Source: an uncultured delta proteobacterium (GTDB lineage: Bacteria; Desulfobacterota; Desulfomonilia; UBA1062). Taken from it: DNA of 64,000 nucleotides. Shown piece by piece: positions 1 through 64,000 of this stretch. Location of the stretch: assembly GCA_963752595.1 (NCBI GenBank), contig CAVVYZ010000020.1, forward strand, positions 1 through 64,000, given 5' to 3'. The notes below the pieces were generated by a model. The model worked only from the letters and a program-made list of their open reading frames with translations. It had not been told where the DNA came from and ran no database searches. The position numbers and the translations under genes were made by a program. Positions within the stretch are counted from its first letter, which is position 1. Each line of letters opens with the position of its first letter.

Positions 1-261
1 TCTGTTCAGAAGCCGCATTCTTTCGAGCGGTGGACGGGATGCATCTTCAAAAAACATTTTGAAAACGTTACCATAAACACTCATGAAATAATCTATGACC
101 TGCAGGCCGAATTCTTCCTTGCTCTTGAAAAAGTTATAGAAGGACCCTTTGGGTAACCCTGCCTTATCGAGGATTTCCTGTACACCTGTGTCGTTATAGC
201 CTTTCAGGTGCATGATTTCTGCACCTACAGCTATGAGTTTCTGTTTTTTATCCTCTTTCAT
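1..261 (-). CDS. TetR/AcrR family transcriptional regulator (NemR-like), truncated by window edge
   Basis: Manual translation MKEDKKQKLIAVGAEIMHLKGYNDTGVQEILDKAGLPKGSFYNFFKSKEEF shows the TetR HTH signature. Confidence 0.85.
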   Translation of the reverse strand, partial: MKEDKKQKLIAVGAEIMHLKGYNDTGVQEILDKAGLPKGSFYNFFKSKEEFGLQVIDYFMSVYGNVFKMFFEDASRPPLERMRLLNR

Positions 262-349
262 GATGAAGATTCCTTGAGCAAGATTTATTAGACCGGTCTG
301 TTTACTTAATCAAGCATATTTTCTTCCCCCGGAATGAAAGAGGCAAATA

Positions 350-736
350 CTACATTTGTTTGTACGTAATGGCGCTGATTACGGCGCCTTGCGGGTCCTG
401 AATCACACAAAACCGTCCGACGTTCGGAATGTCAATGGGCGGCACCAATATCTTACCGCCAAACTGTTCCGCGGATCGTGCCGTCGAGTCGACGTCATCC
501 ACGGTGACATAGGTACCCCACATCGGCGGCATCCCCTTAGCGTCTTTCGGCATCGGCATGATTCCGCCAACACCCTTGCCTCCTGCCTTGACCACGGTGT
601 AGGTCATCCCCGGCATTGACATATCTTCTGTATCCCATCCGAACAACTTGGTATAAAAGGCTTTCGCCGCATCCACATCAGTTGTCATCAGCTCACACCA
701 ACTGAACGCACCGTGTTGCTTGTATTGTTCGTCCAT
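350..736 (-). CDS. VOC/glyoxalase family protein
   Basis: GAFSWCELMTTDVDAAKAFY...GRFCVIQDPQGA; ATG at 736 with AGGAGG RBS. Confidence 0.9.
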   Translation of the reverse strand: MDEQYKQHGAFSWCELMTTDVDAAKAFYTKLFGWDTEDMSMPGMTYTVVKAGGKGVGGIMPMPKDAKGMPPMWGTYVTVDDVDSTARSAEQFGGKILVPPIDIPNVGRFCVIQDPQGAVISAITYKQM

Positions 737-861
737 TGTCTTTTCCTCCTGGAATCTCGGGAATAGATAAAAAGCCTCTGCTGCCTTAGATAATAATAAC
801 GTGCAGGCATGCATTTGACCATATGTGATGATCCGGCTGCCCTTTCCAAAAAGAGGATCGG

Positions 862-1503
862 TTATTCCTTTGGATATCCCACTGTCTGTGCCAGGATGAT
901 CTTCCGGCTGTTGCTAAGTTTCATTGCTTTTGCCAGGGCACCCCTGTCGATCGATCCTCTCACCACGGTTGCAAGACCCTCCGAGGCACAGAAGAGATAC
1001 ACATTCTGGCTGATAAAGCCCGTGTCTGCTGCAGAGTATAAGGCTTGCTCTTCGGCGCCGGCTCCTCCCATTTTCGAGAAATCGGCTACGTACACAAGGG
1101 TCACCGGGGCCTCCCTGACGAACGGCTGCATTCCCGTAAGAGGCCTGATATCTTGAGGAACGATCGGTTTTAATGAATGCCCTTTTGCATCGTAGAGGTA
1201 AAGACCGTCTTGGGTTGCCACGTAGACGTCGATCTCCTGCCAGTTCTTGGCTGACGGCGAGGTACGTTTCCCCGATCCGGGGCGGTTCACCCCGCAGGCT
1301 GCCCAGAGCATGTCGGACATGACATTGACCGGCAGCCTTATTGCGCTGAACGATCGTGATGATTGCCTCTCCTTCAGCGCGTTCATCAGAGTTTTGCCGC
1401 TATCCAATCGAGGGGAGGGGAGTTTGACCGGCTTTAATTCCTCGGCTGGCAATGACAAGGCATACGAGAGGAGAACTGCCACCAGGGACATTTTTTTGAA
1501 CAT
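862..1503 (-). CDS. SagB/ThcOx-type nitroreductase family protein with signal peptide
   Basis: RQSSRSFS, RTSPSAKNWQEID, QNVYLFCASEGLATVVRG motifs. Confidence 0.85.
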   Translation of the reverse strand: MFKKMSLVAVLLSYALSLPAEELKPVKLPSPRLDSGKTLMNALKERQSSRSFSAIRLPVNVMSDMLWAACGVNRPGSGKRTSPSAKNWQEIDVYVATQDGLYLYDAKGHSLKPIVPQDIRPLTGMQPFVREAPVTLVYVADFSKMGGAGAEEQALYSAADTGFISQNVYLFCASEGLATVVRGSIDRGALAKAMKLSNSRKIILAQTVGYPKE

Positions 1504-1606
1504 ACTTATCCTCCAGCAGAACACGAGATAGTATGAAATGAATAATACACGCGATCCCTAAAGGGAAAAGGGGGCGGATCGGGAGAGAAATTTCTCCTCT
1601 CTACGA

Positions 1607-2836
1607 TCAGCCCTGTTCCTTGCGCTTCTTGAGATTCAGCGCTTCCCATCAGGCCCTTTTCCCGGATCACTTTGAACTTGAGGCCGGTTTCGGTGAGCTT
1701 GAAGAAGCGCCTACCGTATTTTTTCAGGAGCTTCTCGTCGATCTCGAAGCCGAGGCCCGGGCCTGGTAAAGGGCTGCAGCCTGCCGTCCTTGTCCGGGAT
1801 GACGGGCTCGATGATGCCTTCCCGGAATTCCGGGACCCATGAAGGCTCTTCCAGCGGGTATTCCAGGGGCAGCGCGTTGTCCCGGTCCGCGAGCACCATG
1901 TTCCAGTTGACGTAGAAGCCGATGCCGTTGGTCCAGGTATGAGGGCTGTAGAGGCGTTCTTTCAGCTTGCAAGTGTCGATCACCTTCTTCACCTGCGCAA
2001 TGCCCCCGGAAAAGGTGGCGTCCGGCTGGTACACATGGAAGCAGTCCTTCTCGAACATGATCTTGATCTCGTCCCAGCCGTAGTTGAGTTCGGCGCCCGA
2101 GATCTTCACCTTTGATATTTTTTTCAGCGCGGCATTGCCGTCATAGTCGCGGGAATCCAGGGGCTCTTCGAGCCATTCTATGCCGCAGTCGGCGCAGGCG
2201 GAGGCGAAATCAGCGGCACGCGCTAAGGTCCCATGCAGGGATCCTGTCCACGATGGTGACAAGCCAGCCCTGGTTCGCATCCACCCCGAGCTTCATGGCA
2301 CCGGATAGCCCTTTGCTCACCACCTCGATGTGCCGGATATCATCGAGCAGCGCCGCGTTCTTCACCCTGAGCTTGGCGGTCTTGAATCCGCGTTCCCTCA
2401 TGGCCAGGAGTTCATCGACCCTTCGCTCAGGGTCGTGCATCTCGCCAGTGGAAAGATAGACATCCACAGGCCGCGCTCTGCCGCCCAGCAGCTCATAGAC
2501 CGGTTTGCCCCGGCTCTTACCCATGATGTCCCAGCATGCGGGCTCGATCCAGAAGTTTCTCCAGCCGAGATAGCCTGCCTGTTTCAGCAGCCCCTGGACA
2601 CGGTCGATATCGGTGGGGTCTGCGCCGATGAGGTAGCTGCCGATGAGGTCGCCAAGGCCCTCGCGCTCACGGCCCATGGCCGCACCTGCTGAATAGCCGG
2701 TAATGCCGTCATCCGTGGTTATCCTGATCAGGGTAAAGCGGTTGTGCGTCTGCGGGTAGCCCGGGATCCACGTGGGCCAGAAGGTTTTTTTCAACGGGAC
2801 GGAAACATGGAACAGCTCTATGGCTTTTATCTTCAT
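1607..2836 (-). CDS. Mandelate racemase/muconate lactonizing enzyme (enolase superfamily), frameshifted
   Basis: KLRV..GVDANQGW, WLEEP, ELN, QPDA, PGLG motifs spread over frames; shifts near 2225 and 1755; 3' end approximate. Confidence 0.8.
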
Positions 2837-3369
2837 ACTGCCACCTCTTTAAGCATCTTCCCCGTAGGGTAAAACATTCAGCGATCTTCTGAACTATATT
2901 GTAACCCTTTCCTTCACGCTCTGCAAGAGCACGAGGGGGATCGGGTTTTATTTCACCCGGGCTCGGGAAGCTGGGCAGGAACACGCTGCTCATTCACCCC
3001 TGTCCGGCAATTACATAGGGTAAGAGACGGTTTCCTTCCTGACATTTTTTATCGCATTATTTCTATATTCGTAAAATTGTCAAATGGCACTGAAATGGGA
3101 TAATTATGATAATAAAGCTTTAAACCGACGGAATGATCTGCCGGTCTGCTACCGCAGTGCCGGCCGGCCAATAATTACATGATCCGCGTCACCAGCCAGG
3201 AGAGCAGCGCCATCACCGGCTCCAGCCAGACCTTTGCCATCGCCCTCGGCAAAGTAATTATGGGCGGACGTCCTCGGTTTTCCTTTTTTGGATTGCACCG
3301 CTGTTGAGATGACAAATATCATATCTTCCTTGCGTCCCTGTTCAGCCGTGCGATACAACAATGTTACCC

Positions 3370-3831
3370 ATGCAGATATTTGTAGATGCCGATGCATTAC
3401 CGAATGGAATAAAGGACATCCTGTTCCGCGCAGCCTTAAGGCTTCACATTCCTATGACCATGGTGGCGAACAAGAATGTGACAGTGGAAAGGTCAGCCTA
3501 TATCAAGTGCATTATTGTGACGGCAGGCCCGGATGTGGCGGATGACCGGATCGTCGAGCTGGTTGGGCCGGGCGACCTGGTCGTCACAGCCGATATCCCC
3601 CTTGCAGACCGTGTCGTGGCAAAGGGTGCTTATGCCATTGACCCGCGGGGAGACCTGTATACGAGAGAGAACATCAAAGACAGACTTTCCATGCGCGATC
3701 TCATGAACGAGTTGAGAAACGGCGGCATTATCACCGGCGGCCCTCCGGCATTCAGCAAGAAAGACCGTTCCGCCTTTGCCAACCAGCTGAACAGCTTCCT
3801 GACGAAACACGCTAATCCTTCGAAATCATAG
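3370..3831 (+). CDS. YaiI/YqxD (UPF0178) family protein
   Basis: IFVDADALP, DVADDRIV, VTADIPLA motifs. Confidence 0.9.
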   Translation: MQIFVDADALPNGIKDILFRAALRLHIPMTMVANKNVTVERSAYIKCIIVTAGPDVADDRIVELVGPGDLVVTADIPLADRVVAKGAYAIDPRGDLYTRENIKDRLSMRDLMNELRNGGIITGGPPAFSKKDRSAFANQLNSFLTKHANPSKS

Positions 3832-4207
3832 TAATTTTCTATCACAAATATACTGCGGCCATGCCTCCCGTCCAAGTATAATAAGGGGGCACTATAAAAT
3901 ATTAAGGGGGCACCATACTGATTTTCCATCATGAGACAACACGGAGGAATAAATAATTAGTATGGTGTCCCCCGATATTTTTCGTGAATCCCTTTGGATT
4001 TACGTTATCATGCGCTGTTTTTAACAGAGCATGTCTGAAATCAAGTTGATTTATCCCGGTATATGTCTGTAGACTAAAAGGCATGGCCGACCGTCTGAAA
4101 GAGCCGTGTGCACAGCCTTGGAAAGAAGCTTTTGACTGCGGATGTGCATGAAGGAAAGGGCGTGCGGATATCATCTTGGAAATGGCAGAAGGTAAAGGAT
4201 TCAGCGG

Positions 4208-5524
4208 GTGAATGTTTTCAGACTTGGAAAATGGGGCTGTGAATCACTGTTTCGCGTTCCGGCTCTTTCCCTCGGGGTGATCATCCTGTGTGCCGGTTTG
4301 TCTTTTGCGGCGGATGCGATAAAGCCGGGCGAGACTCTGGACCTGAAGCGGTGCATCGAAATCGCGCTTGAGAGACATCCCGCTCTCACGAGCGCTGCAG
4401 GCACCCTCGATGCGAGCAGGAGCAGGGTTTCCCAGGCAAAGGCGGGCTATTATCCCCGGATCGATCTCTCCACCGGTTACGAGCGGACACATCCTGCTTC
4501 CGGGTCCGGATCGGCAGCGGCGTCGGATGATGAGTACCAGGGCAGGGCCGATCTCTCCCAGACGATCTACGACTTCGGGAGGACATCCTCTTCGGTCAAG
4601 GTGAACTCGCTCTTTGCCGAGTCCTCGCGGGCCGATTACGAAGATACGGCGAACCGGGTCGTTTTCAACGTGAAGCAGGCCTACTACGAACTTTCGAAGT
4701 CAAGGAAGGACAGGGATGCCCTTGCCGAGACCGTGCTCCGCTATGAGAAACACCTCGACCAGGCGAAGCGGTTCTACGAGGCAGGGATCAGGCCCAAGAT
4801 CGACGTGACCATGTCCGAGGTGGACCTGGGCCGGGCAAGGCTTGACATCCTCAAGGCGGAGAATGCCCTGCGGATCGCCCGGATCGCGCTGAACAACGCC
4901 ATGGGGGTTCCGGCTGCCCCGGCCTACGAGATCCTGGATGAGGCCGGCATACCTGATTACGCCATCGATCTCGAAGCAGCCCTGGAAAGGGGCTTCAAGT
5001 CCCGGCCGGACCTCTTGTCTGCTCAGGCGCAGCGCGAGGCAGCCGAACGGTCCGTCGACCTGGCCCGCACGGGGTACTATCCGATCCTTTCCGGCAGCGC
5101 AGGCTATGGTTGGACAGGCGAGGAATTCCCGCTTGAAAGGGAGTGGAGCCTCGGGACAATGCTCACGTTCCCTCTGTTCAATGGCTTCTCTACACGTCAC
5201 CGGGTGCAGGAGGCGAGAGCCGGCGTGGATGTGTACAGGGGAAATGAAGAGGTCGTCAGGCAGAACGTCCGGTATGAGATCGAGCAGGCCTTCTATAACG
5301 TAAGGGAGGCGCGCGAGCGGATCACCCTGGCAGAGCTCCTCGTGAGACATGCACAGCAGAACCGTGAGCTTGCCCAGGGGCGTTATGCCGAAGAGGTAGG
5401 GAACACCATTGAGGTGACCGATGCATTGGTCGCTGAGGTCGACGCCAAGGCCGAGTATATTACTGCCCTGTACGATTACCGGATAGCCGTTGCCAACCTG
5501 GAGAAGGCCATGGGGGGAAGATGA
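4208..5524 (+). CDS. TolC family outer membrane efflux protein
   Basis: Signal peptide, two OEP-like repeats (YYPRIDL / YYPILSG), first gene of an RND operon. Confidence 0.9.
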   Translation: MNVFRLGKWGCESLFRVPALSLGVIILCAGLSFAADAIKPGETLDLKRCIEIALERHPALTSAAGTLDASRSRVSQAKAGYYPRIDLSTGYERTHPASGSGSAAASDDEYQGRADLSQTIYDFGRTSSSVKVNSLFAESSRADYEDTANRVVFNVKQAYYELSKSRKDRDALAETVLRYEKHLDQAKRFYEAGIRPKIDVTMSEVDLGRARLDILKAENALRIARIALNNAMGVPAAPAYEILDEAGIPDYAIDLEAALERGFKSRPDLLSAQAQREAAERSVDLARTGYYPILSGSAGYGWTGEEFPLEREWSLGTMLTFPLFNGFSTRHRVQEARAGVDVYRGNEEVVRQNVRYEIEQAFYNVREARERITLAELLVRHAQQNRELAQGRYAEEVGNTIEVTDALVAEVDAKAEYITALYDYRIAVANLEKAMGGR

Positions 5525-6621
5525 TGAAAAAGATCATAGGAGGGTGGCTGCCGGTCCTTTTTGCCGCAGTAATGCTCATCAGCGCCTGTTCACCGGATAA
5601 AAAGCCGCCCGCTGCGAGGCCTGCACCGGTGGATGTCGCAGTTGCAGCGAATAAGGCTGTTCCGGTGCGTTTGCACGCACTGGGTGCGGTTGAGGCATAT
5701 CAGACCATATCGGTGATGAGCCAGGTCACGGCACAGATCAGGAAGGTCCTTTTCAAAGAGGGCCAGGATGTGAAGGCAGGTGACCTTCTCATCGAGCTCG
5801 ACTGCCGCACCTATGAAGCCGAGCTTCAAAAGGCCGAGGCCGACCTTGCCAGGGACAGAGCCCAGGCAAAGTTTGCAGGCATACAGTCGCGCCGGTACTC
5901 CGACCTGGTGAAGAAGGACTATGTGGCGCGTGAGCAGTACGACCAATTGCAGGCAAACCATGAGGCCCTCGAAGCAACAGTAAAGGCCGATGAGGCTTTT
6001 GTGGAGTCATCCCGCGTCCAGATCCGGTACTGCTCCATCTATTCGCCCGTCGACGGCCGGGCGGGCATGCAGAAGGTGAGCTCAGGGAATATCGTCAGGG
6101 CCAACGATACCGAGATCCTCACCATACATCAGATCCAGCCGGTCAAGGTATCTTTTGCCATCCCCGAAAATGACCTGCCCGAGGTAAGGAAATACTTCCC
6201 GGGGAAAAAGATCGAAGCAGATGCCCTTCTCCCCGGCGAAGAACGGCCCGAAAAGGGAGAGCTCTTCTCCGTGGACAATGCCGTCAGCCGGACGACCGGG
6301 ACCATCATGCTCAAAGCCGTGTTTGCAAACCCGGATAAGCGTCTTGTGCCCGGACAGTTCGTCGATGTGGAGCTTACGCTCACCACCGAGCCCGACGTCC
6401 TGCTTGTTCCCTCCAGGAGCGTGGAGCAGGGGCAGGGGGGCCGGTATGTCTTTGTGGTCGGGCCTGACCTGACTGCCGAGATGAGGCCCGTCGTCACCGG
6501 CCGGGAGGTTGGAGAAGAAACCGTGATCCTGAAAGGGCTTAGACCCGGAGAGCAGGTGGTCGTCAACGGACAGCTGCGGCTCACGCCGGGCGCTAAGGTC
6601 GTCGTAAAAGGGAAAGAATGA
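5521..6621 (+). CDS. RND efflux periplasmic adaptor (MdtA-like), lipoprotein
   Basis: Lipobox LISAC, FKEGQDVKAGDLL, IYSPVDG, PGQFV motifs. Confidence 0.9.
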   Translation: MMKKIIGGWLPVLFAAVMLISACSPDKKPPAARPAPVDVAVAANKAVPVRLHALGAVEAYQTISVMSQVTAQIRKVLFKEGQDVKAGDLLIELDCRTYEAELQKAEADLARDRAQAKFAGIQSRRYSDLVKKDYVAREQYDQLQANHEALEATVKADEAFVESSRVQIRYCSIYSPVDGRAGMQKVSSGNIVRANDTEILTIHQIQPVKVSFAIPENDLPEVRKYFPGKKIEADALLPGEERPEKGELFSVDNAVSRTTGTIMLKAVFANPDKRLVPGQFVDVELTLTTEPDVLLVPSRSVEQGQGGRYVFVVGPDLTAEMRPVVTGREVGEETVILKGLRPGEQVVVNGQLRLTPGAKVVVKGKE

Positions 6622-6642
6622 CACGGGACGGGTGGTACTGAA

Positions 6643-9600
6643 ATGAATATTTCGAGCCTGTTCATACGACGCCCGATCATGACCACGCTTGTCATGATGT
6701 CGTTCATCCTCTTCGGCATCGTGGCCTACCGGGCCCTGCCTGTCAGCGAGCTTCCGAACGTGGATTTTCCCACGATCCGGGTGTCAGCGAGCCTTTCCGG
6801 GGCAAGCCCGGAGACCATGGCGTCATCGGTGGCGACGCCGCTTGAAGGCGAGTTTTCCACCATAGCGGGCCTCGAGTCCATGACCTCGTCGAGCTCGCTG
6901 GGCAGAACTCAGATCACTTTGCAGTTCAGTCTGGAGAGGGATATCGATGCGGCTGCCCAGGATGTCCAGGCCGCCATCTCATCTGTCTCGCATCACCTTC
7001 CCGACGACATGGACTCGCCCCCCTCCTTCAGGAAGGTCAATCCTGCGGACGCACCCATCCTCATCATCTCGCTGAACTCGCCCACCCTGTCTCTTTCCAA
7101 GGTGAACGAGTACGCAGAGAACCTCCTTGCAAAACGGATATCCATGATCAACGGCGTGGCCGAGGTGGGTGTCATGGGGTCGCAGAAATATGCAGTCAGG
7201 GTGCAGGTCGACCCGAAGGCGCTGGCATCCAGGTCCATAGGGATAGACGAGGTGGCCGACGCCATAGGTTCGGGGAATGCCAATCTTCCCACAGGAACTC
7301 TGTGGGGGATGCACAAGTCCTACACCCTCCAGAGCTCGGGCCAGCTGGCAAACGCCGCTCAGTTCCGGCCGCTGATCGTGACATACAGGGACGGATCGCC
7401 GGTACGGCTGGGAGACCTGGGCCGGGTGATCGACTCCGTTGAGAACACAAATCGGCCTCGTGGTTCAACGACGACCCGAGCATCGTGCTCTCGGTCGAGC
7501 GTCAGCCGGGCACCAATACGGTGGAAGTCGCCCGGAACATCAGAGAGATCCTCCCGAGTTTCCGGACGCTGCTGCCTGCTTCCATCAACCTCGATATCCT
7601 TTATGACCGGTCCGAATCAATCAGAGAATCCATCACGGATGTGCAGATCACCCTTATCCTGGCCCTTGTCCTCGTGGTCCTCGTCATCTTTTTCTTCCTG
7701 CGCAACGCGTCGGCAACACTCATCCCCAGCCTTGCCCTGCCCGGTCTCATAGTAGGAACCTTCGCGGTCATGTATCTTGCCGGCTTCAACCTCGATAACC
7801 TTTCTCTCATGGCGCTCACCCTGTGCGTAGGGTTTGTGGTGGATGACGCCATCGTCATGCTGGAGAACATCGTGCGGCATGTGGAGAGGGGAAAGCTCCC
7901 ATGGAGGCCGCCTTGAACGGTTCAAGGGAGATCAGCTTCACCATCGTTTCCATGACCCTCTCCCTGGTGGCCGTTTTCATCCCGGTCCTCTTCATGGGCG
8001 GCATCGTGGGAAGGCTCCTCAACGAATTCGCCGTCACCATCGTGGTGGCCGTTCTCATCTCCGGGGTCGTTTCGCTGAGCCTGACGCCCATGCTCTGCAG
8101 CATCATGCTCCGGCCGTCGGACAGGGAAAAGCATGGCCGGGCCTACCAGGCATGCGAGCAGTATTTTCGAGGGAATGCGCCGCATGTACGAGAGGAGCCT
8201 CCGCTGGGTTTTGCGTTACAGGCCGGCCGTGCTCCTCTGTCTCCCTGGTTCTCCTGTGCGGGGGTCGTCTATCTCTATGTCGTAATGCCCAAGGGGTTCC
8301 TCCCGAGCGAGGACTCCGGCCAGATCATTGTTCCACGGAGGCGGCCCAGGGGACATCGTTCGAATCCATGGTTGAATATCAGAACAAAGTCGCCGACATC
8401 ATACGGAAGGACCCTGAACGTGGACATCGTCATGTCGAACGTGGGGAGGGGGCTCATCCAATACGGGGAGCCTCATGATCCGGTTGAAGCCCCGGAGTGT
8501 GCGCAGCAGGAGCGCGGACGAGGTAATCCAGAACCTGAGGCCGAAGCTGGCTTCCATCCCCGGCATCCAGGCCTACCTGCAGAATCCGCCGCCTATCCGC
8601 ATCGGCGGATACCAGACAAAGAGCCAGTACCAGTATACCCTCCAGAGCCCGGATATCGACGAGCTGTACCGCTATGCCCCGATGCTCGAGGCAAAGCTGA
8701 AGGAGATCGCCGGATTCCAGGACGTGACGAGCGACCTTCAGATCAAGAACCCGCAGATATCCGTCAGCATCGACCGGGACAAGGCATCGGCGCTGGGTTT
8801 GAGCATCCGGCAGATAGAGAGCGCCCTCGGGAGCGCATATCTCCTCCCGGCAGGTCTCGACGATCTATGCATCCGACAACGACTATCAGGTGATCCTCGA
8901 GCTCGAGCCGGAGTATCAGGCGGACCCGTCGGCGCTTATCGCTCCTCTACATCCGCTCATCTCAGGGGGCCTGGTGCCCTTGAGCACGGTCGCACGGTTC
9001 GACCATACCGTGGGTCCGCTCACCATAAGCCACCTGGGGCAGCTCCCTGCGGTGACGCTTTCCTTCAACCTGGCACCCGGGAGGTCGCTGGGGGACGCGG
9101 TGAAAGAGGTGGAAAAGGATCGCAGGTACAATCCTGCCCGATACGGTCTCCGGAAGCCTCCAGGGCACGGCCCAGGCCTTCGAGTCGTCCATGGTGGGAC
9201 TTGAACATCCTGATACTGGTGGCCATACTGGTCATCTATGTCGTGCTGGGGATCCTCTACGAGAGCTTCATCCACCCGCTGACCATCCTTTCCGGGCTGC
9301 CGTCGGCAGGGATCGGCGCGCTCCTGACACTGCTCATTTTCCGCATCGACCTCAACCTGTATGCCCTGGTGGGGGTCATCATGCTCATCGGCATCGTGAA
9401 GAAGAATGCCATCATGATGATCGACTTCGCCCTGGATGCCCAGAGGAGGGAAGGGAAGAAACCCGAGGAAGCGATTTTTCAGGGGGCGCTGATCCGTTTC
9501 CGACCCATCATGATGACCACCATGGCCGCCCTTGCGGCGACGCTGCCCATTGCCGTGGGCTGGGGAGCAGGAGGGGAAACCCGTCAGCCGCTCGGGCTCG

Positions 9601-9731
9601 CCGTGGTCGGGGGGCTTGTCTTCTCACAGATCGTGACCCTGTACATCACCCCGGTCACCTACATCTATCTCGATGCCCTTCAGACAGCGATTCAGCGACG
9701 CTATCGCAGGCTCCGGCATACAACATCCTGA
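6643..9731 (+). CDS. RND efflux permease (MdtB/MdtC-like), multiple frameshifts
   Basis: FIRRPIMT, GFVVDDAIVMLENI, GIVKKNAIMMIDFA, RFRPIMMTT motifs distributed over successive ORFs. Confidence 0.9.
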
Positions 9732-9742
9732 TACCTTGGATA

Positions 9743-10441
9743 TTACTCCCTCCGGCTGTCGGGCGCCTGAAGCTTGTACCCTACGCTATAGATCGAGCAG
9801 ATGATCTCCTGGTCCGGCAGCAAACCGGCGATCTTCCTGCGGAGGTTCTTTATATGGGTATCGACGGTGCGGTCGTATCCTTCGTAGTCATACCCCTGGA
9901 CCCGGTTTACCAGCTCACTACGTGAGAAGGCACGTCCGGGATTGGCCATGAGAACCCGCAGGAGTCCGAACTCGTTGGGTGTCAGTTTGAGCTCCCGGCC
10001 TTCAATGGTAACCTCGCGAGTGTCTTCTTGCAGCACGATGCTGCCCACCTTCAGCATGCTGCCTTCCAGAACGGGCTGCATGCGCCTGAGGACCGCCTTG
10101 ATACGTGCAACGACTTCCCTGGGGCTGAAAGGCTTGCACATGTAGTCGTCAGCCCCGAGCTCCAGCCCGAGGAGCCGGTCGATCTCCTCCACCCGCGCAG
10201 TGACCATGATGATGGGGATCTGGGAGGACTTTCTGATCTCCCGGCACACATCCATGCCGTCCATGCCCGGCAGCATGATGTCCAGCAGAATGAGGTCCGG
10301 TGATTTCTGCCTCAGGAAGGGTATCACCTCGTCACCCCGGCCCAGGCGAGATACGGAGCAGCCAGTCCGCTCGAGATAATCTTTCAGGAGTGCAGCGATC
10401 TTGTCTTCGTCTTCAACGATGAGTATATGCTTGGAGTTCAT
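9743..10441 (-). CDS. OmpR-family response regulator (BaeR-like)
   Basis: Receiver domain LLDIMLPGMDG, GADDYMCKPFSPREV, winged helix DRTVDTHIKNLRRK. Confidence 0.92.
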   Translation of the reverse strand: MNSKHILIVEDEDKIAALLKDYLERTGCSVSRLGRGDEVIPFLRQKSPDLILLDIMLPGMDGMDVCREIRKSSQIPIIMVTARVEEIDRLLGLELGADDYMCKPFSPREVVARIKAVLRRMQPVLEGSMLKVGSIVLQEDTREVTIEGRELKLTPNEFGLLRVLMANPGRAFSRSELVNRVQGYDYEGYDRTVDTHIKNLRRKIAGLLPDQEIICSIYSVGYKLQAPDSRRE

Positions 10442-11925
10442 ACAAAGATTACCTCTTCCTGTGAGGTCTGCCTATGCGCCGGCAGGACGATCTCGATGCG
10501 CAGGCCGCCAAGCGGTGAATGGTCCGTCCTGATCTTCCCTTCGAATGATTCCACGATGCCCTTGCAGATGGCCAGGCCCAGCCCGCTTCCATAATGCTTG
10601 CGTGACCTTGACGGGTCGATGCGGTAGAGCCTGTCGAACAGCTTGTTTAAGGATTCGTGGGGAACGCCCGGCTTGGTGTCTTCAAAAATGAGACGCAGTT
10701 CGTCTCCTTGAAACTTCCACAGGATATTCAGCTTCCCGGGTGAGTCGGTATAGTGCAGGCTGTTCTCCAGGAGGTTCGAGAAGACCTGGGCCAGACGATG
10801 GCTGTCGCCAATGATAGTGACGCCGGTATCCTGCCCGGGGGCATAGGTGAGAGTGAGAGCCTGCTCGGCAAACCTCGGAGAGAACATTTTAATGGTTTCC
10901 GTGAGCACCTTGATCACATCAACCGGCTCTTTCGTGACCGGAACCGTACCGTCATCCACCATGGAAAGCTCATGGAGGTCGTTGGCGAGCTTTTCCAGGT
11001 GTAGGACCTCGGAATAGAGCGAATCGAGACTCTTGCCGGACATTTCGCGCACACCGTCCTGAATGGCCTCGATCTCGCCCTTGAGAATGGAGAGCGGTGT
11101 CCTCAGGTCATGGGAGATGTCCGAGATGAGCTGCTTGCGAAGTATTTCATATTGTTCGAGGGTCTGGGCCATGAGGTTGAAGTTGTCGGCCAGGTGTCCC
11201 AGTTCATCGCGGGTTTTTACCTTTATCCGGGTATCGAATTTCCGTAAGGCCATGGCATGCGTCCCTTTCGTAATCCGGTCGACAGGCCTGAGAATGCTCC
11301 GTGAAAGCAGGATGGATATAAGGATGGACAGAGACAGGACCGAGCACCCGACGATGAAGAAGGTCATGGTCTGGCGGTAGAGGTATTTTTCCTCCTGCGG
11401 TGTTGTTACTCTTTCCGTTCTTTTTATCAGGCCGAGCCAGCCTACGATTTCTCCATCGACCTCGATCGGCTTCATAATCTGCTTATGCAGGGAGGCGGCC
11501 TTTCCTGCCACCACCCGTTTGTTTGCATCGTAGAGGGTTACCCTCCTCCTGATGGCCGGATAATATGTTTCCACGGGCTGAGGGCTTTTCACTTTCCCCG
11601 GGCCATTGTATCCGGGCGTCCCGCTGTTTTGATCGCCGGGGTGAAGAGGGAGCTTCGAATCACAGATTTCTTTGGGTATATCCGGGAACAGCATATCCCT
11701 GAATGCATTCGGGGGCCCTTTCACGAGTTCCCAGTCGCGGTGAATTCTGTAGGAATCCCCCAGCTTTCCTGCAAAATCATTGAACCGATCTATTTCCCAG
11801 TTGATCACGAAGTCCTTGAGCTCCTGTTTGAAGAAATGCCGCATGAGCCCCATCATCAGGATCATACTGATCATGCCCGTAAACACAAACATCAGGAAGA
11901 GCTTGTACCCAAGTTTTATCTTCAT
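10438..11925 (-). CDS. Sensor histidine kinase (BaeS-like), HAMP + HisKA + HATPase
   Basis: Two TM segments, HAMP (RDELGHLADNFN), SHDLRTPL, GSGLGLAI. Confidence 0.92.
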   Translation of the reverse strand: MKIKLGYKLFLMFVFTGMISMILMMGLMRHFFKQELKDFVINWEIDRFNDFAGKLGDSYRIHRDWELVKGPPNAFRDMLFPDIPKEICDSKLPLHPGDQNSGTPGYNGPGKVKSPQPVETYYPAIRRRVTLYDANKRVVAGKAASLHKQIMKPIEVDGEIVGWLGLIKRTERVTTPQEEKYLYRQTMTFFIVGCSVLSLSILISILLSRSILRPVDRITKGTHAMALRKFDTRIKVKTRDELGHLADNFNLMAQTLEQYEILRKQLISDISHDLRTPLSILKGEIEAIQDGVREMSGKSLDSLYSEVLHLEKLANDLHELSMVDDGTVPVTKEPVDVIKVLTETIKMFSPRFAEQALTLTYAPGQDTGVTIIGDSHRLAQVFSNLLENSLHYTDSPGKLNILWKFQGDELRLIFEDTKPGVPHESLNKLFDRLYRIDPSRSRKHYGSGLGLAICKGIVESFEGKIRTDHSPLGGLRIEIVLPAHRQTSQEEVIFV

Positions 11926-11953
11926 CTGTTCACCTGCTCGGTTTGCTTAAGAT

Positions 11954-12011
11954 AATCTTCACGATTTAACCACGATGCTTCCACTGGTTCACCATAATTA
12001 CCCGCTAGACT
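11954..12011 (+). promoter_or_regulatory. 4 x 11-bp tandem CA(C/T) box array plus -10-like TAGACT
   Basis: CA at 11960, 11971, 11982, 11993; TAGACT at 12006; same layout repeats elsewhere in the window. Confidence 0.65.
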
Positions 12012-12179
12012 TACCACACTCTGATGAGCAGGTGCATCCAAAAAATTATGAGTAAATCGGGGACGGGTTCGCATTTCAAAAAAATCAGGGCAGTTGTTGC
12101 GGATGAATCGGCTTTAAATGCGGACACGTCTCCGATTTGAAGGGCTATTCACATGAACGGCGGATCGGCCCGGGGAGAC

Positions 12180-12237
12180 GAATTACACAATCACTCCATG
12201 GAAATGACACATTTCCTTCATAATTGGGTGATACTCG
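12180..12237 (+). promoter_or_regulatory. Second 4 x 11-bp CA(C/T) box array upstream of the porin gene
   Basis: CA at 12186, 12197, 12208, 12219. Confidence 0.55.
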
Positions 12238-12299
12238 TCTTCCCTGTGGAGCAACCTGCATGAATCGAGGAACCAACAAAACAACAAGAGGAGAGAAAA

Positions 12300-13615
12300 A
12301 TGAAGAGGTTGTATGTTTCATTACTTACGCTATTTCTTGTGTTCGTTTTAGCTGTGCCTGTGTTCGCCCTGGAGAACATCTTCGGCGGCTATTGGCGTAC
12401 CCGGGCATATACCCAGAGGGATTTCACAGGCGATGATTCAGAGGCCCTGGATCTCCAGCAGGCAGACACCAGGACCCGGCTCTTCTACACGGCAAAGTTC
12501 TCCGACAACTTCAAGTTCGTCAACCAGTTCGAGATGGACGCAGTCTTCGGCGGCCCAAAAGCGGGCTATGGAGACATCGGCGCTGACGGTGTGAGTGTAG
12601 AGATAAAGAACTCGTATGTGGACTTTTCACTCGCTCCGGTCAACTTGAAGCTCGGTGTTCAGAATTACAAGATAAACAGGGGCTTTTTGTTCAGTGACGA
12701 CTTCGCAGGAGCCGTTGTTACCTATAATGTGAACAAGGACATCGAGGTGCCGTTCTTCTGGATCAAGGCAACGGAAGGATACAGCAGCAACCCCGGTTCT
12801 ACAGCCGATAGAAACAACTATGATGTCGATATCTACGGCATCTATCCCAAAGTCAAGCTGGGTTCTGTCACGGTGAGACCCACTCTCATGTGGGCCACAT
12901 CCAAGGATGCGTCATACTATGCGAATTCCTTAAGCGAATGGAAGGATCAGGGTGGGGCTGATTTTGAAAAATTCAATATGTATTACCTGGGCGCAGACGT
13001 CGATGCGAAGGTGGGACCTGCTACCGTGTGGTTCACCGGCATCTATGAGTTCGGCACCATCGAGAGCCTGGCAGGCGGAGAAGATTATGATGCAAGCGGG
13101 TATCTGCTGGCACTCGGCGCAAAGGCAGATGTGAACAATATCAACCTCCATGGCCAGACCTTCTACGCAACCGGTGACGATAATGCTGCAGACAGCGATA
13201 TCGATGGATTCATGGCACCCATCGGCCGGGGCCAGAGCTACAGGTGGGCAGAGATCATGGGCGTAGGCCCAATCTTCGATAATGATGCGTCAAACGGTTC
13301 TTCCGGCGACGAGCCGACCAATATCCTTGCAGCCAATATGGGCGTAACCGTAAAGCCCATGGAGAAGCTCGCTCTGACCGCCGACCTCTGGTGGGCACAG
13401 CTTGCAGAAGACAACCCGAACGGCGACAAGGACCTCGGCACCGAGATCGACTTCCTTGCCAATTACAAGATCCTAGACAACCTCACACTCGATGTGGTCG
13501 CTGCCTACCTCTTTGCCGGTGATGCAACCACCAAGTGGAACTATGCGGACGGCGTGGCGAAGGATGGCAATGAGAATCCCATGGAGATCGGCACCCAGCT
13601 CGTATCCAGTTCTAA
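12300..13615 (+). CDS. Outer membrane beta-barrel porin (deltaproteobacterial type)
   Basis: Signal peptide, alternating aromatic beta-strands, LGTEIDF motif; a 1-bp correction near 13605 gives C-terminal ..QF-TAA (13613-13615), typical of porins. Confidence 0.75.
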
Positions 13616-13640
13616 GAGTATCATCGATCAAGGAAGGAAA

Positions 13641-13660
13641 CCGGCCCTGCAAAGGGCCGG
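13641..13660 (+). other. GNRA-capped hairpin between porin and rhodanese genes
   Basis: CCGGCCCT-GCAA-AGGGCCGG, no U-tract; possible mRNA stabiliser. Confidence 0.5.
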
Positions 13661-13710
13661 TGATTGGACATGCAGGAGACTTCAAAAGGTAACAATGAAA
13701 GGAGCATACA

Positions 13711-14136
13711 GTGAAGAGATTTTCAGGAAGAGTGTTTTTCATGGTTGCAGCATGCGCAGCTTTGGTTCTGTTCATGGGGATTTCCGCTGCCTCTGCTGCA
13801 AATGTGGGAAGCGTCAAGCCCGAGGAGCTGAAGAAGCTGCTCGAGAGCAAGGCAAACATCGTGGTTGTGGATGCACAGCCGAAAGGCGCCTATGATGTGG
13901 GCCATATCCCGGGGTCGGTCAATCTCCCCTGGATTCCGCAGATCAAGAGCCCGGGCAAACTTCCTAAGAACAAGGATCTCATTCTCTACTGTGCATGCAC
14001 CCATGACGAGGATGCAACCGACCTGGCAAACCAGCTCGTGACGAGGTTCGGTTACACCAGGGTCAAGCTGCTCGAAGGCGGCTGGCTCAAGTGGGTCGAG
14101 TTGAACTATCCCCAGGAAAAGACAAAAAAGAAATAA
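13711..14136 (+). CDS. Secreted rhodanese-like domain protein
   Basis: Signal peptide, GHIPGSVNLP, active-site loop YCACTHDEDA, LEGGWLKW. Confidence 0.85.
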   Translation: MKRFSGRVFFMVAACAALVLFMGISAASAANVGSVKPEELKKLLESKANIVVVDAQPKGAYDVGHIPGSVNLPWIPQIKSPGKLPKNKDLILYCACTHDEDATDLANQLVTRFGYTRVKLLEGGWLKWVELNYPQEKTKKK

Positions 14137-14153
14137 GGAAAGAGGTTGCCAAT

Positions 14154-14801
14154 ATGAAGAAATATCTATCGATACTGGCGCTCGCGCTGGTGCTCGTGCT
14201 GCCCGCGGCCTGCTCGAAGGCCCCGGAGCAGTCGGCACAGAAGGCCGCGGGTGCCGAACAGGCCGGCCCGTACAAGGTGGGGCAGGTAAAGATGAACCCG
14301 CACCCTGCGAGCCTGGAAGGCAAGACCGTGGTGCTCAGGTGGAACGGAAAGTTCAACGGCGACAAGGTCCTCGACAGAGTGGCCGAGCTCCTCGCCCAGA
14401 AAGCTCCGGGAGTGAAGATCGTCAAACTGTGGACAGTGGATCCGGCAACAGCCAATTCATCGGAAGGGGCTGAAAATAGCCTGAAGTTTGCGGAAAGCGC
14501 TCTCTCCCAGAAACCGGATCTCGTGATCGCGGCATCTGCCGATTGAGGGCACTGCACCCCATGGCTGGTAGTTGACCAGCTCAACATTGAAAAAAAGGGC
14601 GTACCCACGGTCACCATAACGACGACGGCATTTAGCGACATGGTCAAAACGACTCTGGATGAGCAGGCTATTGCGGAGATGGCGATAGTTACAGTGGAGC
14701 ATCCCATTGCAGGCCGGAGCGCCGAGGAAACGAAAAAGTTTGCTGACGCGGAATTCCCCAAAATCTTCAAGGCTGCAACGGCATGGCAGCCCACGAAGTA
14801 G
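14154..14801 (+). CDS. UGSC-family selenoprotein 1 (short lipoprotein, D-U-G-H-C), 215 aa
   Basis: In-frame TGA 14544-14546 followed by GHCTPWLVVDQLNIEKKGVPTVTI..., open to TAG 14799-14801; lipobox LPAAC; SECIS-like hairpin. Confidence 0.85.
14564..14580 (+). promoter_or_regulatory. Putative bacterial SECIS hairpin
   Basis: GCTGGT-AGTTG-ACCAGC, loop begins 23 nt after the TGA. Confidence 0.75.
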
Positions 14802-14804
14802 GGA

Positions 14805-15368
14805 ATGGGAGATACAGTCATGAACGCTACTAATATGGGTACAATAGAGCGGAGCACGGTGGGGAAGGGCTGGATAGGGAAGGTAGTCGGCAACGGGTAC
14901 TTGATCCTTGCCTTCCGACTGCTACTGGGTGCAACATTTATGCTGTCCGCTGTGGGCAAGCTCGTGGACATCGAGCGCTACTCGGTGGATGCTGTATACA
15001 ACTTCGCGGTCCTGCCGCTGTGGCTGGCCCGCCCGGCAGGCCTGATCATGCCGTTCATCGAGCTCGGCATCGCGCTGGGCCTCATCTTCGGGGTCCTGAC
15101 CCGGCTGTCTGCGCTCGGTGATGCGGTGTTGAGCCTGATCTTCTTCTTAGTCAAGCTGCACGTGCTCTTCATCCAGGGCAGGGCCATCGACTGCGGGTGC
15201 TTCGGCGCCATCATGACCACGATGGCCTCCGTAACCATCTACATGGACATCCCCATGCTCGTCATGGGCCTGATCATCATGTTTGCCCCGGCTTCTTCTC
15301 GTCACTGGATTTCCCTTGCCCGGTTCGTGCCTCAGAAGCTGAAGGACAAGCTGGATTTAGTCTGGTGA
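14805..15368 (+). CDS. MauE/DoxX family membrane protein
   Basis: Four or five TM segments, FMLSAVGKL, IDCGCFG motif. Confidence 0.85.
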   Translation: MGDTVMNATNMGTIERSTVGKGWIGKVVGNGYLILAFRLLLGATFMLSAVGKLVDIERYSVDAVYNFAVLPLWLARPAGLIMPFIELGIALGLIFGVLTRLSALGDAVLSLIFFLVKLHVLFIQGRAIDCGCFGAIMTTMASVTIYMDIPMLVMGLIIMFAPASSRHWISLARFVPQKLKDKLDLVW

Positions 15369-15518
15369 CGTGCGGTGACTATGCTGCGGTGACCCGGATA
15401 TAACAAATGCATAGTGAGAAGGAAGGCAAATCGTGAAGGCAAAACCACAAGATCGTGTTTGTGGGTGAGAAGCAGGGATTTTAAAATATTTTAATTAGAC
15501 GAAAGGATGGTAGGGAAA

Positions 15519-17279
15519 ATGAAGAAAAGGCAGATGTATAGTCTTACGGCTTTCATGATGATTGCCGCATGGCTCTTAATGCCGGCATGCGCCTCGGCCA
15601 AGGAGGCGGTGCAGCAATGGGAGATGGTCAATCCGGCAGGGGTGATCAAGGTTACGCATATCAAGATGGCGCCCAGGATCGATTCCCTCGAGGGAAAGAC
15701 CATAGCGCTCAAGTGGAACCAGAAACCAAATGGGAACCTCTTCCTTGACCGGATCGCAGAACTGCTCAAGGAAAAGTATCCCACCTCGAAGATCGTGAAG
15801 ATATACGAGTTGGAGCCCACGACCGTTCCCCAGAGTGCGAACGATGCAGATTCAATGCGCAAGGCCAGGCTCATTGCGAAGTACAAGCCGGATATCGTGA
15901 TCGGCGCCCAGTGCGATTGAGGGAGTTGTACATCATGGCTGGTAGGTGACCAGCTCTCAGTCGAAAAATTGGGTATTCCGACCGTAACCGTTTCAACGAA
16001 CGAGTTCATCGGGCTCGCAAGGACGAGCCAGGTAAGCTTCGGTGCTGCTGACATGGCTTTCGTCATCGTGCCCCATCCTCTGGGAATGATACCCAAGGAC
16101 GAGGTAAGAGCCAAGGCGGATGCAGCTTTTAACGACATAGTGAAGGCAGCCACAGCTTGGAAACCGAGCAGAACAACGATTCCTGGTGCCAACAAGGCCC
16201 CGTATCCTCTGGAGACGGTAAAGTTCAAGGGCACCTATGCGCAGTTGAACAAGATGTTCTATGACAACAAATGGTCCCTGGGCCTGCCCATCATCCCGCC
16301 TACGAAAGAGGCGGTAGCGAAGATGCTCAAAGGCACGACCCACAAGCCGAGCGAGATCGTCTGGGATGCCATTCCCCCGAGGAACGGCGTCGTCACGGTC
16401 GAGCTCGTTGCGGCAACAGGCGTCATGGCCGGTGCCAAACCTGAGCACATGCCCCTGCTTCTGGCCATTGTTGAGGCCATGAAGGCCACCCCGCAGAAGG
16501 GGAGGGAATGGCGCGCGCTGACCACCACGACCCACCACACGGCCCCGCTGATCATCGTGAGCGGCCCGATCGTCAAGGAGCTTGGCATCGCCTACGGCCT
16601 CGGAGCCATGGGCCCCGAGATGCCGGTGAATAACGCTGTCGGATACTTCGTCAACCTGCTCGGCGACGTGGCCGGCGGTTCCCGTCCGCCCGATGCGGAC
16701 AAGACGACCCAGGGCTGGGTGGGCAACATCATCGCCACGGTTGCAGGCGAGAACATCGACGCCAACCCGTGGAAGGAGAGCTGGCCGGTTGAGAAGGGCT
16801 TCAAACCCACCGACAACGTGGTCATCTATGCCGGCGGAGGAATCCCCGTCAACCAGAACGACCATGCCAGCGTCGATCCCAAGGACCTTGCCGAGGTCAT
16901 GGCGTATACCATGAACGCCATAGGCGTGAGCCGGTGCTTCCAGGACGGCGGCGTCTGGATGCTGGGTCCGGAGCATGCGGCAACGCTCGCCAGCAAGGGA
17001 TGGACCAAGAAGGACATCCGGGAGTTCCTCTACAAGAACGCCCGTGCACCTTACAGGGTACAGCCCGAAATGGTGGATGGGAAGTGCGCGGCAACCGCGT
17101 GCTGCCCGCCTGCCAGCTTCGGTCCGGTGACGCCCGATACCATGATACCGCTGTGCAAGAACCCGGATCAGATCGACATCGTAGTCGTAGGCGGTCCCGG
17201 TAAGCAGAGCCAGTGGTGGTCGTATACGGAGTTCGGTCCGTTCCCGCCCATCATGACGAAAGTTGACAAGTGGAAGTAG
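15519..17279 (+). CDS. UGSC-family selenoprotein 2 (C-D-U-G-S-C) fused to a large uncharacterised C-terminal domain, ~586 aa
   Basis: ORFs 15507-15920 and 15969-17279 are in the same frame, joined by TGA 15918-15920; signal peptide; SECIS-like hairpin; start could be 15507. Confidence 0.88.
15938..15954 (+). promoter_or_regulatory. Putative bacterial SECIS hairpin
   Basis: GCTGGT-AGGTG-ACCAGC; only the loop differs from the other copies. Confidence 0.75.
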
Positions 17280-17289
17280 TATAAAGCTC

Positions 17290-17326
17290 TTTTCGCCCTC
17301 TCCGGCACATCCGGAGAGGGCGAAAA
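17290..17326. terminator. Perfect 16-bp hairpin, probable terminator or processing site
   Basis: TTTTCGCCCTCTCCGG-CACAT-CCGGAGAGGGCGAAAA. Confidence 0.7.
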
Positions 17327-17499
17327 CCTATAAAAAAGAACGGATTATAGCAAGACAGATGAAAAAAAGGTTTGAAAAAAAGGAAGGGCAGATAAGGGAA
17401 AGGCTCCTTTACTGCAGCCGGATGACTTGTCTATGAGCACCACGGGCAGGACTTCTTAAAAAATGTACCTCACCAAAAGATAGGAACGGAGGATTATAA

Positions 17500-18499
17500 A
17501 TGTCGAAAGAGAATGACAGCAACGACAATGGAATCACCAGGCGTGGATTCATTAAGAACACCGCATTGGCCGGTGCGGGAGTCATGCTCGCGGGCTCAGG
17601 CATTCTCGGCGGATCCAAGCCGGCAATGGCTGCAAGCAGCGGCGATGCAGTGGTCGACGAGATCTACCGCCAGGCCATGGATTTTCATCTGCACTGCGGC
17701 CCGGATCTCATCGAGCGGAAGTATGATGACCTGACCCTGGCCAAAATGTGCATGGACACCGGTCTGACCGGGCTTCATGCTCAAGTCCCACCTCACCTGT
17801 ACCGCCGAGCGCGTGTTCTTCCTCCGCAAGCATTTCCCCAAGATCGAGACCTTCGGCGCCATGGCATTGAACCGCACCTGGGGCGGGGTGAACGTTAATG
17901 CTGTGGAAGTAATGTCAAAGGTCAAGGGCCACCATCTCCGGCAGGTCTACTTCCCGACTCAGGATGCCGAGAATGACGAGAAGACCAAGCTCAAGGAACA
18001 TGTGAAGGTGTTCGACGACGGCAAGCTCACCAAGGAGTCCATGGAGGTCATCAAGTTCTGCGCCAAGAACAAGCTGATCGTGAGCTCCGGCCATCTGTCG
18101 ACTCAGGAAGCGTTCCATCTCGCGGAAATGGCCAGGGAGATGGGCTGCGAGCGAGTGGTATGCACGCACGTCACCAATAGAAGCACCGAGATGAGCGTCG
18201 AAAACCAGAAAAAGATGGCGAAGATGGGCGTCTACCTCGAGTACAACTACCTGCAGATAAACTATTACAAGCAGGACCCGAAGAGCTCGAAAGGCCAGTC
18301 TCCCGAGAAGATTGCCAAATGGGTCAAGGAAGTCGGCGCAGACAACATCATCTTTGCCACCGACTTCGGGCAGGTGGATAACCCGACCACGCCTGAGGGC
18401 ATGAGGATGCTCATTGCCGAGATGCTGAAGCAGGGCATCTCCAAGGAAGATCTCATCAAGATGACCTCCACCAACCCCTACAAGATTTTGAGGGTATAG
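17500..18499 (+). CDS. Tat-exported metal-dependent TIM-barrel hydrolase (DUF6282-like), one frameshift
   Basis: ITRRGFIK Tat motif; DFHLHCGPD, KSH, SSGHLS, TH, TDFGQ motifs; frameshift near 17772. Confidence 0.75.
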
Positions 18500-18583
18500 C
18501 GTAACAAAACGTCAAGGAACAAAACCGCTGTGCCTCTCGATTAAGGGGCAGCGGGACAATGAATAAAAAAGGAGACAGGAATA

Positions 18584-20305
18584 ATGAGGAAGGTATTGCA
18601 GAAACATCTTCTCACATGCATCGTTCTCATGCTGATGCTCAGCCTGCCAATGCTCTCATTCGGCAAGGAGACGGCACAGAGCTGGGAACTGGTGAACCCC
18701 CAAGGGATCGTTAAGGTTGAGCCCATGAAGGTCAACCCGCACCCCGCGACCCTGGAAGGCAAGACAGTGGTGCTCCGCTGGAACGGCAAGCACAACGGCG
18801 ACAACGTTCTCAACCGTGTTGCCGAGATGCTGAACGAGCAGGTTAAAGGCGTCAAGATCATCAAGTTATGGGAAAAGTATCCCGGATACGGTGACGGTGA
18901 GCAGCAGCCAGGAAAAGAGCAAGGACATCGCGAAGAAAGTCGCTTCGTTCAAGCCCGACCTGGTCATTGCTTCACAGACCGATTGAGGGTCCTGTACCTC
19001 ATGGCTGGTAGTTGACCAGCTCAATGTCGAAAAACTGGGTATCCCCACGGTCACCATATCAAGCACCGAGTTCGTCGAGCTCGCAAGAACGACCATGCGG
19101 AGCGTCGGTGCTCCGGATATGGCATTTGCTATCGTTCCCCACCCGCTGGGAGGGATCAAACTGGATGAAATACGTGCCAAGACAACCGCCGCTTCCCGGA
19201 GATCATGAAGCTGGCAACAAAGTGGAAGGCCGAACGCCGCGAGCGTCAGCTGCGGCAAAGACGCCGTATCCTGCGGAGAGATTTACGTTCAAGGGACAGG
19301 TCCGGATGTCACCGACCTTTATTACAAGGAAAAGTGGAGTGACGGCCTGCCCATCGTTCCGCCCACAACCGATCGCGTGAAGAAGATGCTGGCCGGGACA
19401 AGCATGAAGCCGCAGTGAGGTCATCGGCATTATCCCTCCCCGCATGGGTGTTATCACGGTTGAGCTGGCAGCAGTGCATGCCGTGATGGCCGGGGCCAAG
19501 CCCGAGTATTTCCCCGTTATCTTGGCCGCGGTCAGAAGCCCTGCTCGACCCGAAGCACGACTGGCGGTCGGCAACTACGACGACAAACCCCTGTGCTCCG
19601 TTGATCGTGGTCAATGGGCCCATCGTCAAGGAGCTGGGCATCCAGTACGGAACTGGTGCATTCGGGCCCGGCCCGGCTGCAAGCCCTAACGCCACCATCG
19701 GCCGCGCCGTCAACCTCATCATGGATATCGTTGGCGGATCACAGCCCCCGTCCCCTGACAAGACCACGCTGGGGAGCCCTTTCAGCTACACCATGGTGCT
19801 GGGAGAGAACGAAGGTGCTAATCCCTGGGCCCCGCTGAACGTACAGATGGGCGCCAAGAAGGGTACGAGCACGGTCACCGTGTTCGAGGTAAGGAGCTTT
19901 ATCAACTTCAACCTCCACGAGCCCAATACCGCTGAAGGCCTGCTCCATCCGATGGCAAAGACCATTGCCCCGGTAATAGGCCTCGCCGAGAACGGGTTCG
20001 AGTGCAAGGAAGGCGTGAAGGAACTTCTCATCTTAAGCCCCGAGCACGCGGATACGATAAAGAAAGACGGCTGGGACCTTGATCGCGTCAAGAGCTATAT
20101 CCACGAGAACGCGCGCATCTCCATGGCTGACTTCAATATCCGCAACAACAACCGCAAACCGCTCTGCCGGCAGGATGAAGCCAACCCCACTGTCGTAAAA
20201 GGACCGGGGAATTATCTGATTATGGTTGCCGGCGGTGAAGGCAAGCACTCAGTCTTTCTGGAAACCACCAGATACGACCCGGTGACAAAAGAAATCAAGG
20301 AGTAG
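18584..20305 (+). CDS. UGSC-family selenoprotein 3 (T-D-U-G-S-C), long form, several frameshifts
   Basis: TGA 18984-18986 in conserved context; colinear with paralogs after correcting indels near 18882, 19190, 19300, 19410 and 19535. Confidence 0.8.
19004..19020 (+). promoter_or_regulatory. Putative bacterial SECIS hairpin
   Basis: GCTGGT-AGTTG-ACCAGC. Confidence 0.75.
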
Positions 20306-20332
20306 CAATAATCTTAAATCCACCTCTTCATT

Positions 20333-20365
20333 GGTCCCCTCCGTAAAGCGAGGGGACCGTTTTTT
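20333..20365 (+). terminator. Rho-independent terminator
   Basis: GGTCCCCTC...GAGGGGACC followed by T-tract. Confidence 0.7.
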
Positions 20366-20376
20366 CCAAAGTGGGA

Positions 20377-20516
20377 CGCCCGAACCGGGCACGGAGTTTG
20401 GGAAAAAAACAGGAAGGAAGGAGTTCACCAATGAAAAGATCGATGAAAGGTTTTCTGGGACTGGCCATTTTGGGTTTCCTGGTCATGTCCCTGCCCGCTT
20501 TCGCTTAGGAAGCGGT
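20377..20516 (+). repeat. 140-bp near-identical direct repeat (leader + RBS + signal peptide), copy A
   Basis: Matches 34952-35091 with about 3 substitutions. Confidence 0.9.
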
Positions 20517-22188
20517 ACAGAATTGGAAGCTCGTCAAACCAGAGGGGGTCGTCAAGGTCGAGCCGGTCAAGCAGAACCCCCATCCGGCGAGCCTGGAGGG
20601 GAAGACCGTGGCCCTGCGGTGGAACGGCAAGCAGAACGGGAACAACTTCCAGGAGCGAGTGGCCGAGCTCCTCAAGGAAAACGTAAAGGATATCAAGATT
20701 ATCAAACTCTACGAGGTGGAGCCCTGGATGAACATCACGGCGGGCCCGCCCTATATGTCGGCGGCGGATGCCGATCGGATGGCCAAGACCATCGCAAAAT
20801 ACAAGCCGGACCTGGTCATTGCCTCGTATGCCGATTGAGGGTCCTGCACCTCATGGCTGGTAGTTGACCAGCAAAATCTCGAAAAATTAGGCATTCCGAC
20901 CGTTACCGTTGCATCGAGCGAATTTGTGGGCCTGGCCAGGAACACGGCCAAGAGCCTGGGGGCCCTGGATGCGTGTTTCGTTACCGTTCCCCACCCCATG
21001 GGGCTGATCCCCCTGGCGGATATTCGCAAAAAGGCCGACGAGGCCTTCCCGGAGATCCTGAAGGCGGCCACGACGTGGAAGCCGAAGGCAGTCAAGGCCG
21101 TCGCGAACAAGGCCGTCTACCCGGCGGAGAGGATAACCTTCAAAGGGACGCAGCACGACGTGAGCGAATTCTTCTTCAAGAATGACTGGACCCTGGGCCT
21201 GGAGATCGTCCCGCCCACGCCGGAGCGTGTCGCCGCGATGCTTAAGGGCACGACCCGCAAGCCTTCCGAGGTCATCGGCGCCGTTCCCCCCCGGGATGCG
21301 ATCCTGACCGTGGAGATGGCCGCGGTTTACGCCGTCATGGCCGGATGCCGGCCGGAACACATGCCTGTTCTCCTGGCGGCCCTGGAAGCAATGGTGGATC
21401 CGGCCCATGGCTGGCGGGCATCCACGACCACGACCAACGGCGTGGCGCCCCTCTTCGTCGTGAGCGGCCCCATCGTCAAGGAACTGGGGATCCAGTCCGG
21501 TACCGGTGAACTCGGCGGCGGTCAGACGTCGAAACCCAACGTCGCCATCGGCCATGCCATCAATCTCGTCGGAGACGTCCTCGGCGGGTCCAAGTCCCCC
21601 GCCCCCGATCAGTCGACCATAGGCCAGACGGCGAACATCATTGCCATGGTCGTGGGCGAGAACGAGGCGGAAAACCCCTGGGAGCCCTTCAGCGTCGAGC
21701 AGGGCTTCGACCGTAACAAGAGCACCGTGACGATCTTCGGTGTCCGGAGTTATGCCAACCACAACCTCGGCGACGTCAAGACGGGACAGGACTTCCTGAC
21801 CGCCATGGGGTACGTCATGGGTGCCGTGGGCGCCGTCGGTGAGACGACAAAGCCTTGCGCCCCGGGGAACCGGGAACTGGTCCTGATGTGCCCGGAACAC
21901 GCCTCCCTCGTCATCAAGAGCGGGATCAAGACCAAAAAGGAGGTTCAGTCGTTCCTCTTCGAGAAGAGCAGGATCACCCGTTCCCTCCTGTTGACCCGGT
22001 ACTCGGCGAACCCCGGGAAGCTCGCCAACACGATACCCTGCTACAAGGGGTGGGAGAAGTGGGATACGATTCCCCTGGTCGCCAGGCCCGAGGACATCCT
22101 CGTCGTCGTTACCGGAGGACCCGGGAAGCACTCCGTGTACATGAGCACCAATGGGTACGCGCCGGTGACGAAGGAGATCAGAAAGTAA
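20431..22188 (+). CDS. UGSC-family selenoprotein 4 (A-D-U-G-S-C), long form, ~585 aa, with an extra in-frame TAG at 20506-20508
   Basis: Single reading frame from ATG 20431 through TAG 20506 and TGA 20836-20838 to TAA 22188; SECIS-like hairpin. Confidence 0.8.
20856..20872 (+). promoter_or_regulatory. Putative bacterial SECIS hairpin
   Basis: GCTGGT-AGTTG-ACCAGC. Confidence 0.75.
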
Positions 22189-22359
22189 TCCCTGAAGTGG
22201 GATGGGTCCAAGTGACTGCAGTCGGGACATCCCGTGGATAAGGAGTGAAGTTTTAAATTTCGGCTCTCGTTACAGACCTGTAACGGGAGCCGATAAATTT
22301 AGAATTCAGTCAAGGAGGAAAAGTAATAAAGATGCGAAACATCAAATGGCTGCTGTTTT

Positions 22360-22962
22360 CGCCGCGAGCGTCACTGCGGCAAAGAAGCCGTACCCTGCCG
22401 ACCGGTTCACGTTCAAGGGCACGGTCACGGATGTCACCGACCTTCCACAATCGAGCGGGTCAAAAAGATGCTTGCCGGCACGAGCCGGAAACCGGGCGAT
22501 GTCCTGGGCATCATCCATCCCCGCATGGGAGTCATCACGGTTGAGCTGGCAGCAGTCCATGCAGTCACGGCCGGTGCAAAGCCAGAGTACCTTCCCGTCA
22601 TCGTAGCGGCGGTCGAAGCACTGCTCGACCCGAAGCACGACTGGCGCTCCGCCACCACGACCACCAACCCCTGTGCGCCGCTCAACGTGCAGATGGGCGC
22701 CAAGAAGGGCACGAGCACGGTCACCGTGTTCGAGGTTCGGAGCTTCATCAACTATATTTTTGAAAATGCCCGCATCTCCATGGCAGACTTCAATATCCGG
22801 AACAACAACCGCAAGCCGCTCTGCCGGGAGAATGAAGCCAACCCCACGGTTGTCTCCTCACCCAACTGTTATCTGGTGATGGTTGCCGGCGGCGAAGGTA
22901 AGCACTCGGTCTTCCTGGAAACCACCAGATACGACCCGGTAACGATAGAAATCAAGAAATAG
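22360..22962 (+). pseudogene. Internally deleted partial duplicate of selenoprotein 3 C-terminal domain
   Basis: Segments nearly identical to 19237-20305 joined across three deletions; no Sec domain or signal peptide. Confidence 0.8.
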
Positions 22963-22987
22963 AACTCAATAAGTACACACCTCCATA

Positions 22988-23022
22988 GGTCCCCTCCGCA
23001 ACAGGAGGGGACCGCTTTTTTT
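22988..23022 (+). terminator. Rho-independent terminator (homologous to 20333-20365)
   Basis: GGTCCCCTCC...GGAGGGGACC followed by T7. Confidence 0.75.
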
Positions 23023-23055
23023 CGATTCGAAAGTAGAGGTATGATTGGTTTCGTC

Positions 23056-23335
23056 AAGAAGCCGTTTTCAGAGAACCGGTCACACCGGCCGGAATTTTGG
23101 AGTGTTTGCAAGTCATAGTACGGGCATCTCTCCCGTCAAGCGTCATTCCTTCGGGTGAGTGGAGCTGCATGTACTGCCAGAGCGAAAAGGGCCTTTGTTC
23201 ATGAAAATCTTCGGGCAGCATGCTCGACGGATACTGCCCGGGCAGGTGATATGCTCTGGACGTAAGAACAGTTACTCAATCTCCACAATAAAACCACAAA
23301 ATGATCACGATATCATCATAATCGGGAGGTAGAAA
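23056..23335 (+). repeat. Diverged ~250-280 bp upstream regulatory repeat, copy A, ending in a 4 x 11-bp box array
   Basis: Aligns with 34651-34903 (AAGAAGCCGTyTTCAGAGAACCGGTCAC...GGTGAGTGGAGyTGCAT...AATCTCCACA); CA boxes at 23284, 23295, 23306, 23317. Confidence 0.8.
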
Positions 23336-23590
23336 TATAATCAAGATTTTTGGATCGTCCAAAAATCCCTCCTCCCAAACTTCTTCTTTTTGTTTCTGCC
23401 CGTCGAAGAAAGAAGAAGTTTGAGCCGGGGGACCAGGAAACGTTTCGCGGCAGCGGAAGGAGCTTAAGTGCGGAAGGCGCGACTCCGGCACAGGGTGTGC
23501 CATGGTTGTGCGGTCTAAAGGAAAGGATTGAACCTTGGCCTCTGCTATCCAAGGGGCAGGGAGAATGCCTATTTCGAGAAAGGAGAAAAA

Positions 23591-23947
23591 GTGAAATCCC
23601 GATCGTTATTGACAATGGTGTTTCTGGCTTTTGTTTTTGTGGGTGCCAGCCCGATGGGGGACTCACAGGCCGCATCCGCGTCCCTGGAGCAGCGGCACTC
23701 AAAACAGGGAATCAGCTGCAAGCAATGTCATGGCGACAAACCCAAGGAGGAACAGGTTTCTATGGAAACCTGCCTGGGCTGCCACGGCAGCTACCAAAAG
23801 CTGGCAGAGGCAAGTAAAGCAAAGACACCCAATCCTCACGATTCTCACATCGGGGAAATTCGCTGCTCCCTTTGCCATCACGTCCACAAGGATTCGGAAA
23901 TGTATTGCAACAAGTGTCATCAGTTCAACTTAGATTTTCCCAAATAA
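23591..23947 (+). CDS. Small tetraheme cytochrome c (flavocytochrome c heme subunit type)
   Basis: Signal peptide; CKQCH, CLGCH, CSLCH, CNKCH; NPHDSH; GTG start after AGGAG. Confidence 0.9.
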   Translation: MKSRSLLTMVFLAFVFVGASPMGDSQAASASLEQRHSKQGISCKQCHGDKPKEEQVSMETCLGCHGSYQKLAEASKAKTPNPHDSHIGEIRCSLCHHVHKDSEMYCNKCHQFNLDFPK

Positions 23948-24007
23948 GCGGAAAAGGACCATTGATTTAAACTTTAACCCTGAAGAAAACCTTGAAAGGA
24001 GACACCT

Positions 24008-25572
24008 ATGAAAAAGGGGAATAAAGATGGGAGCATAAGTAGGCGGGGGTTCATCAAGGGGGCGGCTGCCGGTCTTGGTGCATTATCACTCATGAATCTT
24101 GGAGTCAAGGACTGCACGCGGCACAACCTCCGAAGAAATGGGATCGTGAGGTTAACATTCTCATATTGGGAGCGGGAGCTGCCGGGTGCATGGCAGCGAT
24201 TACGGCAAAAGACGCCGGAGAATCCGATCTTTTAGTGTTAGAAAAATGGGCCTATCCGGGAGGTGCTGCAGCATTGTCATCCGGAACGATCCTTGCCGCG
24301 GGAACTAGTTTACAAAAAGAAAAGGGAATCCAGGATTCAAAAGAACGTTGGTTCAATGATGTCTTGAGACTTTCCGAAGGTGGTCTCAATCCGGCGATAG
24401 TGAAAGCAACAATAGATAATGCCCTTGATTTTTTTAATTTCTTGTACGATTCAGGCATGAGATGGTCAACTATAGATCCCCTTCCCGGATACAGCGCCGA
24501 TCGTTGTTATCGCGATGCAGGCGGTGGCGCCAAACTGATGAAGACCGTCCTTGCACAAGTAAAGAAAAGAAACATCGAAATTCTTCTCGAAACAAAAGCA
24601 ACTAAACTTATCGTGGATTCTTGCGGAGGAGCTTATCCTCAGGGCGTAGTACTTGGCGTCGAGTGCGTGAGAGAAAATGGAAAGGTTTTAAATATCAAGG
24701 CAAAAAAAGGAGTTCTCATTTCTACAGGCGATTTTTCTGCCAATTCTAAATATATGGAGAGCCATTTCCCCCAAATGAAAGGAGCTCTCTTTGTAGGGCA
24801 TCCCGGAAATACCGGGGACGGCATTAAAATGGCTCAGAAATTAGGTGCCGACATTACGGGCTACTTCCCTGAAGGATCACCGCATTGCGTGGAATTTGCC
24901 CCCGGGAAGGCAGTCCTGTGGTGCCGATATGATCTCCTTTCCCGTGATGGACTTATCCTTGTGAACAAAGCTGGAAAGCGCTTCTGTGATGAGATTACAA
25001 GGGGCCATTACACCCCCTTGCTCCCCGAGGTTCAAAGTCAAGAGGATGGTTTCTTCGGTTGCATATTTGACGAAGCGATTGTCAAAACAATAAAAGAAGA
25101 TCAACGTTTTAAAACAAACTTCCGAGGACGTGAAAAGCTATTTAACGATGGATTAAAAGGAGATGGATTCATAATCAAAAAAGCGGATACCTTACCGGAA
25201 TTAGCCCAGAAACTCGGCATGAATCCAGAGGGACTCGCCAAAACAATAGCGGCCTATAATGAAGGCGTGTCCAAAAAGAAGGATGAATTTAACCGAGAGC
25301 CAAAGTACCTGATGAAGATCGATACGCCTCCATTTTATGGCTGGAAAGGTGTTATCGGTGTTCCATCCACACGAGGCGGATTGAGAATGGATGCACAAGC
25401 GCGGGTCCTTGATCCGGACCTTAATCCCATTCCGAGGCTCTACGCTGCTGGGCATACAATTGGTGGATATACAAATGAATCAAGCTACCGCAGCGGCTGG
25501 CACCTCATGAACGCCTTTGTCTTTGGGCGAATAGCAGCAAAGGAATTGCTTGCAAAAAAGCCCTGGGCATAA
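24008..25572 (+). CDS. Tat-exported flavocytochrome c flavin subunit (FAD_binding_2), one frameshift
   Basis: ISRRGFIK Tat motif; frameshift near 24118 joins to GAGAAG; STGDF, NTGDG, LVNKAGKRF, RLYAAG motifs. Confidence 0.88.
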
Positions 25573-25597
25573 ATTGACAGTATAGAGAATCTCTTTT

Positions 25598-25632
25598 GAA
25601 GGGGTGGGGCTAAGATAGCTCCGCCCCTTTCA
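25598..25632 (+). terminator. Probable intrinsic terminator
   Basis: GAAGGGGTGGGGCTA..TAGCTCCGCCCCTTT hairpin. Confidence 0.6.
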
Positions 25633-26254
25633 TTTGAGAAACTCCCAAGTAAGCCCCTACGCCCAATATGGATAAAGCGAAGGATGAAAAGAGTTTGGGA
25701 AACTGGGGGTCAGGTCTTGCAATATCATATTCGTATAGGGGATAGAGGAAGATATTATAATGCAAGACTTTCGTTTGCCGCGAGTAGGGTAAAGCGGGGG
25801 TAAAAACGGGCTGTTTTGGGGTTGTGGTCTAGTGCCACAGTGGTAAACATGTCTCTGGAAGCGTTTATGATTGCCTGCTCGCAGGGAAAGGATGTTTTCA
25901 TCCACAGATACAAGGCAGCTCGCAATTCTTCGTTGACGAACCCCGACCACAAAGAATTCATCCGGAATGTTGAATTCCCAGGATAAAAAGATGAATACCC
26001 TCCACGTAGGGTATTGTACACCTCTCCTTGCAAGAGCCTTCGTTGATCAACCCGAATTCCTGGAAAGGATAAAAGATACTCAACACCGAGCTTCTCAAGA
26101 TCTACAGCATCTGCAGGAAATACTGATAATTGAGGGAGGTCTCTGGATCGTCAGATGAGCCCGGGGAGCCTCCCTTTCTTACGACATGGGCATGCCTATG
26201 AATCACACATTCACTGTTTTCGTAGTTGTTTTGGCCTGTAAATATAATCAAAGC

Positions 26255-26845
26255 CACTACTGTCCGGTTAATTTTCCAGGAAGATTTGTAACTCATATTA
26301 ACAACTAACGGAAGTAGGTATATTCGCTGTTATCGATTTGAATCTTTATAGAGATATCAGCCATAGTCTCCGGAAAGGTACACGACGTCAACATCCTCGA
26401 TTACATTATTCCCGAAGCCGGATCCTTCTATGTCATGGACAGAGGATATCTCGATTTTGCAAGGCTTTATCAAATCAATCTCAGACAGGCTTTCTTTGTG
26501 GTCCGAGCCGAAAGCAATACGAAATATCGAAGACAGTATTCTCATCCTGTAGGTAGATCCTGCGGCCTGATATGCGATCAGATAGAATCAAGGCCTTCTT
26601 CGGAACCAGTGAAAATGCGGTGAAGACTCAAATCCGGATTGCTATTGCCGTCTATGTACTCGTTGCTATCATGAAGAAACGTCTGAAGCTCGACTTCGAG
26701 CTCTACACAATTCTACAAATCTTAAGCCTTACTCTTTTTGAAAAATCACCATTATTGCAAACACTTACTCGCCTTGACTACACTTCTGAAACCATCACTG
26801 AATCCAACCAGTTGTTTTTGTTTCCAGATTAACCGGACAGTAGTG
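26255..26845 (+). mobile_element. Internally deleted IS4-family element (591 bp)
   Basis: Perfect 18-bp terminal inverted repeats CACTACTGTCCGGTTAAT; transposase fragments VHDVNILD..MDRGY and KAFFGTSENAVKTQI. Confidence 0.85.
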
Positions 26846-27073
26846 AACCATCATTTGGATATCATATCTTTAAGTAGCCGGATAGATTACAAATATGTGT
26901 AATTTCGTTTATTGCAATTTTATCATTATCTTATCAAGCCTCTCCTTACAAGGAGTAATATCCAGGTAGGTGTGAAGCCATATTGACTACGGGATCGCAC
27001 ATCCGAATGATCTGCTCCACCATACAGATGATGAGCTTTAGGTCGCCCCATCCCGTGTATATAATTTACATCT

Positions 27074-27965
27074 TCATGATTCACTTCCTTTCATTACCTG
27101 TTCCCTGAGACATTCCGCCAGAACGATGCCAACCTCTGGAGTCGCACCTGACACTCTCTTCTTCCGGATGAGGGTTTCATCACTGCTGCCGAGCATACCC
27201 TCAATGGAAATGACATAGCCGCAGAAATGGGCATAGGCACCTGCAGGCAGTCTGCAGTCCTGGCCGAGTGTCCGGAGGAAGGCTCTTTCCGTCTCGGCGC
27301 AGAGCCTTGTTTCTGTGTGGTCCAGAAGCCTGATGACCCGGAGCACCCCTTCATCGTCGCATCTGCTCTCCACCGATATTATCCCCTGGCCGGGGGAGGG
27401 CAGTATTGTGTGCGGGTCAATAGCAACACCAGGGTGGAAGATTCAGCCTGATAATGCCCGCAGCGGCCAGAATGACCGCATCCACCTCATCTCCAACTTT
27501 CTTGAGGCGGGTTGGGACATTGCCCCGGATATCAACGGCTGTGAGATCAGGCCGAAGGGCCTTGAGCTGGCATCTGCGGCGCATGCTCGACGTGCCCACC
27601 CGTACTCCCGCTGGTAGTGTTTCCAGGGTGTAATTCTCTTTCGAGAAAAGCATATCCCGCGGATCTTCTCTCTTGAGGTATGCCCCGATGGCAAGGCCGT
27701 CCGGTATGATTGCCTGCATGTCCTTGAGGCTGTGGACAGCGATATCGATGCTGCCGTCCAGCAGGTATTTTTCGATATCCTTGACGAACACCCCCTTGCC
27801 GCCTATTGCATCCAGAGGAGTGTTCGAAAGGGTGTCTCCGGTCGTGCTGATGGTTACAACCTCGGTCTTAACCCCGGGTGCCATCGACTCAATCGCCGAG
27901 CGTACGGTATCCGTCTGGGCGAGTGCCAGAGCACTACCCCTTGTGCCTATCCTGATAGTTCTCAT
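27074..27965 (-). CDS. hemC: Hydroxymethylbilane synthase, frameshifted
   Basis: [47 protein letters not shown]. Confidence 0.85.
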
Positions 27966-29168
27966 CGAGCTGGAATATCCTCCGAATGCACTCGATATGC
28001 ATGCTGTCCGGGTACTCCTTGAGAAAACTTACGGGCCTGTTCAGCAACCTTCTGATGGGAGACTGAAGCCTTTTTCTCATCACGTTCCTTTTCCCCTTCG
28101 GGAAGCGCCAGAGAACTCATCTGATCCTGCAATGTATGAATCAACGAGGGAAAACAGATCCTTAATAGTGGTCTGGGCATCCAGGGAGGAGAGCCACTTT
28201 CTCATACTTGTCCACTTCGGATTCGATGATGGATAAGGCGTTTAAAGCCTCCGCCTCCCGGTGGGAAAATGTCCTGTCAACAATGGATTTCAGTGCATCG
28301 ATATCGTAGAGATAGCAGTTGTAGCATTTCCTGCCGCCGGGTCCACGTCTCGGGGAACCGCAATATCGATGATGATGACGGGGATGGTTTTCCTGGCTTT
28401 CATAGCATTCGCTCACCATGCTTTGGTGATGATGGGATGTGGTGATCCGGTGGACGTGATGACGATATCGCTCCAGGTAAGCTCATCGGCGAGGTACTCG
28501 AACGGTCTGGCGGTTCCTCCAAGATCATGTGCAAGATCATAGGCGGTTCCGTAGGTTCTATTCGTGATGATGAGATTCTTTACCCCTCTATCCACGAGTC
28601 TCTTTGCCGCTATGCTCGCCATCTCTCCCGCACCTATAACCAGTACGCGACTGCGACTGATATCCCCGAAGACATGCGTTGCGATTTCAACAGCTTCCGA
28701 AGCTGCCGATACCGGGTACATGCCGATCTTTGTCTCGGCGCGAACCAGTTTGGAAGCCCTGAATGCCCCGTGAAGGGCCTTGTTCAGTATAATTGAAGTG
28801 GTATTGATGCGAGGGTCTCCCGGTACGAATCCTTGACCTGGCCCAGTATCTGGGGTTCCCCGATAACGAGCGAGTCAAGTCCGGAAGCCACCATGAAGAG
28901 GTGCCTACGGCTTCCCGGCCTGAAAAGTATTCGGATACCTTTTTAATGTCTCGTTGTTGATCCCGGAAAGAGCGGCCAGGAGATTATATACTGATTCTTT
29001 ACGATAGCAGTCCAGTAAACTTCGGTGCGGTTGCAGGTGTAGAGGGTAAATGACTCAGAACCTTGTTCCCATAAGGACATGCATGTCTCCGGGATCGATC
29101 CTGATCTGTTCCCGGACATCGACCGGTGCACATTTATGGTTGATGCTGATGCAGTTGATAGGGTCCAT
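27934..29168 (-). CDS. hemA: Glutamyl-tRNA reductase, heavily frameshifted (errors or pseudogene)
   Basis: [54 protein letters not shown] fragments. Confidence 0.8.
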
Positions 29169-29271
29169 TATATGAGCCTTATGCCGTGGGAAGCCGGGAA
29201 AACTACATTGATACGGATAAAGAGCAGCACCATCCCTCCCCCGAGAGACGGGAAGACTTCCCTGCTCCTGC

Positions 29272-30075
29272 TCAGAGATAGCTGTGCAGCCCCGGAAGGT
29301 AGTTCACCCCGAAATAGGTGAACAGAACGCTCACCAGGCCTATCAGGGAGAGCGCCGCAACCCTTCTCGTCACCCCGCCTCCCCTGATCCTCTCATGGAG
29401 CACTGCCGCATAGATGAGCCAGGTGATGAGCGCCCACGTCTCCTTCGGGTCCCAGCCCCAATATCTTCCCCACGCCATCTGGGCCCACACGGAGCCGGTG
29501 AGGATGCCCGCGGTGAAGAAGATGAATCCGATCGTCACACAACGGTAGAACGTGGTCCCCCAAAGGATTTCCCCCGGTAAGAACCCGTTGCCCCTCAGCA
29601 GAAAAATCCCGAAGACCGAAGCCACGAAGAAGGATGCATACCCAAGGAAACAGGTGATCACATGGATGGCGAGCCAGTTGCTTTTGAGCGCCGGGATCAG
29701 GGGCTGGATACTGTTTTCGACCCCGGGAGAGAAAGAGGCATATCCGAGCATCAGGGCCGCGGCAGGCAGCACAAAGGCCAGGACTTTATCCCTGGCCTGC
29801 TCTTTAACGCCGAGCAGGGCAATGAGCACCGTTGCCCAAGAAAAGAAAACCAGGGACTCATAAAAATTTGACAGGGGCACGTGCCCGATCCCATGTGCAT
29901 AGGACTCGCTCCACCGGATGATGATTCCATTCGCATGGAGCGCGAAACCGACCACAGCAATCCAGAAGGCAAGGCGGGCCATCCCCTTTTTTCCCAGGAT
30001 CAGGCCCAGGAGCAACAGGCAGAAAGCTCCGAGGTAGATATAGATGACGATGCCGATAACAGTACCGCTGCTCAT
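29272..30075 (-). CDS. ccsA: Cytochrome c biogenesis system II heme ligase CcsA/ResC
   Basis: WAQMAWGRYWGWDPKETWALITW (WWD domain), GLHSY. Confidence 0.92.
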   Translation of the reverse strand: MSSGTVIGIVIYIYLGAFCLLLLGLILGKKGMARLAFWIAVVGFALHANGIIIRWSESYAHGIGHVPLSNFYESLVFFSWATVLIALLGVKEQARDKVLAFVLPAAALMLGYASFSPGVENSIQPLIPALKSNWLAIHVITCFLGYASFFVASVFGIFLLRGNGFLPGEILWGTTFYRCVTIGFIFFTAGILTGSVWAQMAWGRYWGWDPKETWALITWLIYAAVLHERIRGGGVTRRVAALSLIGLVSVLFTYFGVNYLPGLHSYL

Positions 30076-31187
30076 ACGCTGTCTCCTTCACCCTGAGCAT
30101 ACCCTGCGGGTCCCTTTCGCGCGGCCGTATGGGAGGTGTCGGAAGCATCTCCCTTCCCCGTCTTGGGTCCCTGGCCGGTTCGGGGGACCACTAACACGAG
30201 CAGGAGGCTCACCAGGAAGAGCGCACCTCCGGCAGCCGCCACAGGAGCGCCGGGGTCGCGCTTTACCCCGATGCCGGTGGCATACGAGGCCTCCAGCTTT
30301 TCCAGCGAGAAGGTGTAGGGCCGGAAGCTCGCAGGGTCGAACCCCGGCATCTTCTCAAGGAGACCGGGCATCCGGGCCTTGATGGCGTCGATGTCCTTGA
30401 ACACCCACAGGTACCGCTCCCCTGAGGAGTCACTGATCAGGAGCTTCACTGCCGGCCCCGCGTGCATGAGATCGTCCCAGACCTTCACCACACGTGCCTG
30501 GGTGCCGGGCTGTGAAAGGGGGATGGCCTCTCCTTGCATCACCTTGAAAAACCTCTTTCTGTTGCCGACTTCAACAGACATGGATGCCGACAGGGAAGGC
30601 CGAAAGCTCTCCTGATAGAAACCGATGCCTTCGAAGCTGGCTGGATGATTGACCATCACCCTGGCCCGACCGGCAACATGACCACCTTTAAAAAACGAAA
30701 GGTTTGACACATATTCCCTGGGCATTCCACTCTTGTAATAATCCACATTGAAAGAGTCGCATCGGACAGAGAACCCGAGGTCCTGTGAGTATCCCTTTTT
30801 CACCACCGCCTTGGAAGTGCTCGTTCCCACCGGGATATCCATGAAGCCGTCCAGCTTCAAGGCGCCCAGGGCATAGCCCGCGATTATCAATACGATGCCG
30901 CCGTGCATGAGCAGCATGAGCAGGCTTCTCCTCCTGAGGTTAAGCCATCGCCTCATGCACAGAACGAGATTGACGCACAGGAGAAACCCGGCCCCCATGA
31001 ACAGGATAGAATGAAATATGTCGTACGGGGAGAGCAGGGAGAGGAGCCAGGGGGCCGGGGCATGTACACCGGATGCAGCCCCGCCCCCCTGGGGAAACAC
31101 GGTTCCGATCAGACACAGTACGACAACCAGGAGGAGGAGCGAAACCGTGAGCTTTAATGAGGAGAACACCTTGAGCATATATTTCAT
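30072..31187 (-). CDS. resB: Cytochrome c biogenesis protein ResB/CcsB
   Basis: SSLKL..IGTVFPQ, H-containing TM, VNHP..FYQ, DPG motifs. Confidence 0.88.
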   Translation of the reverse strand: MKYMLKVFSSLKLTVSLLLLVVVLCLIGTVFPQGGGAASGVHAPAPWLLSLLSPYDIFHSILFMGAGFLLCVNLVLCMRRWLNLRRRSLLMLLMHGGIVLIIAGYALGALKLDGFMDIPVGTSTSKAVVKKGYSQDLGFSVRCDSFNVDYYKSGMPREYVSNLSFFKGGHVAGRARVMVNHPASFEGIGFYQESFRPSLSASMSVEVGNRKRFFKVMQGEAIPLSQPGTQARVVKVWDDLMHAGPAVKLLISDSSGERYLWVFKDIDAIKARMPGLLEKMPGFDPASFRPYTFSLEKLEASYATGIGVKRDPGAPVAAAGGALFLVSLLLVLVVPRTGQGPKTGKGDASDTSHTAARKGPAGYAQGEGDSV

Positions 31188-31211
31188 TTCTATTCCCTTC
31201 TACCCTCGCTC

Positions 31212-33717
31212 TCACATGGCCATGAACACCGCCCAGAAGATCAGGGCGGTCAGCGAGAGGCCGAGGATCACGCTTGCGATGCCGAACACGCCTGCGAAGA
31301 GCTGGGAACCAGTGCCCGGGCCTGCGCACTTGATCTCATCGAGCCGGTTTTCCGCGAGGATGCGCTCGTACTCCAGCGGACGCTCGTCTTGAGGGCCTCG
31401 AGAGTGTACCTGCCCGTGAACACGTTCCTCTCCAGCGGGAACTTGTCCGGTACGAGATGGTTGTTGAAGAAGTGGATCGTGAAGATGAACACCGCTGCCA
31501 GGAACGCCTCCTCGGAGTGGGCCAGGTGCACGATGTTGATCATCCATCCGGGCATGAAGTACGACGAGAGCTCGGGTATCCACATGATGACCCCGGAGAG
31601 GCCGATGACGAACATGCCCCAGAATACCGCCATGAAATCGAACTTCTCCCAGTAGGTCCACCGGTCGAACTGCGGCTTCTCTCCCCGTGTTGAAGAACCA
31701 TCTGAACATGCCCAGGCAGTCCTCGATGTCCTTGAGCCGTGGGAACAGGGAGTCGGGCCCGAAGAGCCTTCCCACCCATCCCTTGACCTTGAAGCTGGGA
31801 ACAGGAATTTGAGCGACAGCCAGCAGGTGTACAGGAACAGGGCGCACATGGCAGCCGCGCTGATGCGGTGCACGAGTGCCGCGCCCGCTGGCGCCTCCCA
31901 TCAGGGCCATGAATGCCTTTGCCCACGAGGCGTCGGTGTACTTGATCGGGAACCCCGAGATCACCACGCCGAAGAAGGAGAGGATGAGCACCACGTGCAT
32001 GACCCTTTCCCGCATACCGAACCTTCTCACATACTGACATCCCTGGTCTTCAGGAAGCTCATGCTTCGCTTCCAGGCCTCCCTTGATCAGGCAGCTCTTT
32101 TCCGCATATGCCTTGCGCCACCAGAGGAGCGAGTGGGCCCAGAAGAAGAGGAACACCCCTGCCAGGAGCGCGATCATGAACTTCTTGGCCAGGTACAGCC
32201 CCAGGAACCCCTTCGGGTCTTCCGGGTCAGGGTGGGCCACGTACGACACGAAACGGGGATGAAATCCCTCGTGGCACTTCCCGCACGTCTCTACCAGAGT
32301 TTGAGGGTTCAGGGCGGAAGCGGGGTCGTTCGCGGGCAGGATGTTGTGGGCAAGGTGGCAGTCCGCGCAGCCCGCAACCTTATCGGGGTATCCGAGGGCC
32401 ATCGCCTTGCCGTGATAGGTCTCTCCGTATGCACTGACCGCCATGGGGAACACCCCGTAGCGGCCTGCCCCGCCCCCTTCCTTGTGGCACGAGATGCACA
32501 GGTTGGTGTAGTACTCCCGCTTGTCGGCCATGCCCTTGTCCGTGGAGGCAAAGACAGGCGTATTGTGGGTGCCGTGGCAGTCACTGCACGAAGCGGCATC
32601 CTTGTTTCCCGCCAGGACCTTCGCCACATGCCCCTTCATCACGTACTTGTCCTTGTCGCTGTGGCACTTCAGGCAGGCAGCGATCCCCGAGGCCTTGCCG
32701 CTCGCGGCCTTCACGGCCTCTTCGGGGTGGATATCGGTGTGGCAGTTGCAGACACGAGAGCTTCGCTTTCACCGCGTGGAAGCTCTTCGAGTATTTCTTC
32801 TCGATATCCTGGTGGCATACACCGCAGGAGGTGAGCGCTGGCTTCTGCTGCTTCTTCATGTGCAGGGCGAGGTCCGTTATGCCGCTATGGCAGACGGTGC
32901 AGCTCAATTTCCCATGGAATGTCTGCGCAAAAGGCTTCTCATATTTTGGTCCGGAGTGGCACGAAGTGCAGTCTGCAATCGAGAGTGCGGGTCCCTGAGG
33001 GGCAGGGGCCGCTTTAGGCTTCAGGATCTTTGGTGCCGGGGCCTCCCGAGGATGGATGCCGGCGTGGCACTGGGCGCAGGAGAACTTCTTCACGGTCGCG
33101 TGGAACCCCTGCTTCTGAATGTCCTTGTGGCAGGTGAGGCAGGATGCCGTCTCGACCGGCTCGGCCCCCCGCATGTGCTTCGAAATCTCGGTCACACCCT
33201 TGTGGCAGACGGAGCACTGAAGCGCCGCGTGCTTCGTCTGGGAAAAATACTTCCCGTACTCGGGCTTGGAGTGGCACGCCGTGCAGTTCGGCGCAATGCC
33301 CGCCGCTTTAGCCGGGGCGGCTTTGCCCGAAGCTGCAGGAGTTTTCGCATCGGAAGCCTTGCCGGGGGCTGAGCCCGCTTTGACTTCTGTTTCCTTGCCG
33401 GGAGTCTCCGGCGCCTTCGATTTTTGCGGATCGCCCGAGAGCATCTGCTTGTGGATCGCGAGGAACTTGTCGGAAAGGGAGATCTTGCCCTGTCCATGGC
33501 ACATCTGACATTGCATCATCGTCATGCCCTTCGTATCCGGATGGGTTTCCGGAAGAACCTTGGCGACGTCAGCATGACAGGCCGTACAGTCTCCCGGCTT
33601 TTGACCGGGGCCCGCCATCACTATTGAACTCCAAAAGAGTATAGCGATGCAAAGGATGAGGGAGAGGATGAAATACGTTGAAAGATGCCTTAACTGAGAG
33701 TGCATGTCTATACCCAT
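31212..33717 (-). CDS. Multiheme cytochrome c fused to C-terminal cytochrome b domain (CbcL-like), frameshifted
   Basis: 14 intact CxxCH plus one broken by a frameshift near 32750; membrane domain with FDRWTYWEKFDFMAVFWG and HSEEAFLA..IHFF. Confidence 0.85.
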
Positions 33718-33858
33718 GGAGTTGCCTCCTCCTGAGAGATGACTTAGAAGTTTTCTTACCTGCCCATCTTACGCGGCAAACTAGATCGGGTTCAGCTGCC
33801 GCAAGATTGTAAAACCAAACCCTCAGCTTGAAAGCGTAAGGTGACTTGTTTATATAAA

Positions 33859-33916
33859 AACCTACCCCTTAATTTTGAAGAAATTGTGAGCATTATGTGG
33901 AATTCCAGAGGAGATT
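33859..33916 (-). promoter_or_regulatory. 4 x 11-bp box array plus -10-like TAGGTT upstream of the cytochrome/heme operon
   Basis: Minus strand AATCTCCTCTG-GAATTCCACAT-AATGCTCACAA-TTTCTTCAAAA; boxes at 33910, 33899, 33888, 33877. Confidence 0.65.
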
Positions 33917-34221
33917 TCCTATCGCTTTCTTACGGCATGTCAATGGAACGGTCCCCTCCCGGATGGGAGGGGACTCATTACTTTTGCCTTTTTCAACAAG
34001 TATTAACATGAAGGATAGCGGGATAAGCAGGGATAGTTACATTAAAGGGACTTCGTTGGAGTTTTTGATTTATAACGAAGTGGTCTAAATTGAACGAGCT
34101 TATCGAGTCAGCCCACAGTTCACAGCGGAGTTGTTTTATGAGGCCATTTGTAGAGGCTCTATGCTTCCTGTTGGTATTTTGCCATTTGGGGATGTGCTTG
34201 AATCTCTCTTAGGGATAAATT

Positions 34222-34567
34222 CCCCGCAGCTTGCTGCGAGAGGGAGTGAGTGATAGAGCGGATGAGTGAGCATATATCTCCACAAGAGTCATAATGTATC
34301 GGTATTACTCTACCATATAGTATGTCCTGCGAAATATCGAAGGGTGGTATTTTCTGAAGAAGTAGACAATGCATTGAAGAAGGCGTTGTGGGGTGGCGAA
34401 TTTTGGATAGATGGATATTATATCAACACGGTCAGCAGGCATGGGAATGAGGATGTTGTCCGCCAATATGTAGAAGGGCAGGGCAAAAAGGAAGAGTATA
34501 AAAGGCTTCATAGTGAGCAGGTACGATTGTTCTAGGCACCGGATACCCCGCAGCTTGCTGCGGGGTA
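34222..34567 (+). mobile_element. Non-autonomous IS200/IS605 remnant (tnpA with central deletion)
   Basis: HKSHNVSVLLYHIVCPAKYRR joined directly to LWGGEFW..GY..YVEGQ without the HUH motif; flanking CCCCGCAGC-TT-GCTGCG hairpins. Confidence 0.85.
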
Positions 34568-34650
34568 GTTATAGTAGCGGCAATTATTCATCTGAATCCT
34601 AAACGGTTCTTGCCCAGGCTTATGTTCATTTCTTTAATTGCCGCTGCAAT

Positions 34651-34903
34651 AAGAAGCCGTCTTCAGAGAACCGGTCACCCCGGCGAATCCTGAAGTGCCT
34701 GGAATCCCACGGTACTGTACTGGACGCTCTCACGGCAAGTATTATTCCTTCCGGTGAGTGGAGTTGCATATGCTGCCGGTCGAAAAAAGAGCCATTGCGC
34801 ATATAAATCTTCGGACGCAAGCACCGGATGTAAAAGAGATATTCAATCTCCACATAAAAAACACAAAATGATCATATTGTCATCAAATATCGATAGGTAC
34901 CTT
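34651..34903 (+). repeat. Diverged upstream regulatory repeat, copy B, ending in a 4 x 11-bp box array
   Basis: Aligns with 23056-23335; CA boxes at 34851, 34862, 34873, 34884. Confidence 0.8.
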
Positions 34904-34951
34904 CCAAATTAAGGTCCTCCGCCTCTCATCGGGCGGGGGGACCTTGTAGGG

Positions 34952-35091
34952 CGCCCGAACCGGGCACGGAGTTTGGGAAAAAAACAGGAAGGAAGGAGTT
35001 CACCAATGAAAAGATCGATGAAAGGTTTTCTGGGACTGGCCGTTTTGGGTTTCCTGGTCATGTCCCTGCCCGCTTTCGCCAAGGAAGCGGT
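34952..35091 (+). repeat. 140-bp near-identical direct repeat, copy B
   Basis: Matches 20377-20516. Confidence 0.9.
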
Positions 35092-36757
35092 GAGGGAATG
35101 GGAGATCGTCAACCCGCAGGGAACGATCGCCATCAAGGAGATCAAGCTCGCCCCGCGGCTGACGACGCTGGAGGGAAAGACGATCGTCCTGCGCTGGAAC
35201 GGCAAGCACAACGGGGACAACTACCTCAACCGCGTCGCGGAGCTGCTGGCGGAAAAGGTTCCGAGCGCCAAGGTCATCAAGGTCTATGAGCTGGACAAGT
35301 CGACCATCAAGATAAGCAGCTCCAATGCCGAGTCGGAAAGGATCGCGGGCGTGATCAAGGGGCTGAAGGCGGACCTCGTCATCGCCTCGCAGGCCGATTG
35401 AGGGTCCTGCACCTCATGGCTGATAGTTGATCAGTCCAATTGCGAAAAATTAGGAATCCCGACCGTTACCGTTACCACCGATGCATTTATCTCGCTTTCC
35501 CGGGCAAGCGGTGAGAGCATCGGCCTGGCCGATATGGCCTTTGTCGAAGCCAAGCACCCGATGGGCATGCTGCCGCTGGCAGAAATCCGAGCCCGTGCGG
35601 ATGAAACCTTCAACGACATCATTCAGAAGGCGATTCACTGGAAGCCTTCACGGACCTCTATTGCCGGCCTGGGGAAAGCTCCCTACCCGGCCCCGCGGGT
35701 CAAATTCAAGGGGACCTACGCGGCCCTGAACAAGATGTTCTACGACCAGAAGTGGTCGCTGGGCATGCCGATCATCCCGCCGACCCCCGAAGCCGTGGCA
35801 GCCATGCTGAAAGGCACCACCCTTAAACCCGGCGAGGTCGTCTGGATTGTGCCTCCACGGATGGGTCAGTTGACCGTCGAGCTGGCAGCCACGATAGGAG
35901 TGATGGCAGGCTGCAAGCCGGAGCATATGCCCCTGCTGCTGGCTATGGTGAAGGGCTTCAGCAATTCGGACTTCGACTGGCGCGGCTCCACGACGACTAC
36001 GGGCCCGACGGTTCCGATCGTGGTCATCAACGGCCCGATCATCGACGAGCTGGGAATCGGCTACGGGACCGGCGTCTTTGGCGGTGAGCACCCGGTGAAC
36101 ATCGCCCTGGGTTACTTCGTGAACCTGGTCGGGGATATCGTCGGCGGATCCGTCGCCCCAGATCCGGACAAGAGCACCCATGGGACGAGGGCCGATATTT
36201 CCGCCCTGGTTATAGCCGAAAACGAAAAGGCAAACCCCTGGAAGCAGAGCTACGCCGTGGAAAAAGGCTTCAAGCCCACGGACAACGTAGTTTCCGTTTT
36301 CTCGGGCTATTCGGGCAACAACAACGTGGACCATACGAGCACGACGGGTAAGGCCCTCCTCGACACGATCTCCTTCGGGCTGGCCGGCGCCGCCTCGGGT
36401 ATCACGAGCTGCTTTACCGATCTTGACAAACCGTACAGCCCGGGCAATTCGGTGAGGTTCGCCTTCATTTTCCTCGGACCCGAGCATGCGGCTACCGTGT
36501 TCACCGATTTCAAGACCAAGCAGGCCGCCGAGGAGTACGTGGTCAAGAGGGCCGTGGGCCCCAATTGGACCTATGCGCCCAATCGGTGCGTTCCTCCGAA
36601 GGATTTCGGGCCGGTCAACGCCGATACGATGCTTCCCCGCTTCACGAATGCGAAACAGATCCACATCGCGGTCACGGGAGGTCCGGGAAAACAGACACAG
36701 TTGTTCCCTTCGTTCGTGACGAATAAGCGGGTCGTCTCGGTCGTCGTCGATAAGTAA
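35006..36757 (+). CDS. UGSC-family selenoprotein 5 (A-D-U-G-S-C), long form, ~583 aa
   Basis: TGA 35399-35401 in frame with both flanking ORFs; signal peptide; SECIS-like hairpin with compensatory change. Confidence 0.88.
35419..35435 (+). promoter_or_regulatory. Putative bacterial SECIS hairpin (covariant copy)
   Basis: GCTGAT-AGTTG-ATCAGT: G-C to A-U pair swap and G-C to G-U relative to other copies. Confidence 0.78.
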
Positions 36758-36869
36758 CAGGTTGGCAGCCGGGGGGGCCGTTACTGGTCCCCCCGGGCTT
36801 CCAACATTATTTTTAACCCCCACCGTTGCGAAATACCGGAAAGCAGCATCGGACTTTGAAGATCTTGGA

Positions 36870-37799
36870 TCAGAGATCCTGCAGGATCTCGGCCTTTTTC
36901 TTTTCGTACTCTTCCTTCGTGATCAGGCCCTTCCCATAGATGTCCTTCAGCGTATCGAGCCTCTTTTCAATCGAATCGGCCTTCGAGACACCGATGCCCT
37001 TTTGGTCTTTGCCCGAAACCTGTTCGCCGGCAGCGGGGTCCGCATACCTGGATGTGACATCGACCGGGCCTTCAGGATTCAGGAAGCGCACGGCGCGAAA
37101 GCTCCTCTCGGTGAAATCATCGAGCAGGCGCTGCTGCCCCGGGGAAGGCTTCCCGATATCGAGGCATTCGCCGCAGGCAAGGCCGGCGCATGTCAGGGAG
37201 ACATCCTCGAAATAATAGATAAGTGCCCGTGCTTTGCCCCCGAAGCCTTCCTTCTTTGCGAGCTGTTTGACCAGGAAGCAGGAGGGAATATCGGCTTTCT
37301 TCAGGAGCAGATCCTTTTCCTCTTTCGTGAAGACGTTCTGATCGAGATAGAGGTCATAGCGGTACTCTTCTTCAAGGATCTTCACCTTGCCTGATTCCAG
37401 TGTGCTTAAGGGTTGTATCTCCCTTAAAAAATTTTTCTGCGCCTCCTGATTGGGGTCTCCTGCGGCTACCATGACCCGTATGATGATTCCCCTTGTGAGG
37501 CTGTTGTCCGGGCCGGATTGAGCGAACAGATAGGTGGCGGCGTCAAAGTTACTTTCGGTCGAGTCTCCCGCAGAGGTTGCAGGGCCTCTCTCTTCCTTGT
37601 CTGCCTGAACGCTTCCCAGGTAGGCGAGACTATCGCTTACCTTGATCCTGAGACTGGGAAAGGAGCTGGAAAACATATTGTTTTCGACATCTCTCCTTAC
37701 CTGGAACTCTTTGAGGCTTTTCTCCATGCTGCTGCACCCGGAGAGAAACAGAAGTACGATGACCGATGTCACGAAATATGCTGTCCCGATTTTCATCAT
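36870..37799 (-). CDS. Lipoprotein with C-terminal SHOCT domain
   Basis: Lipobox LSGC; LKDIYGKGLITKEEYEKKKAEIL. Confidence 0.75.
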   Translation of the reverse strand: MMKIGTAYFVTSVIVLLFLSGCSSMEKSLKEFQVRRDVENNMFSSSFPSLRIKVSDSLAYLGSVQADKEERGPATSAGDSTESNFDAATYLFAQSGPDNSLTRGIIIRVMVAAGDPNQEAQKNFLREIQPLSTLESGKVKILEEEYRYDLYLDQNVFTKEEKDLLLKKADIPSCFLVKQLAKKEGFGGKARALIYYFEDVSLTCAGLACGECLDIGKPSPGQQRLLDDFTERSFRAVRFLNPEGPVDVTSRYADPAAGEQVSGKDQKGIGVSKADSIEKRLDTLKDIYGKGLITKEEYEKKKAEILQDL

Positions 37800-37997
37800 A
37801 TATCACCTTCACTTTTTATCGAATTCGGATGGAAAGGATATTAGATTCTCACTTAAGGATGCGGTCTTCCTGACCTGGGCCGTCAAGTGAGAGCAGCGTC
37901 ATAGTACGGCTCGGCGGTCTTTCCCGTCAAGCATTATTCCTCCCATTGCGCATGCACTGCCTGCGGGATGGAAACGGCGCCCCGGGCCACAGGAAAG

Positions 37998-38056
37998 AAT
38001 CTCCTCAAAAACCTCACAGATCATCCATAATTTCTTCAAAATCGTGGAGTAATACT
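37998..38056 (+). promoter_or_regulatory. 4 x 11-bp box array upstream of the Tat paralog
   Basis: AATCTCCTCAA-AAACCTCACAG-ATCATCCATAA-TTTCTTCAAAA; boxes at 38004, 38015, 38026, 38037. Confidence 0.65.
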
Positions 38057-38191
38057 TTTCATACCCAACATAAAGCCTCCTATAATTCTCTTCGACAAAC
38101 TTCTTCTTCCCTTCTGCCCATCGAAGAGAAGAAGAAGTTTGAGTTTATGGTCAGGAGAACAGGATATGGGGGAAAGGATATATACACGGCC

Positions 38192-39484
38192 ATGATAACG
38201 CGAAGGAATATGCTCAAAGGGCTTTTCGCCGGCGTATCGACACTTCCGGTACTAGTGCCGCAGCTGAGGGCAGATACCGGCGACGAGGAATCTGTGTGGA
38301 TCTATAACCCTGCAGGGATCACACAGAACGGCGTCTTTGTCGACGAGATGCTCAGGAAGGGGACGCAGGAGAAAGAGGGCGGGAAATTTCCTCTGACCGG
38401 AGATTTCCCCCACCTCAGCATCGAGTGCATCGAAACAAAAGATGCGTTCGCAACGGTCAACAGGATCTTCTCCCTGCGCGGCTGGGCGGACGGGCTGCCC
38501 ATTGTACCCCCTGACGAGGACAAGGTCAGGAAGATGCTGAAATGCACGGACATGGGGCCGGATGAAGTCATCGGAATCATAGAACCCATGAAAGGGCAGG
38601 CTACGGTGACGAAGGTGGCGGTGAACGCCGTTATGGCGGGCTGCCGTCCCGAGCACCTGCCCGTAGTGATCGCTGCGGTGCGGGTGATTGCCGATCCCGA
38701 TTTCAGCCTCCTTGGGATATCCACGACCACCAACCCCGATACCCCCATGATCATCGTAAACGGCCCCATTGCACGGCAGCTGGACATCAATTCCGGCACC
38801 AATGCCCTCGGGAGAGGCTGGGAGGCCAATGCGACAATCGGGAGGGCGCTCCATCTCGTTGCCCAGAACATCGGCGGGAGCCGGCCCGGAGTTACCGACA
38901 TGTCGTGCCTGGGCCAGCCCGGGGAGTTCGCCATGTGCCTGGCGGAAAACGAGGAGAAGAACCCGTGGGGGCCGCTGCACGTAGAACTCGGATATCGAAA
39001 AGACGCCAATGTCGTGTCGGTAGTCGCTGCAGAAGGAATCCACTCAATCCTCGGCATCGGTTGGGACGACGAAGGCTACTTAAGCCTGGTAGCCGACCAC
39101 CTGGCCAACCTGGACAGGTCGTCGAGGCCGGTGGTCCTGCTGATCATTGCACAGGACACGGCAGCCATGCTTGCACGGAAGGGATGGACGAAAGACAAGA
39201 TCCGAAAGTACATCTACGAGCATGCCCGCCTTCCTTTCCAGAAGTACAAGAAACGGTTCATCGATACCCGGAAGGTTCATGGAGTGCCGGAGTGGGTCCT
39301 CAAGAATACCGACCCCGAGGCCATGATCCCCGTGCCGTTCATGAACCATCTCGTCATTTTAGTGGCGGGAGGCACAGGTGAGAAGAGTATGCTCATTCCC
39401 GTGTGGGCAGGCACGAAAAAAGTGATTTCACAGGAGATAAGGACCCCTTCGGACTGGAAAGATATCCTAAAAAAGACTGATTAA
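38192..39484 (+). CDS. Tat-exported homolog of the UGSC-associated C-terminal domain, lacking the Sec domain
   Basis: ITRRNMLK Tat motif; WADGLPIVPP, NAVMAGCRPEHLP, IVNGP, ANATIGRA, ENEE..PW motifs. Confidence 0.8.
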   Translation: MITRRNMLKGLFAGVSTLPVLVPQLRADTGDEESVWIYNPAGITQNGVFVDEMLRKGTQEKEGGKFPLTGDFPHLSIECIETKDAFATVNRIFSLRGWADGLPIVPPDEDKVRKMLKCTDMGPDEVIGIIEPMKGQATVTKVAVNAVMAGCRPEHLPVVIAAVRVIADPDFSLLGISTTTNPDTPMIIVNGPIARQLDINSGTNALGRGWEANATIGRALHLVAQNIGGSRPGVTDMSCLGQPGEFAMCLAENEEKNPWGPLHVELGYRKDANVVSVVAAEGIHSILGIGWDDEGYLSLVADHLANLDRSSRPVVLLIIAQDTAAMLARKGWTKDKIRKYIYEHARLPFQKYKKRFIDTRKVHGVPEWVLKNTDPEAMIPVPFMNHLVILVAGGTGEKSMLIPVWAGTKKVISQEIRTPSDWKDILKKTD

Positions 39485-39525
39485 GAAAAGCTTGACCCGA
39501 AATACGCCTGAGGGACTGGTGCGTA

Positions 39526-40230
39526 TCAGCGGGTAAGGTTCTTGACCTTTGTCCCTTCCATGATGATACCTTTCTGCGTTGCGCCGGTAACATCGAGCCC
39601 TTGGGCGATGGTGAGGGTGAGGTCCGTCTTTTCGAGAACGGCGTTCTTCATCTGCACGTTTTCCAGAGATGCAGCCATGAATGATGCCGAGGTGAGGTTT
39701 GAGTTGTTGAAGGAGGTCTTGATGAACCGCGTGAGCCCTAAATTGGCCTCTGCCAAATTGCATTTTTCCAGAATGCAGGATTCGACCGTGCTGAATAATA
39801 TCTTTGCCTTTTCCAGGTTCGCTTCGGTCAGATTCAGGTCCTTCAAAGAGGAATAGAGGATGACCGCACCCGATAGCCGCGCCTTGGTCAGGTCCCGGCC
39901 GGAGAGCACCACCCTGATGAAGTGGCTGTCCATGGCGGTAACCCGTGTCAGGATGCATGAGCTCAAATCCATGTCCTTCAAGGTTACTCCCGTGAGATGT
40001 GCGCCTGAAAAATCCGTTTTGTCGAGAATGGCCCCTTCGAGCATTATCCGCTCCAGATGAGCCTCCTGGAAACTCGTCCCGGTGAGGTTCGCATTCCTCA
40101 GGTCGGAGCCCCGCAAGTTTGCCCCTCCGAGGTCGAGTTCGCTTAAGTCCAGACCATGCAGGTCTTCGCTCTCAACGGGCTGACCGTTCGATATGGCGTC
40201 AAAGAGTGATTGTCTATCGTATCCGGGCAT
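39526..40230 (-). CDS. Pentapeptide repeat protein
   Basis: Repeated A(N/D)Lxx units. Confidence 0.9.
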   Translation of the reverse strand: MPGYDRQSLFDAISNGQPVESEDLHGLDLSELDLGGANLRGSDLRNANLTGTSFQEAHLERIMLEGAILDKTDFSGAHLTGVTLKDMDLSSCILTRVTAMDSHFIRVVLSGRDLTKARLSGAVILYSSLKDLNLTEANLEKAKILFSTVESCILEKCNLAEANLGLTRFIKTSFNNSNLTSASFMAASLENVQMKNAVLEKTDLTLTIAQGLDVTGATQKGIIMEGTKVKNLTR

Positions 40231-41678
40231 TATTCAGACTCCAGGTACTCCTTGATCTCGGGAAGCATGACAAATTCCGATTCAGCGATAGCGCCTTCCT
40301 TCAGAGAGAACTGCACCTGCCTCTTCAACTGTTGTATGTCGGTTGTTGCCTTTCCGATCATGATCTTCGTGCCTTCATTTGCCGTGCCCTCGATATAAAT
40401 ATTTCCTGCAAATATCGTATTGATCCTGTTAGTGATTTCACGGAACCGCATATCCTTTTGCACGAGGGTAACCCTGATGGTATCGACTGCGCTTAATATT
40501 TTCTCATAGAGATGCTGTTGCGGCGGAGAAAGCTTGCCTTGCCCCTTGATGGTCCTGAGCTTTGCAATGGAGGCCTGGAACTTGAGGAAATCACCTATCT
40601 TTTCAATGATATCATCTTTGCATAACTCCCTCTCGCTGGAGAGGGCAGGATTATGCCCGATGGTCAGGCTCGTATCGACCGGGTTTGAGGCGATCCCGAT
40701 GGTATGACAGTATATCCATGCCTCGGAAGAAATCATTCCTCCCGAGATCCATCCGTTGGGGCTCCTCACAATCACAGGGCCTACTGCATTGATTTCGCTG
40801 CTTCTAATATAGTCATCCACCATGATCTCTTTTTTTGCGCTGAGAAAGGCGTCCTGGACAAATTTTGCATGGATGGAGCCTAGTGCGGAGATGTGGGCAC
40901 TTTCCTGGCCGAGAATGCCTCCTGAAATATTGATATTTCCGCCGGCCTCTATGGTGACACGGCCTACGCTCATGGTAATGGTCACGTCCTCTGCTGCATG
41001 GATCTCGTAGCCGTCGCCTACTTCTCCGTTGACAACCACAGACCCGTTAAAGCGGATATTTCCTGTAGAAGAATCAACCTTGTCCACGACGTATATCGGC
41101 TCGACTACTATCTCGGGGTCTATCCAGGTCACCATGCCGTCAATGGCTGCAATCAGTTTCGTCCCGTTGTCCGAGGTTTCGACGTTCTTTCCGGGAGGAA
41201 GCTTTGCAGCAGCACCCAGTTTCCCATGGATTTCCTCACCCTTGACCGTCCTCCCCATCTTCCCTTCCTCAGGGGGGATGAGCTCGCACAGGATGTCTCC
41301 TTTCGTGACATTCTGGATCAGGTCCATGTCCTTGAAATTGACCCTGCCGCTTGAATCCTCGTGAAGCTTTACCCGTTTGCCTTCTTTGCTGAAGTGGTAT
41401 TTGACGTACCCGTCTTCCCCGTCGCCGGATTTTTCTCCCTTTGCAACAGTAACCCATTTATTCAAGGTCAGCTCGTCTGCAATCCGGTGGAGGGCATCGC
41501 TCCATATTCCGAAGGTGACTCCGGCATCCTTGATGGCTTCCTGGAGATCGGGCACACTGATAGCGCTGAGTTCGCTTGTTATAGGGGTGACCTTTACACT
41601 TGCTAAAAGACCACCCTCTGTAATGCTGACCTCGATTTTGTACTCTTTCTCCACACTATCCCGGTTCGGAACCTGCAA
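40230..41678 (-). CDS. DUF342/FapA family protein
   Basis: GRVNFKDMDLIQNV, PGKNV, TGNIRFNGSVVVNGEV motifs; start uncertain. Confidence 0.85.
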   Translation of the reverse strand: MQVPNRDSVEKEYKIEVSITEGGLLASVKVTPITSELSAISVPDLQEAIKDAGVTFGIWSDALHRIADELTLNKWVTVAKGEKSGDGEDGYVKYHFSKEGKRVKLHEDSSGRVNFKDMDLIQNVTKGDILCELIPPEEGKMGRTVKGEEIHGKLGAAAKLPPGKNVETSDNGTKLIAAIDGMVTWIDPEIVVEPIYVVDKVDSSTGNIRFNGSVVVNGEVGDGYEIHAAEDVTITMSVGRVTIEAGGNINISGGILGQESAHISALGSIHAKFVQDAFLSAKKEIMVDDYIRSSEINAVGPVIVRSPNGWISGGMISSEAWIYCHTIGIASNPVDTSLTIGHNPALSSERELCKDDIIEKIGDFLKFQASIAKLRTIKGQGKLSPPQQHLYEKILSAVDTIRVTLVQKDMRFREITNRINTIFAGNIYIEGTANEGTKIMIGKATTDIQQLKRQVQFSLKEGAIAESEFVMLPEIKEYLESE

Positions 41679-41827
41679 AAAAAAACTTTAGGATGTACAG
41701 TATTATTCAAGGGAAAGAAAAGAGGCAATAAGCATGGGAGTTTTCCGGGTGATTTCTCTTGACTCATGGAAAGGCTTTCATTACTTTTTTCTCCATCCCA
41801 AAGACGTAAGAAAAGGCAGGCTTCCTC

Positions 41828-42487
41828 ATGATGATCGAAGATGTAACAGCAATGGATATCAAGGGCTTCCTCGACCATGAGGAAGGCATGCAGCTGTACA
41901 AGATTGCCCTGGAAGCAAGCGCAAAAGGCCCGTGCCTTGAGATCGGAGGTTACTGCGGGAAGTCCACCGTTTATCTTGGGTTGGGCTGCAAGGCTGCTCA
42001 TGGGGTTCTCTTCTCCATAGACCATCACCGCGGGTCCGAAGAGCAGCAGCCGGGTCAGGAGTATTTCGATCCGGAGCTTTTTGACGCAGCCGGCGGCAGG
42101 GTGGATACCTTCCGGCTTTTCCGGAGGGCTATCGAAGAAGCATCTCTCGAGGATACGGTCATTCCCGTCGTCTCTTCTTCCGGGGTTGCTGCCAGGATGT
42201 GGTCTACGCCTCTGAGCTTGGTCTTCATCGACGGCGGCCACAGCTACCCCACGGTGTTCACCGATTATACGTCGTGGATGCCGCACATCATGCCGGGTGG
42301 CTACCTTCTTATCCACGACATATTCCGGGACCCGAAAGACGGTGGACAGGCACCGTACTATATGTATCAGCTGGCGATCAAGTCAGGGCTTTTCGAAGAG
42401 AGAGCGCAGGTGAAAACATTAGGGGTCTTGAGGCGGCTTGAGATCGGCGCGGTGCCCGACGCCATACGGAGCTTACGAGACTGGTAG
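41828..42487 (+). CDS. Class I SAM-dependent methyltransferase (Methyltransf_24-like)
   Basis: LEIGGYCGKST, IDHHRGSEE, FIDGGH, IHD motifs. Confidence 0.85.
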   Translation: MMIEDVTAMDIKGFLDHEEGMQLYKIALEASAKGPCLEIGGYCGKSTVYLGLGCKAAHGVLFSIDHHRGSEEQQPGQEYFDPELFDAAGGRVDTFRLFRRAIEEASLEDTVIPVVSSSGVAARMWSTPLSLVFIDGGHSYPTVFTDYTSWMPHIMPGGYLLIHDIFRDPKDGGQAPYYMYQLAIKSGLFEERAQVKTLGVLRRLEIGAVPDAIRSLRDW

Positions 42488-44062
42488 CTCGTCGAGATCT
42501 CTGTTATGGGTCCAGAAGAGCTTTGTGCCGGCGCCGTTGGAGTCGCACTTGATATAGCCTGCATCCATGAGCGTCTTCATGGTCCATGATACGAACGCAA
42601 AATCGCTGCCTATGTTCTCGGCTATTCTGGATGAGAAGAACCCCAGAGGGTCCGATGCCGGGCCGTCCGAACAGCACATTTCTTCAATGATGTCTTCGCT
42701 TAAGAGCCGGTAAATAAAGTTCATCCTCTTCTTGCCTTCCACGAGAAGCTCATCGTGTGGACTGCACTGCTTTTTTTCGTATCGCTCGACGGTCTCCTGC
42801 CATTTCTCTTCGAGGACATCGTCGTATGTTTTCACAAACGAGATCATCTCTTCCGGGCTTACATTCGATGTGCGCACCACGGGACTGTTGGCGTCGTAGA
42901 GAGGCCAGTCGTCGGTAAGGATCGTAAGATCGTATTTCTCGAGCTCTTCACGAACCGTAGTCCCCGGGAAAGGGGCGAGGAAGTGGTACCCGAAGTAAAT
43001 ACCCAGCTCCTGCGCAAACCGTGAGGTTTCCTGCAGCGTCTCTTTGGTTTCTCCGGGCAGGCCCACCATGAAAGATGCATGGGTGATGATCCCTGCCTCC
43101 TTGCAGACCCGGGTAGCTTCCCGTGCCTGCTCCAGGGTTATGCCTTTCCTGATCCTTTTGAGCATATCCGGGTTGCCTGACTCGATGCCGAAGCTGACGC
43201 TGTCGCAGCCTGCATCCTTCATGACCTCGAGAATTTCCCTGTCCACGGTGTTCACCCGGGCGAATGCGCTCCAGACGAATTTGACGCCGCGCCTCTTGAT
43301 CTCGCCGCACAGCGTTTTTACCCGTTCCTTGTTTGCGGTGAACAGGTCGTCTGCGATGTTGATGCGCGGGAAGCCGTAGGCGAGGATGTCCTCGATCTCG
43401 TCCACCACCAGTTCCGGGCTTCTGAAGCGTGCCTTGTAGCCTACCATCTTGCGGCCAAGGCAGAAGATGCACTTGTTGGGGCAACCCCTGCTCGTGATGA
43501 TGCTCACCGGATACCCCAGGGCCAGATACCTTGATACGGGCAGGAGATGGCGCGCAGGCGTGGGGACGGTGTCCAGATTCTCGATGAGAGGCCGCTGCGG
43601 GGTAGTGATGATACGGCCGTTTTTACGGAATGCAATGCCGTTGATCCCGTCCCACTCCTCGGGCGATCTGATGGCAGGGACCAGCTCCGAGAGGGTCTGC
43701 TCACCCTCGCCGACCACGATGAGATCGAGCTCGGGATAGTTTTTCAGCGTATTTTCGATATCAAAGGATACATGCGGCCCGCCCATCAGAGTAACGATCT
43801 TCCGGTTGTAACTTTTCACATCCCGGAGGATGGCGGCGGCCTGGCGGAAATTCATGGTGACGGCCGTAGCGCCCACGGCATCCGGCCTGAAGTCTTCAAG
43901 GGCTGCCGTAAGCTTTTCTTTGGAATATCTGCTGACAATGAAGTCGAAGATCCTGACCGTTGCCCCTGCCGCCTCGCATGCTGCTGCAACATACGTCAGC
44001 CCCAGCGGGGGCGACGGTGCTTCTTCAAGGGGGTAGGGCGGAGCTATGAGCGCGATTTTCAT
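42473..44062 (-). CDS. B12-binding radical SAM protein
   Basis: PPLGL, GGPH, GEGE, SRGCPNKCIFC motifs. Confidence 0.92.
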   Translation of the reverse strand: MKIALIAPPYPLEEAPSPPLGLTYVAAACEAAGATVRIFDFIVSRYSKEKLTAALEDFRPDAVGATAVTMNFRQAAAILRDVKSYNRKIVTLMGGPHVSFDIENTLKNYPELDLIVVGEGEQTLSELVPAIRSPEEWDGINGIAFRKNGRIITTPQRPLIENLDTVPTPARHLLPVSRYLALGYPVSIITSRGCPNKCIFCLGRKMVGYKARFRSPELVVDEIEDILAYGFPRINIADDLFTANKERVKTLCGEIKRRGVKFVWSAFARVNTVDREILEVMKDAGCDSVSFGIESGNPDMLKRIRKGITLEQAREATRVCKEAGIITHASFMVGLPGETKETLQETSRFAQELGIYFGYHFLAPFPGTTVREELEKYDLTILTDDWPLYDANSPVVRTSNVSPEEMISFVKTYDDVLEEKWQETVERYEKKQCSPHDELLVEGKKRMNFIYRLLSEDIIEEMCCSDGPASDPLGFFSSRIAENIGSDFAFVSWTMKTLMDAGYIKCDSNGAGTKLFWTHNRDLDELPVS

Positions 44063-44072
44063 AGAGACTTTC

Positions 44073-44795
44073 TTACAACTCTTTTCGAGGAAATACAAGA
44101 GACTTGAGCCATCCGAGGAGCGTATTGTCTTTCAGCATGTCCCGGTCGATCTCTTCGATGTCGGCTTTGAGCTTTCTCGGGTCGGCAAACCAGTCCGCTC
44201 TTGTCTTGATCGGCTCAACGGGATCGAGCTGCCTTACCGGGACCGCGGGGTTGCCGGCAGCAATGGTGTTCGCAGGGATGTCGCGGGTCACTACCGATCC
44301 TGCGCCGATGATGCTGTTGTCTCCGATCGTCACACCCTTGCAGACGACGGCACTGTCGCCGATCCAGACATTGTTGCCGACTACAATAGGCTCGTTTCTG
44401 CCGGTGTAATCGGTTCGGTCATAGATGCCGTGCCAGTCGGCATCGGTAAGATATACGCTGCTCGCCATCATGCAGCTGTCCCCGATGGTGATCCCGTTCG
44501 CGGAACTGATCCGGACGCCCGGGCAGATAAGGCTGTACTTCCCGATGCTGATGAAGCCTTTGCCTTTCTCCGCACCCCATACCGTGAGTCTCACCTTGTG
44601 GTCGGAGGTCGTGATGACATTGGCAAAATCGCCGAGGTCGATGGGCCCGCCGAACACCATGACATGCCAGGGCTTCATGAAGGTGCAGCCCCTGCCGAGA
44701 TGCCGGAACTGCGGCTTAAGGAAATGGTCGGCATACCAGTCCCGAAAGAGCAGATCGAAATATTTGATGTAGTACGGCCTATAATCTTTGATCAA
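44073..44795 (-). CDS. Hexapeptide-repeat acyltransferase
   Basis: DADWH, VGNNVWIG..KGVTIGDNSIIGAGSVV..AGNPA. Confidence 0.9.
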   Translation of the reverse strand: MIKDYRPYYIKYFDLLFRDWYADHFLKPQFRHLGRGCTFMKPWHVMVFGGPIDLGDFANVITTSDHKVRLTVWGAEKGKGFISIGKYSLICPGVRISSANGITIGDSCMMASSVYLTDADWHGIYDRTDYTGRNEPIVVGNNVWIGDSAVVCKGVTIGDNSIIGAGSVVTRDIPANTIAAGNPAVPVRQLDPVEPIKTRADWFADPRKLKADIEEIDRDMLKDNTLLGWLKSLVFPRKEL

Positions 44796-45922
44796 CGATA
44801 TTCAGCCCTTATATCCTGTGCGTCTGAGTAGAAGGCATCCTTGATGCTGAAGATGGGGTGCCTTTTCTTGAGGAAGTGGTACATGTGGGTCTTTTGTCCT
44901 TCCTGCCAGAAAGAGTGGTTGAAGAGCTGGGATGCAGGGGTTATGTGGTAGAGTGCGTCTGCTGCCATCATGACCGCTGCATTGGTCCAGGAGAGCTTTT
45001 CCTCGGGCCATATCGCCATATCCGGGAAGGTGTATCCGCAGTAGTAGCTTCCATCTTCATATCTCTTGTTCAATATCCATGAAAGGATCGATTCTGCAAG
45101 CTCATTTTCGCCCATTGCGGCCAGTGCGATGACGAGCTCGGAGGTTTCTGCCATGGTGATCCAGGGGTTATCGGATACGCACCGTACGCCCAGGCCTTCC
45201 ACCACGAACTTGTTCCAGAAACGGTCGATCCTCTTTTTTGCTTCGTTGTTGGTCATTGCCCCGCAGAGCACCGGATAGAACCAGTCCATGGAAAAGCGCG
45301 ACTTGGTCTTGTTGAAGAGATAGCTCCGGTAGCAGATGGCTTCTTCGAGGCGTTTCAGTGCGGCCTGCCACGAGGGCCTGCTTTCTCCCAGGAGCAGCGC
45401 CAGCACAAGGGCGCACTTGAGGCTCATGTACGTCGAACTCGATCCGGTGAGCAGGCTCATGGGGTCGATGGCGCCATGGGGGTTCCTGGCCCAGTAGATC
45501 TCACCGCCCGGGCCCTGGAGTGCGACTGCATAGTCGACCCCGGCGCTCACCGTGGGCCAGATGAATTCGAGAAATGCCCGGTCCTGGGTGATGAGGTAGT
45601 AGTGGAAGACGCCCACAGCGATATACGACGACTGGTTCGACTCCCGCGTCATGTCCAGCGGCGTGCCGTTTTGGTATGACGAATACCAGCTCCCGTCCTC
45701 GATCTGCACGGATGCGAGCCATTCAAAGGCACGCCTGGCCTCTTCAAGATATCCTCCGATGGACAGGCCGATAGCGGCTTCCACGTGGTCCCACGGGTCG
45801 GCCTTCCCCCCGGTATGCCAGGGGATTTCTCCTGTAGGCAGCTGCACTGCGGCAATGGAGGCCGCCAGGGTGTCGATCTCGACCGAATGTGAAATGGTGC
45901 GGAGCTGCAGTTCAAGATCCAT
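44792..45922 (-). CDS. Prenyltransferase/squalene-cyclase-repeat-like (alpha/alpha barrel) protein
   Basis: Q..GEIPW, DPWDHVEAA, Q..DGSW, FSMDWFYPVL motifs. Confidence 0.7.
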   Translation of the reverse strand: MDLELQLRTISHSVEIDTLAASIAAVQLPTGEIPWHTGGKADPWDHVEAAIGLSIGGYLEEARRAFEWLASVQIEDGSWYSSYQNGTPLDMTRESNQSSYIAVGVFHYYLITQDRAFLEFIWPTVSAGVDYAVALQGPGGEIYWARNPHGAIDPMSLLTGSSSTYMSLKCALVLALLLGESRPSWQAALKRLEEAICYRSYLFNKTKSRFSMDWFYPVLCGAMTNNEAKKRIDRFWNKFVVEGLGVRCVSDNPWITMAETSELVIALAAMGENELAESILSWILNKRYEDGSYYCGYTFPDMAIWPEEKLSWTNAAVMMAADALYHITPASQLFNHSFWQEGQKTHMYHFLKKRHPIFSIKDAFYSDAQDIRAEYR

Positions 45923-46637
45923 AATGTTCACCTTTCTTAAGGTAAAGTACAATACTCTTTGAGATCAAAGGATTCAAGGTTTTATCGAGTGTCCTGGTGA
46001 GGAGGGGCTTTTTCATGATGTCCCACACGAGAAACCGGTGATAGAGCTTCACCGCGGGGTGCTCGTCATTCTTGTGCCCGACCATGCATTTGAGCCACCA
46101 GTAGGGGCTGTGGAGCGAATGAGCCCACCCGCTTTCCAGGCACCTGGTCCCGGCGCTTTCCAGTATATCGATGAGCTCCTTCTTCTTGAATATCCTTATG
46201 TGGCCGCCTTTTTCATTGTGGTAGTCATGCGAAAGCGCCCAGCAGATCCGTTCGGGCAGATACCGGGGCACGCTCACCACCAGCGACTTGCCGGCTTTGA
46301 GCACCCGGATGAGTTCGCTGACCGCCTTCAAGTGATCAGGAATATGCTCCAGCACCTCGGAGCAGATAACCACGTCAAAGCTTTCATCCTTGAAGGGAAG
46401 TCTGGTGATGTCGCTCACGCTCAGCAGCTTGATACCGCCGCCGTCTTCGGCCTCGTGGATCATGCAGTCGAGCGTTCTGTTCGCCGTACCTGCGTCCTTC
46501 CCGCTCATATCGATGCCCACCACGTGGACATCCCGGAAGCGGAAAGCCCGGCTCAGGTGGCGGCCAGAGCCGCACCCTGCGTCGAGCACCCAGGAACCGG
46601 GCGGGAGCTCGAGCTTCGAGAAATCAACAGTGAGCAT
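45912..46637 (-). CDS. Class I SAM-dependent methyltransferase
   Basis: LDAGCGSGRH, SEVLEHI, HSLHSPYWW. Confidence 0.9.
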   Translation of the reverse strand: MLTVDFSKLELPPGSWVLDAGCGSGRHLSRAFRFRDVHVVGIDMSGKDAGTANRTLDCMIHEAEDGGGIKLLSVSDITRLPFKDESFDVVICSEVLEHIPDHLKAVSELIRVLKAGKSLVVSVPRYLPERICWALSHDYHNEKGGHIRIFKKKELIDILESAGTRCLESGWAHSLHSPYWWLKCMVGHKNDEHPAVKLYHRFLVWDIMKKPLLTRTLDKTLNPLISKSIVLYLKKGEHYGS

Positions 46638-47910
46638 CAATGGCCTCCCGGTAGACCTCGACCACCTGCTTTGCCGTGTTATGCCAGGTGAAGAGCTTCT
46701 TCACCCTGTCATACCCTGCATCCGCAAGACGCGCACGTTTTTCGGGATTATCCAGGAGGTCTATGATGGCCGTCTCCAGTGCACCTGCATCCCCCGGACG
46801 GACGAGGATGCCGGCGTCTCCCACCACTTCGGGCAATGCCCCTCCCGTGGTGCTGATCACCGGGACCCTGCATGCCATCGCCTCACCGGCGGGCAGGCCG
46901 AACCCTTCATAAATCGATGGCACAACTGCCATGGTAGCCTTGGCATAGTACGTTGCGAAATCATCATCCGGGATCCGGCCGGTGAAGGTAATGAACTCAT
47001 AGGCGCCCAAGTCTCTCACGAGTTTGTCGATAACACCGTTTTTCTTGGGCTTCCCGATGACTGTGAGCTTGACATCCCTCTTCCTGCGGATGGAAGAAAC
47101 TGCCTCGATGAGATAGCGGAGCCCTTTCAGCGGCGTATCCGCGCTGTTGGTGACCATGATCCGGTTTTCTTCCCGCCTGACGCCGTCGACGGGATAGAAG
47201 ATATCCGTGTTGATGCCGTTCGCCACCACGCGGAACTTATAGGGAGGAATGGCGAATTCCTTGCTGATATCTTCCTTGGAAGCCTCGGAGACCGTGATGA
47301 TATGAGAGAGCCTCCGCGAGACCCGCTTCTGCATGTTGATGAAGGAATACCATCGCATGACCTTGAGCTTTCTCCACCAGACCTTCATGGATTGAACCTC
47401 CACGTCGCGGTCAACGGTCATGGGATGGTGGATGGTGGCGACCGTCGGGACCCCGGCTGCCCTTACGCCCAGGATGCCGTAGGCAAGGCACTGGTTGTCG
47501 TGGAAGACGTCGTAGTTGTGGGCGTTTTTCCGCATGAAGTCCCAGATGCGCAGGCCCGAGGTAAAGGGCTCCGGAAACCCGCCGCTGGAGACCCCGAGCC
47601 ATTCGATGAGATTGACCGGGGATTTGAGCTCGGATAAGCTCGGCACCCGGAAAAGGTCGTCCGGATTGTAGAGGTCGAGACTCGGGAGTTTATGAAGGGC
47701 GACATCGTCATCCAGGATGGGATAGGGAGGCCCCGATACCACATCGACCTTGTGTCCCAGGTCGGCCAGCGCCCTGCTGAGCCTCTTGGTGTATACCCCC
47801 TGGCCTCCGCAGGTTGGATTCCCGCGGTAGGTAAAGATACAGATTCTTAAACTGCGATCCGAACCGGTTGACGCACCCCTGCCGTTTTTGCCCTTATCAT
47901 GCGCTGCCAT
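46624..47910 (-). CDS. Glycosyltransferase family 4
   Basis: GGQGVY, PSIYEGFGLPAGEAMAC. Confidence 0.92.
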   Translation of the reverse strand: MAAHDKGKNGRGASTGSDRSLRICIFTYRGNPTCGGQGVYTKRLSRALADLGHKVDVVSGPPYPILDDDVALHKLPSLDLYNPDDLFRVPSLSELKSPVNLIEWLGVSSGGFPEPFTSGLRIWDFMRKNAHNYDVFHDNQCLAYGILGVRAAGVPTVATIHHPMTVDRDVEVQSMKVWWRKLKVMRWYSFINMQKRVSRRLSHIITVSEASKEDISKEFAIPPYKFRVVANGINTDIFYPVDGVRREENRIMVTNSADTPLKGLRYLIEAVSSIRRKRDVKLTVIGKPKKNGVIDKLVRDLGAYEFITFTGRIPDDDFATYYAKATMAVVPSIYEGFGLPAGEAMACRVPVISTTGGALPEVVGDAGILVRPGDAGALETAIIDLLDNPEKRARLADAGYDRVKKLFTWHNTAKQVVEVYREAIDAHC

Positions 47911-48204
47911 TTCAATGAACTTTCCTTTTTGTCAGAAATGATGGTGCAATTTATTGTCCCCCAAGAAGGAGCATTTCAATTTACCAATGATAGAGTAATA
48001 AATCAATGATAATTAAAAGAATAATGCTTAAATAGTTCTTCGGAAGAGAAGGGCAGGACAAATCCGGACATATCCTGACTGATCAAAAGGTCAAGCCTTT
48101 CCCCTGAGTTCTTGCCGGACACTTTCAAGATATACATGTCTTGTCCGTATGGAGTAATAATCTTTCATTATAAGCCGGGAATTGATATAAGACACCTGGT
48201 GATG

Positions 48205-48255
48205 CACCCCGCCGTAAGCAGCAGGGCGGGGTAACCCCGCAGCAAGCTGCGGAGA
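48205..48255. repeat. Isolated IS200/IS605-type palindromic end
   Basis: CCCCGCAGCAAGCTGCGG at 48235-48252 matches the hairpin of the 34222-34567 element in reverse orientation; preceded by a CCCCGCC..GGCGGGG hairpin. Confidence 0.6.
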
Positions 48256-48284
48256 ATCATTTGATTGAAATCATAGGGGCGTTC

Positions 48285-50643
48285 ATGAAGAAGGTCGTAG
48301 ATTTCTGCATCGATCATCCATATTGGATTATCGGGTTCGTTCTGATCATAACCCTGTTTTTCGCTGCACAGATACCCGGGATCAAGATGGATTCCCGAGT
48401 GGAGGTCATGCTGAGGCATGATTATCCCCCTGTTGCATCTTTCATTGATAACAGAAATTCCTTTGAGCCATATGCTGATGCCGTCGTGGGCATGCTGCAC
48501 CCGAATATCTACAACGCCGGCTCCATGGAAAAGCTCGCCCGGATCACGCAGGAATTCAAAAGCATAAAAGGGATCAGCAAAGTAACCTGTATTCTGAATG
48601 CGAAGAACATTCAGGGCAGTGATTCGGGGCTCGATGTATCGCCCCTGGTCAAGGAAGGCACCTTCCCGAAGACGGAAAGAGAAATCGCAGACTTCAAGGC
48701 CAAGGTCGACTCGTGGGAGGTCTATAAGGGTTCGCTGGTCACCGGGGACGGCACCGGTGCTGCGATATCTCTGGTATTCGAAGACAAGATCGAGACCGTG
48801 GATGTCATCCCCATCTACTTTGCCATGACGGATATCATGAAGAAATATGAAGGCCCCGAGAAGTTCTTCATCTCGGGCACCAAGGTTCTGGAGGCACTCC
48901 AGAGCCACTACATGATCAAGGACCTGATATACCTGCCGCCCCTGGTGGTGGTCGTCCTGATCGTATCCCTGTTCTTTTTCTTCAGGAACATCAGCGGCAC
49001 GCTGCTGCCTTTGATCTCGGTGGGCATCGCGTGTATCTGGACCTTCGGCCTCATGTCGTTGATTCATATCCCCCTGACCATGATCTCCACTGCTCTGCCT
49101 GTTGCCCTCATGGCCGTCGGCGTTGGGTACGGAGTGCATGTCATCGAGAACGTCTTCTCCGAATTCAGCGCCGGGAAAAGGGGAAGGGCGGGCATAAAGA
49201 GCGCTGTCGTAAGGATCGTCATCCCCGGTGCTCATAGCCGGGCTGACCGAGGTTGCCAGCTTCCTGTCGCTGGTCTCGATATGGGTCGTTCCCCTCACGC
49301 AGTTCGGTCTGCTCTCGGCCTTCGGTTTCGGGGTCGCCATGATGCTTGTCCTCACCTTCATCCCTGCGGTCCTGTCCGCAATCGACGCCAAAGGCAGGGA
49401 ATTTATTCCCCGCCATCATACCGGGCTCGATATCGTAGGACCGATCCTGAAGAAGCTTACCTACATAAGCACGCACAGGAAAGGATGGATATTTGCAATA
49501 TCCCTTCTCGTGTTTGTCGTTGCCGCAGTGCTCGGCAGGCATGTCAGGAGCGATTTCAATCTCGCTGACAATTTCCGCGAGAGAAGTCCTATCCGGATGG
49601 CTGATACGATTCTCAACGAGAAGTTCGGGGGCACATCGACGTACCGCGTGGTGTTCAAGTCGAAGAGTGCCGACGGCATCAAGGACCCCGCAGTCCTGAA
49701 TGATATGGACCGGCTCCAGAACGAACTGAAAGACCTCGAAGGCGTGGGCAAGGTGGTCTCGATCGTTGATTTCATCAAGAGGATGAACCAGTCCATGCAC
49801 GATGGTGATCCCGCCTATTACGCCGTTCCCGAGTCCAGGGAGCTTGTGGCTCAGTACCTTCTCCTGTACTCATTCTCCGGGGGAGGAGATGAGCTGGACA
49901 GCTTCGTGACCTACAATTACCAGGAAGGTCAGATATTGCTCCAGATGAAGTCACAGAGCGGCTATCTGACCCGTGACGTGGTCAGGACAGTGGAGGAATT
50001 CGAGAGGGAACAGGACACCTTTACAAAGGGGATCACGATAGTCACGACAGGCCTCTCCATGCTCGCCAACGAGTTCAACCACATCATCGTCAAGAGCCAG
50101 CTCCAGAGCTTTGCCCTGTCGTTCGTCCTGTGCTTTCTCGTCACTGCGGGGATCTTCCGCTCGTTCAAGCTCGGCATCTACAGCATGGTTCCTCTCATTA
50201 TCCCCATTACGCTCGATTTCGGCATTATGGGGTCGACGGGAATGACGCTGAATGCCGCAACCTCGACCGTGGCTGCCATCGACATCGGCTTAGGGATCGA
50301 CTACTGCATTCACTTTCTCAACAGATACCGTCACGAGATCCATCTCGGCCGGTCGGTGGACGAGGCTATCGAGATCACCATGAACACCTCGGGCAGGGCC
50401 ATCATCTATAATGCCCTGGCGTTGTCGGCAGGGTTTCTGGTCCTCGTGCCTTCCCAGTTTACCATTATCTCCCAGATGGGCATACTCGTGGCCGTTGACA
50501 TGACGACCATCGCCTTTTCAGCGCTCACCTTCCTGCCGGCATGCATCAGGCTCTTCCCTCCCGATCTTTCAAAAGACGTTTCGGACGAGTACGTGTCGGC
50601 AGATCCTCTGATGGAGGAAGAGTCTTTGAAAGAGGCTTCCTAG
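48285..50643 (+). CDS. MMPL/RND family lipid exporter, one frameshift
   Basis: Two MMPL halves (GVGYGVH; GLGIDYCIH..TSGRAI); frameshift near 49225. Confidence 0.85.
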
Positions 50644-50741
50644 AGAAGGGGAGAACAGGAAACATTTTCATTGATATGGACGGATCTCCCACGTGTATGG
50701 TAAAGAAATTCAGATAAAAATTGAAGAGAAAGGGTTGACAC

Positions 50742-50939
50742 ATGCTGACCAAGAGCGGGAAGAAACTCGAAGAAATCATAAAGAAGGCAATCGACGATCA
50801 CGTCATCAAAAACTCCGAGTACGAAGAGATCATTGCCCTTGCGCATGAAGACGGCGTTGTCGATGCCCACGAGAGAGTCCTGCTTGCAGAGCTCAATGAC
50901 CTCATCGCCGACAAATCCGTTAAGCGCATGGCCGGATAA
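50742..50939 (+). CDS. Small conserved-looking hypothetical protein
   Basis: 65-aa ORF with RBS, IKKAIDDHVI..AHEDGVVD. Confidence 0.6.
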   Translation: MLTKSGKKLEEIIKKAIDDHVIKNSEYEEIIALAHEDGVVDAHERVLLAELNDLIADKSVKRMAG

Positions 50940-51018
50940 CCGGCGTCTCAAGGCCTGAACGATATATCAGCTAAGAAAGCTGCTTTTAGAAAAGGGGCGG
51001 ACACCCCTTCCTGCCGTA

Positions 51019-51282
51019 TTACCTTACGGAAGGACCCTGTACGCTCTGTTTGGGGAAAAACCGTTCCAGAAGGATTTTTTTGAGCCGGTCTATCTTATCG
51101 GTACTGACGCAGCAGGGGGGGTCGACTTTCTGGGAAAGCGTGATGGTGAGCGTATAGGTACGCAGCATGACCCTGCATTTTTTACAGGTCTGCAGGTGCG
51201 CTTCCAGCTCGAAAATGACTTCTTCGCACAAGGACTTTTCCAGGAACTCCTGAAACAGAGCCGAACAGAGTTTGCAATTCAT
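51019..51282 (-). CDS. Zinc-finger (zf-HC2) anti-sigma factor
   Basis: HLQTCKKC motif, coupled to the sigma gene. Confidence 0.8.
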   Translation of the reverse strand: MNCKLCSALFQEFLEKSLCEEVIFELEAHLQTCKKCRVMLRTYTLTITLSQKVDPPCCVSTDKIDRLKKILLERFFPKQSVQGPSVR

Positions 51283-51887
51283 TCCTCTTCCCCCGATGGA
51301 TCCGTATATTTTTTCCTGAAGTATCCGGAGAGGAGGCCCCTCAAGATCAGCCTTCCCCTGTGGAGCCTGGATTTGACTGCAGGCACGCTGATGCTCAATG
51401 CCTCGGCAATTTCTTCATTCTTGAGCCCTTCCATGTCTTTCATGATCACGACTGTTCTCATGGCCTCCGGCAAGGCATCAATGGATTTCCTCAAGACCTC
51501 TTTGCTCTCCTCAGAGAGCAGGACATCATCGGGGAGATCCGACCAATCATAACTCGTCTGGACTTCCTGGTCAAGATCCTCTACCGGAGTCTGATCGGAA
51601 AACTTCTTCTCTTTGCGCAAAAACCCGTATGCCGCATTGGTTGTTACGCGGTAGAGCCAGGTGGAAAAGTATTCTTCGTTCGTGAGCGTGCCGATCTTGG
51701 CGATTACCGTGAGGAATACATCCTGCATGATCTCTTCTGCAGCAGCAGAATCGCGGGTCAGATGATAGGCGAGATTGTAAACCTTATTCGAGTATCGCCT
51801 CACCACTTCCTCCATTGCTCTGGAACTGCCGCCCTTGATTTCTCTTATCAATTCGGCATCGGATCGTATCTCTCGTTTCTTACCCAT
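51279..51887 (-). CDS. ECF sigma-70 factor
   Basis: FSTWLYRV, EIAEALSISVPAVKSRLHRGR. Confidence 0.92.
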   Translation of the reverse strand: MGKKREIRSDAELIREIKGGSSRAMEEVVRRYSNKVYNLAYHLTRDSAAAEEIMQDVFLTVIAKIGTLTNEEYFSTWLYRVTTNAAYGFLRKEKKFSDQTPVEDLDQEVQTSYDWSDLPDDVLLSEESKEVLRKSIDALPEAMRTVVIMKDMEGLKNEEIAEALSISVPAVKSRLHRGRLILRGLLSGYFRKKYTDPSGEEE

Positions 51888-51917
51888 TTAGATACTCTTT
51901 CCTCCCGGTTGGATTCT

Positions 51918-53375
51918 TCAAGGCCAGGTAAGTATAAGATTCCTTGCAGCAGCCACCTCATCCACGCGCGTAACAGGGCTTGCATGGGGAGACCCATGGA
52001 TATTTTCAGGATTTAACCGGCTCTGCTGCGCTATTTCCTCCATGGCGGAAACGAATCTATCGAGCTCTTCGAGCGGTTCCGTCTCGGTAGGTTCGATCAT
52101 GAGCGCACCGGATACCACGAGGGGGAAATAGACCGTCGGAGGGTAGAAACCGAAATCCATGAGGGCCTTTGCGATATCCAGAGCAATGATACCGTCTTCT
52201 TTCTGCTTGCGGTCGCTGAGCACGAACTCATGGAGCGTGGGCGTTTCATAGGGCAGGTCGTAGGGGCCTGAAAGCCTGCTCTTGAGGTAGTTTGCATTCA
52301 GGCAGGCCGTCCTCGCCACCTCCCGCAATCCTAAAGGGCCGAGGCTAAGGATGTAAGCGAGCGCCTTGATGCACACGCTTACGTTGCCTAAAGATGAGTG
52401 CACCATACCGATGCTCTGGGGTCGATGATCGGTGAGCGTAAAAGCACCGGATTCGTCAGGGGTGATGACCGGCAGGGGCAGGAAAGGGGCCAGCTCTTCT
52501 TTCACGAGCACGGGCCCGCTGCCCGGCCCGCCTCCGCCGTGAGGGGTGCCGAAGGTCTTGTGCAGATTCACGTGCATGCAGTCAACGCCCATATCTCCCG
52601 GCCGTGCAACGCCTAAGATCGCGTTCAGATTCGCGCCGTCCATGTAAAGGTATGACCCGTTCTCATGGAGCATCTCGGCTATTTCTCGAATCTCCCGCTC
52701 GAATATGCCTAAGGTGTTCGGATTGGTAATCATCAGCGCTGCAACGTCTCCATTCAGATGGTCTTTCAGGAGGGATGCGGTGAGGAAGCCCTGTTTGCCG
52801 GAGGGGATATTGACGGTTCCGAAGCCGCCCAGCACGCAGGAGGAAGGGTTTGTTCCATGGGCGGTATCCGGGATGAGCACCTTGCTTCTCGGTTCGCCTC
52901 TGACCTGAAAGGCCTTGCGGATGACCATCATCCCGGTGAGCTCTCCATGAGCGCCTGCAGCGGGCCAGAGGCTGCAGGCATCCATGCCGCAGATATCCCC
53001 GAGATATTTCTGGAGAAGGCCCAAGTATTTCAGGACAGGGGACATGGCGTTCCGGTCAGCCGGATGTATGGATTTAAGGCTTTCGGCTATGGCCTCAGTA
53101 ATCTTGGGATTGTATTTCATGGTGCACGATCCCAGGGGATACATGCCGTGGTCGATGCCGTAGTTGAGGCGCGAGAGCCTCGTGAAATGACGGACCGTCT
53201 CCACTTCGGATATATCCGGGACATCGGGCATTCCTTCAACGCCGGGCAATAGGTCCGTATCCGAGAGGTCAAAGGGTTCAGGGACCACGCGTTTGTTCTT
53301 TCCTGGTGCGCTTATCGTGTTCAGAAGCGGTTCTCTGATCTCGGGGAAGCGTGCTACATCCTCTCTGTCAGGCAT
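51918..53375 (-). CDS. gcvPB: Glycine dehydrogenase subunit 2
   Basis: YPLGSCTMKYNP, HVNLHKTFGTPHGGGGPG. Confidence 0.9.
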   Translation of the reverse strand: MPDREDVARFPEIREPLLNTISAPGKNKRVVPEPFDLSDTDLLPGVEGMPDVPDISEVETVRHFTRLSRLNYGIDHGMYPLGSCTMKYNPKITEAIAESLKSIHPADRNAMSPVLKYLGLLQKYLGDICGMDACSLWPAAGAHGELTGMMVIRKAFQVRGEPRSKVLIPDTAHGTNPSSCVLGGFGTVNIPSGKQGFLTASLLKDHLNGDVAALMITNPNTLGIFEREIREIAEMLHENGSYLYMDGANLNAILGVARPGDMGVDCMHVNLHKTFGTPHGGGGPGSGPVLVKEELAPFLPLPVITPDESGAFTLTDHRPQSIGMVHSSLGNVSVCIKALAYILSLGPLGLREVARTACLNANYLKSRLSGPYDLPYETPTLHEFVLSDRKQKEDGIIALDIAKALMDFGFYPPTVYFPLVVSGALMIEPTETEPLEELDRFVSAMEEIAQQSRLNPENIHGSPHASPVTRVDEVAAARNLILTWP

Positions 53376-54658
53376 CGTGCATTCCTCCCTTGTATTCATT
53401 TCCGTAACCGTGGTCAGGAGCATACCGGGAAGCTCCGGGTAAGAGGCCGTGACCGGGATTCCTGGAACGATCCCGTCTTTTTCCAGTGCTTTCCTTTTTA
53501 TTTCTTCCATGGGGATCACGAATTCATGGAATACCGGCCCGCTGAATTTCGGCGCGATCCCTCTTTCCTTCAGGAGGCTCATGAGGTGCGGGCCCCTGCC
53601 TCGCATTGGAGTGCTGCGGTTTTCAGGCCGTGAGGCCCCATGGCGCTCAGGTAGAGTGCAGCCTTAAGCGCGCAGAGCCCTTCATTCGAGCAGATGTTGG
53701 ACGTGGCCTTCTCCCTGCGGATATGCTGCTCGCGCGTGGCCAGGGTGAGGCAGAAGGCCTGCCTTCCTTGCTTGTCTTTCGTGAGGCCTGTGATCCTGCC
53801 CGGCATGCGCCTGACGTGCTCTTTCCTGGTGCAGAAGAACCCGAGCAGAGGCCCGCCTGCATTCGGAGGGTTCCCGAAGGACTGCGCCTCGCCGACCACC
53901 ACGTCGGGGTTGAATGCCCCGGGAGGCTTCAAAGCCGCCAAGGAGAGCGCTTCGGTAACCACGATGCCCCAGAAACCGGCCCGGGATGAAGCGATGGAGG
54001 CTATCTCTTCCAGGGGCTCGATAATGCCGAAATAATTCGGGCTCTGGACAAAGACCGCACAGTCAGAGCCGGTCATAGCCTCCAGGGCTTCCAGATCGAC
54101 CCGGCCGGTGGCCCGGTCAAAGGGTATCTCCTGAATGCGGGCTTCTTCGATATGCGTCAGGTATGTGCCGAGCACGTGCCGGTATGAGGGCTGCGTCGCC
54201 CTCGTGACCAGGATGCGTCTGATTCCCTTTCCCCGCAAGGCCATGAGTGCAGCTTCTGCCAAAGAAGTGGCGCCGTCGTACATGGATGCATTCGATACAT
54301 CCATCCCCGTGAGACCGGCCATCATGCTCTGGTACTCGAAGATCGACTGCAGCGTACCCTGGCTGATCTCCGGCTGATACGGCGTGTATGCGGTATAAAA
54401 CTCCTGCCTGGAGGCAAGGGCGTCCACCAGGGCAGGGATGTGGTGGCGGTATATGCCGCCCCCTGCGAACACCGCCTTTGAGGAGTGGAAGGCGAATTCC
54501 CTGCGGAGCGACTCCTCGTCGAGGGGTCCCTCGATGGGGAGCACCGAACCGTACCGTAAAGCATCCGGTATCGATGAGAAGACTGCTTCAGGGTTCCGGA
54601 TCCCGATCGTGCTCAGGATCTTACCCAGGTCTTCTTCGTTGAGCGGGACATACGACAT
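53354..54658 (-). CDS. gcvPA: Glycine dehydrogenase subunit 1, frameshifted near the 3' end
   Basis: YTPYQPEISQG, NASMYDGA, REQHIRREKATSNIC; 3' end approximate. Confidence 0.88.
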
Positions 54659-55048
54659 CTATTCAGCCTCTGCCTTGAGGTAGTCTTCGTAGGACTGCGA
54701 ATCCATGAGCTTGCGCACCTGTGACGGGTCATCCATCTTCAAGACCACCATCCACGCGGCTTCATAGCAGTCGTGGTTGGCCAGTTCGGGTGAGTTCTCC
54801 AGAACCTCGTTGACCTCTACGATCTCGCCGTCAACGGGTGAATAGATCTCGGAAACCGCCTTGACGGACTCCACGCTCCCGAGGGAATCGCCCTTGCTGA
54901 CGGAAGTTCCCTTCCGGGCGAGGTCCACGAAGACGATGTCTCCGAGCTCGCTCTGGGCATAATCGGTGATCCCGACCCTCATCAGGCCGTCTTCAACCTT
55001 TCCCCATTCATGATTTTCGGTATAGTACAACTCGTCCGGTATGTTCAT
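54659..55048 (-). CDS. gcvH: Glycine cleavage system H protein
   Basis: VESVKA lipoyl motif. Confidence 0.95.
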   Translation of the reverse strand: MNIPDELYYTENHEWGKVEDGLMRVGITDYAQSELGDIVFVDLARKGTSVSKGDSLGSVESVKAVSEIYSPVDGEIVEVNEVLENSPELANHDCYEAAWMVVLKMDDPSQVRKLMDSQSYEDYLKAEAE

Positions 55049-55067
55049 ACAGCTCTTCCCCCATATC

Positions 55068-56147
55068 TTATTTGGGTATTGTGCCTTCCACGAACGGCGG
55101 ATGCACGGCCGTGGCTTTCAGAGGTTTTGATCTTACGATAATCTCTACGTCATCATTTTCCAAGACGGTGCTGTCCAGGTATGCAAGCGCGACCCCTGCT
55201 CCCAGGACCGGTGAGATGCTCCCCGATGTAACGGTTCCCACCTCATGCCCGTCCCGGACGCAGACACATCCCTGGCGGGGGATACCCTTGTCCTTGAGCA
55301 GAAGACCCATTAAATGCCGTTTGAGCCCTGACCGGGCCTGCTCGTCGAGCGCCTCCTTGCCTATGAACGCCTTCTTCCCCATGTCCACGGCGAAATTCAG
55401 CCCTGCCTCCAGAGGCGTGTGGGACTCGTCGATGTCGTTGCCGTGGAGGGGGTATCCCATTTCAAGCCTTAAAGTATCTCTGGCGCCCAGGCCGCACGGG
55501 GTTGCTCCCCGGCCGATCAGGTCATTCCACAGGAGCGATGCGTGCTCTGCATCGAGAAAGATCTCAACGCCGCCTGCCCCTGTGTAGCCTGTTTTCGAGA
55601 TCAGGAACTCACCGTACCGGGATGTCCGGGCCGCGGCGAAGGTGTATTTCTTGAGAGTCCCGAGGTCGAATGCAAGGGCCGATTTCAGGATGCGTGAAGC
55701 ATCCGGGCCCTGCAGCGCAAGGAGAGCAGTCCGGCTGCTTCTGTCTTCGAGGACCGCACCTTCTTTGTTCCGGCTGCCGAGCCATTTCAGGTCCTGCTCC
55801 GTGTTCGATGCATTAACGCAGAGCATATAGCTTTCTCCGGGCTCGATGCAGTACACCGTGAGGTCATCGATGATACCCCCGTGCTCGTTGAGGAAAAAGC
55901 TGTAATATACTTTGTTCCTTGGCATCGACGGGATGTCCCGGGTGAGGATCCGGTCGAGGAAAGGCACGCTCTGTCTTCCCTGCACGTATATCTCGCCCAT
56001 GTGGCTCGCATCGAACAGCCCTGCAGAGGTTCTTGTCGCCATGTGCTCTTCTATGATGCCGGTATACCAGACGGGCATCTCCCACCCGTGGAAGTCGACG
56101 ATCTTCGCATGAAGCTTCTCATGCTCGTGAAACAGCGGTGTCCTCAT
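55068..56147 (-). CDS. gcvT: Glycine cleavage system aminomethyltransferase T
   Basis: FDASHMG, TGYTG, GLGARDTLRLE. Confidence 0.95.
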   Translation of the reverse strand: MRTPLFHEHEKLHAKIVDFHGWEMPVWYTGIIEEHMATRTSAGLFDASHMGEIYVQGRQSVPFLDRILTRDIPSMPRNKVYYSFFLNEHGGIIDDLTVYCIEPGESYMLCVNASNTEQDLKWLGSRNKEGAVLEDRSSRTALLALQGPDASRILKSALAFDLGTLKKYTFAAARTSRYGEFLISKTGYTGAGGVEIFLDAEHASLLWNDLIGRGATPCGLGARDTLRLEMGYPLHGNDIDESHTPLEAGLNFAVDMGKKAFIGKEALDEQARSGLKRHLMGLLLKDKGIPRQGCVCVRDGHEVGTVTSGSISPVLGAGVALAYLDSTVLENDDVEIIVRSKPLKATAVHPPFVEGTIPK

Positions 56148-56298
56148 TTTTCAAGTCCTCATACCTTTATAATATGAGTGCATCCGGTCACAGTACCATA
56201 CAAGGCGCATGCGAAAAGCGCCTCCACGGAAGAAAACGGGCAGGTGCAGCTTTTTATCAACCATGGCCGCAGGCCGCATTGCAAAGAGGGGGCGAAGA

Positions 56299-57150
56299 TC
56301 AGGAAACGCGGGCTTTGGCTGCTATCAGGGTATTTTCCAGCAGCATGGTGATGGTCATGGGCCCGACTCCGCCCGGGACGGGGGTGATCAGCCGCGCATG
56401 CCCGGCAGCATCTTCGAACTCCACATCACCTTTCAGTTTGCCGTTCTCCATCCGGTTCACGCCCACGTCGATCACGACCGCGCCGTCCTTGATCCAGTCA
56501 CCGCTGATCATCTCGGGCTTGCCGATGGCTGCCACGACGATGTCTGCCCGGGAGACCTTTTCTTTCAGATCGATCGTGCGCGAATGGCATATCGTGATGG
56601 TTGCGTGCTCCATCATGAGCAGCAGCGCAACCGGCTTGCCCACGATATTGCTCCTCCCCACAATCACTGCGTCTTTGCCCTTGATCTCGACTCCGTACTC
56701 ATGAAGCATGGATATGATCCCTCTGGGGGTGCACGGCACCAGGGTAGGCTTGCCCATCAGGAGCATGCCCATATTGTAGGGGTGAAACCCGTCCACGTCC
56801 TTTGCCGGGTCGATCTTCAGGAGGATCTCATCCTCCCTTAAGCGGGCAGGCAGCGGAAGCTGGACCAGGATCCCGTCGACCTCGTCTCTGTTGTTGAGCT
56901 CTTCGATGAGAGACAGGATCTCCTCCTGCGTCGTCTTCTCATCCATGCGGTACTCAAAGGACATGATGCCGGATTGTTCGCAGGCAATCTTTTTATTCTT
57001 CACATAGATGCCTGATGCAGGGTCATTGCCCACGAGGACTACCGCAAGCCCCGGGGCCCTGTTGCGTGTTCTGGTGAAATCAGCCGCGGCTGTCGCTATC
57101 TCGGCGCGTTTCTTCCGTGACAATTCCTTGCCGTCAATTATCGTGCCCAA
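56299..57150 (-). CDS. folD: Methylenetetrahydrofolate dehydrogenase/cyclohydrolase
   Basis: VQLPLP, KDVDGFHP, PCTP, TPVPGGVGPMT; start uncertain (57150 or 57174). Confidence 0.95.
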   Translation of the reverse strand: MGTIIDGKELSRKKRAEIATAAADFTRTRNRAPGLAVVLVGNDPASGIYVKNKKIACEQSGIMSFEYRMDEKTTQEEILSLIEELNNRDEVDGILVQLPLPARLREDEILLKIDPAKDVDGFHPYNMGMLLMGKPTLVPCTPRGIISMLHEYGVEIKGKDAVIVGRSNIVGKPVALLLMMEHATITICHSRTIDLKEKVSRADIVVAAIGKPEMISGDWIKDGAVVIDVGVNRMENGKLKGDVEFEDAAGHARLITPVPGGVGPMTITMLLENTLIAAKARVS

Positions 57151-57216
57151 TACCCTCTCTCCCTTTAGATTCATTTCGCGGCGTGTAAGCCGACGTTACA
57201 TGACAATAATTAAAGA

Positions 57217-58282
57217 TTACGTCCTGTACACCCATTTCACAGGCAAAGGACGGAAGCTCACCGCATGGGGCATGGGCAGGATCATCTCCATGTCCACTGC
57301 AAGCCAGCTGAAGTCGGGCTTTAAGATCCTGAGCTTTCCGTCTGCAGGAGGTGTCCCCCATTCGGTGTGTTTATACGTTACAAAGAGGATGACATCAAAG
57401 AACTGCTCCGATTCACCCAGGGCATAGCCCTGGCTGAAGCATTCCATGGTGATATTGTTGTTCTCGATGAGCTGTTTGGCCAGCTGCTTATCGAACTGGA
57501 TGACCGCATAGCGGCCCACGCCCTTCTCCGAGTAGCGGGTGAGCGTCTTGGCCTCTGCGCTGGATACGTATACCGTGGCAAGGCCGGTAGTGTTCTTGAG
57601 GTACTGGAAGGCATATGAGAGCTGCCGACCTGCGCCCGCCGGTTGCCTGGTGGTGCCAGCCATAGTATTCGAACAGCTTCTGCTGCAAGATCTCGGCATA
57701 CCGGTCGCCTTTTTCATAGAGGCTCTTCGAGATGTACCGCAGTTCCTTTGCGAGGCTTTCGGCAGCCTCGGCGATAGGCCAGTCGATTTTGACATGAAAG
57801 TGGGTGAGCGAGTAGCGGTTGTGTTTCTTGAACCGGTTGTCCCGCTGGATCAGCAGGCAGTAATCCACATCGATGAGCTGATCGAAGAGTTCGAAGAAAG
57901 CATCCCGTTCGAAGAACCGGATCGTAGAGGAGAAAGGGCGGTGGAGCCTCAGGTCCGGGACCAGGGAGATGGTGTCCTTTCTCACCCTGTTGGTGTCGGA
58001 GAACCTGATGTATTTCTGGTGTGCGTCATCGATCGTATCTTCGCAGAAAACGATAAAAAAGGGCCTGGCGAGAGACGACTCCTTTGAGAATTCCTTTTTC
58101 TTGGGCCTCAGATCGCTGGAGTCCACATAGAGGTAGGGGACATTCTTTTCCTGACAATTCCTGTACGGCTCTTCCAGCGCGATAGCCTTGAGCTTGAGCT
58201 CAAGCTCATCACGAAGGAAGACATAGATCGATCGTCGTATCTTCTCTGTATGGCCCAGTTCGAATCGCGACTTTTTTTCCAT
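57217..58282 (-). CDS. Hypothetical protein, one frameshift near 57615
   Basis: Two long overlapping ORFs join into one ~350-aa protein with coding-like codon use. Confidence 0.6.
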
Positions 58283-58328
58283 GAAAAACCGGTACGCTCC
58301 TTATTCGCCCATCAAAAGAAAAAGGGTA

Positions 58329-58707
58329 TGAAGCAGTCCATAAGCCGGGTTCTGTGTCCCTGCCCAAGTTGCCTTGAGCCGAGCGGCGATCATTCATCTA
58401 GGGCAGCAGTTGCCTGCTGCCTCGAGCGACCTACCCAGGGGCGGGACGGGCAGCCCTTACAGCCCCTCTTTTGGTCTTGCTCCGGGTGGGGTTTGCCAAG
58501 CTTCCCCGGTCACCCGGGGAACTGGTGAGCTCTTACCTCGCCGTTTCACCCTTACTCCCCGTATAGGGGGGCGGTTTGTTTTCTGTGGCACTTTCCCTAG
58601 GGTCACCCCCGGTCGCCGTTAGCGACCACCCTTGCCCTGCGGAGCCCGGACTTTCCTCTCGCGCCTGCTACAAGAGCAAAGCATCAGCGATCACCTGTAC
58701 TCCTTCA
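58329..58707 (-). ncRNA. rnpB: RNase P RNA (class A)
   Basis: Minus strand GAGGAAAGTCCGGG, AGTGCCACAGAAA, GGGTGAAACGG, ACAGAACCCGGCTTAT; ends pair as P1. Confidence 0.95.
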
Positions 58708-58920
58708 ACCCATCACAATCCTTACAAGATGAGGCCATGAAATTCAAGTATGAAATAGGAGCATACGGAAACGGAAGAGTGTCATGGATAAAAATGTACT
58801 GATACAATGCCTCGGTGAGGGATTCATCATCCATCGGCAATATGCCCGTATCGAATAGACTGTATTTTTTTGTATATTTTTTCGAAAAGATCCTATGGTA
58901 TAAAAAAAAGAAAGGGAGAT

Positions 58921-60975
58921 GTGGTGAACAGGAACCTGGATTTTTTCAATCTCTACCGTCACGGCTTTATCAGGGTTGCCGCCTGTATCCCTGAGCTCAA
59001 GGTGAGCGATCCCATTTACAATTCCCGGGAAACCCTTGATCTGATCAGGGATGCACATGCAAGGAAGGCCGTGCTCGCGATGTTCCCCGAGCTGGGCATC
59101 TCCGCATACTCCAACGAGGACCTGTTCTTTCAGCAGGCGCTTCTTGATTCCGTAAGGACGGCGCTCGGATTCATCCTTCAGGAAACGGTTTCGCTCGATA
59201 TCGCCGTTGTAGTGGGCGCTCCGCTCGATGTGGAAGGCGGCCTGTACAACTGTGCTGTTGTCATGCACCGCGGGATTATCAAGGGCATCGCGGTCAAGAG
59301 CTATCTGCCCAATTACCGTGAATTTTACGAGGCCCGCCAGTTCAGGCCTTCCCACGAGCTTCCCGTGAGCACCATCGACCTGTGCGGTCAGCGCGACATC
59401 CCCATCGGTGCAGACCTGATCTTTTCCGTGCCTGCCATAACCGGTTTCAAATTTTTTATCGAGATATGCGAAGACCTCTGGGCGCCCATACCGCCTTCGA
59501 GCTATGCAGCTTTGGCCGGTGCGTCGGTCATGATCAACCTCTCGGCATCGAACATCACCGTGGGAAAGGACGAATACCGGCATCAGCTGGCAGGGAACCA
59601 GTCGGCCCGGTGCATGGCTGCATACATATATACGGCTGCGGGGTTCGGGGAATCGACCACGGATCTTGCCTGGGACGGCCATGCCATGGTGTATGAAAAC
59701 GGCAACCTTATCTCGGAATCCAAGCGGTTTTCCAAAGGCCCCCAGGTCATATGCGCCGATATCGATCTCGACCGGCTGTCTACCGACAGGCTCCGCTCCA
59801 ATACTTTCCATGCGGCAAGGACCTTTCATCGCCATACCTTCAGGCAGGTCTCTGTCGATGTACTGACTCCCGGCGAGGGAATCCTGCTGGAGCGAGAGAT
59901 CTCCCGCTTTCCCTATGTCCCTTCCCAAGCCGCGCTCAGGGACAAGCGGTGCTACGAGGTTTACAACATCCAGGTGCAGGGGATCGCGAAGAGGATGCTC
60001 TCGACAGGGATCAAGAACCTCGTCATCGGGGTTTCCGGAGGGCTCGATTCCACCCATGCCCTCATCGTGTGTGCGCGTGCCATGGATATGCTGGGGCTTC
60101 CCCGGACGAACATCAAGGCGTACACCCTGCCGGGGTTCGCAACGTCCCAGAAGACTTACAACAACGCAAAAGAGCTCATGGCGGCACTGCATGTGGAGGC
60201 AGGCGAGATCGACATCAAGCCCGCCTCAAAGCAGATGATGAAGGACATCGGTCATCCCTATGCCAAGGGTGAGGATCTCTACGACATAACCTTTGAAAAC
60301 ATCCAGGCAGGCCAGAGGACCTCGATACTCTTCCGCCTGGCGAACTTCAGAGACGCGCTGGTGGTCGGCACCGGCGATCTGAGCGAGCTGGCGCTGGGGT
60401 GGAGCACCTACGGGGTGGGAGACCAGATGTCCCATTACAACGTCAATGCCAGCGTGCCCAAAACCCTTATCCAGTACGTCATCCGCTGGGTTGCCGAGAA
60501 GGATCTGTTTGGCGCGGAAGCCTCCAGGTCCTTGAAAGACATTCTCGAAACCGTGATCAGCCCGGAGCTCGTACCGGGTACAGCCTCGGATGAACCGGCC
60601 CAGATGACCGAGGAAGTCATCGGTCCCTACGAGCTCCAGGATTTCAACACCTTCTACACCGTACGCTACGGCTATCTGCCTTCGAAGATTGCGTTCCTTT
60701 CCTGGTCGGCATGGCACGACAGGCAGAAAGGCTTATGGCCAGATGTGCCGGAAGCCACGCGCAACGAATACGCGCTGCCCGAAATAAAGCACTGGCTCCA
60801 GGTGTTCATACGGCGTTTCTTCAAGCTCAGCCAGTACAAAAGATCCTGCATCCCCAATGCCCCCAAGGTAGGTTCGGGCGGTTCCCTTTCGCCCCGGGGA
60901 GATTACCGGGCCCCGAGCGACAGCGAAGACGCCCCCTGGCTCGAGGACCTCCGGAACGTGCCTGACTCCGAATAA
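58921..60975 (+). CDS. nadE: Glutamine-dependent NAD+ synthetase
   Basis: FPEL, EICEDLW nitrilase domain; [22 protein letters not shown]. Confidence 0.95.
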
Positions 60976-61150
60976 AAAAACCGACCGCACTGAATACTCA
61001 AATGATCCGTGCCGGATATCCGCTGAACTACAATTGGAATCCTTTTCCCTCCGGACTAATGCCCACAGGACTCTGGGCTTGGGTGCGTAACCGGCCTCCG
61101 GTTCAAGATTATAGAATTATATTCCGAACACGATGTGAGTGGAGGATGCC

Positions 61151-61954
61151 ATGAAAAAGAGTGGGGGAAAAGATACGGGCAGTGATGTGAAGGGTATTCT
61201 GAAGCAGGCGGATGCCCTGAAGGAGTATCTGGAAAAGGGCGGCACGGAATCCATCAGGCAGCTCATCCTCTTCATGGACACCCTCAAAGATGCAATACTT
61301 TCCCTTACCACCGGAGACCTTGAAAAAGCGGCTCAAGCCATGAAAAAGCTCAGCTCAATCGCTACGACCGAGCTGTTCCTGGGTATCGGTGAGATCACGA
61401 GGGATCTCCATGAGTCCATCAAAGACATCCAGAATTTTCTGGAGCCCATTATCACCAATATCACCGAAGAGGACATCCAGGGATTATCCAGTAAGCTCGC
61501 CCATGTCTCCAGCCTGGTGAAAGACACCTCTGAGCGTACCCTCGACCTGCTCTTTTCCCGCCAGGAGATCGCGCTCGCGGATAACGTCGCATATGATACC
61601 GTTGCCAGGCTCATCGTATCCGATGACAAGAAAGGTGCGATGCTGAAGCTCAAGCAGCTTAAATCCCACAACTCCGAGCTCGTAGGCGAGCTCATGCGCA
61701 TCAGCGAGCTGCAGATCCACGCCGATCTCGTCGATCAGATCATCAAGAAGGTGAGCAGGGTCGTGGAAAACATGGAGACCAGGCTCGTAGACCTTATCAG
61801 GAGATATGACCATCAGCATACCTCCCTGAAACAATCGGAAAACGCGGCCAAGCACGGCCGGACACTCCACGGCCCAGTCATCCCGGGTGAGGCAAAGGGC
61901 ATCGCTTCATCACAGGATGATGTGGACAATCTCTTGAAGTCGTTCGGTCTCTAG
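61151..61954 (+). CDS. CheZ-like protein phosphatase
   Basis: Helical protein, IGEITRDLHE, LHGP, C-terminal SQDDVDNLLKSFGL. Confidence 0.7.
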   Translation: MKKSGGKDTGSDVKGILKQADALKEYLEKGGTESIRQLILFMDTLKDAILSLTTGDLEKAAQAMKKLSSIATTELFLGIGEITRDLHESIKDIQNFLEPIITNITEEDIQGLSSKLAHVSSLVKDTSERTLDLLFSRQEIALADNVAYDTVARLIVSDDKKGAMLKLKQLKSHNSELVGELMRISELQIHADLVDQIIKKVSRVVENMETRLVDLIRRYDHQHTSLKQSENAAKHGRTLHGPVIPGEAKGIASSQDDVDNLLKSFGL

Positions 61955-61976
61955 CGATATACCATTCTATATCACT

Positions 61977-62984
61977 ATGAGGCCTTCGTTTGTACCCCGG
62001 CTCGTGAACGGCCCTCTTTTCGATCCGGTTCTGTATGTCAGGATCATGAACGAAAAAAAGGCGCTGATGTTCGACTGCGGCTATTTTCAGACAATGGCCG
62101 ATCGTGAGCTTCTGGCCCTGGACACGATCTGTATCAGCCATGGCCACATGAACCATTTCATGGGGTTCGACAATGTCCTGCGCACGATCCTCCACAGGAA
62201 AGAACCATTGAACATTTACGGCCCTGAAGGAATCATAAGGAAAGTGCTCTCGAAGCTGCAGGCGTATACCTGGAACTTATCCTCCGGCTATGCCCTGGAA
62301 ATCAGGATCCATGAGATATTGCCCAAACAAGTGAACGTAGCCAGGGCCAGGGCGGACGAGGGGTTCACCTTATCCTCCGAGGAAGTTCTGCCGAGAACCG
62401 GCGCTGTGATAGCAGACTCGGCACGGTACTGCCTTGAGGCGGTCATACTCGATCATGGGGATATACCCTGCCTGGGATATGTTCTGAAAGAGCCTTGCCA
62501 CATCAACATTCGAAAAGGTATCCTGACGAAGAAAGGGTATATCGCCGGACCCTGGCTGGGAAGGCTGAAGAGCTGCATATTTAGGGGAATCCCGGACGAG
62601 CCCGTTTTGGTGAAAACCTCTTCCGGGATGAGGGAAATCCCTGCCGGAGAGCTCAAGGCAGAGCTCGTGGTGGTGACGAAAGGGCAGTCGATCGCATATA
62701 TAACGGATATCGCCTGTACCGGGCGGAACATCCGGGCCCTCGATACCCTGGGGAAAGGTATAGGCAGCCTTTTTATCGAGACATTTTATCTTGACGAGCT
62801 TCGAAGTCTTGCCCTCGAGAAGGGGCATCTCACTGCAGCCCAGGCAGGAATGATCGCCTGCTCGATGAAAGCAAAACATGTCTTCCCCATGCATGTTTCC
62901 CCACGGTATCATGACCGGATCGATGAGATTTCCGCAGAGATGATCAATGCCCGGAGAGAAGGCCTGGTTGACATCATCCCTTGA
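61977..62984 (+). CDS. Ribonuclease Z-like metallo-beta-lactamase fold protein
   Basis: RLVNGPLFDP, SHGHMNHFMG, GHLTA, HVSPRY. Confidence 0.8.
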   Translation: MRPSFVPRLVNGPLFDPVLYVRIMNEKKALMFDCGYFQTMADRELLALDTICISHGHMNHFMGFDNVLRTILHRKEPLNIYGPEGIIRKVLSKLQAYTWNLSSGYALEIRIHEILPKQVNVARARADEGFTLSSEEVLPRTGAVIADSARYCLEAVILDHGDIPCLGYVLKEPCHINIRKGILTKKGYIAGPWLGRLKSCIFRGIPDEPVLVKTSSGMREIPAGELKAELVVVTKGQSIAYITDIACTGRNIRALDTLGKGIGSLFIETFYLDELRSLALEKGHLTAAQAGMIACSMKAKHVFPMHVSPRYHDRIDEISAEMINARREGLVDIIP

Positions 62985-63075
62985 AACCCGGCCGTGAAAA
63001 GACAACCCTGTTGATATTATCAAGCCATTCCGGTAATGAAATGGAGCAACTTCATGCTGATAGCAAAGGACCTTT

Positions 63076-63615
63076 ATGAAATTTATCAAAACCGATCTGC
63101 AGGGCGCATTTGTGATTGAGCCGGAGGTGTATAAGGATAACAGAGGATTCTTCCTTGAGACCTATAACCGTAAGGTGTTTGAAGAACAAGGGATCAGCCC
63201 GGATTTCTTCCAGGATAATTATTCCTTTTCTCAAAAGAAAGGGGTGCTCAGAGGATTGCACTTCCAATATCCTCCCCATTCACAGGCAAAGCTGGTCATG
63301 GTCGTGTGCGGGACTATATTCGATGTCATTGTTGACTTGAGGAAAGGCTCATCCGGATACGGCAGATGGATCGGTATTGAGCTGAGCAGTTCGCCGTTCC
63401 GCATGATCTATGTCCCCAGGGGATTTGCTCATGGTTTCTGTACGCTTTCGGATAATGCCCATGTGCTTTACAAGGTCGATGCACTCTACAACCCCGGTAC
63501 CGACGGAGGAATCAGATGGAATGATCCGGACCTGAATATCCCGTGGCCTGTCTCCGAGCCCATCCTCTCCGTGAAAGATAAGGAACTGCCGTTCCTCAAG
63601 GATGTCTTTCTGTAG
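63076..63615 (+). CDS. rmlC: dTDP-4-dehydrorhamnose 3,5-epimerase
   Basis: DNRGFF, GVLRGLHFQ, GFAHGF, WNDP. Confidence 0.95.
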   Translation: MKFIKTDLQGAFVIEPEVYKDNRGFFLETYNRKVFEEQGISPDFFQDNYSFSQKKGVLRGLHFQYPPHSQAKLVMVVCGTIFDVIVDLRKGSSGYGRWIGIELSSSPFRMIYVPRGFAHGFCTLSDNAHVLYKVDALYNPGTDGGIRWNDPDLNIPWPVSEPILSVKDKELPFLKDVFL

Positions 63616-63823
63616 CTGTCCGATAATATAAATTACTTTGCTCATGTGTGTTATTTTTTTTAAATACCCTGACGATATGAGCTTATGAAACGCAGTTAGA
63701 TCCTCGTGTCCCTTTAGGAATGCACACAAGACGGGGATGTGGACAATCACTCTTTAAGGGGTTATGCACGGATGAACCATCGGGTAAGAGAGCCGGTTCT
63801 GAGAAAATATCAAGGGTTATACC

Positions 63824-64000
63824 ATGCCGTCATCTGATACGAGCAACAAGACATCCGATCAGGCCGATTACAGGGAGCTTCCCCTGTCCATTATGCGGAT
63901 CAATGAACGGTATGACTTTGATATCTCTATCCGGATCAAGGATGACTACCGGCTTTTTGCAGCCAAGGGGGCGTTCTTTACCGAAGATCACAGCAAGCCG
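63824..64000 (+). CDS. 5' part of a CDS truncated by the window edge
   Basis: Open frame MPSSDTSNKTSDQADYRELPLSIMR... to the end of the window. Confidence 0.5.
   Translation, partial: MPSSDTSNKTSDQADYRELPLSIMRINERYDFDISIRIKDDYRLFAAKGAFFTEDHSKP

Follow-up and report, generated by a model that had tools for sequence, protein, structure and literature searches.

Exported UGSC selenoproteins with MauE beside a separate cytochrome block on a delta proteobacterial contig

The selenoprotein B enzymes GrdB and PrdB act with other subunits in Stickland metabolism. The UGSC family (PF24696/NF041046) is of unknown or largely uncharacterised function according to the available parts of PMC1976440 and PMC13188914, while that of PMC2398784 supposes a thioredoxin-like fold and notes a fusion to an unnamed domain. 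As for MauE, the accessible sections of a 2026 preprint (bioRxiv 10.64898/2026.03.05.709764) report that it takes over from DsbB in E. coli, for which its CXC is required, that the tested MauE proteins (two, other than the one considered here, in E. coli) oxidise, and that MauE is a general disulfide-forming protein; a study cited there proposes MauE as a reductase. Two further points of comparison, as described in the parts available, are the Geobacter extHIJKLMNOPQS cluster with the MccSep polysulfide reductase (PMC5877670, PMC13510729), and the quinol oxidases CbcL, MtrH and MtoC, reported to carry 3-23 hemes (PMC6295460). Our literature search found no paper describing a link between UGSC proteins and MauE; a 2025 study of selenoprotein neighbourhoods by Haft and Tolstoy lay outside its reach and may bear on it.

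The window, i.e. the whole stretch of 64,000 nucleotides analysed here, contains two adjoining blocks: a widely conserved exported-Sec/MauE gene set and a separate cytochrome block. Every gene listed in an earlier note, which had read the stretch as one complete quinol-driven system, was confirmed to be present. The conserved core, on the + strand, consists of an exported, single-domain, NF041203-like rhodanese with a CxC motif (LYCAC; 13711..14136), the short lipoprotein U1, which has the UGSC domain only and the Sec motif UGHC (14154..14801), and a MauE that has kept the CGCFG motif together with the conserved Lys and Glu (14805..15368). Next on the same strand are U2, an intact gene whose exported product joins the UGSC Sec domain to an unnamed C-domain (15507..17279), a DUF6282 protein with a Tat signal (17500..18499) and the exported Sec fusion U3 (18584..20305). 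The Tat DUF6282 gene is real, and its former label of hydrolase falls back on weak amidohydrolase-fold matches (PTE, E 1e-5), with no PDB match found for the protein. Upstream, a BaeS/BaeR-like two-component pair (9743..11925, - strand) diverges from the operon of a DESULF_POR1-like porin (12300..13615, + strand), which scores below the cut-off and has frame-slipped last codons. Both had been counted as parts of the system; their linkage to the cassette is limited to close relatives (2/80 metagenome loci; porin 0/118 genome loci). The RND pump before them (OEP, HlyD adaptor and transporter; 4208..9731, + strand) is a neighbour outside the cassette, and similar pumps occur in G001, G012 and G022, all without UGSC. 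At the other end lie a SHOCT-domain lipoprotein (36870..37799, - strand), found at the same site in G004 and L211 and not in G011, and a C-domain-only paralog with a Tat signal and without a Sec domain (38192..39484, + strand), which belongs to a large exported family. Scanning 11.9-26 kb for promoters and terminators gave chance-level results, and the Rfam search returned RNase P alone.

Five genes match PF24696/NF041046 and carry an in-frame TGA (14544 in U1, 15918 in U2, 18984 in U3, 20836 in U4 and 35399 in U5), with the same SECIS-like hairpin about 16 nt 3' of each. Their products score 87-131 bits against PF24696 (cut-off 25) and 90-123 bits against NF041046, slightly below its cut-off of 125 with U read as C, and selA, selB and tRNA-Sec are present in the genome. 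U1-U5 are hence predicted selenoproteins of the UGSC family, and their description as a panel of several exported paralogs, export being predicted from signal-peptide sequences, stands.

The conservation of the gene set was followed in 80 metagenome loci chosen by the short UGxC protein alone, which are kin (4 clusters at 70%). The locus counts given here, for genomes and metagenomes alike, include a few duplicates (L040 = L150; L041 = the contig of G296; L210 nearly identical to G011). Rhodanese is found in 69 of the 80 metagenome loci, MauE in 50 and the C-domain in 41, with Sec in 75; the rhodanese lies directly upstream of the short protein in 53 of the 58 loci with room for it. Among the 32 loci of at least 5 kb, the respective numbers are 31, 25 and 27, all three occurring together in 23, and among 26 clusters at 80% identity they are 21, 20 and 14. 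CxC is preserved in 67/71 rhodanese matches, the other four, probably partial, being without the motif, and CxCF in 44/51 MauE matches, the other seven being partial. The same gene order was found twice in G161, which belongs to a different family. From the MauE side, five close matches were obtained in 400 genomes of the phylum, of which three adjoin UGSC, one a rhodanese at a contig end, and one stands alone. The earlier grouping of the short Sec lipoprotein, MauE and rhodanese with the Sec enzymes therefore agrees with a conserved linkage, from which the cytochromes have to be taken out.

The MauE of the window scores 66.6 bits against PF07291 (cut-off 27), its translation showing DCGCFG, GKL and IELG, and the window showed no genes for methylamine dehydrogenase. 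Since MauE is a DsbB-like oxidase in the partly available preprint, electrons likely flow, by analogy, from the selenoproteins to quinone, which is the reverse of the formerly proposed chain from quinol to the Sec enzymes. We put a probability of about 0.55 on a joint reading in which the region is a mosaic, its conserved part being a small cassette and the cytochrome block being separate, and in which this cassette would be a DsbB/DsbA-like relay from periplasmic Sec/Cys pairs to the quinone pool. The long fusions would be substrate-specific enzymes in which Sec acts as nucleophile in a pocket shared with the C-domain. The UxxC pair of these fusions, and perhaps structural disulfides as well, might be re-oxidised via the short UGxC protein, the CxC rhodanese or both, which the CGC loop of MauE would then oxidise, reducing quinone. 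Against such a relay, it may be observed that GrdB and PrdB are reductases, that the preprint cites the MauE-reductase proposal and that an FAD pyridine-nucleotide-disulfide oxidoreductase family occurs near UGSC in 8 of a set of 80 loci that are mostly non-exported. Also against it, a nearby MauE is missing for many exported fusions: of the 18 closest genome loci (two of which are one contig), just 4 have one.

At the level of the Sec domain, UGSC and GrdB/PrdB align with a hhalign probability of 96.8% (E 2.6e-10, 115 columns, U on U; 97 vs 6 sequences), and by this profile comparison the two are homologous. In the UGSC model, residues 29-192 best match structures of flavodoxin- or Rossmann-like type (Z 9-11.6; 115-157 residues aligned at an rmsd of about 3), in contrast to the thioredoxin-like fold supposed in the available part of PMC2398784; thioredoxins are not among the matches listed, which does not exclude them. 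The homology raises the alternative, which we consider quite improbable, of a reductive cassette resembling glycine and proline reductases, where membrane electrons, through MauE running backwards or another donor, would pass via U1 to Sec enzymes cleaving C-N, C-S or S-S bonds in periplasmic substrates, again with a separate cytochrome block. Reducing a thiol or selenol pair from quinol is uphill, which speaks against it, as does the absence of any PF07355 match in G000, the genome of the window, or among the window proteins. What points towards it, besides the homology (for the role of PrdB, see the available part of PMC13188914), are the oxidoreductase neighbours of non-exported UGSC members, a redoxin-like gene adjoining exported fusions in L151 and L153 and found in four Acidobacteria loci as well, and the MauE-reductase proposal; the MauE proteins tested in the accessible sections of the preprint, however, oxidise.

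For the C-domain, no clear fold match (best Z 5.7) and no significant PDB sequence match were obtained, and its Atlas clusters have no annotation, which does not show a new fold. Its best Foldseek matches are class I fumarases, weak ones (E 3.5e-4, TM 0.22-0.24; Z 4.5-4.7), so that the likeness may serve as a lead only. A cysteine pair in this domain occurs in 8/21 fusions with a signal-like N-terminus vs 1/21 without, a heuristic comparison confounded by kinship. These data touch on another, unlikely explanation: MauE, rhodanese and the short UGxC protein would form a dedicated oxidative-folding set that delivers no catalytic electrons and introduces one-time structural disulfides or selenylsulfides into the exported long enzymes, these being perhaps redox-neutral, of lyase or hydrolase type. 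The commonest motif of the short protein, U/C-G-H-C (34/80), corresponds to the CGHC motif in protein disulfide isomerase, and UGSC genes often adjoin catabolic enzymes and carboxylate transporters; the cysteine pair, the fumarase likeness and the description of MauE as a general disulfide-forming protein, in the preprint as available, fit as well. Yet the genome has another, more distant MauE (35%, at C5) for general folding, 13 of the 21 exported fusions lack the pair, the fumarase match reaches only Z 4.5-4.7, and the retention of Sec in 75 of the 80 short proteins suggests high turnover.

The cytochrome block falls within a variable stretch of 16.5 kb (20307-36868), which starts with U4, an exported-type Sec fusion (20431..22188, + strand), and ends with U5, an intact exported Sec fusion (35006..36757, + strand), so that it holds two Sec genes of its own. 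G004 is syntenic with the window at 81-85%, yet there position 20306 is joined to 36869, and G011 and metagenome contig L211 likewise miss the stretch at this site, contrary to the idea of one island. Between U4 and U5 are a decayed partial copy of U3, made of C-domain pieces with internal deletions (22364..22962, + strand), an exported tetraheme cytochrome c (23591..23947, + strand), a Tat-signal flavoprotein of the Fcc3/UrdA family (24008..25572, + strand), second copies of hemA and hemC (26995..29168, - strand; the other pair is at C9), an intact ResB and CcsA pair for system II cytochrome c maturation (29272..31187, - strand; the other at C17), a CbcL-type 15-heme cytochrome c with a putative membrane domain (31212..33717, - strand) and an IS200-type transposase remnant (34266..34535, + strand). 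Opposite strands, IS remnants and a GC content of 0.475-0.61 point to piecemeal assembly.

Multiheme, tetraheme, ResB, HemA and HemC matches were found in 0/198 other UGSC loci (0/78 + 0/40 = 0/118 genome and 0/80 metagenome loci), a count over flanks of at most 10 kb, with many contigs short, and, as U1 and the multiheme gene are 16 kb apart in the window, distant linkage could therefore be missed. Weak matches were obtained for the flavoprotein query (2/198, at 27-30%) and CcsA (1/198, at 31%), and molybdoenzymes occur near UGSC genes in 8/118 genome and 4/80 metagenome loci. The multiheme gene itself is matched over at least 1.2 kb in 10/40 relatives, of which only G004 and G011 have UGSC, on other contigs. 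Against the mosaic reading may be set, besides the molybdoenzyme counts and the two Sec genes inside the variable stretch, that G004, G011 and 4/5 other genomes tested have the multiheme in trans. In relatives, the multiheme gene is flanked by those of other terminal reductases, frequently without any UGSC gene; G001, G002 and G004 have a Tat molybdoenzyme operon there, and G001, G010, G020 and G022 a flavoprotein. The cytochrome block was thus not found together with the Sec genes at the other loci compared, and the chain from quinol over the multiheme to a flavocytochrome or U1 and on to the Sec panel, as one complete system, is already refuted as a general system and very improbable for this locus. 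In its favour, all parts adjoin in G000; U4 and U5 stand on either side of the block with a common leader of 176 nt (91% identical); short-read contigs from a single study, which may be of the source sample, cover pieces of both blocks at 95-100% identity; and the Geobacter ext cluster, as far as PMC5877670 was available, unites rhodanese, porin, Sec protein and cytochromes. Its difficulties, apart from the counts above, the piecemeal assembly and the syntenic relatives without the block, are that the multiheme has a terminal partner of its own and that U1-U5 contain no CxxCH motif to take one-electron transfers. The closest homologs of U5 (80-82%), in L250 and L267, both sit after MauE, not a cytochrome.

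Fourteen CxxCH motifs lie in open frames of the multiheme c/b fusion and one at a frameshift, in agreement with the 15 of its G004 and G011 orthologs. Multiple motifs are placed in the N-terminal half; the C-terminal half, a candidate six-helix b-type membrane domain, is hydrophobic and His-bearing, but frameshifted and without a profile match. Because the multiheme of G001, G010 and G022 includes a fused tetraheme homolog and has a flavoprotein gene as its neighbour, the part of the former chain running from quinol over multiheme and tetraheme to the flavoprotein is upheld as a coherent unit. The flavoprotein matches Fcc3 and UrdA at E of about 1e-43 and scores 236 bits against TIGR01813 (cut-off 285). 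Where Fcc3 has its HH and GANR stretches, which hold fumarate-site residues, the flavoprotein has PS and ESSYR aligned, and fumarate is therefore an unlikely acceptor. The block would be a distinct terminal reductase, leading from quinol to the periplasm and equipped with maturation and heme genes of its own, which this lineage carries between two extra Sec genes and which shares at most the quinone pool with the cassette. In a tentative and less probable extension of the relay, the exported UGSC enzymes may oxidise organic, probably sulfur-bearing, periplasmic compounds and feed quinone via rhodanese, Sec lipoprotein and MauE, the multiheme-flavoprotein sink closing a periplasmic redox loop.

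As assembled, frameshifts affect U3 (7, vs an intact G004 ortholog, 90% identical), the multiheme (5, vs the G011 ortholog, 74% identical), the DUF6282 protein (one, near 17770), the flavoprotein (one, near 24087), the RND transporter (9), and hemA and hemC (several). Over 125 kb, 65 frameshifts were counted in 33/112 orthologs shared with G004. Because both EF-Tu copies are also broken in the assembly, most frameshifts look like assembly errors, and the extra base at 17770, 27431 and 28084, where slips were predicted from orthologs, is absent from single short-read contigs (depth 2-5). A decaying island as their main cause was ruled out on these three grounds; the stub at 22364-22962 is true decay. 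The TAG in the U4 signal peptide (position 20506) falls outside every short-read piece listed.

The conserved UGSC-MauE link offers a small testable unit with a predicted electron direction, and would give MauE a type of partner beyond DsbA/MauD. Should the oxidative-input reading be true, a role in energy metabolism would fall to a selenoprotein family that is among the most abundant orphan ones. The cytochrome block gives no basis for assigning a reductive role to UGSC proteins.

Compared with the UGSC family at large, the window proteins have the same domain and UxxC motif, but they are exported, occur as several paralogs and have a CxC rhodanese and MauE linked to them. They share with GrdB/PrdB a Sec domain in which UxxC is followed by E-x-x-G-I-P-T-V, and differ in being exported, fused to an unrelated C-domain and without the PF07355 region before the Sec motif. 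Relative to the DsbB-DsbA and MauE-MauD pathways, the MauE retains CGC-FG, Lys and Glu and adjoins exported two-thiol partners, these being, however, a CxC rhodanese and a GrdB-like Sec protein instead of thioredoxin-fold DsbA/MauD. The multiheme resembles CbcL/MtrH/MtoC in its N-terminal domain, with 15 hemes lying within 3-23, and its putative membrane domain, whereas the tetraheme and flavoprotein, unlike in the flavocytochromes c Fcc3 and UrdA, are separate genes. Finally, rhodanese, porin, Sec protein and cytochromes share one envelope neighbourhood here as in the Geobacter ext/MccSep systems, as far as their descriptions were available; in MccSep, Sec is on a pentaheme protein and the cytochrome linkage is conserved, whereas heme motifs are absent from the UGSC proteins of the window, whose linkage to cytochromes is not conserved (0/198).

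As a whole, the region is very probably a mosaic, in which a cytochrome block (20307-36868) is separate from a cassette of selenoprotein genes. Every gene named in the earlier note was found in the window; its observations were largely right, but its interpretation as one system was mostly not. The block comprises the long selenoprotein fusion U4 (20431..22188), a stub corresponding to a partial copy of the fusion U3, genes for a tetraheme cytochrome and a flavoprotein, hemC, hemA, ccsA, resB, the multiheme cytochrome gene (31212..33717), insertion-sequence remnants and the fusion U5 (35006..36757). Synteny with the related genome G004 runs through the window except for this block, which is also missing at this site in genome G011 and at locus L211. 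Outside the block, the synteny with G004 includes pentapeptide-repeat and FapA-like genes, followed by methyltransferase, B12 radical SAM, glycosyltransferase and MMPL genes (39526-50643). The window also carries a class A RNase P RNA (58326-58706, minus strand).

The multiheme, tetraheme, ResB, HemA and HemC components were found near other UGSC genes at none of 78 GTDB, 40 phylum and 80 metagenome loci, as counted within flanks of at most 10 kb on contigs that were often short, the 40 phylum loci being hand-picked. Around the same loci, the flavoprotein query gave two weak matches and CcsA one. Genomes carrying UGSC genes often have the multiheme gene in trans, and PF24696 occurs in three of the 41 genomes searched, this one included. 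The gene inventory fits the single complete chain that had been proposed, from quinol via the multiheme and then the flavocytochrome or the short lipoprotein U1 to a panel of Sec enzymes; however, with the block missing in syntenic relatives and five components not found within the flanks of any of these loci, such a chain is very unlikely.

The first half of that chain survives. The multiheme gene was matched over at least 1.2 kb in 10 of 40 relatives, eight of them without UGSC. In relatives its neighbours are a flavoprotein gene or an operon for a Tat molybdoenzyme, and in three genomes (G001, G010 and G022) the multiheme itself includes the tetraheme domain. This half of the chain is therefore a real unit, presumably a quinol-fed periplasmic reductase. 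Each end of the cytochrome block (23056-23331 and 34651-34899) carries one copy of a non-coding repeat of about 250 nt (73-79%), of which the genome has no other copy. An IS200 remnant (34238-34543) is skipped by one short-read contig, possibly because the strains differ or because the ends of the element occur a second time. A probable insertion-sequence remnant (25640-26850), the last 263 nt of which are copied at 99% on contig C30, gave no Pfam match for the single ORF tested.

Several genes are broken as assembled, namely U3 (18584..20305), the multiheme, DUF6282, flavoprotein, hemA and hemC genes and the RND pump. Frameshifts occur genome-wide, in 33 of the 112 orthologs shared with G004, and both EF-Tu genes are frameshifted (contig C20, 148150-149500 and 164300-165650), which makes the gene calls of the assembly unreliable. 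At three predicted slip sites, the extra base is absent from near-identical short-read contigs (single, low-depth and from one study). The broken genes are probably intact in reality; the stub at 22364-22962 is genuine decay. U4 carries a TAG as assembled.

With TGA read as Sec, the window contains five UGSC-family genes, all with signal-peptide sequences: U1 (14154..14801), a short lipoprotein with a UGHC motif, and four long fusions (U2, 15507..17279, to U5) with UGSC. A common stem-loop follows each TGA by about 16 nt, with a paired change in U5, and the genome encodes tRNA-Sec, selA and selB. A paralog with a Tat signal (38192-39484) consists of the C-domain alone; such exported proteins (also P0241-P0360) form a large family (6036 matches among 8000 scored), with an N-terminal YNPAG motif; some members have a Tat signal and others an ordinary signal peptide. 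In a fold search, the model of the C-domain (pLDDT 91) gave no clear match, class I fumarases being a weak lead.

The lasting result is a smaller, MauE-linked cassette of exported selenoproteins, made of a CxC rhodanese (13711..14136), U1, MauE (14805..15368) and the fusions. Among 80 loci found by the short protein alone, 75 encode Sec, and rhodanese, MauE and C-domain accompany it in 69, 50 and 41 cases, respectively; for loci of at least 5 kb (n = 32), the numbers are 31, 25 and 27. CxC in the rhodanese and CxCF in MauE are kept in every match spanning the motif, and a genome of a different family (G161) carries the cassette twice. Porin and sensor kinase accompany only two of the 80 loci, both from close relatives, and DUF6282 was found at 9 of 118 genome and 3 of 80 metagenome loci.

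At L015:4494-5642 (G004) and at L211, MauE is followed by an additional rhodanese and by a short paralog that lacks Sec and bears a DGDRC motif, also present in six database proteins among the matches listed. In G011, the cassette is followed at a distance of a few genes by ORFs (L017:4021-6442) reminiscent of cytochrome bd oxidase subunits. Many exported fusions occur without MauE, amid transporters and catabolic enzymes. At loci L151-L153, from three genomes belonging to a single family, an exported UGAC fusion accompanied by a redoxin-like gene and an operon for a PhsA-like Tat molybdoenzyme are arranged back to back. Four Acidobacteria loci (L068, L073, L077 and L086) combine a UGSC fusion with redoxin, PQQ dehydrogenases, diheme cytochromes and a rhodanese about 54% identical to that of the window.

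As for the mechanism, a 2026 preprint (bioRxiv 10.64898/2026.03.05.709764) shows that two MauE proteins, one from Thermodesulfobacteriota, can substitute for DsbB, for which they use a CXC motif; it also predicts that MauE binds quinone. The window's MauE has the features concerned, which points to electron flow toward quinone: the long enzymes would donate electrons from their UxxC pairs to U1 and/or the CxC rhodanese, and these to MauE and then quinone (probability about 0.55). A cassette that serves folding only is unlikely. A reductive, GrdB/PrdB-like cassette, to which the homology of the U2 N-domain with the GrdB/PrdB Sec domain might point, is decidedly unlikely. In the U2 model, which is confident (pLDDT 90), this domain matches flavodoxin- and Rossmann-like folds.

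A literature search, which did not cover one relevant paper, found no published UGSC-MauE-rhodanese cassette. The window's genes are not members of the Geobacter Ext system, and the flavoprotein, whose fumarate site is not preserved in sequence comparison, falls outside the Fcc3 fumarate reductases. Judged by sequence, UGSC, MauE and the multiheme belong to known families, the latter to the CbcL-type cytochromes, with a putative membrane domain. The UGSC proteins share a homologous Sec domain with GrdB/PrdB, yet are distinct from GrdB/PrdB proper.

Follow-up and report, generated by a model that had tools for sequence, protein, structure and literature searches.

The 64,000-nucleotide stretch of DNA analysed here (the window) encodes five paralogous proteins of the UGSC family, which we named c1 to c5. 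These genes, and the other window features given with coordinates below, lie on the forward strand. An outer-membrane porin-like gene (12300..13660) scored 100 bits against NF033939, below the cut-off of 250. It displayed a frameshift near 13603, which is an indel relative to congener G004, and its 3′ end is approximate. Downstream of it are the genes for an exported rhodanese-fold protein (13711..14136; PF00581) with the CxC-containing loop YCACTHDE, for c1 (14154..14801), a predicted lipoprotein made of a stand-alone UGSC domain, and for the membrane protein MauE (14805..15368; PF07291). The members c2 (15507..17279, with a possible start at 15519), c3 (18584..20305), c4 (20431..22188), and c5 (35006..36757) are exported proteins in which the UGSC domain is followed by a second domain, Unknown_1. 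This agrees with the first-pass annotation, which had described four of the copies as fused to a large partner domain. Between c2 and c3 lies a DUF6282 amidohydrolase-like gene (17500..18499; PF19799) with a twin-arginine-like leader. It carries one frameshift near 17768, is intact in congeners G004 and G011, and the extra base is absent from one low-depth public contig.

The integrity of the fusion genes varied. While c2 displayed no frameshift relative to G004, c3 contained seven frameshifting, non-triplet indels relative to its orthologs from both congeners, which are themselves intact, in line with the indel corrections that the first-pass annotation had called for in this copy. Both EF-Tu genes of this assembly are likewise frameshifted, and the frameshifts of c3 are likely assembly errors. 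Meanwhile, c4 has an in-frame TAG at 20506, directly after the signal peptide, where c5 has AAG; this copy is either a pseudogene or affected by a base-call error. Pyrrolysine read-through of this codon was rejected, as no PylS above cut-off was found in this assembly. One public contig reads the TGA of c4 without difference; the public contigs, derived from three DNA runs of a single study, are short and shallow, and both the breaks of c3 and the TAG at 20506 fall outside their coverage. The leader and signal sequence of c5 are nearly identical to those of c4.

What remains of another Unknown_1 gene, c3-like and with internal deletions (approximately 22360..22965), shares 73-90% nucleotide identity with three distinct stretches of c3. 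Between c4 and c5 are genes for a tetraheme cytochrome, a flavocytochrome c, a multiheme cytochrome, and ccsB/resB. Finally, a stand-alone Unknown_1 protein with a twin-arginine-like leader (38192..39484) retains an N-terminal xNPxG strand and has no UGSC domain; proteins of this type, sharing no less than 40% identity, are encoded in at least nine other loci. The TAG of c4, the rhodanese upstream of c1, the stand-alone Unknown_1, and the Unknown_1 remnant were absent from the first-pass annotation.

Each of the five genes is interrupted by an in-frame TGA at the same aligned codon (14544 in c1, 15918 in c2, 18984 in c3, 20836 in c4, and 35399 in c5). All five are followed in frame by G-[S/H]-C-T-[S/P]-W-L..DQ...EK.G[IV]PTVT, just as had been reported from the letters alone, and the frame continues beyond the TGA for 84 amino acids in c1 and for about 450 in c2, c4, and c5. 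The resulting motif is UGSC in c2-c5 and the variant UGHC, within D-U-G-H-C, in c1. Among related loci, 145 of 155 domain hits could be placed, and the codon at this column was TGA in 140, TGY in 3, and GGG in 2. Cysteine occupied the TGA column of c1 in 10 of 19 full-length homologs, while 100 of 101 short homologs stopped at the same aspartate that precedes the TGA. Public gene calls for this window follow the same pattern, with one protein of 130 amino acids whose last residue is that aspartate (P0139) and another of 407 amino acids (P0090). The suspicion that gene callers split these genes was therefore well founded, and the splitting conceals the exported clade, along with its partners, in databases.

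The sequence downstream of the TGA also carries a predicted signal for recoding. The native hairpin exceeded the mean of synonymous recodings in all 126 distinct sequences, as opposed to 61-70 of 140 at control offsets. Bacterial SECIS rules, i.e. a hairpin 16-37 nt after the UGA with a G within the first two loop positions (PMC13188914), were satisfied by 119 of 126 distinct homolog sequences versus 12-33 of 131-133 at controls. The same rules were satisfied by all five copies of the window: c1 (14563..14581, loop AGUUG), c2 (15937..15955, loop AGGUG), c3 (19003..19021), c4 (20856..20872), and c5 (35418..35436), where an A-U replaces one of the G-C pairs found in the stems of the other copies. 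Collectively, the cysteines at the TGA column, these hairpins, and the presence of selA, selB, and selD bear out the proposed recoding, and the five aligned TGAs are very likely selenocysteine (Sec) codons. Read through in full, c1 would measure about 21 kDa, and c2 and c5 about 61 kDa.

The search for Sec machinery gave a mixed outcome. In this genome selA, selB, and selD all scored above cut-off, with selD intact and itself containing a TGA. Meanwhile, selC was found neither in this assembly, which is 84% complete, nor in G004. An ARAGORN tRNA-SeC call at C1:367477 was rejected, since it lacks support from Rfam and, at 69 nt, is unlike the 93-nt selC of G011. The missing selC, along with the broken state of c3 and c4 as assembled, could be taken to mean that, following loss of tRNA-Sec from this strain, UGA acts as a true stop and the genes have been split or have decayed. 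However, selC is present in 10 of 11 congeners, and its flanking genes surE and a tonB-like gene are also missing from this assembly, which indicates an assembly gap. Moreover, the intact selA, selB, and TGA-containing selD and the retention of hairpins in all five copies are at odds with such decay, making this explanation highly improbable.

All five copies matched PF24696 above its gathering cut-off of 25 bits (112 bits for c1, 131 for c2, and 121 for c5), which upholds their earlier assignment to the UGSC family. Against the NF041046 equivalog, c1 (123.4 bits), c2 (123.0), c4 (122.4), and c5 (111.4) fell below the curated cut-off of 125. The five copies belong to a single exported clade, an outlying one that is filed under PF24696 only. 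Export-type N-terminal leaders were recognised in every copy, as previously claimed, by inspection and a hydrophobicity score only. The copies had also been described as a clustered expansion. They are indeed clustered paralogs, yet in a quick tree (88 rows, with exported singles thinned to about one in four) c1, c2, c3, and c5 each grouped with orthologs from elsewhere, the placement of c4 being unsettled. Recent tandem duplication was rejected on these grounds, and the tree places the copies as old subtypes. Multiple copies occur in several other genomes too: among 401 genomes searched, 47 were positive, and 6 of these had at least 8 matches each.

The UGSC family and its fusion to Unknown_1 were already published in 2007-2008 (Zhang and Gladyshev 2008, PMC2398784, Fig. 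S1A), where the UGSC domain was called 'likely Trx-like'. The identity of Unknown_1 follows from the segment AVMAGC.PE..P...TT...NGP, which matches the alignment in Supplementary Fig. S1A of that study, with the cysteine replaced by alanine in c2 and c3. We found no flavodoxin-like or GrdB/PrdB reading, no rhodanese or MauE linkage, and no Unknown_1 cluster count in the literature, although Haft and Tolstoy (2025, mSystems) may cover related neighbourhoods and bioRxiv supplements were outside the scope of the search.

Structure prediction provided a different view of the Sec domain. The model (pLDDT 96.1, pTM 0.94) has (beta-alpha)5 order, and the full length of the Sec domain, over residues 28-191, matches flavodoxin or Rossmann-like domains with Z of 9.3-11.8, with no thioredoxin-fold chain among the listed fold matches. 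The Sec domain is predicted to be flavodoxin-like. Profile comparison of the Sec domain with GrdB/PrdB yielded a probability of 95% and an E-value of 4e-8 over 137 columns, while two controls remained below 1%. The resemblance to GrdB/PrdB that had been noticed by eye is thereby supported as kinship. The window copies displayed no match to PF07355, so that they are homologs by profile comparison rather than family members. Sequence searches of the PDB returned nothing significant for UGSC or Unknown_1 queries, while those with the GrdB/PrdB profile yielded repeat-protein artefacts only.

The partner domain, Unknown_1 (360 residues), comprises 3,513 clusters; it is covered by no Pfam family and lacks a clear match among solved structures. 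The Atlas returned only unnamed clusters for it. Its model (pLDDT 92.6) gave no Foldseek match at an E-value of 0.001 or better. The best Z-score was 4.0, to class I fumarate hydratase alpha (193 aligned residues, rmsd 5.6), which is below typical background and is no evidence of kinship or of a new fold. The domain does not have the three conserved cysteines that make up the fumarase-like set, and for this reason an Fe-S site was not adopted. One cysteine of Unknown_1 is conserved in 114 of 136 rows and is the residue replaced by alanine in c2 and c3. Two cysteines, near residues 446 and 501 of the mature protein, occur together in 76 of 105 exported-enriched rows versus 6 of 136 diverse rows. 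Other conserved residues of the fusion are Thr310-Thr311, Asn344, Asp367, Glu384, and His459, its redox pair being Sec107 and Cys110.

The neighbourhood of c1 provided insights into how this system may operate. Of 55 exported stand-alone UGSC genes, 53 have a rhodanese gene immediately upstream, versus 0 of 20 leaderless singles. MauE lies directly downstream in 30 of 53 cases, and no more than 25 of the 33 long metagenome loci contain it; these loci, retrieved with a profile of the c1 type, are related to each other rather than independent. The rhodanese and the c1 type are duplicated together in G004, and a Sec-less form with the motif G-D-R-C and a single cysteine keeps a rhodanese of its own. 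The loop of the rhodanese reads CxCxxEE, and both of its cysteines are invariant; the window rhodanese scored 74 bits against its nearest NCBIfam model, NF041203 (rhodanese_LYCAU), below the cut-off of 115, and has LYCAC rather than CxU. The MauE of the window carries IDCGCFG, and CGCFG occurs in all 42 distinct MauE proteins of related loci. The porin, DUF6282, SHOCT lipoprotein, and cytochrome genes were dropped from the core, as they occur in 0-2 of the 33 long loci. A second MauE gene in this assembly adjoins a rhodanese fragment, suggesting that the MauE-rhodanese pair may be generic. No DsbB match was found in this 84%-complete assembly.

The c1 type also differs from the fusions in sequence. 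Its motif is U/C-[G/A]-H-C in 34 of 82 proteins and UGSC in only 5 of 82, compared to UGSC in 38 of 41 fusions, and the xNPxG strand occurs in 2 of 80 c1-type proteins as opposed to 35 of 35 fused ones. CGHC is the oxidase motif of PDI. Two other MauE proteins, from two phyla, replaced DsbB in Escherichia coli in a manner that required the CxC, although a study cited in the same preprint read MauE as a possible reductase (bioRxiv 10.64898/2026.03.05.709764).

Based on these findings, and with a confidence just short of even, we postulate a periplasmic selenol/thiol redox system, in which c2-c5 are predicted substrate-specific selenoenzymes served by a shared module of rhodanese, c1, and MauE, with electrons likely flowing to the quinone pool. 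The models put Sec at the start of helix 3 in the flavodoxin-like domain, a position that aligns with the Sec of GrdB/PrdB, and predict that the UGSC domain and Unknown_1 pack together. Unknown_1 would hold a small substrate, and Sec would attack, or exchange with, a bond of its sulfur or of another heteroatom; the cysteine three residues later would resolve the product to a selenenylsulfide. The c1 protein would be a membrane-anchored shuttle that plays the part of DsbA or MauD with a non-thioredoxin fold, and MauE would oxidise it as DsbB would. The module would thereby set the extra disulfide in the exported enzymes, and likewise the redox state of the U-x-x-C in these proteins. Some observations speak against this relay. 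Leaderless homologs fused to a thioredoxin-reductase-like domain (P0357) point to reductive chemistry, which an oxidising MauE could not feed. Among divergent exported fusions in MauE loci, cysteines beyond the U-x-x-C number none in L108 and two each in L116, L081, and L080. Furthermore, the alanine in c2 and c3 and the loci that lack MauE do not fit easily.

Part of this evidence could instead indicate a periplasmic reductase chain, in which the fusions cleave a substrate bond reductively as GrdB/PrdB do, with electrons arriving via MauE, CcdA, or cytochromes, the inserted cytochrome and flavocytochrome genes included. The homology to GrdB/PrdB, the thioredoxin-reductase-like fusion within the family, a DsbD/CcdA-type gene in this assembly, and the redox genes between c4 and c5 are all consistent with this. 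Nevertheless, in G004 no cytochrome block separates c3 from the SHOCT gene, and tblastn gave no match to the block in any of the 33 long loci. Menaquinol is a poor reductant of disulfides. The MauE proteins tested so far oxidise (bioRxiv 10.64898/2026.03.05.709764), and we consider this chain somewhat unlikely.

The near-fixed linkage of rhodanese and c1 brings up another possibility, namely transfer or detoxification of sulfane sulfur or selenium, with the rhodanese carrying a persulfide or perselenide to the U-x-x-C and the substrate entering via the porin, as in the ExtH/ExtI/MccSep system of Geobacter. It would suit the single-cysteine G-D-R-C form that retains its rhodanese, the resemblance of the rhodanese to a selenoprotein model (NF041203), and the reduction of polysulfide by a periplasmic selenoenzyme in Geobacter (PMC13510729). 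Yet the two invariant cysteines of the rhodanese fit a dithiol equally well, tblastn detected the porin in only 1 of the 33 long loci, and MccSep is a heme protein whose paper, in its accessible part, does not mention UGSC (PMC13510729); this transfer role is accordingly judged unlikely. Alternatively, c1 could be half of a split enzyme without a shuttle role, which pairs with the stand-alone Unknown_1 at 38192 to rebuild a protein of the fusion type. The two have complementary parts, as the xNPxG strand absent from c1 is kept by the stand-alone Unknown_1, and leaderless stand-alone UGSC genes adjoin an Unknown_1 gene in 20 of 20 cases. This pairing is nonetheless improbable: several long c1-type loci (L060, L086, and L093) have no stand-alone Unknown_1 match, the c1 motif has diverged from UGSC, and the two genes lie 23 kb apart in the window and about 7 kb apart in G004.

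A broader reading of the proposed relay, possible although doubtful, is that UGSC-Unknown_1 proteins represent a large unrecognised class of selenoenzymes, in which a flavodoxin-like Sec domain of the GrdB/PrdB type would be docked on a catalytic domain of 360 residues whose fold is undescribed. The exported branch of this class would depend on a new extracytoplasmic electron relay, with a non-thioredoxin Sec lipoprotein replacing DsbA beside MauE and a CxC rhodanese. Arrays of substrate-specific paralogs would enable anaerobes from at least two phyla to handle sulfur or selenium compounds of their environment in the periplasm. The fold link to GrdB/PrdB, the near-fixed CxC rhodanese, and the frequent MauE make the function of this orphan family testable, and since natural cysteine versions of c1 exist, such as P0131 from L086, functional tests need no Sec expression system.

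The window clade shares with the published UGSC family and fusion (PMC2398784) the Sec domain, the UxxC motif, and the C-terminal Unknown_1. It differs in its leaders, in scoring just under the NF041046 cut-off (111-123 versus 125 bits), in its stand-alone UGHC lipoprotein subtype, in its rhodanese and MauE partners, and in a predicted flavodoxin-like rather than 'likely Trx-like' fold. The Geobacter ExtH/ExtI/MccSep system (PMC13510729; PMC5877670) likewise brings together a porin, a rhodanese, and a periplasmic selenoprotein in a deltaproteobacterium, but MccSep is a multiheme cytochrome (PMC13510729), and the likeness seen is one of gene content. GrdB/PrdB (PF07355) have Sec and cysteine in register, followed by E..G.P and HP motifs as in the UGSC domain; the copies described here have a shorter domain, are exported, are fused to Unknown_1, and do not match PF07355, and no GrdE/PrdA-like gene was found among the 31 window proteins scanned. 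The preprint on the MauE-MauD and DsbB-DsbA pairs (bioRxiv 10.64898/2026.03.05.709764) contains no mention of 'seleno' or 'rhodanese'. As in those pairs, an intact CGCFG MauE is encoded here, and 3 nt separate its gene from that of the exported x-x-x-C redox protein upstream, but this neighbour is a predicted flavodoxin-like selenoprotein rather than a thioredoxin and is itself linked to a CxC rhodanese. If c1 is the partner of MauE, it would be a disulfide-relay carrier from outside the thioredoxin superfamily.

The first-pass annotation had placed a TGA in each of five genes, and all five were found there, in frame, with Asp before and G-[S/H]-C after: c1 (14154..14801), c2 (15507..17279), c3 (18584..20305), c4 (20431..22188) and c5 (35006..36757), all +. 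The frame continues past the TGA as claimed; the c1 read-through product (215 aa) is the Sec domain alone, c2, c4 and c5 extend about 450 aa more, and c3 indeed needs corrections, seven indels in all. A profile search matched all five copies to Pfam UGSC (PF24696), and the four scanned against NCBIfam scored 111-123 bits with NF041046, slightly below its cut-off of 125. Gene callers do split these genes: database entries for the window's own products each cover one half, and of 101 short homologs, 100 terminate at the Asp preceding the TGA column. An additional stop in c4 as assembled, a TAG at 20506 that amounts to a two-base change relative to c5, had been overlooked.

The assembly (G000) is noisy, with both EF-Tu genes frameshifted and 13 non-triplet indels in AcrB; c1, c2 and the stand-alone gene for the partner domain Unknown_1 (38192-39484) have zero non-triplet indels relative to the congeneric genome G004. 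Because the c3 orthologs are intact in both G004 and a second congener, G011, the breaks in c3 are likely errors.

Of 155 domain matches in the fetched loci and the window, 145 remained after removal of 8 unplaceable and 2 misplaced ones, and these carried TGA (140), Cys (3) or Gly (2) codons at the Sec column. Cys does occur at this column: 10 of 19 full-length c1 homologs have it, while six carry Gly within G-D-R-C, two Trp and one Ser. A hairpin 12-48 nt from the UGA exceeded the mean stability of synonymous recodings in 126/126 distinct Sec sequences, compared with 61-70/140 at three control offsets. The hairpin conforms to bacterial SECIS rules, as quoted in PMC13188914, in 119/126 sequences, versus 12-33/131-133 at the controls, and in each of the five window copies. 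The hairpin sequences differ between subfamilies. Sec-less G-D-R-C copies of c1 occur in L013:14494-15643 (G004) and L047:5755-6749, each with a second rhodanese and duplicated as a pair; they show no excess hairpin stability.

The Sec reading had been tied to the presence of selA, selB, selC and selD in the genome; selA, selB and selD (with a TGA) are present, and selC was not found. An ARAGORN call proved spurious, Rfam gave nothing above cut-off among the 150 of 517 candidates scored, and blastn with G011 selC found no match in G000. Among congeners selC was found in 10/11 and not in G004; the genes flanking it there are also absent from the G000 assembly (84% complete). In G011 an integrase-like ORF follows selC (L148:342-1593), and part of selC is repeated in G009. 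The selC locus thus resembles a site of integration, and this may account for its absence from two assemblies. That UGA is not decoded as Sec in these genes is very improbable.

The claimed fusion to a large partner domain was borne out, the C-terminal domain being Unknown_1 (supplementary Fig. S1A of PMC2398784). Clustering at 50% identity leaves 3,513 Unknown_1 representatives, and 53 such proteins scanned showed no Pfam family of its own. It lies N- or C-terminal of UGSC; one fusion joins it to a thioredoxin-reductase-like domain, and two others to a small CxxC domain; P0357, P0294, P0338 and P0307 comprise such thioredoxin-reductase-like, C-terminal CxxC and tandem double forms. More divergent UGA-split UGSC-Unknown_1 fusions of the G-N-A-G-U-G-G-C type, some with twin-arginine-like leaders, occur in the same operons as c1-type genes (L060:4132-6204, L086:4282-6129, L059:672-2633, L078:3320-5161).

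The c1 gene belongs to a conserved neighbourhood, flanked in the window by rhodanese (13711..14136) and MauE (14805..15368). Among loci retrieved with a c1-type profile, and thus kin to one another, a CxC rhodanese lies immediately 5' of 53/55 exported stand-alone UGSC genes with enough flank and MauE immediately 3' in 30/53; the 33 loci of at least 5 kb contain rhodanese (32), Unknown_1 (27) and MauE (25). Neighbour identities rest on a Pfam check of 118/186 candidate ORFs and the window rhodanese. The MauE CxC motif is intact in 42/42 MauE of related loci, and in 76/105 rows both cysteines of a pair that is characteristic of exported-clade members are present. In G000 there was no match to DsbB; the genome carries a single gene of the DsbD/CcdA type, and its second MauE adjoins a rhodanese fragment. 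According to the available part of a preprint (bioRxiv 10.64898/2026.03.05.709764), two MauE proteins substitute for DsbB, with CxC required. Immediately 5' of rhodanese, L093:4087-4677, L106:4878-5495 and L080:5661-6302 share an exported product, conserved and about 200 aa long, that contains an 'IECGEGYTSHE' segment and matches neither Pfam nor NCBIfam models. In L060, L070, L079 and L059 the cassette is bordered by clusters of MoxR ATPase and vWA genes.

A quick tree built from 88 Sec domains places the five copies together inside one exported-protein clade (support 100); c1, c2, c3 and c5 each cluster with orthologs of other genomes, and c4 is weakly placed. G004 has c1, c2 and c3 and lacks about 16.5 kb from c4 to c5, including the cytochrome, hemC and IS-like genes; G011 likewise passes from c3 to the stand-alone Unknown_1 gene. 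At both ends of the block absent from G004, c4 and c5 share about 146 near-identical nt of upstream region and leader/signal sequence (20371-20516 and 34946-35091), suggesting recombination or gene conversion; misassembly is also possible. UGSC is present in 2/11 congeners, 0/29 other family and class members, and 47/401 phylum genomes, six with at least 8 matches. Homologs with a taxon name come from Anaerolineae, Ardenticatenia, Thermodesulfobacteriota and Geobacter, among others, and c2 has an 89%-identity match under Syntrophaceae bacterium.

We tentatively propose that the fused proteins are substrate-specific selenoenzymes of the periplasm, that their Sec chemistry is GrdB-like, and that they share a rhodanese-c1-MauE module that would likely drain electrons to quinone and set disulfides and redox state. 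Here we infer the direction of electron flow, every binding step and the substrates. Between c4 and c5 lie a tetraheme cytochrome c (4 CxxCH) and a flavocytochrome c-like FAD protein (23528-25572), a pair that resembles periplasmic reductase pairs; the twin-arginine-like leader of the FAD gene is in a different frame. They are followed by a frameshifted hemC (27417-28400), which adjoins multiheme cytochrome gene(s) with 9 + 5 CxxCH in two frames and a membrane portion; resB-like and ccsB genes come next (29272-33717, -). Short fragments at ~26100-26900 and 34000-34500 resemble IS4-type and IS200-type transposase remnants. That the system is a reductase chain seems somewhat unlikely.

Sulfur or selenium trafficking, as in the Geobacter Ext cluster (available part of PMC13510729), is a less probable reading. 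It is doubtful that c1 is one half of a split enzyme. Leaderless stand-alone UGSC genes have Unknown_1 adjoining in 20/20 and rhodanese immediately 5' in 0/20. An N-terminal strand present in 35/35 exported fusions is missing from c1-type proteins, and the stand-alone Unknown_1 at 38192 retains it. The motifs are U/C-[G/A]-H-C (34/82), UGIC (24/82) or UGSC (5/82) in c1-type proteins and UGSC (38/41) in fusions.

The UGSC family, its Sec codon and the fusion are already published, going by the accessible parts of PMC1976440, PMC2398784 and PMC5029168; in the literature searched, Haft and Tolstoy 2025 excepted, we found neither a GrdB/PrdB-type fold assignment nor the rhodanese-c1-MauE module. 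The parts available of PMC2398784 (2008) term the UGSC domain 'likely Trx-like', and those of a 2026 review still list it among the uncharacterised. In the predicted c2 model (pLDDT 96.1, pTM 0.94), the Sec domain is a (beta-alpha)5 fold with Sec opening helix 3, and flavodoxin/Rossmann-like domains match across residues 28-191 (Z 9.3-11.8). Numerous short PrdB-like UxxC selenoproteins (L130-L145), matching only the C-terminal part of PF07355, occur phylum-wide. The likeness to GrdB/PrdB first noted stands as homology rather than family membership, because the UGSC and GrdB/PrdB profiles align with 95% probability (E 4e-8), Sec and Cys in register, versus <1% for receiver-domain and rhodanese controls.

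Follow-up and report, generated by a model that had tools for sequence, protein, structure and literature searches.

The window analysed here, a 64-kb stretch of DNA from an uncultured delta proteobacterium, contains five genes of the UGSC family (Pfam PF24696), each with an in-frame TGA and a hairpin downstream of it. This raises the question of whether the hairpins are the signals by which selenocysteine (Sec) enters these proteins or a by-product of the peptide that they encode. On the sequence evidence assembled below, we consider it highly probable (about 90%) that all five are canonical bacterial SECIS elements, predicted to bind SelB and to direct Sec into the U-x-x-C motif.

Five UGSC genes with an in-frame TGA

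14154–14801, + strand: UGSC copy 1, short form, 215 aa with the TGA read through, lipoprotein-like leader, motif D-U-G-H-C
14544–14546, + strand: in-frame TGA of copy 1 (predicted Sec)
15507–17279, + strand: UGSC copy 2, long form, 590 aa, D-U-G-S-C, TGA at 15918–15920
18584–20305, + strand: UGSC copy 3, long form, TGA at 18984–18986, broken by single-base indels in the assembly
20431–22188, + strand: UGSC copy 4, long form, TGA at 20836–20838, in-frame TAG at codon 26 (20506–20508)
35006–36757, + strand: UGSC copy 5, long form, 583 aa, TGA at 35399–35401

By profile comparison, the five genes are members of a known but uncharacterised protein family. Copies 1, 2, 4 and 5 score 98–131 bits against PF24696 (cut-off 25); copy 3 also exceeds the cut-off, but is matched as two pieces. 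The best and sole NCBIfam match to the UGSC copies scanned was the NF041046 equivalog at 111–123 bits, narrowly below its cut-off of 125 with U scored as C. Two earlier reports (PMC1976440, PMC2398784) describe a U-x-x-C motif with an in-frame TGA, Cys homologs and fusion of the UGSC domain to a C-terminal domain of unknown function, and a thioredoxin-like fold has been proposed in the literature. The genes studied here share the motif, the in-frame TGA, the Cys homologs and the C-terminal fusion of PF24696/NF041046, but differ from the family as described in forming five paralogs within 23 kb and in carrying signal-peptide-like leaders. Gene callers would cut them at the UGA, and the annotation of all five is corrected here.

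Compared with both intact relatives, copy 3 carries indels in seven places (near 18883, 19193, 19230, 19250, 19296, 19414 and 19534), and the TAG at codon 26 of copy 4 likewise lies in an error-prone assembly; the initial annotation had overlooked both. Four low-coverage DNA sequencing runs gave zero coverage over the copy 3 indels and the copy 4 TAG. Pyrrolysine at this TAG was rejected, as no PylS scored above the cut-off in the genome.

A hairpin at a fixed distance from each UGA

14564–14580, + strand: SECIS-type hairpin 1, stem GCTGGT/ACCAGC, loop AGTTG at 14570–14574
15938–15954, + strand: SECIS-type hairpin 2, loop AGGTG at 15944–15948
19004–19020, + strand: SECIS-type hairpin 3, loop AGTTG at 19010–19014
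20856–20872, + strand: SECIS-type hairpin 4, loop AGTTG at 20862–20866
35419–35435, + strand: SECIS-type hairpin 5, loop AGTTG at 35425–35429, stem GCTGAT/ATCAGT, in which a double change turns G-C into A-U

The 6-bp stem and 5-nt loop that had been reported after the TGA of all five genes were recovered by both pattern matching and coordinates. Scanning the window with GCTGGTAGNTGACCAGC gave exact matches at 14564, 15938, 19004 and 20856 and a match with three mismatches at 35419; a sixth, also with three mismatches, lies at 39085, behind no UGSC-family UGA site. Chance would yield 0.48 matches, and 0 of 100 shuffles reached six. Between each TGA (14544, 15918, 18984, 20836 and 35399) and its stem lie 17 nt, and the loop follows at 23 nt; the '23 nt' originally assigned to the hairpin is therefore the distance to its loop.

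The paralogs share the peptide WL(V/I)(V/G)DQ over the hairpin. Within the 17-mer, copy 2 indeed differs in the loop alone (AGGTG; Val to Gly). Copy 5 has three changes, where two had been described. Two of them swap G-C for A-U at stem pair 5, one replacing Val by Ile and the other silent (GAC to GAT). The third turns the pair at the base of the stem from G-C into G-U (Leu to Ser), and G-U is frequent at this position among homologs (54/127).

Silent sites point to selection on the RNA

The initial annotation had proposed selection on RNA structure within the coding sequence, with a SECIS role. The five paralogs, with their single double change, prove little in this respect; the support comes from 127 homologs. 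Our homolog set comprised the best 80 matches per scan, and its members are mutually related. At the aligned UGA codon it has 174 TGA, 35 Cys and 8 other codons; 127 TGA-bearing (Sec) genes were analysed, 112 of them of type LVVDQ. Codon choice in these 112 is nearly uniform: Leu is CTG in 111 (background 37%), Asp is GAC in all (54%), Gln is CAG in 111 (77%) and Val is GTA in 83 (14%). On a tree built without the hairpin codons, parsimony placed 0, 1 and 1 changes at silent stem codons +7, +10 and +11, compared with 30–52 at eleven flanking four-fold control sites (at least 99 rows) and 18–24 at five two-fold sites. The five inner stem pairs are intact in 126 of 127 genes as against 225 of 635 synonymous resamplings. 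Covariation within the stem itself is thin (4 cells). At locus L157 the stem has a purely silent change from C-G to U-A.

Loop bases 1 and 4, mostly silent third positions of Val codons, are A:U in 89, C:G in 13 and G:C in 11 of the 127 Sec genes, and unpaired in 14 (C:U in 10, C:C in 4). Watson–Crick pairing in 102 of the 112 LVVDQ genes compares with a mean of 70.6 and a maximum of 82 in 10,000 shuffles, and with 103 of 367 at other Val–Val pairs. Both sides changed in 27 cells (0/500 shuffles), and across 11 independent pairs 8.1 went the same way and 0 the opposite way (median p 0.008). GC drift was rejected as the cause, as G:C and C:G genes are no richer in GC3 than A:U genes. Positions 2–3 read G-(U/G) in 127/127 Sec genes versus 3/7 non-Sec genes. 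Across the homologs, silent stem sites are constrained and loop bases 1:4 covary, and the sequence data support conservation of the hairpin at silent codon positions through selection on the RNA. The homolog set is a clean case of RNA-level selection within coding sequence, readable from silent sites.

Folding energy and non-Sec homologs

Folding the 60 nt after each UGA, another suggested check, did not help: stability was no better than that of shuffles (z +0.5 to −1.4), and folding energy was dropped as evidence for the element. Minimum free energies were −13.4 to −17 kcal/mol for the 60-nt regions and −7.8 to −10.6 kcal/mol for +10 to +45; the 19-nt hairpin of copy 5, folded without its flanks, gave −6.5 kcal/mol, short of the −7.5 criterion for bacterial SECIS elements. 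The hairpin is absent from the 60-nt minimum-energy fold of copy 2, and with 30 nt of upstream sequence added it is outcompeted in copies 3 and 4 (probability 0.01–0.05). When folding began at +10, its probability was 0.98–0.99 in all five copies. An Rfam search with these hairpins returned zero matches at the gathering score. A conserved mini-ORF spanning the hairpin (ATG GCT GGT AGT TGA) was rejected, its start and stop being unconserved.

Equal conservation of the hairpin in Cys homologs had been named as evidence against a SECIS role, and here the outcome was mixed. Four of seven close non-Sec paralogs have lost the G-(U/G) loop and three have kept the whole hairpin; these three form one Cys clade (L054, L067 and L243), which retains stem and loop at 29–41% four-fold divergence from its Sec sisters. 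The strict motif occurs in 0 of 32 distant Cys homologs, in which the peptides differ. Another UGSC subfamily has a different hairpin, with a silent Ser codon that is AGT in 24/24 Sec genes and AGC in 15/15 Cys genes, a contrast confounded by the high GC of the Cys loci.

The loop type, not the stem, recurs across the genome

An N1-G-(U/G)-N4(-N5) apical loop is common to 12 of the 14 other selenoprotein TGAs of this genome; it follows 46 of the 12,882 Cys codons and none of the 1,316 TGA stops. In the proposed comparison with fdhA and other genes, only this loop type was common (GGUCU or GGUCC in the fdhA genes, GGUC in a deiodinase-like gene); stems differ, and spacings run from 17 to 25 nt. 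In fdhF-type GGUC loops, a G22–C25 pair caps the loop and U26 is flipped out. For hdrA, also proposed for comparison, the motif scan recognised no Sec-type gene in the genome, and the sole FlpD/MvhD match is without a TGA. The hairpin had been taken to define this organism's SECIS consensus. For the stem, the data do not support this: UGSC genes with the same stem occur in records that bear the names Thermodesulfobacteriota, Bacillota, Chloroflexota and Nitrospirota, and the stems of the genome's other selenoprotein genes differ. Judged by sequence, the UGSC stem is family-specific and present in several phyla, and only the loop type is common to the genome's other selenoproteins. The loop 1:4 rule was formulated after inspection of this genome's genes; out of sample, 30/30 PrxU genes carry AGTT (14) or GGTC (16), and only 8/26 SelD genes fit it.

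A possible second hairpin enclosing the UGA

18984–19001, + strand: possible lower hairpin TGAGG/CCTCA of copy 3, enclosing the UGA
20836–20853, + strand: possible lower hairpin TGAGG/CCTCA of copy 4
35399–35416, + strand: possible lower hairpin TGAGG/CCTCA of copy 5

Pairing of TGAGG with CCTCA around the UGA, previously noted for copies 3–5, is complete there, and four of the five pairs additionally form in copies 1 and 2. In this hairpin the U of UGA would pair with the third, silent base of codon +5. Among the 127 genes that base is A in 115 and G in 9; the background for A is about 17%, and the bias holds across six different amino acids. This base changed 12 times on the tree versus 30–52 times at controls, and the mean pairing probability of the lower hairpin is 0.35 against 0.14 for resampled codons. 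RNAalifold on the homologs did not include the lower hairpin in the consensus structure, and double changes were neither possible nor seen in the homolog set; as a consensus structure it was rejected on both counts. Together, these data weakly suggest a second hairpin enclosing the UGA.

We think it rather unlikely that the UGSC subfamily uses a two-hairpin signal, combined with a selected capping pair over the G-(U/G) loop in the unrelated UGSC and PrxU families. If it did, the 5-bp UGAGG/CCUCA helix would conceal the UGA until unwound by the ribosome, and might give a pause or prevent misfolding between spacer and SECIS. The capping pair would then be a feature missed by the published consensus wording, and could sharpen selenoprotein gene finders.

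Selenocysteine machinery

The genome encodes intact selA, selB and selD above profile cut-offs, selD with a TGA of its own, and the C-terminal half of SelB matches the solved SelB chains 2ply, 1lva and 1wsu (E 4e-32 to 6e-18). The tRNA-Sec gene (selC) was not found in the assembly by the Rfam model, ARAGORN (normal and relaxed), an anticodon-arm scan or BLAST with congener tRNAs; ARAGORN 'SeC' calls, including one of 95 nt on C16, lacked tRNA-Sec features and were rejected. The assembly is 84% complete, and EF-Tu is frameshifted in it too. Of 11 congeners, 10 have tRNA-Sec; of the 12 genomes of the genus three carry UGSC genes, and two of these three, G000 and G004, yielded no tRNA-Sec. In congeners G011 and G001, rnc adjoins selC, and rnc was likewise not found in the two genomes without tRNA-Sec, this assembly included. 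The absence of selC is most likely an assembly gap.

Weighing the alternatives

The hairpin might be a by-product of the peptide WLVVDQ and preferred codons (CTG, GAC, CAG), the UGA being decoded with another or no RNA signal. Most stem bases are indeed fixed by the peptide, the five inner pairs still form in 35% of synonymous resamplings, a Cys clade keeps the hairpin and the folds are not unusually stable. However, that rate falls far below the 126/127 observed, the rare codons GTA and GTT are preferred, the silent-site covariation of loop bases 1:4 is independent of GC3, and the stem change in L157 is purely silent; the AGT/AGC contrast over another hairpin in the other UGSC subfamily, GC-confounded as it is, also speaks against a by-product, which we regard as very unlikely.

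Scarcely more credible is a real SECIS with a tRNA of the SelC*/tRNA-ReC type decoding the UGA as cysteine in this organism, or a decaying Sec system with genes turning into pseudogenes. SECIS-dependent UGA-to-Cys tRNAs are a precedent, described in PMC13582414; tRNA-Sec was not found in G000 or G004, and the assembly shows copies 3 and 4 disrupted. Yet selA, selB and selD are intact, 10/11 congeners have tRNA-Sec, no convincing UCA-anticodon tRNA of any kind was found in the assembly, the genome is 84% complete, even EF-Tu is frameshifted in it, and rnc, the selC neighbour in G011 and G001, was found in neither G000 nor G004. That the UGAs are true stops, with each hairpin serving two separate ORFs as a pause or coupling signal, is extremely improbable: an ATG in another frame follows the TGA after 14 nt in most genes, but it is missing in 14/127 and the short frame that it opens lacks a conserved stop, the Pfam UGSC domain continues across the TGA, and 35 homologs have a Cys codon aligned with the TGA.

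We thus favour canonical SECIS elements. From what was observed directly (sequence, family, silent-site constraint and covariation, and the presence of selA, selB and selD), we infer the steps at SelB and the ribosome as follows. With the ribosome at the UGA, the 6–7-bp stem would lie outside the mRNA entry channel. The loop would be capped by the 1:4 base pair, leaving G-(U/G) exposed and the fifth base presumably flipped out, and winged-helix domains 3–4 of SelB would bind this exposed loop and deliver Sec-tRNA. The stem sequence would be set jointly by the peptide W-L-V-V-D-Q and base pairing, so that, whatever the host, the stem would characterise this UGSC subfamily, with the loop type as the feature common to unrelated selenoprotein genes. 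The covarying 1:4 pair and the constrained base of codon +5 offer ready silent mutations to probe the needs of SelB and the ribosome.

Comparison with known SECIS systems

The bSECIS consensus model of Zhang and Gladyshev (in the review PMC13188914) has an upper stem of 4–16 bp, a loop of 3–9 nt and a UGA-to-loop distance of 16–37 nt; further bacterial criteria are a G as loop base 1 or 2, commonly with G or U next to it on the 3′ side, and a minimum free energy of −7.5 kcal/mol or lower. The UGSC elements lie within coding sequence, just 3′ of an in-frame UGA aligned with Cys in homologs, with 23 nt from UGA to loop, an upper stem of 6–7 bp, a 5-nt loop with an early G in 5/5 copies, 60-nt minimum free energies within the limit, and SelA, SelB (with winged-helix domains) and SelD in the host. 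They resemble this model (general description in PMC4605307) in the coding-region hairpin, the G at loop position 2 and the SelA/SelB/SelD set of the genome. By contrast, no long lower stem lies beneath the upper one, and the UGA may instead sit inside a weak hairpin of its own; N1 of the review's loop pairs across three nucleotides, whereas the covarying pair here spans two (1:4). We found no description of a loop-capping pair in the literature searched, nor a paper on UGSC SECIS elements among the main texts of open-access papers.

The E. coli fdhF SECIS has an apical G23/U24 (PMC8659212), and that of Moorella thermoacetica has been solved bound to SelB WH3-4 (PDB 1WSU; PMC4605307). UGSC loops likewise present an apical G followed by U, but no equivalent of the bulged U17 is evident and the stem sequence is unrelated; the spacing is longer, with the loop G as base 25 counted from the UGA where PMC4605307 gives 'about 20'. 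On these sequence and structure criteria, the element is likely an ordinary bacterial signal, not special to this organism: as an instance it is a textbook case, and the selenoprotein family to which it belongs is already catalogued.

Hairpins follow the in-frame TGA of five UGSC genes

We consider the five hairpins in the window to be real and, with a probability of about 0.9, predict them to be canonical SECIS elements of a known selenoprotein family. A pattern scan of the window located the 17-base hairpin (stem GCTGGT/ACCAGC, 5-nt loop) as exact matches at 14564, 15938, 19004 and 20856, with 0.48 matches expected by chance, and once more at 35419 with three changes. An in-frame TGA precedes each of them. 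The initial annotation had placed the hairpin 23 nt past the TGA; this distance holds for the loop, whereas the stem starts after 17 nt in all five copies.

Features of the window
12300–13700 region: DESULF_POR1-like porin, beside the UGSC genes
13711–14136: rhodanese-like ORF, assigned by eye
14544: TGA of copy 1 (short form)
14805–15368: MauE/DoxX membrane protein
15918: TGA of copy 2 (long form, as are copies 3–5)
17500–18499: DUF6282 amidohydrolase with a Tat-like leader, frameshifted
18984: TGA of copy 3
20836: TGA of copy 4
22376–22962: fragment of the partner domain found at the C-terminus of long UGSC proteins
24166–25572: flavocytochrome c-like FAD protein, between copies 4 and 5
29272–33717, minus strand: two multiheme cytochromes and ResB/CcsB maturation genes, between copies 4 and 5
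35399: TGA of copy 5
37946–39484: stand-alone gene for this C-terminal partner domain; twin-arginine-like leader, UGA absent
58326–58706, minus strand: RNase P class A RNA (Rfam RF00010, 304.9 bits), elsewhere in the window

With the TGA read through, copies 1, 2, 4 and 5 score far over the Pfam UGSC cut-off and slightly under that of NCBIfam NF041046; the UGSC match of copy 3 is split in two pieces. The motif around the TGA reads D-U-G-(S/H)-C-T-(S/P)-W-L-(V/I)-(V/G)-D-Q, of which the hairpin encodes L-V-V-D-Q. Passages in four papers list UGSC as a selenoprotein family predicted by computation and without known function (PMC1976440, PMC2398784, PMC13188914, PMC9312934). Among the matches listed, the closest named records are a Syntrophaceae MAG and a Deltaproteobacteria MAG (87–89% identity). 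The neighbourhood at 12300–18499 suggests an exported redox system. Its gene order is retained in two congeners, G004 and G011.

Silent sites point to selection on RNA structure

Homologs were collected from genome and metagenome scans (the best 80 of 148 and the best 80 of 307 confirmed stretches) and from relatives. Of 277 domain hits, 14 missed the Sec column; with these removed and duplicates merged, 217 segments remained, with TGA (174), Cys (35) or another codon (8) at the Sec position. One segment containing N was dropped, and the analysis set comprised 127 TGA genes with L at codon +7 and Q at codon +11 after the TGA, the five window copies included.

The selection on RNA structure within coding sequence that had been proposed from the five paralogs is borne out by these homologs, not by the paralogs themselves. 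With one double change only, the five copies cannot separate RNA selection from a by-product of the peptide; folds of the 60 nt after each UGA were no more stable than shuffled sequences. Across the 112 LVVDQ genes, by contrast, the silent stem codons are nearly fixed (CTG 111, GAC 112, CAG 111), whereas in the rest of these genes the same codons have shares of 37%, 54% and 77%. A tree from which codons +1 to +12 were left out gave 0, 1 and 1 changes at the three stem sites, compared with 30–52 at eleven flanking four-fold sites and 18–24 at five two-fold sites. Of 127 genes, 126 retain all five inner stem pairs, versus 225 of 635 synonymous resamplings. The stem itself shows few double changes, namely the one in copy 5, a C-G to U-A exchange in homolog L157 that is silent throughout, and two A-U pairs at the base.

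Covariation is stronger in the loop, a feature absent from the initial annotation. Loop bases 1 and 4 fall on the third positions of two adjacent codons, Val-Val in most genes, and combine as A:U (89), C:G (13), G:C (11), C:U (10) and C:C (4), A at base 1 always occurring with U at base 4; positions 2–3 are GU (119) or GG (8) in all 127 genes. The 1:4 pair is Watson-Crick in 102 of 112 LVVDQ genes (shuffle maximum, 82), as against 103 of 367 other Val-Val codon pairs. After correction for relatedness, joint changes numbered 8.1 over 11 independent pairs, with no change in the opposite sense (median p 0.008); tests of loop 1:4 by single base type, with too few independent pairs, were not significant. 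GC3 as the cause was ruled out by comparison.

Seven close paralogs lacking the TGA served as non-Sec controls. The stem is broken and the loop G gone in a Gly pair, and the Ala and Ser paralogs have lost the G-(U/G) of the loop. A Cys clade of three keeps stem and loop fully, despite divergence from its Sec sisters at 29–41% of four-fold sites; equal conservation in Cys homologs, named beforehand as grounds for refutation, applies to three of the seven. This retention counts against a clean Sec-only signal. Part of PMC13582414 describes SECIS-like stems kept in Cys relatives of hydrogenases. Another stem forms in the WSVHD-type UGSC subfamily, where the silent Ser codon supplying the loop is AGT in 24/24 Sec and AGC in 15/15 Cys genes, a contrast confounded because the Cys loci are GC-rich. 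In relatives (L041:1084 in G004; L173:1087) the same cluster also holds a short paralog with Gly for Sec (D-G-D-R-C) that the window lacks; its broken hairpin is a natural negative control.

The lower hairpin, a TGAGG/CCTCA pairing enclosing the UGA, is perfect in copies 3–5, as initially noted. Opposite the U of UGA this pairing would place the third base of codon +5, an A in 115 and a G in 9 of the 127 genes; these codons specify Ser, Ala, Pro, Gly, Thr or Leu, and the site changed 12 times on the tree. Two of the five pairs fail in 17–19% of sequences, no compensatory change was seen in the collected TGA genes, and the RNAalifold consensus omits it. It cannot exist while UGA occupies the A site, and we regard a functional role as unlikely.

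The stem is not an organism-wide consensus

We compared 14 other selenoprotein TGAs of the same genome (G000), a motif-picked part of its selenoproteome that falls into the FdhA/Fdh-like, PrxU, deiodinase-like, SelD, HesB and UXX-star families. Stems vary among them, and the spacing ranges from 17 to 25 nt; the loop type is shared, 12 of 14 having a stem of at least 5 pairs that closes N1-G-(U/G)-N4(-N5) with N1:N4 paired. This rule, written after sight of these genes, fits 0.36% of Cys codons and none of 1,316 TGA stops. Out of sample, AGTT or GGTC loops occur in 30/30 PrxU genes, again at silent sites, but the rule fits only 8/26 SelD genes; the loop type is therefore common, neither universal nor organism-specific. 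The GCUGGU/ACCAGC stem, proposed as this organism's SECIS consensus, is instead, judged from sequence, a feature of the UGSC subfamily across phyla among the matches listed. Seven formate-dehydrogenase-type genes of G000 carry an in-frame TGA (C1:274855, 279982, 284284; C9:296013; C15:218842; C18:11450; C23:77394), six with loop GGUC(U/C).

Broken genes and a missing tRNA-Sec

Single-base indels interrupt copy 3 at seven places that lie within one open frame in two congeners, and codon 26 of copy 4 is TAG, against Lys in copy 5; no PylS over the cut-off was present in G000. Public contigs gave no coverage of either the indels or the TAG. Decay of these single copies is less likely than sequencing error, because EF-Tu and several fdhA genes of the assembly are likewise frameshifted. 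The assembly thus looks indel-prone, and its broken genes alone are no proof of pseudogenes. Frameshifts are numerous across G000, EF-Tu and fdhA included (for example, C20:148265–149500). In a Mailhella UGSC gene (L070:3301), TAG replaces the Gln codon within the hairpin (GAC TAG), with pairing kept as G-U, through either error or pseudogenization.

selA, selB and selD of G000 are all over their cut-offs; selD has its own TGA, and SelB is full length, its C-terminal half matching solved SelB winged-helix chains. tRNA-Sec was not found in G000 (assembly 84% complete), whereas 10 of 11 congeners have it. We read its absence as an assembly gap shared with G004, since rnc, which adjoins selC in G011 and G001, has no match in these same two genomes. 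An integrase-like ORF at the 3′ end of selC in G011 (L269:5788–6795) and a partial second copy of selC in G009 suggest that integration may take place at this gene.

Comparison with known SECIS elements

In the SECIS structures solved for E. coli and Moorella, the capping pair spans two bases, in agreement with the UGSC loop 1:4 pair. The loop pattern as worded in a passage of one review pairs across three bases, whereas the UGSC pair spans two (PMC13188914). G-U is common to the UGSC hairpin and the E. coli fdhF loop as given in part of PMC8659212, and the UGSC hairpin falls within the bounds that sections of PMC13188914 and PMC4605307 set for bSECIS spacing, stem, loop, apical G and energy.
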